From assembly GCA_051362555.1 (NCBI GenBank), contig CM120648.1, positions 13,450,587 to 13,514,586 of the forward strand: DNA of 64,000 nt, read 5' to 3'. The DNA comes from Lingula anatina. Taxonomy: Eukaryota > Animalia > Brachiopoda. The notes beneath the pieces are model-generated. The model ran no database searches and was not told where the DNA came from. It was given only the letters and a program-made list of their open reading frames with translations. Position numbers and translations under genes: made by a program. Shown here in pieces: positions 1 through 64,000 of this stretch. How positions within the stretch are numbered: the stretch's first letter is position 1; each line of letters starts with the position of its first letter.

Positions 1-13
1 TGCTAGTTTTCAG

Positions 14-187
14 TAAAGAAATATGAGAAAAAAATTATGGATAACACAGACTTTATGATATCAAAACTGTGGGAGCATTATACTAAGCAGGACTTGATTA
101 GGTGAGTCTTTAATACAAATAGCATGATTATCAAGGCTTATAAAGTAATGCTAACTTGTTTTCTCATTTAGTATTTTTTGTGACTGA
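14..187 (+). CDS. Possible last two coding exons (14-101, 172-187) of an upstream gene: ...KKYEKKIMDNTDFMISKLWEHYTKQDLISIFCD*
   Basis: Acceptor tttcag at 8-13, donor AG|gtgagt at 101/102, 70-nt intron with gctaac branch point and ttctcatttag acceptor, in-frame TGA at 185-187, AATAAA at ~247. Product not recognised. Confidence 0.35.
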
Positions 188-268
188 AAATCTAATGTAC
201 TGCTATATCTTTCCGAGAAAAACTGAGCTGCAAGACTGGTTTGTCAAATAAAGTGCAATAGTACACAC

Positions 269-766
269 CATATCACTCCCATTCTGAAAGGATAAAACTG
301 GCTGCTTGTATTTGTATTATTTTTAAGGCGATACATACACAAGGACCATTATATTTATCTGATCCTATCTGTTTTAACTGACCATGGCGGTCCACACATT
401 TTAATACTGAGAATGACCTTATTTTAGAACAGTCTATTTTAGAGAAGGGGTGCCTCAAAAGTTATGGAGATCGGGCTTTTACAATCAATGCCTCCAAATT
501 ATGGAACGCCTTACCAAATTTTATTAGAAAAGCAGACGACTTTGACAGTTTTAAATCCCTTCTTAAAACTCACATTTTTAAATCCGTCTATATCTCTTAG
601 GTATATATATATAATGTTTTTAGTAGTGTTAATTTTAAATGGCTTCCAATTGTTTCAGATTTAAATATTGTAGTGATTTTTTAATGATTTTAGTTATATT
701 ATTGTAAGGCGCCTTGAGGTAGCACGTAAGGCACCATATAAGAATATTATTATTATTATTATTATT
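269..766 (+). mobile_element. 3' end of an L2/CR1-group LINE (5'-truncated, decayed)
   Basis: Translates to HITPILK..WL, IFKAIH.QGP.YLSD and KSYGDRAFTINASKLWNALPNFIRKADDFDSFKSLLKTHIF, the typical L2-group ORF2 C-terminus. It has an L2-like tail tgtaaggcgccttgag...aggcaccatata followed by (ATT)n. Confidence 0.85.
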
Positions 767-899
767 GACAGATATCTTTTACATGTCTATTTTATTTTAC
801 AAGTTTTTTTATTTAGAATCCTGGTTGTGAAGAACTAGAAATTTCTTCCACTTGTATGAGTACCAATTTCTACTGTATATATTAAGTATTCAAGTAATC

Positions 900-2700
900 T
901 GTTCTGTTATCGACTTCAAGTACCTGAGAGGGCACGACGGGCCTTACAGGGCGCTGTTTTAAATTGGAGGTAGAGCATACTCAAGCAATAAATAGCCGTA
1001 AAACACAAACTCACGTTGAACATCAAAACTTTATTAGAAAACCTATATCAAAGTTAACACTGACTGTAATTTAGAGTATAGTAACTGACAGTGCTTTACT
1101 TATTTGTCGATTATATCAGATATTAACGGCAACTGCACGTGAGGGAGAAGACGAGGTTTTCACAGTGGTACATGTACCTGGTAGTTTTCTTGATATCCGT
1201 AGTTAGTAGTGCCGATTATTTACGACCATAAAGTTCTACCAGTCCTTTCTTATGGGTAATTTATGAAAAATTGCATATCATGCCGTAAATAAATAACTGT
1301 GTGCATTCTCCTTCCACATACGAAAGCGACGGCAATCAGAGCTCCCGCCATCTTGGATAAAATTAGTTATGTTGTATATAAAAAAAACGATGTGCGGAAA
1401 CAAATACTACACACCAGTCAGCATAAAAACAACCCAAGCAATAAATGATTCAGAAAACAAGTACCATTTATCCAAAAAATATCCATTTCATGAGATAAAT
1501 AACCTTAATTCAATTTATTTACATCTGAATGAGTTCGTAGTTTAGCAGTCACCGCTACTGCGCATGCGCAGATGGTCTTTTTCGCGTAATTTTAGCGTTG
1601 ATTGTTTTTAATGTAATTTAACCATTTTGTGTTTTGAAAAAAATTTTATTTCATTTTTTGGTACCTGAATATATGCTGTAAACATCTTGTATAGCCATCT
1701 TACATAACTACGTCGGCCATACGAGTTATTTGTCAGTGAATATGGGGTTACCTGAACATTTTATATAGAAAAGCATATGGGAGAAAAATTTCAGGCTTAA
1801 ATATAAAACACTCTAAAAAATTAATTATTTTAAATATGCAACTTCTCGGGCTCAATTTATTAGTTTTTAGCATAGTTCTTCACAGTAAATTAAAAGAAAA
1901 CAAAATCTGGGAGGGTCACGTTCCAATGCCCCTATGTTATTTTTCTGATTCTTACAGAGACTGGTACTAATTAAATGTTCCATTGAAACAGCAGTGCTGA
2001 GATCCAGCAAAAGTTAATCAAAAAGAAAAATATATGTATAACAATAAAAAAAGAAAGAATATAAAATTGTCTTTTATGTAACAATTATATTCTCAATTAA
2101 TGTCAAAACGAAAAATCTAATGATATAAAAACTTTGACGCAGGTAAGACTGCGGCGCGCTTCACATGACCGGATGTAGCAGTTATGTATGCACTGCGGAC
2201 CTTCCTTGACCTACATACATTGTTCATCGTAGCAGCGGGAACACATTACGCGTTATGAAATAACGTTATTCCAAGGACAGGATATATATATATACGAGTT
2301 TCCGTATGAAGCAATAGGACATAATACGATTCCTGCATACTTTTTGTGCGTGCAAAGACATTGATGACAGAAATGTGAGTACTTTGTTGGAATGATCTGG
2401 TACCGGAAGTCAGGAGTGATGAAAGCGAGAGTTGGGCGGGGTTGTGAAGAAAAAGAACGAGGGAGAGAGAAGAAGAAGAAGAAGAAGGAGCTGCAGAGAC
2501 AAGAGCTAGATGATAGACCAAGGGATCCAGTGTCACTTGTACGGTTTATTCTGCTTGAACCATCCGTCCTGACCGATTGTACACGTAGCAGACACGTGTA
2601 TGAATAATGAACCGTTCCGTGAATGATCCGTTGTTATTCACCTGTGCATTGACGTGGCTTGTTCGTTTCCCACCTCATTATATATTTACTATAGTGGGGA
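900..2700. promoter_or_regulatory. CpG-rich promoter-like island
   Basis: CpG visibly more frequent than in the following 28 kb. YY1-type CCGCCATCTTGG at ~1345, NRF1-type TGCGCATGCGCA at 1559-1570, ETS-type CCGGATGT at ~2169 and CCGGAAGT at 2403-2410. Some of these motifs may lie in TE remnants. Confidence 0.5.
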
Positions 2701-2989
2701 TATTTCTAGCTAAAATTCATCTGTTAATACAGAATTTTTAATTGATAATTTTGATACAGAATCAGCGTCAAATTACAGTTCAATGCTTGGATGAACCTAC
2801 CATGGATGGGCCGTTGTTATTTAGCTGTTGGCCTTCTACATGTATAATTGTATTGGTTTTACTTGGCTAGTGTGTTGATATGGCCACCTGAGAGAAATCG
2901 CAGTAGAGGTGAACAACTATAAGATATGAATATTTCTAAAGACTATGCTTGAATATGCACTATGTTCTCAGCAGTGTATGTTTATTTAA

Positions 2990-3326
2990 AGGGATAATAC
3001 CTCTTCGTATGAAATCTGTATTTCACAATAAAAACATTGTGAATGGCTCATAAAAATATAATATATTCTGTTTTCCCACAAAAACAGCTGTTATAGCTAT
3101 TATTCTGATATCTGAGCTTGTCTTTAGACCACGTGACCTCCATTGATGGCTATACTCTGTTAAAATCTCTTAAGAGATTTTAACAAAAAAACAAACTTTT
3201 TAGAAAAAAAACAGGGACTAACCTTGAATGTAAAAATGGATTCATTAACCATTGGTAAGTATGGGAAAATTGTTGTTTACTCCAGGAAAATTCATTTTTT
3301 GGCCGAAACAAAGAGTTATTATCACT
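2990..3326. mobile_element. Kolobok-type MITE, copy 1
   Basis: TTAA target duplication on both sides and TIR AGGGATAAT(A)ACTCTTCGT / (ac)AAAGAGTTATTATCACT. Nearly identical to 24212-24548. Confidence 0.85.
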
Positions 3327-3550
3327 TTAAGTAATAGAGATGGACCATATACACCAGAAGTCTCTCAGATTTGCCTGTGCTTCATGTGCAAGAGCAGAAC
3401 GGATGGTTCACGCTCTGAACAATTCATGCCACAATGGTGATCCTAGTGTTAAAAGTGATATAATATACAATTGGTTTCCTGGAAACATCTGCACGGTAAA
3501 ACATTAAAAGGACTAGCAGAGTCAAGTAGCAAATAAGGTATCTGTGACCC

Positions 3551-3730
3551 CATTCCCATAGATTTTAGATCGATCTATTCCTGTGGGGAGTCTCACTAGA
3601 TTACTGTCAGCTTAGCCGGCTTAAGCGTCTATCCTGCTTAAAACATTAACTATGTTGCACGCTAGGCTGACTGCAATTTAGAGTGAACCCCGAAGGAGTT
3701 AGGTCGATCTGAATCTCTGGGAATGCACCC
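3551..3730. mobile_element. Fold-back PIF/Harbinger-like MITE
   Basis: ~65-bp imperfect inverted repeats cattcccatagattttagatcgatct...gtcagcttagc / gctaggctgac...ggtcgatctgaatctctgggaatgcaccc. Confidence 0.7.
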
Positions 3731-4640
3731 TATTTTGTCCTTGGCTTACTATAAATGTTATTTGTGGGGATTATTTGCACTGTTCACCTTAGCACGAAAA
3801 TTTATGCATTAGCACTCCTATTGACGATTCTGATATGTACTGGCTGTGCAATACATATGGCTGTGCAGTACATATCAGATTCATCAGTAGGAGTGCTAAT
3901 GCATAAATTTTTGTGCTATGTTCACCTCACCTATCTTGTGCATTTATCTCTGTCTATTAGTCATAGCCTTCCAACTGGAGTGTAGTAATGGCTTTGCATG
4001 TGAGGAATTCATAAGTATGTAGCCAAGTAAAACAACACATTACTATGTACCATTCTTTGCATTTAATATAGAGTTCTGCCTCATTTTGAGGCATGCCAGA
4101 TCACTAACATTCACAATTACAACAAATGTCTCTCAAAATTTAGTTTACAGCGCCAATCTAAAATGAATAGAATGCAAAGTATGTTTGTTTTTCATTCATC
4201 GATTACGCAACATTCATCCCAAATGAACCTATATAGCTTTCTGCACATGTAGTTTGGTGACCTTAGACATCTGTAGGTGTACATTCAGACAGTTGTGACC
4301 AGTTTTGAGGTGCAGTTTTGCGCAGTACATATTTTCAATAACTATCACTGCATTTATTCAATGAAACTGATATCATTGGTTATTCAGTCTGTTTTTTTTC
4401 ATCAAGTCATGGCAAAATATCAGATGCATGTTAGTAATTCCTTGAAAGTACTAATAACTGTGAATACAAGGAAGCTGCCAAGTTTGACTTTGTCCTGGAT
4501 CACAGCCAGTTTAGACACAATATATTTACTTGTACTAGTAACACACTAGTTGTGATATTTGCTGCCTTTAAAGCAGTTATTTTCCAAAAATTTTGTTTAA
4601 AGAAATAACTTTCTAAATTTGCTGGGTGGTCCACAGACTG

Positions 4641-4797
4641 TAAGAGATTATTAATAAAAAACAAACTTTTTAGAAAAAAAAGGGACTGACTTTGAATGTA
4701 GGAATTGATTCATTAACCATTGGTAAGTATGGGAAAATTGTTGTTTACTCCAAGAAAATTCATTTTTTGGCCAAAATGAACAGTTATTATCCCTTAA
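4641..4797. mobile_element. Kolobok-type MITE, partial copy 3 (right half)
   Basis: Matches the right half of 2990-3326 and ends in gttattatccct followed by taaa. Confidence 0.75.
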
Positions 4798-5800
4798 ATC
4801 AGCAGTGGTCAAGCTCACACATATGGTCCGTTATATATAGTGCAGGCCTTGCGTCTCTGTAGTGGCCTGCTTGATGTGGTCAGTTTGGGATGATATGTAT
4901 TTGACCCAAGCAGTGGTCATTACCCACCGTCACCCATCACCATGCCAAAAACACCTTGCAGGTAAAACACAAAATACACCCTTAGTTTTGTTTTAGAAGT
5001 CATGTAACATCAGATTATCGTCTTCTACCCTTCCCCTGTAAGATCAACGAACCAGATATCGTATTTTGTTTTTCCTTAAAATTCTAAATATTTTTTTCAA
5101 TTTTCCCATGTTACTCCTCATAAAATGTACTTCAACAAGGAAACATAGGCAAATTTAACTTTGATCAGTCTGAGATTGTGACAGTTTTAGCAGTCACAAT
5201 TGTGTCCAGTAGCCTCCAAAAAACATTTTAAACTAGTCTCAGTTCCTTCACCCAGACGAGTCATGATTGCCTGAAGAGCTTGAGGACAGGCAAGGTTATG
5301 TGAGAATACAATAAATAGAAATAAATCGCATGTAAATTTGTGGAAATAAAATATTTAGTTCGGACCAGCACAGAATTAGGAGGACCTGCAGATTTCTTGT
5401 AAATGTACCATGAAAATCTGACTCCCCTAAAAGGTGACTTTCCAGTAATATTTTCATCATTTCATATTATGCATACTGCAAAATAAAAGTCATATACTCA
5501 AATCAAATAAGTTTTATGAAGTTTTGTGGGGGGGGGGAGTCAAATTTTCATGGGAGAGTCAAATTTTCATGGGAGTCGGATTATCATGTTACACAGTTCC
5601 TCTAGACCTTCAGTACCTCAAAGTTTTCTCCTTGTCTGGTCACCAGAAGTCTGATGACTGCAATATTAGGTTGGCATTTGGCAGTGAAAATTGCAGTACA
5701 CCGCAGTTTTAATATGTTGCTGGCTCCTGTCAAAGTTCTATCTTTTTAATAAAATAATTGGTGTCACTTCATTAATATAATCTTTTGTCTCTTTTTCCAG

Positions 5801-5980
5801 CTCCAGTCTCCATACAGCATGGTGTCTTCTAGGTGAACAGACTTTACCCGACTGAACAAGGGGAGCATGTATTTTTAATATGAATGAGACAGGAAATAGC
5901 AGCTGCAGGAATATCCCTTCATCTTACACAGTTGTGGAAGCCAGCAAGTTTCAGGATGAATGGGTTGTGAAGATAATCAG
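5801..5980 (+). ncRNA. Putative non-coding exon
   Basis: Strong acceptor tcttttgtctctttttccag and donor CAG|gtaact. Stop codons occur in all three frames. Confidence 0.5.
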
Positions 5981-7174
5981 GTAACTGGACATCTTGCTGG
6001 TAGTACACAAAATCAGCTCTTAGCTTTGAGTTACAGGTAACAGTGGGCTGATTGGTTTTCTCTCTTTCCTCTGTGGAGACACAATACCAATTTTCACAAT
6101 TTTTGGATTTGTCTTATTTTAATGTAACTTGAAAAGCATTGGTTTTTATAATAATCCACACTTTTTTTATTAAAAAAAACTTCATATCATAATGAGCATT
6201 GTAGCTTTATAGTCATTTTTGCCATTTTTTATTCACATCTTTCATTTGTTAACAGTGCATTTATTTAATTTAAACCATTAATCTTATATGCACAAAACAT
6301 GTACAATATGAATACTTCTATTAAAATATTGTCCATGTGCATTTTACTCTTCATATATAATGGCTGGAGGACATGTTCCTTTGTTGGCTGAAGTACTGGA
6401 TAATTATATTACTTATAAACTTCTGAGCATCAGTGGGCAAGTGGTTGAATGTCTTGTTTAATGAATGATTATTTTTCTAGTTCCACATACACAGTTTGAC
6501 AGTTTGTGTACATTGCCTTGGTAGTGGCCTGCTTGATGTGGTCAGTTTGGGATGAAATGGAGCAGTGGTCACTAGTTCCCTCGGATGACCGGTTGCCATG
6601 GCAGTAAATGGACTACTTATAGGTATTACACAAAAAATGGTTGATATTGTTTTACTAGTCATGTGACAATAGATTATTTGTTATCTTATCTGTAGAGAAT
6701 GAAACCGATTATCATATTTTTTGTTTTCTTTACATAGAGTAATTTGTCATGATAAGAATTTTTATTAGTAATTTCCTTAGTGACTTCTCTCAAATTGCTC
6801 CTCAGAAAATGTCTTCCAATTAATCACAGCCAATTGATATACTTATCCCAGATTTTTACAGTGTGCAAATTTCACAAAAATTTCAACAGATTTGGCAGAG
6901 TTCTGTTTATATAATTGTGTTCAATCTGAGTTTGTGCTGGTCTCTGCAGTCACTATTGTGCCCAGTAGCTTTCAAAAGGCAAAGGTCATTTTTAACTTAT
7001 CACAGGTCAATCACCACAACACTGATGTTTACCATATAAGATGGGCACTTGGCAGTTTACCATAGTTTTAATATTTTCCCAACTGGCTCTGGTGGACTGT
7101 CAGGTTTTTGTCTTTTCTTTTTATGAAAATATTTGCGTTCCTTCACATAAACATTGTCATTTCTCATTTTACAG

Positions 7175-7343
7175 CCCCAGCATGCATACAACATGGTGTT
7201 TTTGCCTTGTTGAACATGCGTGGAATGTATTTTATATGAAGTAGACAGGAAATGGCAGTTGCAAGAAAAGCTCTTCATCTCACCCAGATATGCAACACAG
7301 CAAGTTTCAGGATGAATGATTTGTGAAGAGCCATAGTAAACAG
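7175..7343 (+). ncRNA. Putative non-coding exon, paralog of 5801-5980
   Basis: Acceptor ttctcattttacag and donor CAG|gtaact. Both splice sites are retained in the two copies despite internal indels. Confidence 0.45.
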
Positions 7344-7742
7344 GTAACTGGACTTGTTGCAGGTAGCTCACAAAATGAACCTCTGGTTTATGTTTAGAAG
7401 TAAGAATGGGTTATTGGTTTTCTGTCTTTCCTCTGTAGAGAAACAAATATCAATAGTCAGGTGAATCATTAATAAAATAAATGATTCACTGCTTTAATTG
7501 TAATGTGAATTTAAGTTTTATAGTCATTAAGTACTTAAGTATTTGGTCCACACCCCTCATTTGTTAATAATTCATTTGAACCAATTCATCTGTACGAACA
7601 AAACATATAAAATGAATACTTGTAATATATATTTAATATATTTACCTATATTGTTCATGTGTAAGTAACTTCTTATACGTAGTGGCTAAAGGAACTCCAT
7701 GTTTTATTATTTGGGTAAACAGGAATGTTAACAGATCTGTAA

Positions 7743-7927
7743 AGGCGCATTCAGAACAGCGGACTAAAAGATCCGCGGATCAAATATGGACGACCCACTA
7801 GAATGCCTGTTGCGTAACACCCGCAGGGAATCTATTCTGTGTCCAATCGGGAATTAAGCGGCAAGCTTTTTAGTGGGCCGCCATATTTGATCCTAGGATC
7901 TGTTAGTCCTATGTTCTGAATGCGCTC
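7743..7927. mobile_element. PIF/Harbinger-like MITE
   Basis: TAA on both flanks and ~57-bp TIR ggcgcattcagaaca...atccgcggatcaaatatgg..cccacta / tagtggg..ccatatttgatcctaggat...tgttctgaatgcgctc. Confidence 0.8.
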
Positions 7928-8123
7928 TAACACTAACACTTAACATACCTGGAATTCTGACCTCACCCTGCGTACCGTAGCCTATGAACAGGGATTACCA
8001 TAGTGATCTTCAACTGTTGCTTACATGTTCAATTTATTTATGCTTTTTCCAAATAAAAAAAAAAAAACGCAATCACATGTAAATTGATATTGCAATATGA
8101 GCAGTATCAAGATATATCAAGTA

Positions 8124-8195
8124 CTCTGAAGTATCGAATAAAAGTACTGGATGGAATAAAAGTACTGGGCGGAAAAAACCTTTACACCACTCCCC

Positions 8196-8226
<31 letters not shown>

Positions 8227-9070
8227 AAAAAATGAAATAAATAAATAGTAAAGTAAAGTAAAGAAAAAGAAGAGAAAGAAAAAAGCTAGCTATTGATCAT
8301 TGTAAAAAAAAATTCACCAGGTAAAATTCACTCAGTATTATAATTTATCTTAAAAACGGGATATCTAATTTATTTTCAAAAAAAAAATATTTGCCATGAG
8401 TTAAATTTCATAATAGTCAGGGGCCGAAGACCCAGATATATCGCACCTAAGCCGCCTCCGAGAGCCATACGGAGACGTTATTCATACAAAATTTATTCTC
8501 AGATATAAGGTTCGTTTTGCATACCTGTAAACTCCTAAGGGTTTATCTTACATAGAAATGTGATTTAACATCGTTTAAATCATAAATCGGCATGAAATAA
8601 TTGACGTTTGAAAACAGACACAACTTCTTTGCTGCACTTGAAATGACCTCCTTAGCTATAAATATGATCCTATCACCTTGCGACATTGCATCATTCGATC
8701 GATATAGATGAGTAGTTGTCACTGCTGAAGGGAAAGCACGTCTATTTATAGGAACTGAAATCAGGTGACGCATGTACTGTTGTGTTCAGAGAGCGACTTC
8801 CGCTTGACCTACTTTCCAGTGCTGTTTGTAGAACAGTCGGTAATGAGTTGAGATCTCGATTTTCTTCTCATTATACTTCAATTTAAGAAAATAAAAAGCG
8901 TGACTTGTACTTGTGTAATTTCCCACCGGTACAATAGGTATTTAATAAACATACCGGGTGGAAGATTTTTGAAAAATTAATAAGCGTACTGGGTGAAAAT
9001 GGAGCGTACCGGCGGGAAGAAATTTGGGAAATTAATTAACGTACCGGTACGTTTATTTGATACTTCAGAG
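8124..9070. mobile_element. Non-autonomous DNA transposon with TA target site (Tc1/mariner-pogo-like)
   Basis: TA|CTCTGAAGTATCGAATAAAAGTACTGG ... CCGGTACGTTTATTTGATACTTCAGAG|TA with subterminal repeats. CpG-rich relative to its flanks, consistent with a younger insertion. Confidence 0.8.
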
Positions 9071-9232
9071 TATGGTGAAATAAAATAAAAAGCCTCCTAT
9101 ATTTGAATAAGGTATCATTAAAGGGTTCCTAGTAATAATTTGCACTATGATGTACGGAGGATACTAAAGGAAATTACAGATATTATCCAGTTACATTACA
9201 AACAGTAACACTCATTTCATTTATATTTTTAG

Positions 9233-9401
9233 CAAATACACTTCAGGAATTGTGTTAAGAGCTGCAGGCAGACCAAGAGGTCTGTTTTACACTGAGTGAG
9301 AGTGCTACCAGAACCACCCAGAACAAGACTTCCAAACACAATAGTTCCTGCGGAGCCAGTTATATGGAACAGTACAGTTACACAACAAATGTGGGTTCCA
9401 G
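9233..9401 (+). ncRNA. Putative non-coding exon
   Basis: Acceptor ttatatttttag and donor CAG|gtaaca. All three frames contain stops. Confidence 0.4.
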
Positions 9402-11571
9402 GTAACACAAAGAATCAATTTCCCCCGTATGCATGGAAACTGTTCGAGTAGAGGCAGCATATACAGCTAGGAGATTGTGTTGGACAATACTCCATCACTG
9501 AATAGACACAATGAACGTGTTTAAATGTGAATTGATATTTAAGTTCAGTTATAATTTGTTATAATAACTTTTCCCGCATTCGTGGAAACTGTTATAGTAC
9601 AAGTAGAGGCAGCATGTACAGCAAGATTGTGGTAGACTATAAGCCATCTCTGAAGGGAAAAAGGCTTCATTTAGATGTGAATATATATTTCAGCTCAAAT
9701 ATTATATGTTATAGATGATCTCTGATAGTGTGTGGTCATGATTTGCAATTGCAAATTTAATCGCATTTATTATATACAGACACTTGTGGTCTGTCTATAT
9801 TTTGATCATGGTATCTGTCCAGTGTCATCACCATATAGCACTTTGTGACTCATCTGTTGTTTACCCTATAACTGATAAACTGTATTTTTGTTGGAATTTT
9901 AATTTCTCTAGAAAATCAACATCATTATTTTATGATATTGTTTTGGTATCTTTAGCAGTTTGGACATGCTGCTACAGTATGTCCAGAGCATAACAAATTG
10001 AAGTAGCAATGTGGATATGTTTGTATTTTCGTCTGACTTTTTGTTTATGATTCTGATATTTTATCCAGTTACTAAATATCACCATTTTGTGAATTAATGA
10101 AATTATCGAAAGTTCATTGTCAAGTGATTTGTCTGGTGCATGGAAGGTTCCTTCATCTGATAGTCTAATGATGCCAGGGTCCAGTGGTTCAAAATGTTGT
10201 ATAGTCTGAGGCTCAGTGCTTGTAAAATCTGAAAGTACAATAGTGTATGGTGTAATATAGCGATTATAGGATCTGTGGAGGGCATTAATGTTTTTAATGA
10301 CTGACCATTACTCCATTATGCCCCAGCATGGGGCAGGTGTTATTTAATGGCTCTAATTTCATTGTTTCTTGAGCTCAAACATTAGGTTTTATGGTCTCGT
10401 GGCCTGCTGCTGTAAACATAAATAGTTATGTCATCACACACAAGCTATATTTAAAAAGATTTAAAAAAAAAACAGTAATTCCTTTCAATGAAGAATTTTA
10501 TTTGTCTGAATTATATGACATACATATTTGCATTCCCCAATAATGTAGGAGCATCTGTAATTTCTGAGACTGTATGAATGTCTTTAACAGAAAAAAAATC
10601 TGTTTGCAATATTTGCTATGATGCTTACAGCTTTCATGATAGATTTGTGCACATCTGATAGTTTTGTCTCATATCCTCTGGTCCTTTTTCATTTTTGACC
10701 AAATTTACTTATTTACAATTGGTACTGACAATGATCGCAATTCCTTGGGCCTTCAGTAAGAATGTTCTTCTTCTTTAAAACACTGTATGGTAAAGGTTTA
10801 GTAAACCGCTTGTTGATAATCTTTGCCAGTTTGTCTTTTATCTCTGGCCAACAAGATTCCTCTTCATCCTATTCAAAAGGCAAGGGATATAAAAATATTT
10901 TCCATGCCTAATTATTTTTTCAATTAACTTAGAAATCAAGGCAAACACTTTCTCGTCCCTTGCTATTTCTTGTTCAAGGCACTGAGCCTCTTGTCTCAGG
11001 CATAGATTCTCTTGCTGGACCCACTGATCCTCCTGCTGGAGGCGCTGGGCATCCAGCTCCTGCTGCTTCTTGCCAATGTTGTAATATTCGTCAAAATTTG
11101 GCCCTGGAAGTCTTCTTGTCTTTGGGTGGCTGACCACTTGTGGAGGGCTGACTCTCCTCCACATCTGCTGGCTTTGCTGAGGCCCTTCTCCTTTTCTGCC
11201 TCCTCTCTTTTTGTTTTGCTTCTGGCTGTCGTCTGCAGCCGCATTCTATTCAAGCACATCAGTGAGTTTTTGTAGCAAGTGGTCTCTTTCACTTACTTTT
11301 TCAGCTGTTCTTGATCTGTAAAAAACAAGGTGAAATGAATGTACTCCTAAACCCTCAGTCTATTCAACTGATGATGAATAAAGCATTTTACTGGCAAATG
11401 AAGTGTGTGTTTGTGTGTGTGTGTGTGTCCTGGTTAAGAACTTGGATTTCTGTTGTTCTGATGGTCTGAGGGTCAGTAACACCCTGGTCTCGATCTCCAG
11501 TAGCTATAGGGTCTTGGTTTGTTGGTTCTGTTGTTTTTGGCCTTGTACAACCGTTTTCCTTGCTCTGTAGG

Positions 11572-12558
11572 ACTGGAAGTCATCTTCCTGGCTGCCAATG
11601 TTGGATTGAATTCTAGCACTTGATGCCTAAAATGCCCAACTTCATTCAGATGAACATGTCCGCCTTCTGGAGTAATGGAGAATCTCCTCAGGAACGTATG
11701 TTTTAGCGCATCTGTCCATATCTCCTCAGTGCCTTGTGAGGCGGAGTGCCTGGTCTGGGGTGGTGCAAGTGATTCTGACATTCTTTTTTCTTGTTACATA
11801 CTGCTGTGTCTATTGTCTAATTAATAGAACCATCTTTCCCTCAATAATTGTTAAACTATAATCTAACTGAATAAAACCTACATATTCTAATGTGCCTAGG
11901 GTTTGTACAAATAAGGCAGCAAAGCTGTCAAATGTACACGGACAAAAAGAAAATAATGTCAACTCACTGGTTGTCTGTGTGTTAATTGATTTATTAAACA
12001 AATGTATTTCATGAAGATACATTTGATTATCATGTACATGTAATGACTGTGCCATCCTTCCATTACATACTGGAAGTCGTCTTCCTGGCTGCCAATGTTG
12101 GATCGAATTCTAGCACTTGATGCCAAAAAGGCCAACTTCCTTCAGATGAACATGTCCGCCTTCTGGAGTAATGGAGAATCTCCTTAGGAACGTATGTTTG
12201 AGTGCATCTGTCCTCACTGCCTTGTGAGGCAGAGTGCCTGGTCTGGGGTGGTGCAAGTGATTCTGACATTGTTTGTTCTTGTTACATACTGCTATATGTC
12301 TATTGTCAAATTAATAGAACCATCTTTCCCTCAATTATTGTTAAACTATAATCTAACTGAATAAAACCTACATATTCTAATGTGCCTAGGATTTGTACAA
12401 ATAAGGCAGCAAAGCTGTCAAATGTACACGGACAAAAAAAAAAATGTGAACTCACTGGTTGTCCGTGTATTAATTGATTTATAAAACAAATGTATTTCAT
12501 GAAGATACATTTGATTATCATGTACATGTAATGACTGTGCCATGTTTCCATTACATAC
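11572..12558 (-). repeat. Tandem duplication (~490 bp x2) carrying an unidentified minus-strand ORF start (MSESLAPPQTRHSASQG...) and a HINE 3' end
   Basis: 11572-12068 and 12069-12558 are highly similar. The segment aggcagcaaagctgtcaaatgtac is the reverse complement of the HINE 3' end at ~20320-20350. Confidence 0.9.
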
Positions 12559-12799
12559 ATTACCTTCTCACTAGAGCCTTGAGTAAACCGTATTCTGTAT
12601 ACTTAATCCTCAGGTAACCCACTTGCTGTGAGATTGGTCTCTTTCAGATCTGTTGCTATCAGCTCCTCTTTTGTCTTTAGATTTCTGTGATACACCATTT
12701 TAGCTGTAAATGTGAGCAGATGCATTGCTTATGTTGCTGAATTTGCATGGTTCTTAACATATGCCTTTCCATTCTAAAACATTCTAAAACCTGCTATTT

Positions 12800-13500
12800 C
12801 CTGGGTGTTGGCTATTTAGTCAAGGGTAAACTGCCAGTTAAAGCGAAAGTGAAAGGTGGTATGTTGGTGGTATGTTGAGAGACTTTTTTTCTCTAAGCTG
12901 GCTGCTAATAGTGAAGCCTTTGTCAGCCATTACACTGTCTCCTTCTAGAAGGTCTAATATTCCACTTCCTGTGTGTCAGAGGTGCAGTGATCTGTGTCAG
13001 AGGTGCAGCTAGTAAACAAAGAAGAAATGAAGTTTGTCGAAAAATTTGGGGCAATACCATTGAGAGCTTTAAATGTATTATGGCTCTTGTAATTTGAGTA
13101 TGTTTTGCTACTTAAAAACAAGGGATGTGTTGGCCCCCAACACAAAATACAACAAGTTGGCCCAGGTTATAATCTTTCTTCTCACAGTGCTTAAATGGCA
13201 CTTGAATCAGTTGGCAAAATCTTGTTCATAGAGCCCAGCTTTTAATCTACACAAGAACATGAACAGTTCGTCAATTAGAAGCATATTACGTGGACGGCAC
13301 CTCAAACTTGGTCTTTCTGATGCTGCATAATAAGCACTCTGCATGTTGTCTGCTGCTGGTTTTACAAATTCAAACAATAATCTAAATGTAGAACAAGTAA
13401 AACCTGTATAAAATATCATAATGGTATCGTCTGAACCAAATCTTTCAACCCCAAATGTCTCCAAAGATAGCTGCTGTTTCAGATTGGTATTTTCCTCTTG
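12800..13500 (-). mobile_element. ISL2EU (PIF/Harbinger clade, DDE_Tnp_4) transposase fragment, decayed
   Basis: FYTGF...LFEFVKP, DELFMFLCRLKAGLYEQDFA (HTH_Tnp_4-like), TYSNYKSHNTFKAL.GIAPN...FISSLFT.CTSD and GDSVMADKGFTI. Confidence 0.85.
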
Positions 13501-13899
13501 TAAGCTTGTAAGAGGAAATTGAATCAGAAATATAAAGTATATATACATTAGGCAAGATATATATGACAAATATATATGGCCAGATCTTAACCATAAGTTT
13601 CTCCCTTTTTCTTTTCATTTTTTTCTTCATGAATACCCCTTTGTCCCTTCCATTTTGACAAAGAAAGGTCTTTGTCTAGGTTGAAAGAGGACAATGTTGC
13701 AATTTTATGAAAAAGAAACAAATAATGTGAAATTGATCAATGAATTGATATTCACATTGGAGTAATAAATATTAAATTAAAACATTTATTAATCTAAATT
13801 TTCTCTAAATGAAAAGTGATGATATGACTAAAAAGTAATTAAGTACATGTGTATATATATATAAGTTCCATAATCACTACACATCCATATTGATTATAG

Positions 13900-14310
13900 A
13901 ACAACAAATATACCTAAAAAAATTCTTCCAGTCCTTCATCGCTTTCAACCAATCGTTAGCTCTTTGTAACGGAATATGCTTCTTCCCATCTAAATATTTC
14001 AATTTGTCCATTTCTAGACACATTGAATTATTTTCTGTTCTAGCATCCTTTACATCAAACATCTGCTCATCCCTCATTTTTCTTAAAAGCCTCATTTCCT
14101 TCTCAAATACCTATAAATTAATAAATATGTACCTCACCAAACTAATTCACACTCAAAAGAAGCCCTTATTTAACCTCTTCAATTTAATCCTATCACCAAT
14201 TACACACCTGCAATTACAAATCACAAACATTTTTCTTTCCAGTAATTACTGTTTCTACAAACAAAATCTCTCTAACCTGATGAATTTCAACATAACTAAT
14301 ATCAACTAAT
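13900..14310 (-). mobile_element. Probable Tx1/L1-like non-LTR ORF2 C-terminal fragment
   Basis: FVICNCRCVIGDRIKLKR...FECEL.LV...FEKEMRLLRKMRDE. Homologous to 27570-27895. Family inferred from composition and motif spacing. Confidence 0.45.
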
Positions 14311-14539
14311 AAAAAACAGTCATACTGGCACCAAGTGTACTGGTTGAATCAGTGTGTTGTAAGAGATACTATAAATTTATACAGTCTTCAACAAACTTAT
14401 ATAAACCAAGGTCTTGGGCACTTCCTTTCTGCAGCTTCTGTCTGTATGAGTAGGTTTTCTTTGAGGACAGGTTCCTCCATGATCTACTGCATAAAAAACA
14501 TCGCAATTACAAATGCTTGTGCATAGGGGACATCGTAAA

Positions 14540-15300
14540 TTATATTTTCCCGTCGTCGACATTGGGCTGCGGTACAAGTTGGTGGTATGTCGAGATTTCC
14601 GTTGAAGTAAGCGTGTTCGAAGAGGGAGGGAGAAGCGACTTCATATCTACAGGCTCTTTAGCCCAGATTTTTTCCCTGAGGGTCTTGGGGACATGTTGGT
14701 CTAATAATGAATAGTAGCCCTTACCTTGAGAGCCCTGATCTTGAACCGAGCCGAGGAGGTGAGTGGTTAGCTGAAGCTGTGTTTGGTTAGAGGCAAGGTT
14801 ACCCATGTAATCCTGAGAGGACGTAAGACCGGGATTAGAGAAGGAGTAACCCGTGTTACCCTGTGACGACGAGGTAGGCTGACAAACTTGTGGTTGGACT
14901 GAATTACCCATGTAACCCGAGTTACCCATGTAACCCTGTGGGAATGGAGGGTGGGTTGGAGCAGAGAAACCCATGTTACCTTGTCACGACGTGGAAGGCT
15001 GGTCGTGAGATTGCAGATGCACGGAGTTACCCATGCAACCCTGCGCGGGAGGTAGCTAAGTCGGGGCAGAGTAACCCATGTTACTCGGCATTGACCTTAC
15101 TGCTTCTAGATTCACGGTGTGCGAGGATGCTCGGCCGTGTAGGGAAACCTGGCTCTGGATAGGGTTACCCATGTAACCCTGTGAGGTTAGTTGATTGCTA
15201 GATGGTGGGCTGTTCATGACACCATGAGGAGCTTGTTGCGAAGAAGTCGGGTTGCTGTTGATTGTGCGTACATCAGAGGTCAGTGGTCCGCTACTAGGAA
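14540..15300 (-). mobile_element. DIRS-type gag/ORF1 fragment with repeated QGYMGN motifs
   Basis: LDQHVPKTLREKIWAKEPVDMKSLLP resembles the conserved HVP..LKEKIW.GE.VD..SLL block of invertebrate DIRS ORF1. It is preceded by low-complexity S/Q/G-rich repeats (gttacccatgtaaccc units). Confidence 0.65.
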
Positions 15301-15309
15301 TCGAGTTAA

Positions 15310-15490
15310 GGCGTCGGCTCCCATCTTCTTCCTTCATAAGCCTGTTCTTTTTTTCTGTTACCATAATTTGCAAGAATTCTCTTCTTGGGTTGCCATAATC
15401 AATGGCCTCCTCACCATGAAAAGCCATGTATAGGGGATTGCGTAGATTTTCTACTGTCAGCAGTTGTTCAAGGCCATCCTCCCACACAGA
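15310..15490 (-). pseudogene. G2E3-like HECT domain fragment
   Basis: PLYMAFHGEEAIDYGNPRREFLQIM matches the HECT N-lobe motif F.GE.A.D.GGP.REF. Confidence 0.7.
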
Positions 15491-15534
15491 ATATCTGCTA
15501 ACAAATATTTCTGTGCGGTCATAACTTGGGGTGT

Positions 15535-15710
15535 CCTCTGTATCTATTTTTTTTTATGCCTGGGATGTGAGCAGCTCGGAAGTTAATATTCTCCGATAGG
15601 CAATTTAAAAAGTTTTCTAAGTAAGATCGTGATAGTATGGTCCTTGATGTACATTTGTTCAATATAAAGGTCAGGGCCTCATTGTCGGCATAGAACTTCT
15701 TTCTTCTGCT
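15535..15710 (-). mobile_element. DIRS-type RNase H fragment
   Basis: FYADNEALTFILNKCTS...CLSENINFRAAHIPGIKKN matches the DIRS RNase HI pattern F.CDN.A.V.I.NK.TS...NI.F.A.HIPG..N. Confidence 0.8.
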
Positions 15711-15719
15711 TAATACAAA

Positions 15720-17270
15720 TGAAACATGTCCCATAACAAAAGACAGACAACACCAAGTAAACATTTTATAAATCGACTTCTTTTTAATATAATCATAATA
15801 TCAACTTGTTATCTTGCAGTTCAAAATTTTTTAACATCAATTTTCTTTGTAAAAAAAACTTCATTAAAATACCTTATATGTATTATTTCTGTTATGTTAA
15901 AGGGATTCCCTTACCATAGTATGAAACATTTTCTTTTTAACACTGCCTTAAAAATTTGTTAAATTAATTTAAATTTAACTTTCCATGAATTTAAATTTCT
16001 GATTACAAATTTCCTATTTCATATTCATTAAAGTACAAAACTAAACTACATGCATCCAATATACCAGCCTATAAAACAAATTTTTATGAGATTAAAATCC
16101 AATACATTTCAAACTTAAGAACATAATATTCAAATTGACAATTCATCTTAACATAGAAAACATTTTTTATTTATCCATTCTTCCAAATTTCTTTTGTCAC
16201 AATTGCCTCACAAAAAAAAAATTTGTTATAATACAAAAAGTCCATATCTTCTCCCATTTTCTTGAAACTTATAACCTTTTTAATTTCCAAAAGGTGCCAA
16301 ATAATTAAACAAACTTGTAATTTAACCACTCCTTTTTCCTCTACATGCCATAAATAATCATTCCTAAGAAACGTCAACTTGAAGTAATTCCTACGTCACA
16401 TACCTCTACCTGCCATCACTTTCAAATATAACTTCCTCGCCTTTGTCTTTTCCACCTCAAATCATGGGTTTTAACCACCACATATTTCTTTGAAGAGACT
16501 TAACTCACTTACATACAAAAACTATCATTTGAACTAGTCCAACTCCTACCCTTTCAACTAAAATGAACATTTAACAAAAAATTACACCAAAAATTTACCA
16601 TTAAAAAGATATACCATTAATGAATACTATCCCTCTTCCCTAAATAATACAAGAAATTAAATTAAATAAATAGAATAAGAAAAAAAACTTTCTATGATAA
16701 AAAAGTTCACCGTAAATAGTACCTGTCCCTCATATAATATAGTAAATTTAAACATTGTTTCCTGCTTATGGAATTTTGTATTTTATCTAAGCTTTCAATT
16801 AACATTTCTCAGGATTTTGAATACAAGGCTTCACATCCCCAATTATTAAAAAAAATGCACCCAAACAGGTACATCTTCTGTGCGGTAACAACCAAACACC
16901 TTTTCTCCAAGCTGCATCTTTACACATTATTTTGCTATACTTACTTCTGCCTCATTTTCTCCTAGCATTCCAAGGTAGTCTAAACAGTATTTTTTTTTTT
17001 TTTTCAAAAAGAATAACAGATCTAAACATTTTTTTTCCTTGAAAAGTTAGTTTTCATTGCCCCTAAATTTCTAATTGCAATCTCTGCAGCACAATCTGAG
17101 TCTCTCATCTTTCCATATCTTAGACAAATGTTCTAAAACAAATGAGTCAACAGGTTTAGAACCTTCAAACTCTAACATTTTAACAGACTCTTCATAATAA
17201 TCATGTGGGGTCTCAACCCAATCATTTTCCTCCTCCATCAAGATGGCATAAATATTTTGGCTTTCCATAC
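15720..17270 (-). mobile_element. Highly decayed AT-rich non-LTR (Tx1/L1-like) ORF2 remnants
   Basis: KARKLYLKVMAGRGM at ~16395-16445 resembles the post-RT LYLP...GG.G motif. The minus strand is purine-rich with broken frames. Confidence 0.4.
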
Positions 17271-17684
17271 CTGAACTTCTTTCGCCTGTGAAACTTAACT
17301 GAAATCTTGTGTCTCTACACAGCTTTTCAACTGCACACTCAAGAGCAACAAGAGATCTCCTTGGTCATGACCCTTTTATTAGTTCGTTTCATCTACTGGT
17401 ACATACCTATCATAAAATGGAAAAACTGTGTAGAGAGCAAATGTTATGTGTCCGCCTAGAAGTCCAGCTGATTGCACACTGAAGTCCAATAAGCCTGTGC
17501 TATCTCATGTGCTTCCGTAATGAACTTGATCGTGATGAAGTAGAATACTGCTGAGAAGCACATAAAAAGTCATCCTCAAGAAGGCTGACATCCCCACCTG
17601 TCCCCATCTGTCGTAGACCTGCCTACAAAGAAAATGTATTGGAAATTTAGACAATTTTGGTCTTGTATGGTGGCGGATCTCTGA

Positions 17685-18050
17685 TCAATATGTGAACATT
17701 TTCAGCCTACCCCTTTTAAAACACTTGCTGAGATTTTCCCTCATAGCCCTATGCTTCCAAATGAAGTCCCCAGGTCTTGTTCCAAAGCATAGAGCCGATG
17801 CATTAGCAGCTTCAAAAATACCACAGTCATTTCCGCCAGTTTGCTCCTGAACGTCTATATGCTCCATAATAATTTCCTTGGATGGAGCAAAAAGCAATAA
17901 GGCAACGATCTTGGCAATCTTTATACTAAGTCTAGGACTATGTCTGGAATCATAAACTTGAACACAATTGCTAATATTTATGTTATTTATGTTGGAAAGA
18001 GTAAGCCAAAGGAAGTTAAGATTAACTATCTGCACAAATGATGAAGTGGG
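17685..18050 (-). mobile_element. Ulp1/C48-like cysteine protease fragment (Ginger1-associated)
   Basis: W..LSN...VQVYDS...VQEQTGGNDCGIFEAANASALCFG...MRENLSKCF; the catalytic Q-x-Q..G.DCG.F motif is present. Confidence 0.75.
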
Positions 18051-18284
18051 GGATAGAAAAGAAATTACCACTTATAACAAACTCTTTGTCATCGTGCCTT
18101 GATTTGAAGAAAGCTCTGGTCTTAGTCTACTCAAATCATTTTTTGGAACCCATGTAAGACAGTGACAAGCTAACAAGGACAATGTCCTTGCATAATGCAT
18201 CTGTATGCATACTAATTACCTTGCTGGCACCCGAGTCTCCCTGTTGAACGTCGGGGGGGAAAAAAAAAGAAGAGGAACCAGTGG

Positions 18285-18478
18285 CTCAATGTGGTGCTGT
18301 ACGATATGCAAAGGTCACTAGCTCTAGATATCTTTCCCAGTCATTCTGCCTCTCATTTGTGACTTTTGACAGTGATGCCTTGAGTGTTTGGTTAAACCGC
18401 TCATCTAAGCCATTTGTATGTGGGTGGTATGCAGCTGTGATCTTATGCTTGATACCCCACTCTTTCAGAAGGTAATCT
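18285..18478 (-). mobile_element. Gypsy-like/Ginger1 integrase core fragment
   Basis: WGIKHKITAAYHPHTNGLDERFNQTLK..L.K......DWERYL..VTFAYRT, preceded by an intron-like acceptor (tttttctgttgctgatag). Confidence 0.88.
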
Positions 18479-18602
18479 ATCAGCAACAGAAAAATATTGG
18501 ATGTAAAAATGGGTAAATAAGTATTTGGACAATTAAATTTTTACATTGGGAGATGTTAAGCTTATCTTTCCAAATATCTGCCTCTATTGATTCAAAGAGC
18601 AA

Positions 18603-18787
18603 GGCTGCGTTCACATGAAAAATCTATTATCTAAAAATCTATTTGTGTTATCTTGTGATCACGGTTTGTGCCCTGAATACCCCGCAGCGTAATTACTGGC
18701 AGCGCCAAGAATTAATTATAGCTTCAGAAGTAACTGGCTCACACTGCCCATAATTACGCCGTGGGGTATTCAGGGCTCAGATCGTGA
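18603..18787. mobile_element. Older truncated copy of the palindromic Harbinger MITE at 35189-35445
   Basis: ggctgcgttcacatg...tgtgccctgaatac..cgtaattactggcagcg...aattacg..gtattcaggg. Confidence 0.8.
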
Positions 18788-18916
18788 GTTTTTTGTTTTG
18801 CTTTCCATATTTTCTCACAATGTCATCAATGGGGCCATGTGCTCCTTGCAGATCTGCTTGCTCTGCCTTTGCTGCTAGTACATGCCCTGCCGTTTCCCAG
18901 TGGTATTTTATACTCA

Positions 18917-20353
18917 TTTTTATGTACAGACACAGATGTGTCTGTACATTTTGCCATCACCTGCGTCTGTCGTCGCCGTCCCTGTCGCCGTCGCCATCGC
19001 CGTGCACTTTCATCGTTAACACGATAAGTGGAAGACAGTTTTACTTTTTGGCTGTATATTTACAGAGCTGTTGAATATTCATAAAACACAGGTCAATTTC
19101 GAAAATCAGCATGTTTAGGCCATTATTGTAGAAGTTATGCTGTTTTTTTCACTTTTCAGCATATATGCAACACTGTAAACACATTTCAAGGAAAACCAAT
19201 AAGCCTGTTGTCATGAAACTCACAGGAGTAATCGATCTTACTATAACACAGGTCAAGTCGTGTATTGTATAATAAAGTTTCAAAAATGGAAATAAACTCA
19301 TATCATTGCAGTTTGTCATATTCAATCATTCACTATGTTCAGAATCTCAGAATGGAAGAAATTGGACATTTAATACTGCTCTATTAATATTTTTCCCATC
19401 TCATCAATTTTCTTAGTTGATCATATAAAAACGGTAGTAAACTGTTAATTTTGTTTTATGTTAGAAATTGTTAAAACTGGGAAAAAAACATTTCAGAACA
19501 TTGCTGTCTTGTTTACATTTTGGCATTTTCAAGTTGTGACTTTGAAGTTCCATGGGCCTGAAGACCTTTGCTAGTCACATTTTCTGAATATCCATAATAC
19601 TAATATTTTATTATTAAAATTGATGGTCATTTTGCTGTGAAACATTATGTAATATTGCATCAAAATTTGAAAAAAAAAACTATTTTGGGCACTGTTCCCA
19701 TGATGAACATTTAAGGAAAAACATGTCACTTACTGTTCTCAAACTTACAGGAAAGAAACATGGGACTAAAATACAGCTCCAGTAGGCAATGCAGTATGTT
19801 TGGTAATTCTTACTGCCAGTTAAACGTTTTTTCTTTGTTTTTGTGAAAATTTAATCTTTCACATATTTTCAAGGTGTGACTGTGAAGTTCCACGGGCTTG
19901 AAGACCCATGCTAGTCACATTTTCTGAAAATCCATGATACGTATATTTTATTATTAAAAATTGACCGTCATTATGCTGTTAACCATTATGTAATATGGCA
20001 TCAGAAAAGAAGAAAACACAATTTTGGGTGCTGCTGCCATGATGACCATTATGGGAAAACCATGTTACTTATGATTGCCAAACTTTCAAAAAAGAAAAAC
20101 AGGACTAAAATGCAGCCTGAGTTGGAAAAGCAGTCTAATTGGCTTCTTTTTCTGGAAGTTATACATTTTCAAAGTGTGAACTTATTACTTATTTTACTTA
20201 CATTGGTATTACCTGTTGAGCATAATTAAAATTTGATGTTGAATTTGCAGTTTAACATAATGTACTTTTGCATCAGAATCCACAGTAGCCTATTTTGTGC
20301 ATAGTTATTTCCTGCTTTTTGTCTGTACATTTGACAGCTTTGCTGCCTTGTTT
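18917..20353 (+). mobile_element. Helentron-associated interspersed element (HINE/DINE-1-like) with internal ~340-bp tandem repeats
   Basis: 5' hairpin atgtacagacac-agat-gtgtctgtacat (18922-18949), (GTCGCC)n microsatellite, repeat units starting at ~19524, ~19864 and ~20164, and a 3' subterminal repeat tgtctgtacattt plus short palindrome gacagctttgctgcc. Confidence 0.7.
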
Positions 20354-20824
20354 AAATAATTAATTAACTTGATTTGATATGTTTGCAACAGGAAATGGTT
20401 ACAATCATAGCAGCAGCTCTATCACTGGCAAAAGTGAAGAGGTCTTTTAGGTTAATGCAGTGTTTCAAGAAAGTGTTCTATACTCACCTTGTTTCAGTTT
20501 GATGTACTTGAATGTTTTAACATTGCAACTCTCCCACCACTAGTTGACCAGCAGGGTTGATGACCACTGCACTGGGAGCCCATTTGCAATGGGGACCATA
20601 TCAAGGAAGTTTGTCTTAACTTTTCCTTTACTATCTGTATACCTAAGATGCAAGTGTTATAGTTTTTGATAATCAAGACAATTCTTCATTAGATTTTCAT
20701 GAAAGGCAGTCAGATTTCATTTTTATAATAAGTTGATAATATTTTGATCACAAGGGCTTATTCAAGTTATTTTAAACAGTTTTATCTTCACGGCATAAAC
20801 AGCATTATCAAGTCATTTTTCATA

Positions 20825-21010
20825 ATTACATGACACTATGCCCAACTCCTGTGTGATTCTGATGTCTGTGGCCTCATCAACCATCACACTCCATGCTGGT
20901 GTGCCCCTTAGCTCTGTTACCAGGGGTTGTAAAAGGGACTTGTCTATCAACTCGACCATTTCATCAATAATTTTGCAGCTGCAGTAATTGGTATTACTAC
21001 CCACCTTTAA
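20825..21010 (-). mobile_element. hAT (ZNF862-like) transposase fragment
   Basis: NTNYCS.KIIDEMVELI......RGTPAWSVMVDEATDI...QELGI contains the first catalytic Asp block, S.M.DE.TD. Confidence 0.8.
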
Positions 21011-21149
21011 AAAATTGCTGTACTGATAATTAATAAAAATTATGAATTTATGAAATGATTAAATATGTTGAATATACATCTGAAAATGTTTATTTTTTCC
21101 CAAAACTTGTATTGAAATTACCTTGCTTCAAAATAGGTACACCCACAAG

Positions 21150-21349
21150 TCAGTATTTCTTACCATGTTGATGTATTTCTCTTGTAATTCGGCTGCAATA
21201 AATCCTGCCTTTACCATATTAGCTGATTTTCTGTCTGTCATCCTCTTATCAAGTGTATGGACTGTGAGGATCTTTTTGGTGTAGTTTTCCATGAGTGTGT
21301 ATGTGCAATACTGTGCACTATGTCCAGGTGTGTCATTTCATCTATCACC
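21150..21349 (-). mobile_element. Kolobok transposase exon fragment (copy B')
   Basis: GD..NDTPGHSAQYCTYTLME..TKKILTVHTLDKRMTDRKSANMVKAGFIAA. Confidence 0.85.
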
Positions 21350-22949
21350 TATAAAACAAAGATTATTGTTATACCTGAAAGGCTGTAATGGAACCGTCCT
21401 GACCTTCTTTTCTGGTAAGTTCCATCTACAGAAGCAGATATTGTGTTAAACTTGACCCCCAACTCTCCCACCACTAGTTGACCAGCAGGGTTGATGACCA
21501 CTGCACTGGGAGCCCAATTTAAGATTGTTTAAAAACAATGCATTTATCACTGAATAATTACAGTTTTCTTAATCAACAAATGCTTCATTGCTTGTAGATG
21601 GTAGGAATCGGGCATTGCAGCATGGCAGTCACCTGTAATGAAAAGCATTCTGAACTTAATTCTACATATATTGTATGGGGCTTAAATTATTCCATGTTAT
21701 CAGTTAGTTTATTTATAGGTTATAAATAGTACCCTACTGTAACATATATATATATGTACATGCCTGGTGTAACACACGTAGTGCTAAGAAAGGAATATAG
21801 AGTCTTGTTGGGGTGATATATGTTGTTATTCTTCTCTTTTGTCTATACCAGTTGTAAAATACTCGTCAACGATGGCGGTTTTAACTGAAATAAAAAATTT
21901 AATTAATAAATAAATAAAATACTTAACTACTTTAATACAATAATTACAAAGGGAATAATCTAGAATGCTGTAATTGAGAAATCTGCAATAGCACAATATG
22001 GCACAATTTAGGCACCCAACATCTTTGAGACAACTAGCACAATTTGTGCAACATGAGACAGCAGAGAAAGCATGAGGTGCATTATTCCTTCAGAATATCT
22101 AACTGAGCATTAAACATGTTTTACTATAAAAATTCTACCACATAAGACAAGGTGTGTCATAAAAACCATTAAATTTCACAGCAAAGAACTAGTACAGTGT
22201 AGATAAATCAATTAAAATCAATGTGGGTCAAACTGCTTCTCAGTAAGCATTAAACTCAAAAACAAGCCAAAAACAACAATTCGCTTAACTAAGCGCATCT
22301 AAATTTCTCTCTAGTTACAAGAAATGACATTAAAAACAATTTTACTCACATTCCTGGTTGGACAGGGTTCTCAAAGGTTTACACCTGGTTTAAAAACTTC
22401 TGGGATTATGAAAACACGTTTTATTCCTCTCAAGAACAGACAAAGGAATGTGTTATGCTAGGAAATTTAAGCCCCCTCCAGGAATGTCATTCAAAGACAA
22501 TCAAGGGAAACTATTTTCTAGTTAATTCTTTCTGTCAGCTATAGGGGTCAGCACCTTGCAACCTACTTTGATTCAGCTAGCTAAATTTTGCCAGGTGTTA
22601 CACCTGGTATTGTAACTTTTTATTCAACATATAAAAATACCTCTTTTTGTAACTTTTTCCTAGAGTGCATGTTCTGTTGACTCTCAGGCAAGCTGTTCTA
22701 TGGTTGAGCCAACCTCTTCACTTCTGTGTTGAATGAAGTTGTATAAGATGGTTGGCAAGTTGACTGTTGATACAAAGTTATTAATCTCTGTGCCACCAAC
22801 CGATACATGTCTAATGTGCCGATGCGCAACTTAACCGCACGATCGGCAGAGGTATGCTTACCTGAAGTTAGGTGATGTGATTCTGTTGCTAGACAGCTAG
22901 CGTAGAGAAACAAGCTGGGCATGTGCAGGTGCTGTTTCCTCTTCCATTA

Positions 22950-23630
22950 CTACACCTAGCTATCCCATTATGAGCATCATTGACAGCCTCTACAATGTTG
23001 ATGTCTTTATCTTGTAATTCCGTCATGGCAGCAATGAATCCAGCCTTTTCCATATTAGCTGATTTTCTGTCTGTCATTCTCTTATCAAGTGTATGGACTG
23101 TGAGGATCTTTTAGGAGACATTGTCCATGAGCGTGTGGGTACAGTATTGTGTCATTTCTGCCATCACCTAAAAAACCAAGGATTAAAATTAAGTTAGTAC
23201 ATTAAAAAACTGTTTTAATGTTTATAAAAAACTGAATAACAATTTTTCAGTTGTACAAAAACAATCTTATTATTATAAGTCATAATTATGTAGAAAATGT
23301 AAACTAAAATGAACCTCAGTCTTTGCTTATTTATGTTTATACAAGAAATGCATTGCCTGAACTCATTAAAAATGACATACTAATTTGACACAGCCAATGT
23401 TAACAGAACATTTGTTTTTGCTACCATGCATATGAAAATCTTTGCCTACCTAAAACAACATCTTTTTCTCTCATTTCACCCAGCACCTGTCTCTGGTGTT
23501 CCTCCCAATACTTGTCAATAGTGGGTATTATGTAAGTCCTACAGATCTCCATGAATTGGTCAGCTGACGGGAATTTTACATTTACCATGTCTGCCCACAA
23601 AGACACCTTGTTATAGTTGTTTCTATAGTC
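22950..23630 (-). mobile_element. Kolobok transposase fragment: two exons with the intron retained
   Basis: NNYNKVSLWADMVNVKFPS...YIIPTIDKYWEEHQ..VLGEMREKDVVL, then gtaggc...ttttttag, then GDG...QYCT.TLMDNVS.KILTVHTLDKRMTDRKSANMEKAGF..AM.EL..KDI..VEAVNDAH.GI. Confidence 0.85.
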
Positions 23631-24211
23631 AGTATAGCTGCTGACATCAAAAAGTCTCCACTGTGAAGTCTGCAGTGAGATTGTCGTCTTCACTTTGTGT
23701 CCTGTCATTGTCTTTGGCTGATTCAGACTCTGCCCTATCAAGGAATGGTTGCACTCAAAGACTCAAAAAAACCATACTACAATTTTTTTGCAATTAGTCC
23801 CGGGTTAAACCATTTTTTTCTTAGACTAGTACCCTGATGCTAGTTTCAGGTGCTACCCAGCCACGCCCTCAATCTCAGAATCATTACTAACACTATGCCT
23901 CAGGTGTTTTGAGGCTTCTGCCCTTTTCCAGATGGTACATACATGTTCTGTTATCTGAGAACCCTTGTATTCCAACTTTATTGGTGACATCTAGCAATGG
24001 CTCTCTACGGTTGACCATGTCTTCCAGAACTTGATCATTATTAAATGTGCATCAAAGGGTGTTTGTATAATCTTGTGAAGCTTTATGTACTGCCAGAAAG
24101 AGATTTCAATAGTTGTTGGTAGTTGAAGTAACGAATTAGGATTAGCATGATTTTGTGTGACTGCAGTTACATCTCCCCACTCAGTGGTAACTTTGGGCCA
24201 CAATGACTTAA

Positions 24212-24548
24212 AGGGATAATAACTCTTCGTATGAAATCTACATTTCACAATACAAACATTGTGAATAACTCATAGAAATATAATATATTCTGTTTTACCA
24301 CAAAAAAGGCAGTTATAGCTATTATTCTGATATCTGAGCTTGTCTTTAGACCACGTGACCTCCACTGATGGCTATACTCTGTTAAAATCTCTTAAGAGAT
24401 TTTAACAAAAAACCAAACTTTTTAGAAAAAAACCAGGGACTAACTTTGAATGTAAAAATGGATTCATTAACCATTGGTAAGTATGGGAAAATTGTTGTTT
24501 ACTCCAGGAAAATTAATTTTTTGGCCGAAACGAAGAGTTATTATCCCT
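24212..24548. mobile_element. Kolobok-type MITE, copy 2 (perfect TIRs)
   Basis: TTAA|AGGGATAATAACTCTTCGT ... ACGAAGAGTTATTATCCCT|TTAA. Confidence 0.9.
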
Positions 24549-25844
24549 TTAATAATGATCAAATTCGTACTACAAGTCTACCTCCCATGCTGATTTCTTT
24601 TGGACATGATTTTACCTTGGATAGAGGGAGTAGGAGACTTCCCTTGGTACTTGAAATTTCTAGGGCCAAGCAATTTTGCTTGTGATGCCTTTTAAATAGG
24701 ACAAACATACCCATTATAATAAAGAATAAAAGAATTACTGAAAAGTATACTGTTGGCATCAACTCATGTGTTAGTACATTATACACCTCAGTTTCAAGGC
24801 TAGTTGGTGAGCTGGTGGTTGTACTACTTTGGTAAATGAAGACTGGAGCTGGGTTAGCTTTAACATGATTGCTGTGCTTAAAATTTTGATTTTATATGCC
24901 AAAGTGCAGAACATAAGATTCCCAAACAAGCAAGAGCCAAAGCAATATAACCTATTACATCATCTAAGGATATCCCACCATCCGGGGGGAGTTCTAAGTC
25001 AAAGAGTAGTAAAAGTAAAAGAAATTTAATCTTACCCCTAGTCTCCATCCCACCTTCCAGGCCATCAAGGGCTGGAATTCCAACATACATGTTTACGATG
25101 CTCTTCTTGGTTGGACTGAGTCCCTGGGGTGGTGGACCACCTCCAGTAAGGTTTCTGAACTTGTAATGTTGTGGTAATAGATACAAGAAAATTAAGTTTT
25201 AAGATCGTACTTGAGTGATACAACACTTGGGTTGCTCTATTGTTCTTCGTTGAGAGTGCTCCATGAAGATTTAAGGGAGTATTCCAGGCAGTGATACGTT
25301 AATTTTGCGGGTGATTTATAGTCTCTTAAATCATTGTCCCTTGGGTCATGAACCATACACTTCTCATATTGATTTTTTAAGTAAGGCCTATGTCTCTAGT
25401 GTCCAAATGTGTGTGATAGCTTTATCAGCCTGGTAGCTTTTTCTGTGCTATCACACATGTAACAACACCCCTCCAGCAGCTAGTGAACACAAAAGTTTCC
25501 AATAAACTTCTGTTGAATCACAAAATTGAATTAGGAGTTATAATTCCTACAAATTAGATAAAAAATAAAGCTGTTAGCAAGATTTTAGGTTATTTTGGAT
25601 CATCATTAGGGAAACTGTGGGCTAGGATGTGCAAGCAGAGTGAAAATAAGCAATTTTTTCAAACATGGGGGTAGGGATAAAAAAGAATGCTCGTAAATTT
25701 AGTTTAACACACAATATACCCATTTAAATTGAGTAAAAGACGAGTTGGATGTAATAATGTAACTAGACTATGATTAGCATGAAACTATCAATCATGGTTC
25801 ACTTAACAAAGGTCACAAGGTCAAAATAATGCATTATTTCTACA

Positions 25845-26145
25845 CATGTCAGTGCATCGGAGGCCGTTTGCAATATACACATAGTTAGGAAGAGCACATT
25901 CCTGAGAACAGGTACAAGCCTGAGTTACCGTCTGACCATCCATCCAGTCAATAATTAGCCTTTGCTGGGAATTTCGTCCGTTAATTTCTATCCTCTGCCA
26001 AATGGACTCAGAATCTCTGGGTCATTTTCCAGACATCTCTTCTTTATTGCTGCTTGATAGTTGGCATGCTGTGCGTGTTTAACCAAGCAGCCTTTGCATG
26101 ATAGCAGTTGGCTTTCTATCTCACCTTGTTTAGCACAAAATGTCC
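25845..26145 (-). mobile_element. Academ transposase C-terminal fragment
   Basis: FCAKQGEIESQLL.CKGCLVKHAQHANYQAAI.KRCLENDPEI.SP.GRG followed by IDWMDG and a Cys-rich tail. This matches the Academ LPP....L..H..RANYQA.IW...P.GW pattern. Confidence 0.8.
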
Positions 26146-26224
26146 AAGGATTTGTTTTGTCTCTCTGTTTAAAATCTGAGCGTAGGTTTTTTAATTTAGA
26201 GGGCCACAAAAAGAATCTATCTCC

Positions 26225-26700
26225 TCAGTCTTCCTTGTGACTGGGGATGGTACAGCCTGCTGATAATTTATGATAATGTCTGATATTTAGATTTTCTAGA
26301 AGCCATTCCACTTTTCCTTTGAATTCGTGTCCTTGGTAAGACTTGACAATGGCAGGATTACCAAACCCACGGAAGAGTCTTGAGATAATTAGGGAAATAG
26401 GCTTACTGTGTTTTGACAAACCTCGATATAGTTTGTTAATATTGTTAATCAGTTTTCTCGCCCCAAGCCTTTCGCAGATTTATAAGATTTCTTAATAATT
26501 TGCACCATGTCCTTTGGTCATATCACCTCTTTGTTTTCAAATAATGACCTGGCTTCTTTAACGGTGAACTTCTCTTTGTTCCCCAAAAAATTGGTAGTAT
26601 ACTCTCTTCTCATGAATGTTTGTTTCCCAATTTTTTCTTGTGAAAAGTCCCTTCCACCTCTTGTATGTCTCTTCATCTTTATTCATGTTAACTCTTTGGA
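26225..26700 (-). mobile_element. Ginger2/KRBA2-like integrase fragments
   Basis: KSYKSAKGLGARKL and K.S..ISL..SRLFRGFGNPAIVKSYQGHEFKGKV..LLENLNIR, a decayed FG.P...QSDQG.EFKG motif. Confidence 0.7.
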
Positions 26701-26974
26701 AGGTGTAGTTGTAGATGAAACAGTGTTAAAATTGCATACACAGTTAACTACAAGATTCAAGTTTTCAATCGTGTCTACATATCATCAAAAATATCCACTC
26801 TGTCCTGGCACTGCATGAACTGGCCATGTATGTTATGAAGCTCTTACTATGTATGCATGGATGATATTAATAAACCTGTAAAATCTGACATGTATACTGT
26901 TATTTAAGTCTTTAGAGATTCAGCACATATGAATATGATATAATGATATTTATTTCTTTAAAACTGCACTACAC

Positions 26975-27545
26975 TTCCGTCTCAGCTTGTGTTAGCTTGT
27001 GGTATTGCCAAGCTAAAAAATTTCTGTATGCAGCATGGCACATGGAGGCATTATCTTCTTCTCCTACGTCCCTGTCATTGTCACGACCCTCGTAATCACC
27101 CCTTATGACCCGATAAATATCCAGATAAAAAGGGTTCAAGATATTGAACTCCATAACCTGAAATAATATTAACAAGACCTCTGACTATTGTACTATGCAT
27201 ACCTATAATATATATATTTATGACCATATATGAAATCAATGTTGAATATAAAAAATGAGTAAATCACATTTTTAAATAACCATTGTAGTGAAGGTGTACC
27301 ACTGTTTGAAGACAATGACTGCTAACTTGTTCCAACACATAGTAACAATGGATAGCTAATTATTTCAATTATTATCATAATGGTATATAAGAGTAAAGGC
27401 TTCTTTGCTGCACAGCAACAATTTGTAATCAGAAATATATACAGGGTCCAGGCTTTTGTAGGTCCCAGGATGCTGGCAGCATTTCTTTTCTGGAGCAGTG
27501 GGCATTTGTCTACACTTCCCACAGACACACCAGTCTATCTGGTCA
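26975..27545 (-). mobile_element. Kolobok accessory gene KolX (P2X7 ballast-like) fragments
   Basis: DWCVCGKCRQMPTAPEKKCCQHP at ~27467-27545 and N.SMCHAAYRNFLAWQYHKL at ~26990-27060. Confidence 0.8.
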
Positions 27546-27569
27546 GAACATTCAACTTACCTAAAAAAA

Positions 27570-27895
27570 AACTTTTATCCAATCCCTCACCAAGGGCCTT
27601 CAACCTGTCATTTGCAGTTTGCAGCAGCACATGTTTCTTTCCCTCTAAATACTTAAGTATTTGCCCATTTCCTGGCACATTGAATTCTTCTCAGTCCTTG
27701 CATCTTTTATGTCAAATTTTAGTTCGTCCTGCATTTTTCTAATTAATCTCATTTCTCTCTCCAAAGCCTATAAATAACAAATCAACATATTCTTCACCAA
27801 ACAAAATTCACACTCAAAAACCTCCTGATTAGTCCTCTTCAATTTCATACTATCGCAAATTACATACCTCCAATTACAAACCACAAACTTTTTCC
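27570..27895 (-). mobile_element. Second, diverged Tx1/L1-like C-terminal fragment homologous to 13900-14310
   Basis: FVVCNWRYVICDSMKLKR...FECEFCLVK...LEREMRLIRKMQDELKFDIKDARTEKNSMC. Confidence 0.5.
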
Positions 27896-28340
27896 GTCTC
27901 GTCTGTTACGGGGGGTTGTGGATGTGAGGGGCCTTGTCCACTCTTGTCAACAATTTGGCTCTCTACATCCATAGCCAAGGCTGGACTTCTATCACAGCAG
28001 TCTAATACAATTTCTTCTAAGACATCTCTGGACAAGGATGACATCAAGTTCTATTAAAAACAAAAACCAAAACATAAAACAGTGTTTTAATATGTTAATT
28101 TTTTTGTTTCAATTGAATGAAATGAATTTATACCTTGTGAAGTTATATACCAACTTTCAATTGCTGTCTTTTTTGTTCTTTTATATGGAGAGCTTCTTGC
28201 TGAGAGAGAGCTTTAGGGAGATGGCTGCCGAAAGTTCTCTTCCTTTTGCAGTATACTGTCCTCTTCCTCTCCCTGGGGCCGTGGCAGTTTCTCTGCGTAT
28301 GGAGGAGCTTGGCACCAGTTCTGTTCTACCACCTCCTCGT

Positions 28341-28900
28341 CCTCTTTTTGAAGGTTTTCCTCTTTTGGCTATGGAGCGTCTTACTGGGTTTGCACTTGAG
28401 GTACTATATTGAAAATAGAAATAAAGGGGAAAAAAACTTGATACAATCATAAGAAGTCTATATTTGTAATCAAAAATAGTTTTCTTTAACCAAAACTTGA
28501 GAGTATGATCACTTATTTACCTGCTTGTGATTTAGAAGTAGTAAGCCTTATTATGGCACAAAATAATTAGTACCACCAGCATGTAAGCTGGCGGTACTCA
28601 TGGTCTTAGTCCCGACCTGTTAGTCTCTTCCTCTTTTTGGAGGTCTTCCTCTTTTAGCTATGGTGCGTCTCACTGGGTTTACACTTGAGGTACTAAATAG
28701 AAATAAAGAAAAAAACTTGATACAATCATAACAACACTATATTCGTAATCAAAAAAACATTTTCTTTAACCAAAACTTGAGGGTATGATCACTACTTATT
28801 TACCAGCTTGTGATTTAGAAGTAGTAAGCCTTATTATGGCACAAAATAATTAGTACCACCAGCATGTAAGCTGGTGGTACTCATGGTCTTAGTCCCGACC
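28341..28900. repeat. Tandem duplication (~280 bp x2), each copy ending in a HINE-type hairpin
   Basis: 28341-28617 versus 28630-28900, with hairpin agtaccaccagc-atgtaa-gctggtggtact. Confidence 0.85.
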
Positions 28901-29024
28901 CGTCTCGTACAGCTCCGCTGGCTCCTGCGGCTCTTGAGGCCAAGTATAAGCGTGTACTGTATAAGTGCAACAGCGCATATCTAAAAGAGAGCTCCGGATT
29001 CAGTGCTGCAAATTTTGACAAAAG

Positions 29025-29195
29025 TGAAGCTTCAGTGATTTGTCCCAGTGCTGTCAAGGTTTGTGAACCAGGTTCCAACCATTTCTTTTTCCTCCCTGCA
29101 TCAGGAGGTAATGTCCATGTATTTTTAGCTATCTCTAGATATCCAATGGTGTTCATTCTGAATATGGTGCATTGCACCCATCCACTTTGAATAAA
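29025..29195 (-). mobile_element. Kolobok transposase C-terminal fragment
   Basis: KWMGAMHHIQNEHHW followed, across a frameshift, by RKKKWLEPGSQTLTALGQI. Confidence 0.75.
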
Positions 29196-29589
29196 AAGGC
29201 TGTGTAGTTATCAAACACTTACTCTGATTCTGATTTCGACTCTATGTCCCTCAGCTTAATTGGAGGCAGTGGCTTTGAACTTGCTGTAGGAGTACTGGTA
29301 GATGTCTGGCATTAGGGGTCCATGTTCACATCGAACCTACCCGTACCCATCCCCAGACATCCACTGGTGGTCATTCTGGAGCATGGGGCATGCCCCCTCC
29401 CCCAACTTCAACTGAATGTAGTTTATAATTCTTAATGTGTTAAAAGTTTTTTCAGATAATAATCTCTTAAAGTATATTTTAAGTTTGAACTTAGTTATTT
29501 GAAATTTCCTTTTTTTAACATACTAACAAAAATATAGTAAGTGAGAACTTTGTCACTTTGTCTCTGATTTATAAGCAAAAATCCTGGTC

Positions 29590-29785
29590 TGTAACATCTG
29601 AAAATGTTTCTGTTCTTCTTTGCCCTCCAACGTTTGACAACAGGACAAAAGTTGAAGTCCCTTAAAGGTGGCCCTTCTATCATCACTGTGATCAATTCTG
29701 AACAATGTTCAGGTGAGAGACGGTTTCTGAGAGGTGTTGTGAGATGGTTCTGAGCAGAAAAAGCCCTCTCACAATCACTGTTTTG
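29590..29785 (-). mobile_element. hAT (ZNF862-like) C-terminal dimerisation domain fragment
   Basis: SDCERAFSAQNHLTTPLRNRLSPEHCSELITVMIEGPPLRDFNF..VVKRW..KKNR.I. Confidence 0.88.
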
Positions 29786-30874
29786 TGTTTACATCAAATT
29801 TGCAGTGGCGTGGTTACGTAAGAAGGATTTGCTTTTTTTTACAAATTTTTATGTATAGTTCTATAAATATTGAAAGATTCCTATTATATAACTAACTTAA
29901 ATGGTAAAATTGGTGACTTTGTGAATCAACTTAAGGCTGGACCCATCATTATATATTCATATTCATATATTATGTATTATATTTGAAAATTTTCATTACT
30001 GTCACAGAAACAAATCTCTTAAAGTCTATTGTTGCATTATGTTTTATGTTTTGTGTCTGTATATTTTGCCAGCTTTGCTGTCTAGTCTTGTGTTAGAGCT
30101 CATCTTATGGTTAGACCAAAGATAATATAGTAAAAGATGTCTGTAGGAATTTTGTAAAAGTAATATGCAGAAAATCATTTCTTTAGAATAAAGATTTTGT
30201 CACAAGTGTATTGAAGCTTTATGCTAGTATGTACACTGCTGTAGCAGTTGTAGTCTTTATATTTTAGTCTTTATAAAAGATGAGTATTTATTTCTGTCCC
30301 TTACTTTGTTATTTTTCTTTTACATTTTTTAAGTGCAATAGAATTAAAAGACAAGGCATTTTCTTATATTAAATATCCAGACATATTTATTGAGCTTGCC
30401 CAAAGTAGTGCTAAACAAATACTAGATAAACAAAGAATGATGACTGTTGTTAATGTCTGTTAGTAGTACCTATTGAATTTCCACTGGGTAATTCTGGAAT
30501 TGTGTTGAATCAAAGAATGTTTAGTTATTTAACTAAGCTCATTAGTGTGGAATTTTATTTAAGAGAAAGTGGGTCAAAGTTGAGTAGAGGCATAGATTAA
30601 GAGAGGTAAAAAAGCGAAATTAAGGACTAAGAAAACTTCAGACTCCTGTAGCTGTTGTTATATTTTCTCTCTCATGCCTCAGTGACATCATACAGTGCCT
30701 GGGTAGGGTGCTACACCTGCATGAAAAAACTGATGAAGGATACTTGATAAGTAAATATATTCTGATTTTTTGCCACTAGAGAGTTATTTTCACGCCAACT
30801 GTCATATTTAAGATATTTCATTTACACACATAACCCCATCCAGGTAATATGATGTGACTATGTTATTCATCAGT

Positions 30875-31103
30875 GCAGTGGGGATCATAGTTGGGTGTGT
30901 GTGTGTAGTCTCACATGGAAATCACTGAACACACTGTGGACATGATATACAGTGATGATCATAGTTGTATATGTGTCTGTAGTCTCATATGGAAATCACT
31001 GAACACACTGTGGACATGATATACAGTGATGATCATAGTTTTATATGTGTCTGTAGTCTCATATGGAAGTCACTGAACACTGTGGACATGATATACAGTG
31101 ATG
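30875..31103 (+). repeat. 74-bp tandem repeat, ~3 copies
   Basis: Unit gtagtctcatatggaaatcactgaacacactgtggacatgatatacagtgatgatcatagttgtatatgtgtct, starting at 30905, 30979 and 31053. Confidence 0.95.
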
Positions 31104-31547
31104 AGAGAGAGAACATTTTAAAAGTGGCTAACTAGACTCTTTGCAGTGAATTTTAATATTTTGTTTCCTTATGAAATATGTACAAAGTCCATATAAATTT
31201 ACATGGGGAATTTTTAATGCACAAATGTAAATAAAAAGCACTGTGCAAATGTTTATGAATACAGTTTCCAAAATTCTTTGGAAATTAAATTGAAAGTCTT
31301 CAATGTAGTTTTGTTATTATTTGTCATATTTGTATTATTTTAGGTAATTTTATGATTTTATCAACTATATTCATAACTTTCAAATTTAATGCATTTCTTG
31401 AAAATGTATTTGACCTTTGTTTCTCTTAAGAATTATCATTTCAACATTATAATGTATCAACCAACTTTAAATTATGAATAAATATTAAATATTATTATTA
31501 TTATTACTTGTTGTTTTATATGACTGTGGAAAAATATTTAGGTCTAA

Positions 31548-31761
31548 GAGCTCAATCCCAATGAAACAACTATCTGTCTAGGTAGATCAAATTCAGGGTG
31601 ACTCTTGCTGAATGCAATCAGATAAAGAGATTAACACACCACCCCCTGGCTTTGAGTAGAAAACAGAAAATTAATTTTGGTCATTATACAAGTGTGTTAT
31701 AAATAGAAGGAAGCGTGCCAATCTGTTTGCATAGACCAATAGTTTCATTGGGAGTGAGCCC
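31548..31761. mobile_element. Harbinger-like MITE
   Basis: TIR gagctcaatcccaatgaaac / gtttcattgggagtgagccc, flanked by TAA and TAC. Confidence 0.6.
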
Positions 31762-32339
31762 TACATTGAAGTACTTGTAGACGTCAATGACAAAACTGAG
31801 ATGATTAAAAAATTGAATGCTTTTTGTGCCACAACATTTGGAGCAAAATATATTCTAACCATTTTGTATCTCTCAGCAGTGATTAAAAAAAATAAAGAGA
31901 ATAGACAGTAATAGTTTCTAAGTCTAGATCATTCTTTTCTACCAAAAGGGTTTTGTGCAGTTTATCGAACTGGTTTTGAAAATTATAAGATTATATTAAA
32001 AGATAATAAGTGAAGCCAATTGAGAGAAGTACGCCATCCCGTATACGGCATAGCAGGCTATGCTAAAAGCCAAAACACGGCTAACAGGGTGCAGCTAATA
32101 CTGTTGTTCTTATATCCGGACCATAGGCAACCATACCTACTGTACCTACAACTTGACCACCAATTTCGGAAAAAAATCACACCAATGGTCCCCTGTTGAA
32201 ATTAGAATTTTGACTATCTGAATCATATTTCTAAACCATACCAAATGGCCCTCTAAAATACCAAAATTTTCGGGGCCCTTCGCGGGGGGGGGGGGGGCGG
32301 CTTCACATTTGCATTAATTGGCTAAATAAACTCTTACCT

Positions 32340-32560
32340 TAACTTATCTTGGGTTGAACATTTTGATCCCCTTTTGAATCTGGAAGTCGTTATTGATGAA
32401 AATCAAATTAATAGAGGCTGATCTTAATAGACATGAACAAAGCTGTCAACTATTGATAATTCAATATTGATAATTCAAAGAATCTTAATGCCCTATTAAC
32501 ATGTGATGAAATAGGCAGCGCTCTGAAAATTAGAGGAAAGTGCCGGTGTGACAAAACTGA
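32340..32560 (+). mobile_element. Short LINE ORF2 linker remnant
   Basis: WVEHFDPLLN and LNALLTCDEIGSALK..GK resemble the W..HF..LLN and IT..EI..ALK motifs that precede the RT domain. Confidence 0.4.
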
Positions 32561-35188
32561 AGGCCCGTGTAATACAGAATCCACCCGCCCTTTAATCACA
32601 CAGATTTTACTCTCTACACAGATTAATCCTACTCTCTTCCAGGGCCACATATTGATTTTCACTAGATATTAACAGATATGTCTCTCGTTAAATAGATGGC
32701 TAATCTCTGTACTCAGCAAAAATGTCAACCAAGTAAAAGTGGAGGGTAGGGTTTCAGAACTGGAGAAACGGATAATTATATCTGGTTTGCGTCCAGAAAT
32801 ATTAAAAAAAGTCTAGTTTTAAAGCATCTTTCAGGTGTTCGAGTGATAAATTTCACTTTGAGTTCTTTTGTGTCAGTTGTAAGAAGCTGGTAGTCAGGGA
32901 ATGTACAGAGCGGTTCTCTCGCTTGTTACGTATCTTTAAAAGAAAAAAAAACGAAACACTATTTTTCGACAAATCTATTGGGAAGCTTTTGTAAACAAAT
33001 TTCAGGTATTCATTCCAAAATATCAAATCACGAAGTTAGAGGAGAAACCGGAAGAACTTACATAGAAGAGTGAAAATGCAATTAAAGTTATTTTGTTGTA
33101 AAATATTGAAAGACAGCCATTTTCTTAAATATGCATATTTCGATTTAGCTTTAAACTCAAAACCTATATAACCTGAAATCATGAAGCTCTAATTTAAAAA
33201 ATGAATTTGGAGATTTATGGTTTAAACAGAAATCGTATAAAAGTTAACACTTTCCAGGAACGCATTAGCAGCGGCTTTAAACAAAAATGACACTCTGAAC
33301 TTGAGGAGACGTCTGAGCTAAGAACCTTTAATTAATTAAAATGTATTCAAATGGGAAAAAATATCTGGATGATGAAAAAAATAGTGGGTGATGAAAAAAA
33401 ACTTTTTTGCCTTCGCGCCTATAACCTTCACCTTGATACAAGTTGATACACAAACTTGTCTTCACTGGTGTCACAATGAAATCCAGTGAAACAAGCTCCT
33501 CTTTGCCACGCCGCTTATATCCTAGGATCGAGACACTTACATGTATGTAGGCCCCCTACTGCTGCATAAAAATTAAAATGTTAGATATACATGTAAAAAC
33601 CTTAGTCGCCACAATTCTAGTGTTAAATATTCACAGTGCTAGATTAATAGGCGACAGCATGTTTTAATTGGGATGCTTTAATAATAATATCCTCATTCAT
33701 TTGGGATGAAGGTCTCAAAATGGCTTGTTTGTACACGTACAAGAAGCCGATGGTAGATTGCGTTAAGCCACATCGTGTCTTCTCTAACACAATCCCACGA
33801 TAGTGATATTATTATGGAAATCAGGTGAGCATTTTGGTGAGAAGTATTCAGATAGGACCAAGGCCAAAAGGAGGAGGAGGAAGCTTCATATGCCACATCA
33901 CCACAATTTCCACACGTAGACTGAAATTTTGGCACTGAAAACTGATGTAGTTTGTTGTAAGTACTGAATAGATGGTATAAGGCAACATGGACGTTTTATG
34001 TTGACAATAATTTATCTAAAATATTTCCCACTTGAGGTGTAATGGCTCTTGTGCATATTTAATTGACATGAATGCCGAAATGAGCTTGAAATTTTAAATA
34101 ACGTTTTATGCTTCTTTTGCCAGGAGGAAACATTTGCTCATAAAAAGGAAGTGAGAAGATTATTAGAGCCGTCCAAAGGGGTTGGCGCGTTACTCCGTCT
34201 TAAACGAAGCAAGAGTACGTAACAGGTAACTATCGGTACATTGGCAGCTCCCAGTTGGAGCCTTTTTCATCTTACGACAGCGGCTTGTACAAATAAATCC
34301 TGTTTATTAAAATCAACTGACAATAAACGAACGGTTTTTAGAGATCAGGAAAGAAAACGTGTTTGCTTGGCAGTCTACCTCCCTTGACTTCAATTTTATG
34401 ATTTCATTGATTTACATTCAGTCCTTAATATTATCTGAAAAATAAATATATTGGGTTTAAAACAAAAAGTTGGGCTAAACATGCCATCGGTCGAATTGCG
34501 AATTTATTCAAGATGCTAAATTGGAATAAAGCTAGCGCTATATACCAGTATAATCATTCATTTTCCGTAAATAAAAACCAAGTGGTAATAATGATCACAA
34601 TAAAATGCCGAATTTCTATCACACTACACACAAAATGAAAACAAATCTGTGTAATGACCTAAACAAGACAAAACCAAACACTTTCTCCTTCCCGGTGCTC
34701 ATTTTAATTGTTCTTGACTAATGTTTATGTCATCCTACAGAACCGAGATAATTTTAATATTTCTAATCCCGGTCCCCGCATTTACAAAATCCAAAAGTAT
34801 CATTGCGTTCACTTTTTTAGTTCATTTAAAAGTCATCAAACGAGACTGTCAAATGTTTATATTTATAGACTTTTAATTCTGCGAATATATAGAAGTTCAA
34901 TCGCTTCAATCTTACTAACAGTCTGTGTACAGAGCAGCGTGATAGTACGGCGGAATTCTGTTTTATTGTGAAATGCACTATGTAAGCAAATATGCAATCT
35001 CCATCAAAATACTTCTCGTGGAAGAATATGGTTTAGCAAAGATAGATAAATATAAAGATTAGTATGTTGACGTGTAACAGTGTGTACAGGGTATGCAATT
35101 GTAGAGATGTTGTTGTAAAGTGTCATTGTATAGAACGTGTAGGTTCAATATACTGAGTATATATCTCTTGTTATAATATGATCTCTTA

Positions 35189-35445
35189 GGCTTCGTTCAC
35201 ATGCAATGTCTATTTTCTAAATTCTATTTTCTATTCGCGGCATGTGTTGTGATCACCGTCTGTGCCCTGAATATCCCGTGGCGTAATTACTGGCAGCGCG
35301 AGCCAGTTACTATAAGTTACTTTAAGTAACTGGCTCGCGCTGCCAGTAATTACGCGGCGGGATATTCAGGGCACAGACCGTGATCATAAGATAGCGCGAA
35401 TAGAAAATAGAATTTAGAAAATAGACATTGCATGTGAACGAAGCC
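35189..35445. mobile_element. Near-perfect palindromic PIF/Harbinger MITE
   Basis: TTA target duplication. GGCTTCGTTCACATGCAATGTC... / ...GACATTGCATGTGAACGAAGCC, with ~120-bp arms folding around a short loop. Confidence 0.92.
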
Positions 35446-36009
35446 TTAATGCATACCGAGATGGATCGTTGTACAGATTATATGTCACTCTATTAAATCC
35501 TTAGATATTGCTTCCTGCGTGTGAACCTTGTTTAATTTATTTCATTTTTCATTTAATTTCAGTAACTCGTGACAACCGTCTACGATGAAATTGGATGCAC
35601 TCCCAGCAAAAACGTGAGATTCGTATTCGCCAGCGCCCGCACCCATGGCAACGTTGTCTTGCGTATAGTCAACTTGCAGGGTTGACGTTTGATAAGCCTG
35701 AAAATGTAAAGTTTGTTTGGGTTTGTAATATTCTGCATCAAAACATTTATCAAATGAAGTGCAGTTTTTAACCAGTGCTTTATTCATGAAACTTCATAAA
35801 ATGGGCTAAATCTAAGCGTCAGTTGTAGTACAGTACTCTATCCGCACGTTTTTATTGTAATTTATATATTTTGCTCATACCCACCAGTACTCGAACCCGA
35901 AACGACACTTTAGAAGTTATCCAAAAACAAAGTGTCTGCTGTGAAGATAAAATTAATTGTTGTAGAATTATCACTAAGAGATGTCCAGGTAGAACACTGT
36001 GCTAGTACG

Positions 36010-36183
36010 ACCGGTGTCACGAAACTGGGGGTCCGTGTGACAGAAAGGCCGCCCTCCATAAAGTTATAATGGTTAAGGTTAGTTTGACCTATGTGGGTCA
36101 ATATCTAGGGCGACGCTCACCTGTACAAAGTAATGGGAAGAGGACTCCCTGTTATGGGGGACTTTCTGGTATATGACACCGGT
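36010..36183. mobile_element. Small MITE-like element
   Basis: Terminal inverted accggtgtca / tgacaccggt. Confidence 0.45.
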
Positions 36184-38534
36184 TTTCTGTTTGATTGTAA
36201 AATATGTATGAGCAAATATGTAATAAGACGCTTTGTTATGCACTTGAAAATGCATGTTTATTCATATTTTAAAATTGGATACAAATATTGATGTTAATGA
36301 AGTTAACTTTAGAAAAGAAAAATACGTTGCGACTCCATTACGTAAAATGCTTACAGGAATCTTTTATTGTGGGTTCATTGGAAGAAATGGACGAGATGTA
36401 AATCTACAATAAACTGTAACGCTATGATCCAAATTATGACACTAAAGAATTAATGGAAGTATGAAATTGTAAAATGTGCTCAAGTTATCGCAGAATTGCC
36501 CACACGTATTGAAACGGGTCTTTCTAAAACTGGATATTCGGTTATGACGCATGGAGAGAATAAACTTCCTTTGGTTCCCGGTGTTTTGATATACTAGTAG
36601 TGCGTCTGATCAGTGATAGACCCATAGTTTTATTGCTGGAAGGGGCTAGAGATGCTTTCGTTTTCAGAATATCAAACCAAGGGTTGCAGATTTTTTTTTT
36701 TCGAAATTAATATGTTTTTGTTATAAACTGTAAAAGAAGGAAAATTGACTCTTTGCCTTCATTAAAAAGCGGAAATGTAAATATTCACAAACAGAAAGTT
36801 TATTGTAGATTATGTTTCCTTTTGACATCTTTTGTCTATTAAATTGTACATGTAGGACTGGCATTTATTACATCCTTTTACATCTTGAAATTTTGAAAAA
36901 TCCTTATCAAATTCGTATCGATAACTACAGTTGTCGCAAAGCTCTATTTTGGGGGGTAACGGGTATTCCCTAGTAAGTGAACGGACTTTTGTAGACCGTC
37001 AACTTTTGTCAATCCTCTAAAAACACGAAATTAGATATTTATTGAAAAAAAAGCGAAAAGGATTTTTATTTTCTAAAATCTACATACATGTTAATACCTA
37101 TTCTTATATTTGGCACACTGTAGTTACGTGTATGGTTTGGTCAGTTTTAAAATTAAAATTGCCAATTTACTAACTTCTCGTCTAAAAATCCTTTTTTTTT
37201 TGTGATATTTTGTCTATTAAATCAAATATGAAAAATCAAAATTCTATCAGAAAGATGACACTTTGATTGGCTAGACAAAGCGTTTTACAAAAAAAATTGG
37301 AAGGTCAGTGTTTTATTTAATGTTGTTCTTGAACTAAATTCTATTTTTCGGTCGTTATTGAAAACACAAGGCCAGATAAGATGCCAGTCCTGCACGTGCT
37401 GTTAGGTTATTTTGCGGAGTGTTTCTTGATCAATGAACACCGGAGACCATTGAGTTTATTAACATTTTCTGAGTAAATGGGCTCAGTTATTTTAGGTAAA
37501 CTGTTTTCTTGCATAAAGTTTTTAATTTTGTTTACATATTATTCTTTAAATGGCTGTGACTGATAAGGTTGTTGTAAACTGACCATGTCTTCATGCTGTT
37601 CTTGATTCGCACGACGAGTAAATTTAAGTGTTCACTCAAAATTTTGCCACCAAGATTTAAAGAGAAGAAAAAAAATGGCACAAAATATAAGGTACATATT
37701 CATTTATCTATGAGAAAAAGCATTCATCAAATTTACAGAATTTAATGTTTGACTGCTGGTGTTGGTGTTGTGTGCCATCATCAGGATGGTGACATACAGG
37801 GTAGAGTAAGTTGTGGGGTCATGAATGTGTACCCGCGTGCGGGGGAAACGCTTACATGAGATCATGTGCATTTTGAATTTTCGAAATCGTTACCACCTTT
37901 GAATTTTGATAAAAAATGTCCATCAATGAAATTTTGGATCAGTCAAAAGACCACCAATGTCAACTTTGAACGATAGTTGTAAAATATACCAGGTCAATCT
38001 TCAACTTTCTTTTTCAACTCTAGGCAAAAACCTGAGAATTTCATGTTCCGATCTATTACAACTTAGAAAAACGTTTATTATAACAAATATCAGCAATTGC
38101 ACCTTAGAGATGTATGCGAAAACCGAACATTACGTTTTGGCTCTACATAAGAAGCAATTTTCGAGACAAATATCAAGCGTAAATACAACTATTTACAATT
38201 AAATAAGTAGAGGTTCTATGCATTTTGAAAATAGTCCCTCAAGATAAATCATTTTGGCTTATAAAAGTGTTCAAGAACTCTGCAGACCACATAATAGATG
38301 TAGTTTCAAAATGTGCAAAATATAACCCACTCATTACCAACTTTCTTTTCTTCTTCAGCTAGACTCGAACCTTTGCTTATCAGTTCCTTGGTCAGCTTTC
38401 TTTTTCTGCTGCTTGGTCTGTTGTCTTACCTGTTGAGCCATTGACTCAACTTGCCTTTGCCTGCTTTCGCATGATCCTCTTCTAGTAGTTTAAATTGTTT
38501 ATTTGGATTTATTTTTGCAAAAGGTAATTTGCTG

Positions 38535-38610
38535 GGACCTAGAAGCGCCAGGAATCGAACTGGCGACCTTCTGTCTCAGAGGCAAGCGCGTTACCTACTT
38601 CTCTAAATGT
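38535..38610 (-). repeat. tRNA-derived (SINE-head-like) sequence, with weaker neighbours at ~38355-38450 and ~38690-38750
   Basis: The minus strand reads ...gtaggtaacgcgcttgcctctgagacagaaggtcgccaGTTCGATTCctggcgct with a B box and T-arm. The acceptor and anticodon stems are imperfect. Confidence 0.55.
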
Positions 38611-41600
38611 TCCCACACACCCTCCCCGGGTAGACTTTCTTCTTATAGTAACCAAAGGAAATTTTTAATTGCACCCATTTGTAATTCCAAAGTGCCCGAG
38701 CCAGGAATCGAACCCCAACCCCAGGCTACCACTGAGCCATGTAGCCGTCAGTAAAAACACTAAGACATTTTGTACATTCAATAAGATTTTTAATTAAGAA
38801 CAAAAATTGTTAATAATTATCTATATATTCATTAAACATATACTTAAAAACTTCTTTGTCTTCAGTCTTTTTATTATCATAAAGTTGAAAAGGTTCAAGG
38901 ATGTAAAAGAAAATTATTGATCTCCGCATAAAGACTCATTCAAAGGTGTAACAGACGTAATATTCTTGTCTATTCGACTTTACAAAGAAACTATCTACTA
39001 CTCTACTGGTCTAATGTTTGGTCTAATTAATCAAAACATTATTTTCAACTTCTTCACAAAAAAAAAAAACAATGGTGGATCTTACCTCCACCCCCTTCCC
39101 CGAGGAGAGTGACACATTTTGGACTCACATCATCAAATCCCCAAAATACACCAGTTTACCCTAAATTTCAACATCTGACCCCTTTAAAATTCTGGATCCC
39201 CCAGTGTTTTTCTCTATACAGCAATAAAAATGTATGCAATTTTTATTAATTGCTCTTATGAAAATTGAACGTTTTTGAAAGTCCGATACGTACAGCAGGT
39301 TAGTAAAAACGTACATACATGTAGGCCTACTTCTGTTGTTTGACAAAAACGTGAAAATTATCCTACGTACAACACTCAAACCCAACATAGAGGTGCATTT
39401 CAGATGTCAAAAAATAAAATTGAATGAATTCAAAGTTGTATTTAATTTTTAAAACATATTTGTGTATAGAACAAAAATCCACAACTGTCTCAATTTTAAT
39501 TTAATTTTTAATTTTTTACCATGTCTTCACATTGGGTATAGAGCCTAAATTGTAACGTATGTTCCGGTTATCGTATGTTCTGGGTCATTTAATTTTATTT
39601 GTTATATCGCGTTCTGATATATTTTGTAGTGATTCAGTCATGGTAAATTATATATATGGCGTAAGGATGTTTTGATAAATATTTAAACTGTAACTAAAGG
39701 GTCTTTGCGATATGGCTAATATTATGTAACGTATGTTTCCCCAGAAATACTTGGTGCAATAGATGCAATAAATAATCGGTGCATTTGTGACAGTGTTCCT
39801 TTTTGGGGATTGGACGATGAATTTTTTATATTATTCGTGGTCCAGGAGAGTGACACTTTGATACAAACCACTTCATGTGGGGCCCTAAAATAATCAAACA
39901 TAGTTTGCAATCTATGCACCAAATATTTTAAGAGCATGTCTGTGACTTTATTTGCACCTTGTATTGGGTTTGGGTGCCAGACGTTTACAGCGTTTAGCCC
40001 GCTACTGACAATGTAACCGAATTAATACTAAACATTGCACTGGATAATGAAATAGAAGACATTCCATTACAAAATTTATTAAAAATATAGACAACATGTA
40101 AACTTAAGAAATCTTTGTTAAAACCCAGGGACATATCACGATATTTTTAATATTTCCTGTAGCCGTTTTCAATTGGAAAATTTTTGTAACAAATGTTTTG
40201 CAACCTTCTGTACATAAATTGTTCCAAATACTAGAAAATATCCATTATTTCTCCATCATCTGGTAGATAGAATGAAAGATGCTGGTAAGAGAGAATTGCC
40301 GAATGCAGTCATATTTGGAAAATAAAAACAACTTAATCACAAGAATTTGTAAATTCTTCACACTTTACTAGTAAAACAAATAACTGATCATGCTACGCAA
40401 TTACTGAACAAGACAACAAAATGTTCAAATTTTAAGAGACGATATGTCTTTTTTCTTATCTGAGCATTAAAAGAAAAACACACAATGAACGTCAGTTTTT
40501 ATACAGCAGCAAAAATTAATATTTGTTTTTGGATAATGTGTCCCTTGGTGATCAAGGTGAACATGCTTAAAATTATGCATAATTTGCTAAACACTTGCTG
40601 TCTTGTTGAAGAATACCGTAAACAGTACTTATTCACTGTTGTCGCGGCGACAAACATGAAACTACAATAGTACAGAACATATTTAAATGCATAGAAAAGG
40701 ATTATCAAAATAAACCATTTTGGTAACTGATGACCCTGCATTCTTAAACAGAATTACGTTTCAAATATACCACATTTTATTTGCAAAAGAAATCAAATTC
40801 GTGACGTCATATTGAATAATAAAAAAACACGTTTGGCGAAGAACACGTTTGGACAGAGCCTTTTCAAACTCGTCTCAAACAACATTTCGCGCTTTCAGCT
40901 GGCAACCTATGCTTTGAAAAGTTAATATTATAATATGCCAAACAAGAAATCAATACCACTTCGCTTTAGCACACACATTTAATGAATTAAACTTTCAAAA
41001 TTAAAATTTGTGTAATATTACCATTCGAAATGGAAGTATATTACTATACACCCTTAATACTTAAATTATGTTCTTTACTTCGGAAATCGACGTTTACTAC
41101 TCTACCTACACCATATTCTTTAATTCCACTACCAACCGCTCACTAAATATCAACATGTCAATAGCCAGACTCTCAGGAGTCATTTCACAGCATTTTCCCC
41201 TCTTTGGCCATTTCTCACGGTAAACTTCCACTGCCACTATTATCTCTACCGATGAAGTTCAAAATGTTGAACTTGAAGTGCAACTACATGGATATGTACA
41301 TTTTCAATCTTTCTGAGACGATGATATGAACTGAAGGAAGAAACGAAATGGTACTTGGGGAAAATGTTGAGGAATGACTAACAGGCTTCAAAATAATTTT
41401 TTCAAAAACAAATCACAATAAACTCATCACCAAATGCCTAATACTGATATATTGAAACGTTATACTGATTCGGTCGAAATTACGATATTTACGATATTCG
41501 TATACTTAATATCTAGGCCGCCTTCGCTCCACTTCCTGATCACTCAGCACAAAGGCAGTGACGTCTCCTTCCAGGCTGTCCATCCCATTACATTCATGGT

Positions 41601-42613
41601 AGGGGGAGGTGGCAGGCTGAAGTGACCGCCTTTCCTTTTCAACTATCACCAATATTTTACGGATGGAACTTCATTTGTAATATACAACATTAGAAATACA
41701 TAGAACGAATTTGGGTTCAGCATATTCCAAAATTAGCCAGAAAAAATTAACCTCAGATCCAAATCAACCCCAAATTCAAAAGACATTATGTAGGTCACTG
41801 GCTATCTTGATTTGACGTAATATGGACCTTTGATTTTAATATTTGAGCAGTTTTTGTTATGTTTGACCAACTGGACCGTGCGATAGCGCCATCTGGGGGA
41901 AAATGCTAAAATAATGCAAACGAAAACTCGGCACCTGGTTTTTTATTTATAATTTTAGGGACATGGGATGTACAGCGGATTACAATGATTTAATATTTTA
42001 ATTGCACAATAAGATAAAATTTGATGATTGCAATTCTCTCATACAATGTATATCTTCATATTCTCTTATGAATACATGCGTGAGCGCGTTCTCTGTTGTA
42101 AGCAATGCTCCATGATTTACACCATACGATGGGGGATTTGTTATTAATAAAGCAGTAGACATATATAAGAATGACATAAAAGCTACAGGTTATCTTCATA
42201 CTATGAATGATGTTCACGATCAGCCACCGATCAGCTATGATCAATTATTGAAGCAAAAAAAGAACCGATGGGGGGTTCGAAACATTATCAAGGCCTACAT
42301 TTGGCAAAACAGATTTTTTTCTAATTTCTCTTATGTGAAATACTTATCTTCATATAGTGTTTATTTCAAAAGTACAGTGTACGTGCAATGAAGCGTCACG
42401 CATGCGTTTTGACGGTATTCACCTTATATTTTGTAGATGCACAGCGTGGTGTGCTGCCGAGTCCTTTGGAGCCTGTGGTGTGGGACAACTTGAAGCCAGA
42501 ATCCATGAACACGATCCCAGAGCTGCGGTTCTCTGTTGCTGGGATTGTGAGCAAACGTTACTGAAACAGACATGGAAACAAAGCGCTGATAAAAATAAAA
42601 AAAAATCACCAAC

Positions 42614-42615
<2 letters not shown>

Positions 42616-42655
<40 letters not shown>
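42616..42655. repeat. (GT)n microsatellite
   Basis: Direct observation. Confidence 0.97.
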
Positions 42656-42657
<2 letters not shown>

Positions 42658-42975
42658 CATCCCTCGTGCACCATGTGTGTACTGACACAAAAGTCATCTA
42701 TAGCCCAGTCTTCCAGAACTTACTGTAATGAAGTGCAAGACAACTGGCCGCTTATTTTACCCGCGTTTTAAATGTTTGCTTCACTAGCCACACCTGCCAC
42801 TTAGTACGCCGGGATTTTATTCATTTTACTTGATATTTGGAAAATGATTTCATTTCTCAGCTAAACATGTTTTTTTATTTATTTATTTATTTTATTTTAT
42901 TTTAACTTCTCAATCTTTCAGTTAATGTGAAGACATTTGGATTGAACAAACTGTTTTAATAAGAGCAATATGCCA

Positions 42976-43390
42976 TAGGCTGCGGTGTTTTGATTTTGCT
43001 GCTGTCTCAACCATGATTGTGACGGACTCCACAAATATCACCCCATTGTGTTAGTGAAGACTGAGCGTGAGACAGGGAGGGGGGGGGCGCCGGCTTGTGA
43101 TGTACGGCAGATGGCATGAACGTGCCTCTCAGTGATGTGGTGGGGTGGGAGGGGGATAACGAGGATGGATGTAGGAGAGAGGAAGGGAGACAAACAAAAA
43201 TATCAGTTCATTACAACAGTTGATCTCCGACATAAGTTCTAGATACTTGTGTGTAATTTAATCGCCCGCCAAGAAGTACCTGCTTATAATTGAATTAATT
43301 TGGTCTTCGGTTCTATTTTCATTAAATTACATTAAAACGTCTCGACTAAACCTATGTTTCACTTTTCTCTCTCCCCTCTCTCTCTCCCCC

Positions 43391-43442
<52 letters not shown>

Positions 43443-43630
43443 TCTTAATCTTTTAGCTAACCCAGAATATGGTCTTTGCCACTGTGAAGACATTTCAAAT
43501 AAACAATCTCTTTTAATTAGCGTAATGTAACACAGGCTGCGGTGTTTTGACTCTGATGCCGTCTCAACCATGATTGTGACGGACTCCACAAATATCACCC
43601 AATTGTTTTAGTGAAGACAGAATGTGAGAC
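42976..43630 (+). repeat. Direct duplication of ~95 bp (42976-43070 and 43534-43630)
   Basis: aggctgcggtgttttga...gtctcaaccatgattgtgacggactccacaaatatcaccc..ttgt.ttagtgaagac occurs twice. Confidence 0.85.
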
Positions 43631-44539
43631 GTGGGTGGAAGATAAAATGCTCATAAAGAAAAGGCCTACTGAGTCGTTGAAAATGACAACATGCTATTGT
43701 AGTTAAAACTATTCAGTAGAGAATTTGAATTAAAGGAAATATGTTGATATCACGGCTAAAATATATATTATTTAAAACACGATTTTTATTAAGAATTTTT
43801 CAAATTTCATTTATATGAAAAAATATTACAGTGTTGCTTCCCCGCATTGTTATCATTTGACAGTAATTACTGTACTTAGGAGTTATTTTCTCATTCTAAA
43901 TCTACTACCTCAGGAGTATGATAATAAGCTATCTTAAAAAGAACGTGAAACTGTTTGTACCAAATGTACTTATTTCCAGAGTCTGAATTTCATTTATAAT
44001 TTGAAAAAATAACCTCGTAAGTAGTAACTGTGCTTGAAGCCCCTACATGTGATTGATTTTTTTTCTCTTTTTTCTTCTTCTGCTTCTTTTTGAGGCTTAG
44101 GGAGACCACGTGGAGAAGTTGTCTAGGATCGATCAAGGACACACCGAAAGAAGCCAAAATATCTGAATCTAGTTAATTTTATTTTTTCATCTTTTTTTAA
44201 TAACATATTTATACATATTTGCTCAATACATTATTGGACAGAGGAGTATTAAAAATTAAAAGAATTTAAAAAGCTTTTCTAAAAGTTGTACCATGTTGTA
44301 TTCGCATTCTATCCTGGACGGTTTATTAAAAATCTAATACGGTTTGTTAGGCCCGAGGACGGAGTGTAACTGGTAGGAGTAGAGTATATACAAGGTTATC
44401 GCAAAGCTATAACCGACTTTATAATACACAGAATTACTTTCGGGAGTCATCGGGGTATTTCGTATATACGCGATTATAACACTATCAGTACGTGACCTCT
44501 GACCTACTATAATGAGTTAACAGAGATTACACAAAATGT

Positions 44540-45450
44540 AGAAAGCCGATCAAGTTAAGAACCATGATGGATTTGACCTGTAGGAAGTAACCTTGCCAGT
44601 TGATAACGTACACAATTGTGATAGGGAGTGTTAGTGACCAAAACTGTGAACTCTGAACAACGATACTGTTGATGTAGTGACACGATGACTGCACCTAGGA
44701 ATGGCCAAAGCTTGCAAAAGGTAAGAGGCATGAAATCTAGGGCAAAGACCCATAAAATGTATGATTGCTTGTTTTGTAGTTTATCGATTGTCTTCAGATG
44801 ATTGAATGTAGTGCGTAAGGCATGAAGACCATAAGACATCACTGGTGCTGCAACAGATTGTCACAAGTTGGCCTTGGGGTTTTGTATCTAAGCCTGGAAA
44901 ATTGACACCCCGTGACATTATTTTATGAAATGCACTATTGGCAGAATTCACTCTATGTACAATCTGATCATCATCGATACACACAAAATTTAATGTCACG
45001 CGTAATATATCTATAATTGCATATGGATTTTCCATGAGATTCTGACCCAAAAACCAGGTTGAGTGATTTCTCCAACTGTCATATATTTAAATTTTTGGGG
45101 CTGAATTTCGTTCTCTAACGCAGGGAGAAGTCATAACAAGCATTAATTCAGAGCTGGAGCCCAGACACAGTAGTAGAAAAAGTTGTAATGTCATCTGCAT
45201 AAGTCATATAACTATACATATTCTTTCCTAATGAAACTCCAGCATTGATAGCGGGCAATTCCTTTAGCAGGTCGTCAAAAATATGTCAAAAAAGAATCGG
45301 GGATTAAATAATACCCTGTCTTGTCCCACGAGGGATTTTAGAACTCATACTATGTGAACCACTCCACACACCTAAATGATGCACTTAAACATTTATACAG
45401 TTTAAATAGGTATCACCAATGTGAGTCAGGGAGAACGTTAATCTGTTTAT
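44540..45450 (-). mobile_element. Decayed non-LTR retrotransposon RT fragment (RTE/RTEX-like)
   Basis: RGTRQG at ~45315-45330, TYADDIT at ~45183-45204, and downstream RVNSANSAFHKIMSRGVNFPGLD. Confidence 0.8.
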
Positions 45451-46364
45451 AAATTTTAATTCAAAATTCTCTACTGAATGGTTTTAACTAAATCAGTGGC
45501 AGATTTAGGGGGTTCAGGGGGTGTCTGATCCCCCCCCCTTTGGTTTCTGTAAAAAAATCACATCAAAAAGCGTCTTTCCAGTGACCTCTGGACTCTGCTG
45601 CTCTCATCAATTAACAAATGCTGATGTTGTCAGTCTGTTTGTTGTGTTTAATTTTTGTCATGTTAGGCATATTTTACCAATGTATTCTCAATGAGCCGTC
45701 CGCAACAACTCTAAGTCCATGGTGCGGTTCCTACAGGGTATGCCTCGCAGCGCGTCGCTATGAAGCCGGTGCCATTTGCAATTCAGGATCCTCCCCCTTC
45801 TCCTTGACCCCGTCCTTCCTTAATCCACCACTGGACCCCCCCCCTTCAAATAAGGATCCGCCCCTGTAGTCTTCCTAGTCCATTAGAGTAAAAAAAACTG
45901 AAACTTCTGCGGTTGACAGAGTTATTATCGGGGATGTGCATGGCTTCTTCAAAATTTTAATGGGTGGTTGATTCTATTTTTCCTCACATTGTATTATCTG
46001 CTACATGTTTCTCCTCCTAGACCATTAGAATTGGGAACTTGGGAAGGGTTGTGCAGGGGAACTTAGGATTTTCAGTGCTCTTTGAGCTGTCCCTGGCAGG
46101 GGGATGATTATAATTTTTTCCCCATAGTAAATTCCACTATCTTCTCCTAGACCATTAGAGTTAGGAAGTTTAACCTGGGGGGGGGGGGGAGAATAGGTTC
46201 TTCTGAAGCTAAGGTAGAAGCACGTAGTTCGTAGATATCTCCTTCACTAATTCTGTGCACATTTCTGTAGAAACCAGCGTCTAATTTTGTACAGAATCGA
46301 TGTCACCACTCGACTGCTCTCCGGTGGGAATATTCCTTCCCTCTGCCAAAGTTTTTCTCTCGCC

Positions 46365-46403
<39 letters not shown>

Positions 46404-49400
46404 CCATCTTTTACTCTAATTAATATATAAAACTTCTCCTATCATTTAATTACTAAGTGGAATATCCTAGACCAACATTAGGCACAATAAGGGCCTTCAC
46501 TCTTTGCCTTATTTTAGGCATTTGCCCTCATAAAAAGTAGAATTTCCACCAATTTCAACTAAATGGGCTGTAATTAAATAGAAGTTTTTTTAATTAAAGC
46601 TATAAGCATGCAATGACCTCGTTCCATTCGCCATTAGATCTCGCCGTAAACTGTGGTTCTATCAAAGTCCTTTAACGCTCTGCTTCAGATTAAATCGAAA
46701 AGTTCAATTCAGTTCAGTTCAGTTCAGTTCATTTATTCCTTAGCACATCAGATACAATACAATACAATACAATACAATACAATGCAATGCAATACTTAAA
46801 AAAAAAAAGATGGTAACAAGTTAAACTTAGGATATAAAACAATACAGTAATTAGTGATCATAAGCGTTTGCTATAGAATGTACGTACTTGTATATATATA
46901 TGCATTTAATTTGTCAAAAAAAAAAAAAAACACGGACATGGTGGTAATTGATCATGAACAAATAAACGTTAACACCCTTAAATATCCAAATCTCATAATT
47001 TTCTCATTCCATCGTAATCTAGAGCCCACCAAAGAACCGGAATGTATTTTTTATCATACCACAACTTCGAACGATAGGATGATTGCAGTAGCATTTGGCC
47101 AAGGAGATTAACTCCTAGATGAGTCTAACTTATTACTAGAGGCGTGAGCTGGGTTGTATTATAATATGCTTCAAAGCGAAATACACGTGTACTTATCCTA
47201 TTGTACGAAGTGCCGGTAGTTAGATACAGCGGTTACAAATGACCCTCTTCAAGTGGCACAGATCGATTTTTCGGTGTTTATTCCTTATTTTTGAACATAA
47301 TTGACGCCATCACTGAGATGACCTTTGTTTGAGAACACCGATGCTTATGTACAAGTAATTGACTCCCACTGTATTCTACAACCAAGAGTGTAATTATGTC
47401 GACTACGCCTTAATTAATGGCTCTCATGTTGCATGCAGTGGACGATTTGTGCTATTATCTATACTCTCTTCCAGAGGTGCTCTGAAGATTGCTGTACAAA
47501 TACGATGAAGTGTCAACTGGCGTATATTCAACTTGACATTACAAGTTACATGTATAACAGAAAGAAATGATGTCTCCAAATATATATACATCTTTTCCAT
47601 TAAAATAGTTGTGCATAAAAATGTTAGAATATATTTTGATTTAAACGATTTCAAACCATATTAAAAAGAACAAATAGTTTGATAAATTAAATTAATAAAA
47701 TCTGGGATAAAGGCATATTAACTCAATATACAACAAATTTCTATAATGATCAGACTGATCTGGCTGAGAAGATCTCAAAGCTTTACATTCAGACGGCGTA
47801 GCTGTGTTTTGTCATAGACGTAAATGTTGCACCCTCTAGTCACTGGAGTGGCATACATAGTGCCTGCAGTGGTTGAAACTTATCCAAAGTTGAGTCATTT
47901 TCAGTATTCTCTCTTCCGTGGTTTGTGAATGGGGTACTGGGAAACATAGTAAGAGGTCGCCCCTCATTACAGTGAGACAGTGAGTTCTTTTTTTAATTCA
48001 GTCACTGTTGAAATAAGAGAAGCGGAGTAACAGGAATATAATATACGACATTTTGTCCATCTATTTATGGTGAAACAACGCCACGAAATTGTTTCAGATC
48101 TGGCAGTCTTCCATTACTATAAGTTCAGCGTGTGATATCGCCTTGTTTCTTATCAAACGTAGGTGATTCTTCTTTTTATGGCTGAAACATTGATGTTCCA
48201 AGATAATTTCAGGTTGTTGAGTTTCTTTTTTTTTAAATATTTAATAAATAGTATATATGTATTTTGTCAGTTATGCATTAGTCATCCACCAGTGTCAGTA
48301 AATGTTCATCTCTACCAATGGTTTTTGTATGTTTGTGAACAAATATTTCAACAGTTTTTTTCCATAATTACGGAACAATTTCCAGGATATACAGTTATTC
48401 ACGGGGAAAATAAGTGAATGCAAGTTCAAGTGGATCCGTGCCGCCTGATATTAATATGTACATAGATATTTTGTCTTGGCGGATCGGAGGTCTGCCTTCT
48501 AGCAGTGCTCTCTAAGTATTCAGTGCAGAAAAAAACTGAATCAACAATGTCAAAGTCCTCCACATCGCGAACGTTCTTGACGTACTGCACTCAACGCCAA
48601 TTACATGACGTTTTACTACTTCAACATTCTTGTAGTAAACCGCAATCTGAAAAGAAAAACAGACAACGCTGCACCTTTCAAAGGTACACAATAGGCTACG
48701 CTCTATGTAGCTTTTCTATTCTACTTTTCTATTTTACTATTTAAATTCTAACGCTCCTCCCGTAATCGCAAAAATACACCATATCAAAGACAGCTCAGAC
48801 CTAAGCAACGAAGCTGGCACAAATACCGATATTAAACAAAGACATTTAATGAAACAACACTTATTGCTAGACGGTGAAAGTTTTAATTTTTCCGAGTTTT
48901 CACCAATTTTCACTTCAAAAACAGGAAAACTGCAGCTAATGTCTCAAGGTACGACACTCGCCTTCAATATCGCACCGTTGTTATTTATGGGATATGATAA
49001 TTCATTAAACACGTACATGCACTGTTATAAAATGTGTGTGTATAATAATAAATAACAAGAGGCACCACTTATAATAAAACATGGCATGACAAATGGGCCT
49101 GGTAATTGAGATGCGCATTGCTAATTAGAGACATCAACATAGCGACACGTCACATTATTGCAAGAAATTACTTCCAATTACCTAAGAGGAGATCAAATTT
49201 ATTATTTTGGTATGATTTTGAGACTTAACAACCCCAAACTTGACATAAAATAAAAACACGGATTGGTGATTTGCACATGTGAGTCGAACGTCGCCAAAAT
49301 TCGGGCAAAAAACCTAACATTAAAAAAACAAAAAATAGCCCAATCATGCTGAAATTTAAAAGGGAACCTGACTAAATAAGAAAGGTACTCCGCCAATTAG

Positions 49401-49873
49401 GAGTAATGTGAAATAACTATTTCGCAGTTAAGAGGTGAATGTTGCCAAAATACACGAAAAACATTTTGTAAAAAAAATTCGATCATGCTTACTTTTGGAT
49501 AAAAACCCAGAATATTGAAACTTTTTGTAAATAACAAATACGTGTAGGAATATACTCTAAATCTTTAAAACAAAGGTTAATGAAAGAGCATATACATTTA
49601 TTGACGCCAACAATATAAATAAATAAAGTCCTGCCTGTGGTGCTTACATTTTGTGCCTAAATAGACCTGTATGCTAACGACCTAAATTAAATGGTAACTT
49701 GTTTCCCCCCCAAAAAATTTAAATTGGTCAAAACTGTTTGCAACGCTGGGTCTGCGCCGGTGGCCTGTTCTGTATTACTACTACAATAAAAATAATTATA
49801 TTAATAATTCTAAAGACAAACAAACGCATTATATTGATCATTTACCTGGTTGTCGAGGGCTTGTCACTCCGGC

Positions 49874-51100
49874 TTAAGCAGATGGTGGTTTGCTCTCCCG
49901 GCTTTGGCCCCTTTTTCTCTCTGCATTTCTTTTGCATTCCGCCATATTGCGAGCAGCTGGCCCACTCTTGTTTGGTTTTTGGTGGCAACACAACGACTTT
50001 AAAGTGCTTCTGAATTTTTCCCCGAAAAGGCCGTAAATGAAGAAATTTACACAGGAGCTAAGTGTACAGAACAAAACCATAACTGGGTATACATACACCA
50101 TGCCTCGCATTTCGCCAATGCGCTGGTTCCCAAAGAGTCCAAAGAGACAAGACAGAGAGACTGTTAAGGAGGCAGACAATGTAGTTAGGGCGATGACCAA
50201 AGTCATTTTGATCAAAGTGCGATGAACACCCAACTTGTGCATGGCAATCATAGTTGGATTCTTGGCAAGACCCCTCATGTAGTGAGTCATCTTGGCATTC
50301 AGAACCAAGATGATAATGAAAGGAGCCAAAAAGTGCACGAAAACGTAAGAAAAAACAGTATACGCTTTGTGGTATTCTGAAACCGGTAATGGGGCGCCTA
50401 GACAAAAAACGGGGGACGTTGTGTTCAGGGGGCAAGGACGCTCAGGCAGGGATCCAAAGAAATATCGCGGGACATTGTTGAGAAAAGCAAAAATCACGAT
50501 GCAGCCAACCCTAAACGCCCAAACCTTGATGGGTGCGGTTGGTCCACTCCTAAGGGCGTTGTCTGAACAAAGGTGCATATAGCGATCGAACGTTACGAGC
50601 ACTACTAGCCAGGGTGGTATCAAGAAGATGGAATATTTCAACCCCCACAGAAGCCGGGAGTGCTTCATCAGGGTAAAGAAGTAGTTTTTGAACCACCCAG
50701 TATAAGGGTACATGGCTTGGATGCTGAAGTTTAAGAGTGTCGACAAAAGATGGATGTTATCGGCCACTGCTAAGCATATCAAAAGGAACGAAGTCGAGTT
50801 CCGTTTTTCGAAACGTGAAAATACAGCCATAGAGAGAAAATTCAGAATAAGGCCAACCACAACAACGAGAGAAATCCCAACGCCACCAACAGCGAAATAC
50901 AACAGATTGATGAAGGCCAAGTCGGGAACGTCCTCTTCATTCTCATCTCCTTCAAAAAATGAGCTACCATTGACAGACATCTCAGTCGTATTCATGGCTT
51001 TTACAAGTTGAACAGGATTGAAGAGCTGAGGAAGGCGTCGCAAATTAAAGTCGTTCGCAAGCTGGAGAAGTCTGAATACATGTCTTGCTGGAGAATGCAT
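49874..51100 (-). CDS. Intronless class A (rhodopsin-like) GPCR, FMRFamide-receptor-like/orphan peptide or chemoreceptor group; likely start at Met36 (50995)
   Basis: 408-aa ORF with 7 hydrophobic segments. Motifs: TM1 GLILN, TM2 LAVAD, TM3 FDRY, TM5 FLAPF, TM7 SCVNFFIY, helix 8 FR with following CC. N-glycosylation sequons NTT and NGS follow MNTTEM, which has a gccATG context. Confidence 0.93.
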   Translation of the reverse strand: MHSPARHVFRLLQLANDFNLRRLPQLFNPVQLVKAMNTTEMSVNGSSFFEGDENEEDVPDLAFINLLYFAVGGVGISLVVVVGLILNFLSMAVFSRFEKRNSTSFLLICLAVADNIHLLSTLLNFSIQAMYPYTGWFKNYFFTLMKHSRLLWGLKYSIFLIPPWLVVLVTFDRYMHLCSDNALRSGPTAPIKVWAFRVGCIVIFAFLNNVPRYFFGSLPERPCPLNTTSPVFCLGAPLPVSEYHKAYTVFSYVFVHFLAPFIIILVLNAKMTHYMRGLAKNPTMIAMHKLGVHRTLIKMTLVIALTTLSASLTVSLSCLFGLFGNQRIGEMRGMVYVYPVMVLFCTLSSCVNFFIYGLFGEKFRSTLKSLCCHQKPNKSGPAARNMAECKRNAERKRGQSRESKPPSA

Positions 51101-51650
51101 TTATACAGTGTATTTAGGTAACTGGCAAATAACGTCGTACACTTCAACTTGACCAATTGGGTTGGTGCGAAGTTAATCCGTAACTTCAATGACGACTGAA
51201 ATTCATTAAGACGTCACTCAAGTGTTGCACGTGTAAATCATGCAAGCATACGCCTACTGATACGGTGATACCCCTACATAATTTCCCCACATCTTTCGAT
51301 GTTTGTCTTGTAAATGGAACCTTGCAACAATTTTCTACCTTTATAGAATTATCATTATAACTTAACAACATATGGTTCAAATAATGTCAAGAATTAATCT
51401 TATGATTCTCCGAAAGCCGTCTTATTTTCGCATTGAACTTTTTAACCTGAAAATTACACTAACTGGAAGAAAACTTTACTCTCTCAGCTCGTGGCTGCTG
51501 TTTATAGTGACAGTCATTCATGGATAAGTCAGCATGGCGTTTTTGGATTTGGAAAAGCGACTTCAGTAAAGTTCTTTCAGTAAAGTTGAAGGTAGCGGGT
51601 TGGGGCATGATGCCGTTTTCAGTGTCAGCTATAAGAATGTTATTCAGCAT

Positions 51651-54360
51651 ATTTTCTCTACAGGATTTTTCAAAATAAAAAATGAAACTCCTCAAGCATA
51701 CAAAATGACCAAATATTGCACTGCACTCTCTGCTATCTATATAATTACTGAATATGTATGCACGCGTCCATAACACCAAATACCTTCAACTCCCAAAAGT
51801 TTGCTTTTAGTTACCATACATAACCTCTTGCCGATAAAACCCGTCTTCCATTTTAAATTATCAGATCCACTTCATATTGTATTGTGTTATACATACCTAG
51901 AGATGCAATGGCGCTTTACTCGGTTTTAGGGGGGGGGGGGGGGGGGGGGTTCGGTGAGATTCGAGTGCGTTCTCCCGGTATGTATGTCAAATAATACATT
52001 ACAACCTTCTCGCGACAAATGCCTTGAACGTCTTATCTGATACTCAAAGTGGTCTTGCCAATATCACTTGGGTGCATTATCTCACGTAAGCTTTCAAGGG
52101 GTATTATACAAATCACCAGTCATGAAGATAGTTAATTACAACCCGTCTGCTCAATTTTGCCACTTCTCGCGTCCAGTTGTTCTTAGTCTTCTATCATTAC
52201 AATTTCACAACAGAAATAATGGCTAAGTTATAATTTGACGTAATGATGACTAATAACATGGCGTAAAAAAATTACTTTTCCGAGAGGTAAATCAGTCAGT
52301 AATCCACCTAAATTGGGAAATGGGCTTATTTTGACAAAAAGAAATGCATTCCGTCTGAGTAAGATTGATAGTTTTTTTTAATTTATCTATATTTTCTAGT
52401 AAATTTATAGCCGATTTGTCCTTGATTGAAGTAAACCAATAAAAAAATTGATCTTCTCATAATATTTGTGATACGTGAATTGTGACCCGGTGTCTCCTGA
52501 ATGTTCTTGTTCTATGTTCGAAACGAAAAGATCAAGCAAGAGTAATCAAAACAGGGCAGGCAGAGTGCAAGATACTGCCTTATGTTAACCCCAAACAGTT
52601 TAAAACAATCGTTGTGATTATTGTTATCTATACTTTATCAGTGGTTCAGTTTCAAACTCCCTGGCTCGAGGATCATTACAGATCGAAATATTTGTGGCTG
52701 AGTCGGAAAAAAGGTGTCACATATATCCGCCACTGTTAACACTCTTTGTCAGTTAAGACATTACATGTAGTCCATGCAATCTATGGTTTGAGGTCAAAGT
52801 AATTGCAACAGTTTTTATTTTACCGCAGTGCTTTTGTTTGATGTCCCCAAAATGACATACTAAAAGTCTTAAGGAATCATAGCAAGGGAAATATGAAAAA
52901 ATCCAAGATGGCCGCCAATGCCATTGTTATATATATGGGTATCAACTTCAACTAGGCCAAAAAGTGGCCATTTTCAAATTTAAATTGCTTCTCAGCGTTT
53001 TCCATATCTTCAATACCCTTTAAATATGTATATGTTCGCAAATAATGTGTATCCTCAGACAATCTGAGTAAATCCAAGATGGCTGCCATTTCCTATAGAA
53101 ATTTATGGGCTTCAACTACATAAATATATGCTTGTGGGAAATGGTGTTCATCATGAAATAAAGTTTGGTTCACATTGTTTTCCACATGTTATTAGACCTT
53201 TAATATGAATCTAGTTGATATCAAGCGCGTTTCTTTGGTTTATTTGTAAAATTTCAACATGGCCGCCATTTACCATATAATTACATTGGAATTAACTACT
53301 GCCAGGAAATTATTGCCCGATCATCGAGAACGGTTGAATCGGTGCCGACCAGCTGTGGCCCCCTCACAAACACTCTCCACTCAGATAGGAGCTGCCTTTG
53401 ATAGCAGACAATAAATATCTTTGGCAGTAGCAAAATCCGTGTAATCTAATGGTTAATGGCGGCCATTTTGGATTTTTTCAAAAATCCTCTTGAAACATGC
53501 TTATTTCCCGACAGATATATTTTAAGGTGTAATAAAGGAGAGGAAATCACTGAGAAACAAACTTAATTTGACAATGGACACTGTGTTTACTTGACAGTAG
53601 TAAGCACCTATGTCTAATGGCAAATTGCGGCCATCTTGGTTTTCTCAAAATACCCAAGGTTACACACTGTTATCCACTTGTTACCCACCAGATATACATC
53701 AAAATGGTAATAAGAGTTTGGAAAACACTTTGAAATAAACTTTATTTGATAATGAACATTATCCCTCAAGTTTAAGTTTAAATCCATAAATTTCTATAGA
53801 AATCGGCAGTCATCTTGGATTTTCTCAAAGTGCTGAGGGAAACACAACTGTAAGCTTTCATAGATATATTATAGGGGTATTGAAGATATAGAAAACACTG
53901 ATTAACAATCTTAATTTGATTATGGGCACTTTATCTCCCTGCTTGTAGTTGATACCCATGCTGTCCATACATCCTATGGCATTGGCGCCCATCTTGTTTT
54001 TGTTTTTTTGTTTTTTTTTTTTCATATTTCCCATACTAGGATTCCTTAGAACTTTTAGTATGTCATTTTGGGGACTTCAAAGGAAAGCATTGTGGTAAAA
54101 TAAAAACTGTTGCAATTACTTTGAGGTTTGACCCTAAAATGGCTTAGATTGCCTGGACTAATGTAACTTTAGTTCTTGAAATAGGTTCTTTGGTAAAGAT
54201 GCCAGATAATTGGTTCGTGACAAAAGAATATTTGCGGTCTTAATACATTTCCAAGAAGAAATGGCATCGAAGGTGAAGGAATGGGCGTAATCCCCCATGA
54301 TTACGTGTGACTGGAATGGAAAACAAATGGAAAAAAAGATTAAGGGAAATGCTGGTGGTG

Positions 54361-54396
<36 letters not shown>

Positions 54397-55160
54397 CTAG
54401 AAGAAGAAGAAGATGATAAAAAACAAACAAACAAACAAACAAATAAATAAATAAATATCACGGAATTACGATCGAAGAATGCCCCTAATATATTTCCGTT
54501 TAATACTTGCCAAAAGAAAAGAGTTAAAACTATTGCATCGATTAACCTACACTATTTCTCCCAATAACGAATAATTCACATAAGACATGTTTTATTATTG
54601 TACACTTGGACATAATAACGATATGTCCAAGTTGTACACAACGCAGAGGCAGGGGCGGTTCCAGGACTATTTGAAAGGGGGGAGGGGGGATCGACCCCCC
54701 CCCCTCCCCCCCCCCACTTGGTGTGGGGTTCAGGGCCCGCTGAAGGGCTTCGAAAATTTTATGGTATTTTAGAGGGCGAACGGTGCCATTTGGTACGGTT
54801 TAGAACTATGATACAACTAGTCAAATTTCTTATTTTAAGACGGGTATATTGGTGTTTTCATTTGGAAATCGAAGGGGATCACGACCCCCCTGACACCCTC
54901 CTTCTTTCAGTGGCAGCTATGAAAACGTTATACAGTATATTTTCTCTGAAGGAAATTTTTAATTATAACATACAGCAGCATACAAAATGGTCAATATTAC
55001 ACCTTCTGCCGCGACATAATTACTGGATTGTATGCACACGTCCATAACACCAACTACCTTCAACTCCCAAAAATTCGCTTTTAGTTCTCATACATAAGCT
55101 GTAGATGATAAAACGTGACTTTCATTTGAAAGTATTGTGGTATACATTCGTAGAGATGTT
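51651..55160 (+). repeat. Diverged ~230-bp duplication upstream of the GPCR (51651-51905 and 54939-55160)
   Basis: Shared gcatacaaaatg...ataattactg..tgtatgcac.cgtccataacaccaa.taccttcaactcccaaaa.tt.gcttttagtt..catacataa. Confidence 0.8.
52768..54160. mobile_element. Non-autonomous Academ-type element
   Basis: ATG target duplication, termini TAGTCCATGCAATCTA / TAGATTGCCTGGACTA, and ~150-bp TIRs. Internal ~175-bp repeats carrying CCAAGATGGC(C/T)GCC point inward from both arms (3 left, 4 right). Confidence 0.88.
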
Positions 55161-55827
55161 ATTTGACTGTGGCTAAGGGTCAAAGAATTTACAATGAACT
55201 ACTGTATACGTATATCTTCATTTTCTCAACAGTTTTGGATACGTCTTGGCGTTAAGGAGAAAATTTCAAGGGCATATTTTTGGAAAGAACGTCAGACGCA
55301 CATTATAAACATTCCTTAATAATAATCTCACATGTGATATAACTTTTGATGCCATTAAAATGAGAAATAAGATATTTGTCTAAAGAATAATTATCTTTAT
55401 GAGGAAACAAAAGACTTTGTGAGAAAAATGATACCTTTTCATAAAATAAACATGTCTGATGTAAATGAAAACTCGTCTTCTATCTCCGCACGCAAAATGT
55501 CATGTCATGTAAGACGACCCATGACTTCAGGAAATTTATATCATTTGTGATAGACCAACATAGTCAGGGTTATTTTCAGAGACCAGCACAAATGGTCAAG
55601 GACGGTCGAAAGGCAACCGTAGTCCGTTCCCCATTACGTTGTACAGGTGACATAAGTCCTATACACTAACCATGTAATAAGTACTACGTCTAACCTGTAG
55701 GCCTACTAATTATGTGGGACCCTGGACTTCCATTCCTAGGACTACCATTCCTATCACACCGGCATGTCAACGCTTCTAGCAATATTATTTATTATTAATA
55801 TTTCAATTGTAATTAGCGGTATTGTTA

Positions 55828-56080
55828 TTATCAACTCCGCCAAGGAGGCTTTGTTTTTGGCTCCATTTGCCTCTCTGTCTGTCTGTCTGTCTGTCTCTGT
55901 CTGTCTGTCTGTCTGTCACAACATTATGCAAAACGTTAGGGAGGGATTTTGGTGAAACTTTCAAGAGAGGTCAGAAACCAATTAGTTAATGGGTAATTAA
56001 ATAGGCCCTACTTTATAATAAATTTATAATAACATTTGACCTACCTTTGCAGTGATTTGAGAACATTGAATACTTTTCTT
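55828..56080 (+). mobile_element. HINE/DINE-1-like element with (TGTC)n
   Basis: 5' actccgccaaggaggc hairpin, (tgtc)n, gattttggtgaaacttt core, and 3' ctttgcagtgatttgagaacattgaatacttttct. Confidence 0.6.
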
Positions 56081-58603
56081 ATTTATTATCATTATAAAAA
56101 ACGGATTTCCATTAATATTTGGAACAATTATTTCAAAGTTGTTGTTTCAACTAGATACCTGGTAATCTACGCCGGTTGCCTTTTTCACATAAATCGCAAG
56201 TCACCCACAGAAACTAACTGGACAGAAAAGTTTCCTCAGCGACATTAGAAATTTCTTGGAGTTAATTTAAAATTCACAGTGCACCTGTGATCTCAGCATG
56301 CACTGCCCTTGGCCATATCTAATGCTTCTAGATTATACTATAGCCTACTATAGGCCAACTGAGTGAAAATAATCCAAAACAAAATTTCACACTAGACGCA
56401 GCAAAGGATGCCATGAATTAGCCAGAGACATATTTATGAACATCTGGTAAAAATCCTTTTGTGACCCGGGTAGATTGTTTGGATTAACAAAGGGTATCAC
56501 TGTATCTCAAAGCCAACTTAATATTGGACAGCGACTACGTACATTTGTAAGTCGGCTTAACGATAATTATCTGATATCGCTTGACGCGTGATCGATCCGG
56601 GATAATTGTAGCTGATGCAAATTATACAGCGTATTGCAATTACGATTTTTGCTAAAGGGAATTCGTTAAAAGACAAGAAAAAACAAAACACTAGCGACAG
56701 TTTCTTGTAAAACAAGCAAAATTACCGTCGATTTACAAACATGGAATATACACTACACTTTAAGCAAGCATCTTATTCTTTCCCAAAACCCCATTTTCCA
56801 TGAAACTTACAGTTATCGAATACTTCCACCATGGCCTCAGGTGATTCACAGCGGTCTATTTACATTTCCACTGAAGTGTTCATAACTATCTTTTAGTTTT
56901 AATACTTGAAACTATTTTTGTGTTTAGTCAGATGGATTGATTTTACCCTTGATTTTGAAATAAAGTATACTCAGCTCCAAAACGAGCTATGGTAAAACAC
57001 CCCATTTTCGAAACGGACTTCCTTCTTATCCATCGTCCATTGTTTTGCCTAGATCTCAATATCTATGATCTAATGGAAACTTTAACTGTCTCTTGTTGCT
57101 CCATCACATTTCTCCTTATTGATAAATTTGAACTGGAATTTTTGGTTTATTGTTAGGCCCTGTTGAGACATTCAAATCTAATAATTATAAATTATTTCAT
57201 TTGTAACTAAAATAGTTTAATTGTACCAAAATAAGTTATATAAATCAATGCAATACTTCAATGCATAGGAAATCCTCACATCCGTATTTTCAGTAATGCT
57301 GTAGGAAAATCTTCGTATACATTTGTAGATCTATAGAATGCCTTTGCTTGTTCAGTGTCTCGTGTAGTATCTCTGATCACAGCTCATACTCATTTTTCTT
57401 GGAAATGAAACTTTCAGGTTTAAGCTTCTTAAAGCTCAATTAAGTCATCTAGACCTTATAGATATTTTCCAGTGCTTTATGCAAGTGCAAATGCAAGAAG
57501 CAAACTACAAAATGCATTACAGTAAAAAGTATTAATTATTGGCGTTTTATTTTTTCATTGTTCTGATAGGACATATGTTATTTATTTATATAACTTTTTT
57601 TAAAAGCATTTGCTGTTCCTTTATAGGTGTTTATTTCTTTTCAAATTTAATTTTGTTATTCAGATTATATTTAGATTTAAGTGACTCTATTCACTGGAAC
57701 TTTGCCATTGTGTTCAGTGTTCAGTCCATGATTTTTACATCCTTCTATAGATCCTAGATCTACCAAATTTCATACGTTTCGATTTTTTCATTGTTGTTTT
57801 TGTTAGTGATACGCACTGTCTATATATATCCCATTCTTGCGTAATGCTGCAACTAGCCGTACACGCGTGATAACGTAACGTCTGTTCTTCTCGGAGAATT
57901 ATGGTAGCATGGTGCAGGTGATTCTGCAAATTTTGATCTTGTATTGGAAGAGCGAGAAGAGCCAGAGCAGAGGCGTTTTGCAACAGTTGTAATAAGATAC
58001 ATTAATAAACTAATAGAAAACTAAACATGAAACAGAATACGGAGACGACGCTGCGCATATTTTTAGCATACATTGATATAAGGGAGCAGCAATACATGTA
58101 AAAATATCCCTCCCAGTTAACTTGACAGTATACTATTAGATTAAAATTGCATGTTGAAGCAAGAAATAAAAACGTTGAAATTTACGACGCTGGTCTCCAT
58201 TAAAAAAATTGAATCGTCTTGGTATAGGGGAGAGTGAGGGGGTTAAATCGTTCCACCGCCGGCCCTGGAGCCCCTTTCACGAAGCTCTTGTTAGTGATCG
58301 ATCGTTAACCTAACTGTCAGCAGGATGCTGGCCTCCACAGGGCGGTTAGATTGGTAGACTAAAACAATCCCATACTTATACATGCACATTTATTTATCAG
58401 GGAAAATGTCTCTTGTATTACATAATGAAATTGCAGTTTCTTCGCACAATAAGCACAGGCTAGTCTCTCTGTCTGGGTGAGACGTTTTTTTAGACACTGG
58501 AGTATTGAAGAGCAAATAACTGAGTTTTAGCTGTTGTTCAAGGGAAACTATAACTGTAAGTCCAGAGCTCTATTCATATCGTGTCAAGCGTGTGGATTCC
58601 AGT

Positions 58604-58646
<43 letters not shown>

Positions 58647-58970
58647 TACACCACGTATACTCTTTTAATCACTTTGGGGTTTTTATGGGGCAGCAAGTTT
58701 TTAGGATAATCATAATCATAGTCATGATGTGGGATGAGTGGGATCCTAATTTCAGTGCCAGTGACAAGAGTAGTCATGCATTTTGGGTGTTGTACAGCTA
58801 TTTAATCACCCTGAGTTTCAAGACCATAGAAATATGTAATTATTAAAACATACCTGCCATATCCAGGATATTGGAGGTCAGTTTCAGGTCACTTCTGAAA
58901 ACCAGGGTGGTATTTAATGGATGCATTCCCAATAGAGCAACGTGATTTTGAAAAAGTCTTTTCTGTATCT

Positions 58971-59113
58971 TCAGAGATGTAAGAGGGCTGGTGATTAGAG
59001 ATGTAAGAGGGCTGGTGATTAGAGATGTAAGAGGGCTGGTGTTCAGAGATGTAAGAGGGCTGGTGATTAGAGATGTAAGAGGGCTGGTGTTCAGAGATGT
59101 AAGAGGGCTGGTG
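58971..59113. repeat. 24-bp minisatellite, ~6 copies
   Basis: agagatgtaagagggctggtg(att/ttc). Confidence 0.96.
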
Positions 59114-59373
59114 TGGGGGGTGGGGATGGGTTTGGGGTGGGATGCAAGCCTTCTATACACGAAAGGTCCTTAGTACCTCATGTGTCATATTTATAGACGT
59201 TGGTTGTAGAAAAAGTATAAGCCTCCTTCTGGACCGGGAGAAAAGAAAAGGTTTATTCTTTATTAAGATAACACAGAAAATTTCTTTTTTATATTTATCT
59301 CGGGACAACCCCCCCCCCCCCCCAATGCACGCCTACCCCCCCCCCCCAACCCACCAGTGCGCGCGCGGGCGCG

Positions 59374-59412
<39 letters not shown>

Positions 59413-59802
59413 ACACGTGTTTTACTGGTTAAGCGCACAAAGTGGACGTTCAAAATGAATGGAATCAGATTAATAGACTAATAACACACCGCCTATTCTC
59501 CTGGCGTTGAGAAGCTGGTGTTTAAACGAATCTCATAACTTAGCGTTCTAAAAGAAAATATAAGGTCATTAAGACCAAACGAATGACACAAGCTCCGCTT
59601 TTCCTGTAATATGCAACGATGGGATGGGTGAATTGCATGGTGTGGACTCGTTATCCCCACACTTTTGTGACAAACCCCGGGGATCACTCCGTCCTGCACG
59701 CCCGTGAGTCTCTGCGTTAGTAATTTCTGTGGAGTCCAGTCGCGGATTTAGGGGGGGAGGGGCGGTCAGCGGGGGTATTAATAGTATTAATTTTTTCAAA
59801 TA

Positions 59803-61464
59803 CAGACTTGACATTTAATATGGAATATTTTTTTCGAAATAATTTTTTATCAGTTTTTTCCTATTTTGCTGACTGATAAATGAAAATAAGGATTAAAATC
59901 GTGTTTTAATAACTTTAAATTATCTCTTTGATGTCATTGTGACATCAGTTCATTAATGGAATTCGCCAGAGAAGCAAACAAAAACACATTGCCAATTCTA
60001 TGTCATACAACTCCCATTAAAAGAGAGATTTTGGATCTCCATATTTTCCAAATTATCGTCTGTAAAAGGGTAATACGCTCCACAAAAGACCCTCATGTCA
60101 GTTGCTAGTCACAGTAATGGTCGTTGTTACGCCTGGCCTCTTCGAGGCTGTTGCCAGGGCTCTCAAGCGGCAAGGCATTTCTTGGGGGTAGGTTTTTAGA
60201 GTTCAATCTGGATTAGCATTCCAGGCATCGGTCTAAAATTGTCCAATCTGGTCCAGTTTTGTTGTAGGACATGTAGGCAGTTGATTGGTGAGTAATGGTC
60301 TACCGAAATATTGTCTATGTGGTTCAAATGTGGCGATTTTGATGACCAGGGTAGCTGCTCATTCCCTTGGTTCTGTAAGTTATCTGCTATTAAAAGTGCT
60401 CTGTGTGAACCTGCAACCTCATCGTGCAACCTAAAATTGTTCCTAAGGTGCCCCCTATCAAATGATAGTCAAGTGGTTTCGAGATTATTCCTTTACTTAA
60501 TCTGGTTCAGGTTTTCGTCAATGACTACCGTTGGTGTTTTGGCACCAATATGGAATCTACTCCAAATACTGACGCTGTCAATCACCCTTGTCACTTTAGA
60601 CCCGGCATATGCTTCGTCGTAGGCCTCCTCTGGATATCTGTAAACTCTCTTTTGACTAATTGGGCGGTACAGGTGAAATCTGACCTCAATAAAGAAAGCC
60701 ACGCAGTTTCAGTGTTCTACCCAGAATCGTTCATGGCCCCCAATTCATTGGGGAAACAGACGACGATGTTTTGCTGTATACAGTGGGTACCTCGGAGGTC
60801 ATTTGGTGTTCTTACCTGCTAAAACCAGTTTGGTGTTCGCTAAGGACTTTGAAAAACGCATTTTAGTGGCAATTTACCCCTCGTTCTGAACGGACTAAGT
60901 GTTTTTTGTTTAGCTGCACCAGCGTATCCCGAAAGACAGTGGGTCCTGTACCCTGTAGGTAAAATTTTGATACATTGGGGGTGACCTCTGTGTAGGTACA
61001 TCAGTCTGGGCATTACTCTATAAAACTGTGGGGACCGTTCCGTTTGGCGCTATGATCTGTCTGGTTATGTCTGTCTTTTTCGCGCCATTCTGCCTTAGAT
61101 TAACAAATTTGTAATGCACTACTTGACTCATCTTACGCACTGCAAAACTGACCGCTTGCATGCAAAATTTCAAATTCTTCTATGCAGTAGTTGCCGAAAT
61201 ATGGATACTTTTTTGACAGCCCCAAGCTTTGCCTAAGCCAATCTTTGATCAGCCCAAAGGAACACTACCCAATTAAATCACTGCAAATTACATAATGTAG
61301 CAGCGCAACAGGCATGAAAGTCAGTTAATTGGTAGTGACACACCTGAGTGCACACTTTTACATTCACAAATCTTATATGAGATCGGAGTTTTTTGAAAAA
61401 AGAACGTATTTTTATCTAGGTATACCTTCGAAACTAAAATATTCCATATTAAATGTCAAGTCTG
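59803..61464 (-). mobile_element. Full-length decayed Tc1 transposon (~1.66 kb)
   Basis: TA|CAGACTTGACATTTAATATGGAATATTTT ... AAAATATTCCATATTAAATGTCAAGTCTG|TA. Broken transposase: F.EVRFHLYR...RVYR.P.E.Y, SV.IW..F.IGAKTP.VVIDENLN, H.A..I...LQ.QG.E.LPWSSKSPHLNHIDN. Confidence 0.92.
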
Positions 61465-64000
61465 TAGTATTACAATACTAATGCTACAGAATGATTTTGT
61501 ACATTTCAAGGTGATAAGACAGGGTTTATTCATTCATTGCATTAACAGGTCTCACAGTAAAATGTATAATGAAAAAGTAAAAAAGGGACAATTTGAGGGA
61601 AAAAGGTCCAAGAGAACTGCAATTCGAACGTGGACTGTATTTATCATATTATGAATCACTTAAGTAAGTTAGAGAATAACAAAAACTAGAAAAACAAAAA
61701 AGTCACACGGTTACATGTATCAATTCATAGTCCCCTTGTTTTTTCTAAATCATTAACTTTGAAATTCCCCTTGGATGGGAAAGCGTCGGTCTGTAATGCA
61801 TTGACTTCAATTTAGCTAAGATACGATAACAGAAATCATAATTATATATGCAGATTCACGGTGTATGATTGTTAAGGGTATACAACAGGACGCATGGGTT
61901 TTTATTACCTTCTGATATCAGGAGCTTCTAAAATAGTACACAAATTGAAGTTAATTTATACAATAATTATGTAACAGACTAATAGCGCACCTTGTGGTTA
62001 GAGATTAGGTTTTTATGTTGATCTGAATACTTTTAAATTAGAAGATCTACAGTGATGATTGGGCATTGAAAGTGCCGCTGGACAGAATCTGACATCATTC
62101 GAAAAGGAAACTGATCTGAGAGAATTTTTTTGTGATTTTTAATTTGCATTATTCTAAACAAATAAAAAATAACAAATATGGACTAAAAGAGAGATTTCAG
62201 CCTGTTTAATACGTATAATTTTTCACGCCATATCGCAAATGATTTGATATAATAGAGCACGAAGTGCTTTATGAAATTTGCCTACTTTTCTTTCTCTTGT
62301 ATAACCCTTGTTTAAAAACTTCCAGTTCTGGGGGAATCTATCCAGCGCGGACGGCTCTAATTTCTTTGTTGAATATAGGAACTTTTATCTGCGGTGATTA
62401 ATAGGTGCCAATCAAAGCTGTCAAATTTGACGGTTTAATTGACAGTTATATAAACATACATCAATCACAATCATCCCGCAAAGTAACTTTTACCGCCTGT
62501 GATTGATGGGTGCCAATCAAAGCTATTAAAAGTGGATGGCTTGATTGCCAGTTATGTAAACAAACGTCAATCATCACACTGTCACTGCAGATCAAGTATA
62601 GCTGTCGAACAGTGAATACGCCGTGGAGATGGCGCTTTCCCCAGACGTACTGATATAAGTGAGATAAGATAAAAAGAACTAATCCGACGTCAGCTAGTGT
62701 AATGATTAAAGGTATATAAGAAACTAAAGACGTACAGTAATGTGTTCATCATCTTTTAGTCACGTTCTGTTTATGATGATTGACTTTTGCGAAACTTCAG
62801 GTGGGAAGTAATTTTCACCCCATTTGCAGCATTTTTCTTTTTGTCTTTTTCTTTTCTTTATTTTCTTTCATTCATTCTTTCTTTTTTCTTTCTTTATTGA
62901 TTTATTTATTTACATATATTATTTATATATTTATTTAGTTACAGTGTAGTTGGTTAGTTACTTTTTTGTTTCTTTGTTTTTGTTTCTTTGTTTGTTTGCT
63001 TGTTTCCAAAAATATGTTTTATGTCATTTAGTTCTACCAGATTTTAAAATACATTGTTTCCCTTCGTCAGCGTGACATGGGTTCCGCACACCGCTGTGGG
63101 GAGACTGTGTGGAGTTGGTTGAGTTAGTGGCGCAGAACACTATCACCGAGAATTTCGACCCCTGAAATTCTCATGCGCATTTCTGCGTCAATACATGTGG
63201 ATTACGTGATGGTCTTCGTGTTGTATGTTGACAGGTAAAGCCCCCGTCACACTTATTCGGAATCAGCAGAAATCAAACAGATCCAGCCGGAATGACTAAA
63301 TTTAAAAATTCGTACTACAGGCAGTTTAGGACTGCGGTAGGCTAGCGCGTAATGGACATCTACCGGCAGTATCATTTATAATTATAACTGTGTTATACTT
63401 TTTGTTCTATTTGTTTTTCTTCTATTTGTATTTCCTCTCCTTTTTTTTTTACATATTTCTTTGGTGTCACTATATTTGGGTACCTTTTATTTTCATTTTC
63501 TAAGTATTACTTGGTTTTTCCTCACTCTAAACTGACTTGCTGATTTTACATCAGTGTACATGTACTTTACTGTACTAAATTTCTCTTTTCTTAGCATTGT
63601 AGATGCACTAACGCCCACCTTTTTGTTTAATACCATTTGATTTTCTTCCTGTTTCTGTGCGTGTGTTGGTTGGTTAAACGAGGATAAATTATATTTCGCG
63701 TTTCAGATATTGTTGTTTTAGGTAGAAATCGTGCTACATAAAAAATACCCCATATTGGGCTATGTACCACAATTAGACTAAATGTACAAGAAATTACACC
63801 ACCCGTTGTTATACATTGTGCAATTCATTGTTCAGTGCGGTTTTATTTAATAGTAAAAATTGGAATAGCGTCAATAAGTCTCAAATTACGACGAATTTCT
63901 TGCGTGATACTTTAAAGTTTTGTTTACTACACATATCCGTAATGTCTATGAACGTGGTCTCGCATATTTTACAGCAATCCTTCCTGAAAAGCAGGACGAT

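Follow-up and report, generated by a model that had tools for sequence, protein, structure and literature searches.

A candidate uni-strand piRNA-precursor gene in the brachiopod Lingula anatina, with a spliced non-coding leader followed by antisense transposon fragments

Defence loci that act as uni-strand piRNA precursors are known from slugs, flies, and mice. As described in the excerpts consulted, the slug Arion vulgaris has uni-strand clusters in which antisense fragments lie densely packed (PMC11615739), and those of another slug, Deroceras laeve, are unidirectional in an animal where siRNAs are scarce (PMC12506671). The piRNA clusters of the snail Lymnaea stagnalis are, in the sections consulted, enriched up to 108-fold in Kolobok and hAT (PMC6128900); the word "strand" is absent from the main text of that paper. 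For flam-like clusters, the consulted part of the source gives a bias driven exclusively by Gypsy, sizes of 227-1085 kb and follicle-cell expression (PMC10643416). Lastly, piC-DoGs, also taken from an excerpt, are clusters that lie downstream of a gene, whether coding or non-coding; mouse Zim2 is an example (PMC11615739).

Here, we describe a locus within a stretch of 64,000 nucleotides of Lingula anatina (hereafter, the window) that we regard as a plus-strand, spliced non-coding RNA gene and, probably, a uni-strand piRNA precursor, for which it is a good candidate. This kind of locus is already known; what is new here is the stranded RNA-seq evidence of the leader and of coverage over the fragment block. 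Set against the excerpts cited above, the locus appears closer to the slug and snail clusters than to the flam-like ones. In the slugs the piRNAs themselves were sequenced, whereas the Lingula locus is described from genome sequence and long RNA; conversely, the consulted parts of the slug accounts (PMC11615739, PMC12506671) describe no promoter, spliced non-coding leader or CpG-depleted domain. With Lymnaea it has Kolobok and hAT content in common, but the snail clusters are enriched in young elements and Gypsy (PMC6128900, sections consulted), while the Lingula pieces are mostly decayed. The initial annotation called the locus flamenco-like, and this holds for the layout, since a discrete promoter, splicing, one-strand transcription and antisense fragments are shared, as far as the source excerpt goes. 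It does not hold for the definition of flam-like clusters in that excerpt: the locus spans ca. 30 kb rather than hundreds of kilobases and carries mostly DNA-transposon pieces with no Gypsy dominance, the rve match belonging, together with Ulp1, to a Ginger1 remnant. A possible parallel with the piC-DoGs, as excerpted, is that the abundant RNA is short and spliced and that fainter transcription may read through into the antisense block, although the upstream part of the Lingula locus may exist solely as the leader of the precursor. Two features of a uni-strand cluster were found, namely antisense fragments (annotated over about half of the block) and a spliced transcript from a discrete promoter region.

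RNA-seq reads were aligned to positions 1001-16900 of the window for four of nine runs, three of them stranded (X1, X4, and X6). The features of the upstream part are as follows.

2001..2750, plus strand: promoter region with its CpGs retained (CpG observed/expected 1.12; change point at 2750), with what we take to be an ETS-like site at 2403 and a GC box at 2434 (motif scan)
2281..2374, plus strand: first exon 1a (donor 2375; putative 5' end)
2440..2538, plus strand: alternative first exon 1b (donor 2539; 5' end approximate)
2986..3335, directionless: dispersed non-coding repeat, also at 4641-4799 and 24208-24556 (self-BLAST)
5801..5980, plus strand: non-coding exon B (AG acceptor, GT donor, junctions on both sides)
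6481..6623, plus strand: non-coding exon A, present in duplicate at 4820-4961 according to an alignment of the copies (predicted 3' end)
7175..7343, plus strand: duplicate of exon B (72% identity with flanks)
9233..10600, plus strand: beginning of what appears to be a long unspliced exon (acceptor 9232 predicted from the sequence)

The proposal of spliced plus-strand transcription from the region at 2.2-2.5 kb was borne out by three junctions in X1: exon 1a to 5801 (8 reads, all of plus-RNA polarity), 2538>5801 (9 reads) and 5980>6481 (18 reads, GT..AG), all of one polarity. The exon 1a joint also appears as 2372>5799, since reads vary at the exon end. X1 depth on the plus and minus strands was 6.6 versus 0 at 2061-2590, 25.6 versus 0 over exon B and 2.9 versus 0.03 in the bin of its second copy. 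The dispersed repeat at 2986..3335 showed high depth on both strands with loose read ends. The exons had been described as having closed reading frames, and indeed the longest ORF in four spliced models was ≤61 codons, leaving the spliced leader without a recognisable protein-coding frame. At the donor-like site 9402 the majority of X1 reads continue unspliced (depth 162 at 9351 and 141 at 9427), and depth then drops to ca. 6 over 9.5-10.5 kb and to 1 over 10.5-11.1 kb; no plus-strand AATAAA lies between 9117 and 11377.

Over the fragment block, two of the three stranded runs show low plus-strand coverage as far as 16.9 kb, the end of the aligned region. For 9481-16900, with the tandem repeat excluded, read pairs estimated from depths were ca. 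33 plus versus 1 minus in X6, where 12/12 bins were covered, and ca. 29 versus 0 in X1, which had ca. 5 pairs over 12.7-16.9 kb. In X4 the bias was not significant (ca. 13 versus 8 pairs, P = 0.38; 11 versus 4 without the tandem repeat, P = 0.12). Only 190 of 3,462 X1 reads were ≥99% identical to the window and some differences were fixed (126 of 126 reads at 9345); diverged alleles or sister loci therefore contribute part of the RNA signal. Joints of the type 5973>5791 in 32 reads reveal extra tandem copies of exon B that are absent from the window and, therefore, sister loci or longer alleles.

Downstream of the leader, the following pieces were annotated; stops and frameshifts are present in many of them.

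10600..11320, minus strand: DIRS-gag-like piece and Harbinger accessory-like exon, both presumed labels (translation by eye; acceptor 11316)
12800..13470, minus strand: ISL2EU/Harbinger-type transposase remnant, presumably ISL2EU (HTH_Tnp_4, 4e-8; DDE_Tnp_4, 7e-6 and 0.015)
13905..14250, minus strand: coding exon without a family label, copy 1 (copy 2 at 27545-27900, 73% identical)
14543..15515, minus strand: N-terminal HECT piece fused in frame to a low-complexity stretch that we assume to be DIRS-gag-like
15555..16800, minus strand: decayed pieces taken to be DIRS RNase H-like and L1/Tx1-like (translation by eye)
17607..18519, minus strand: Ginger1 remnant that retains the C-terminal half of the integrase core and a Ulp1 domain (rve_3, 3.6e-6)
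20560..21010, minus strand: transposase piece, presumably hAT-like (translation by eye)
21122..23770, minus strand: transposase pieces from two or more Kolobok lineages, interleaved and with intron ends retained
24562..26720, minus strand: pieces that we take to be envelope-like, SANT-like, Academ-like and integrase-like (translation by eye)
26972..27540, minus strand: KolX pieces (Kolobok accessory protein), intron end retained (P2RX7_C, 1.6e-3; acceptor 27158)
28884..29230, minus strand: C-terminal piece of a Kolobok (Kol0) transposase (by-eye likeness to a supplement alignment)
29600..29800, minus strand: hAT dimerisation-like piece (Dimer_Tnp_hAT, E of 0.099-0.12, within noise)

The block had been placed from 12.8 kb onward; motif reading and the minus-strand acceptor at 11316 move its start to ca. 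10.6 kb. With approximate bounds, the pieces cover ca. 9.2 of its 19.3 kb, and the remainder has no direction. To assess polarity, every stop-to-stop segment of ≥42 amino acids on both strands between 2.1 and 32 kb was compared with Pfam. Transposon families appeared in 6 of 129 minus-strand segments (DDE_Tnp_4 twice, rve_3, Mutator PF20700, P2RX7_C, and Dimer_Tnp_hAT) and in none of the 148 on the plus strand, which upholds the one-way orientation claimed for the recognisable fragments. Four of the six had E values of <0.002; the other two (0.015 and 0.099) are within noise, because unrelated chance matches at E of 0.003-0.1 were similar on both strands (12 minus and 11 plus segments). Reverse-transcriptase families had no match on either strand among these 277 segments, and reading by eye of all plus-strand segments of ≥38 amino acids found no transposon motifs. 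Further minus-strand pieces were HECT, the Ulp1-like domain, HTH_Tnp_4 (4e-8), and the Ginger1 integrase with its Ulp1. Counting independent pieces at E of ≤0.01, 5/5 are minus (two-sided P = 0.06, by hand); adding the Kolobok motif matches gives 9/9 (P = 0.004), although the Kolobok pieces may be dependent insertions, and including the presumed labels gives 24/24. Two other signals lend the reading no support: plus-strand AATAAA is barely depleted (23 in 20.4 kb versus 44 in 31 kb), and poly-T and poly-A runs number 12 and 17.

The families listed by the initial annotation fared unevenly. Tools recovered the ISL2EU-type, Ginger1, Kolobok/KolX and HECT pieces, and hAT weakly, while no tool backed DIRS gag/RNase H, Academ, Ginger2-like or Tx1/L1, which are presumed from motifs; its emphasis on DNA transposons rather than gypsy is consistent with the confirmed pieces. 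Pfam gave no family for 10600..11320 and no match for 15555..16800, 20560..21010, 28884..29230 or the pieces of 24562..26720. PDB searches returned nothing relevant for the integrase-like (Ginger2-like) piece or the RNase H-like piece and no match for the C-terminal KolX piece 26972-27184; protein searches with the Academ-like piece were blank, and an atlas search with it found unnamed clusters only (0.92). The ISL2EU-type transposase is frameshifted, lacks the start of the DDE domain and is cut at ca. profile position 93 of 158. The HECT piece matches WWP1 in the PDB (E of 1.5e-5, residues 14-69 of 15059-15553); the gag-like stretch fused to it retains a CpG ratio of 0.71 and was blank in the atlas search. 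Codon analysis of duplicated pieces indicated a coding history in two pairs. In the pair at 13.9 and 27.7 kb the divergence is strongly codon periodic, which by itself does not fix the strand, and a reading of the pair as an L1 tail was dropped because both copies terminate at a minus-strand GT splice donor.

In the consulted part of the source, Ginger1 elements are defined by a Gypsy-like integrase that precedes a Ulp1 or OTU domain (PMC2836005), the arrangement found at 17.6-18.5 kb (Ulp1-like domain, E of 2.5e-3). The same order occurred in 31 of 80 related loci that were fetched, with a spacing of 649-2861 nt (median 1692), compared to which the 586 nt seen here are shortened; in a six-frame tblastn of the window versus the 80 loci, this piece was the sole match. 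A general self-BLAST of the window detected no inverted repeats flanking it. The Kolobok pieces matched PF20700 (4.6e-5 and 0.14), have minus-strand acceptors at 21349 and 23168 and contain the first-aspartate exon twice (84% identity between the copies), with motifs matching Kolobok_1_XT, _BF, _NV and Kolobok_24_HMa (PMC9587614, supplement file 3). A homolog search with the piece at 23424-23762 was blank. The KolX protein is similar to the P2X7 C terminus (PMC9587614), and the piece at 28884..29230 resembles, by eye, the C-terminal block of the Kol0 rows in the supplement of that paper. Both marks of Kol0, the first-aspartate motif (matched by eye to that alignment) and the KolX protein, are found among the pieces at 21-29 kb.

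Base composition delimits the same span in a computation made without the fragment calls.

2750..32250, plus strand: CpG-depleted domain of 29.5 kb (best two change points, 2750 and 32250)

CpG/GpC counts were 313/966 inside the domain and 803/1047 outside (Fisher P = 5e-28). The promoter had been described as a CpG-rich island, but its observed/expected ratio of 1.12 is not above local background (0.94 upstream; 0.77 at 33-64 kb), so that the island was dropped as evidence; the unusual part is the CpG-poor body (0.33), which takes in the leader and the tail as well. We infer that this span represents one long methylated Pol II unit ending at ca. 30-32 kb. Among pieces the ratio ranges from 0.13 to 0.71, as expected for arrivals at different times.

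Two alternative first exons near 2.3-2.5 kb are spliced to short non-coding exons and, under the piRNA-precursor reading, the transcript would run on into the antisense block. Transposons would have inserted into the unit as genomic DNA, because intron ends are retained, after which sense copies may have been purged or antisense copies favoured and deletions would have left fragments a few hundred bases long. The shortening of the Ginger1 remnant and the truncation of the ISL2EU one speak for this reading. Processing of the long antisense RNA would yield phased 1U piRNAs, and these would guide PIWI proteins in trans against Kolobok, Ginger1, ISL2EU, hAT, and other elements.

The main rival, which we consider unlikely but deserving of serious weight, is a long non-coding gene in which transposon debris gathered passively, either in a 3' read-through region or in a long intron, sense copies being removed for disturbing splicing or termination, with little or no piRNA. 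LINE and LTR elements within mammalian introns are known to be biased towards the antisense orientation (PMC3088655), in an analysis that left out DNA transposons, and in the poly(A) run X1 depth falls from ca. 49 to 6 to ≤1 across 9-11 kb; therefore, the abundant RNA is short. However, most X1 reads bypass the 9402 donor, X6 coverage is even over the block to 16.9 kb, and Pfam and reading by eye found no downstream plus-strand coding exon. Passive gathering also leaves unexplained the complete absence of recognisable sense pieces, and it has to account for ca. 24 short pieces of multiple superfamilies in 19 kb versus one Pfam-detected in 34 kb outside. Beyond the span, none of the 141 plus-strand segments of ≥45 amino acids and one of the 129 on the minus strand matched a transposon-linked family (PAX, E of 0.028), and fragments stop past 30 kb. 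The contrast in orientation drawn with the flanks fared less well: the LINE remnants at 269-766 and 32340-32560 are plus by presumed motifs, a Tc1-like remnant at 60.2-61.2 kb lies on the minus strand, and the outside sample is too small to demonstrate it.

It is very unlikely that the antisense RNA pairs with transposon mRNAs and feeds a Dicer (endo-siRNA) route instead of PIWI. The layout and RNA data are compatible with any antisense mechanism, but minus-strand reads are few over the block and, in the slug account as excerpted, siRNAs are scarce and piRNA clusters unidirectional (PMC12506671). Equally improbable is a block formed by one composite mobile element or duplicated segment, for example a Helitron with cargo, behind an unrelated non-coding gene. 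The extra exon B copies (32 reads) do indicate sister loci or longer alleles; against this, no Rep or helicase family appeared in the 277 Pfam segments and the flanks share only one 15-base match with no terminal repeat, for which a Helitron was rejected, while CpG content is uneven among pieces and the CpG-poor domain extends over leader and tail. Hardly credible, finally, are a minus-strand chimeric gene, largely refuted by stops, frameshifts, unrelated families and plus-strand RNA over the pieces in spite of the minus-strand splice sites retained in several of them, and a snoRNA or miRNA host unrelated to the block, rejected in spite of the duplicated exon-intron units in the leader since the two Rfam matches in 1.5-33 kb (29.5 and 21 bits) are far below their gathering scores (83 and 65).

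Lophotrochozoan clusters have so far been drawn mostly from small-RNA maps alone. If its piRNAs are confirmed, the Lingula locus would provide a complete gene model, from promoter region and spliced leader to antisense body and methylation footprint, of a DNA-transposon-directed cluster in a lophotrochozoan, compact and with a single promoter region, and thus amenable to promoter deletion. It is also relevant to whether such loci form as traps, through insertions and deletions at random, or under the action of selection. A doubtful extension is that it belongs to a gene family dedicated to piRNA precursors, with a common modular leader of tandemly repeated non-coding exons, whose bodies would be compacted into spacer-like libraries of short (median ca. 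280 nt), conserved coding cores from many superfamilies, with CpG decay recording their order of arrival. If this were true, genome sequence alone would suffice to find such loci, and to date their acquisitions, in methylating invertebrates.

Every stop-to-stop segment of at least 42 aa between 2.1 and 32 kb was scanned against Pfam, with both strands treated equally. Transposon families were matched in 6 of the 129 minus-strand segments and in none of the 148 plus-strand ones; four of the six matches had E values of <0.002, while the other two (0.015 and 0.099) fell within the noise level, as indicated by unrelated Pfam matches in 12 minus and 11 plus segments. When translations were read by eye, the plus strand showed no transposon motif in any segment of ≥38 aa, which bears out the one-way minus orientation of the recognizable fragments claimed in the initial annotation. 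All five independent pieces with E ≤ 0.01 were minus, as were all nine once the Kolobok motif matches were added (P = 0.004), with the proviso that the Kolobok pieces may derive from fewer insertions. The fragment table comprises 24 pieces with approximate bounds; their median length is 283 nt, and together they account for 9.2 of 19.3 kb. Outside that span, Pfam matched a transposon-linked family in none of the 141 plus-strand segments of ≥45 aa and in 1 of the 129 on the minus strand (the minus-strand scan excluded the receptor open reading frame [ORF] listed below). The feature is real and better supported than the sequence alone had allowed.

The window is animal DNA, likely of lophotrochozoan origin, with a G+C content of ca. 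36%, and the following features lie outside the span:

49874-51100, minus strand, intact single-exon gene for an FMRFamide-receptor-like GPCR (7tm_1, E = 3.5e-11)
52761-54166, 1.4-kb element with inverted arms of ~460 bases at 73% identity and internal repeats (self-BLAST)
60199-61179, minus strand, decayed remnant that we take to be Tc1/mariner-like (PAX match, E = 0.028)

The receptor is the only intact gene found in the window and sits in CpG-undepleted DNA; its nearest named relatives are FMRFamide-receptor-like, from a brachiopod (31% identity) and a nemertean (29%). The remnant at 60199-61179 was the sole transposase-type piece detected outside the block (the minus-strand fragment stretch, ~10.6 to 29.8 kb), and 38540-38750 resembles a tRNA-derived SINE head.

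The family list proposed initially stood in part. The DIRS, L1/Tx1, Academ, Ginger2, envelope-like, SANT-like, and hAT core labels are presumed from motif resemblance, and searches aimed at some of these pieces came back blank. The ISL2EU-type, Ginger1, Kolobok/KolX, and HECT assignments are backed by searches. Targeted searches, which ran only on minus pieces chosen by eye, gained HTH_Tnp_4 (ISL2EU type), a stronger PF20700 match (Kolobok), a HECT piece, and a Ulp1-like piece. As a query, the integrase (rve) piece retrieved 80 loci, 31 of which have a Ulp1 domain farther downstream with matching orientation, an arrangement that is typical of Ginger1 (PMC2836005). Three Kolobok pieces fit, by eye, rows of the alignment in supplement file 3 of PMC9587614, a source that also provides the basis for recognizing the Kolobok accessory protein KolX by its P2RX7_C match. 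Two further features were found in the block:

13905-14250 and 27545-27900, minus strand, unassigned exon present as two diverged copies; it has a cysteine pattern plus a charged coil, and each copy stops at a splice donor
15059-15553, minus strand, HECT N-terminal piece in frame with a low-complexity gag-like stretch in which CpG persists; two unrelated sources appear to meet here

Several pieces retain minus-strand acceptors or donors (11316, 13913, 21349, 23168, 27158, and 27560), so these pieces come from genomic copies of spliced genes rather than from cDNA, and their minus direction is given independently. In the Ginger1 piece, the front part of the integrase is missing and the two domains are 586 nt apart versus 649 to 2,861 in all 31 relatives; the match of the ISL2EU-type piece to the DDE profile leaves out the first 16 and last 65 positions. 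These losses fit insertion followed by deletion, with short-fragment capture as a possible alternative source of the pieces. CpG observed/expected (o/e) ratios among coding pieces, from small counts, range from 0.13 to 0.71, a spread that would be expected from different arrival times. That only coding cores are visible may reflect detection bias.

The two best change points place CpG depletion between 2.75 and 32.25 kb (o/e of 0.33 versus 0.77 at 33 to 64 kb; Fisher P = 5e-28), in agreement with the limits originally claimed, and TpG and CpA are raised within it. In animals with mosaic methylation, this combination is the usual mark of a methylated gene body. The promoter region is the point where depletion starts, and with an o/e of 1.12 versus 0.94 upstream it is not CpG rich by comparison, contrary to the promoter-like island first described. 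Two CpG-rich non-coding insertions within the domain (7720-7951 and 8280-9070; o/e of 0.9 to 1.2 at 7.7 to 9.1 kb) are probably recent arrivals. Tandem duplications were also seen within the unit at 11572-12558 (488 x2), 28336-28900 (283 x2), and 30876-31104 (74 x3).

Nine same-species RNA runs, none of them small RNA, were available, and four (three stranded and one unstranded) were mapped over 1001-16900. In run X1, 8 and 9 reads connect two alternative first exons with 5801, and 18 connect 5980 with 6481. The first mate was on the minus strand in all junction reads, and this denotes plus-strand RNA because the introns read GT..AG on plus; X4 and X6 share this polarity preference at common repeat sites (rows 1252, 3711, 7768, and 11912). 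None of the four spliced models has an ORF of >61 codons, and the plus-strand spliced exons without an open frame predicted from sequence are thereby confirmed. In X1, the bins with the main exons reached depths of 25.6 and 48.9, compared with ~6 at 9.5 to 10.5 kb and ≤1 beyond, and the leader was scarce in X4, X6, and X7. Over 9481-16900 (tandem repeat excluded; pair counts estimated from depth), plus- and minus-RNA pairs were ~33 versus 1 in X6 (12/12 bins covered, ~1.2 FPKM), ~29 versus 0 in X1, and ~11 versus 4 in X4 (P = 0.12); at 12.7 to 16.9 kb they were 25:1, 5:0, and 8:4, respectively.

Only 190 of 3,462 X1 reads were ≥99% alike to the window, some differences were fixed, and 32 reads carried leader exon B (5801-5980) tandemly repeated with extra letters missing from the window, all indicating that alleles or sister loci contribute to the signal. 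The exon B reads loop end to start (5791-5973) and contain 20 to 38 additional letters, of which there are several variants; alleles or sister loci that are expressed must therefore carry more tandem copies than the two in the window. The leader itself (4780-6100/6440-7500) consists of a unit of two exons that was duplicated in tandem long ago. In the first copy, a dispersed repeat (4641-4799) occupies the place expected for the acceptor, and junction reads bypass the exon concerned.

We consider it fairly probable that the locus is a gene for uni-strand piRNA precursors. Transcription by Pol II would begin in the 2.3- to 2.5-kb region, the short leader would be spliced, and the transcript would read on into the antisense block and be processed to piRNAs. 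The main rival, a passive antisense bias within a long non-coding transcript, is less probable: LINE and LTR elements within the introns of mammals are known to show such a bias (PMC3088655), but fragment density and variety are not readily explained by it. A composite mobile element found little support, with no backing from segment scans or self-comparison, nor did a minus-strand gene or a small-RNA host gene.

The candidate piRNA-precursor gene had been likened to Drosophila flamenco, which belongs to a kind of cluster with discrete promoters and splicing (PMC10643416). The layout works alike here (promoter region, splicing), but flam-like clusters are much larger and owe their bias by definition to Gypsy elements (PMC10643416), so this locus is not a member. 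Among the papers listed by the literature searches, none dealt with a CpG-depleted cluster that has a spliced leader in an animal of this type; the locus may be annotated in the supplements of the mollusc papers. Clusters of 2.7 to 17 kb are reported for other molluscs (PMC11067994), loci of <20 kb for an annelid (PMC8915122), and read-through clusters for mosquitoes (10.1101/2022.08.22.504762). Closer likenesses are the uni-strand clusters of a slug, with antisense fragments at high density (PMC11615739), the unidirectional clusters of another slug (PMC12506671), and pond snail clusters enriched in Kolobok and hAT (PMC6128900). The uni-strand antisense cluster layout is already known, and this locus is a further example of it.
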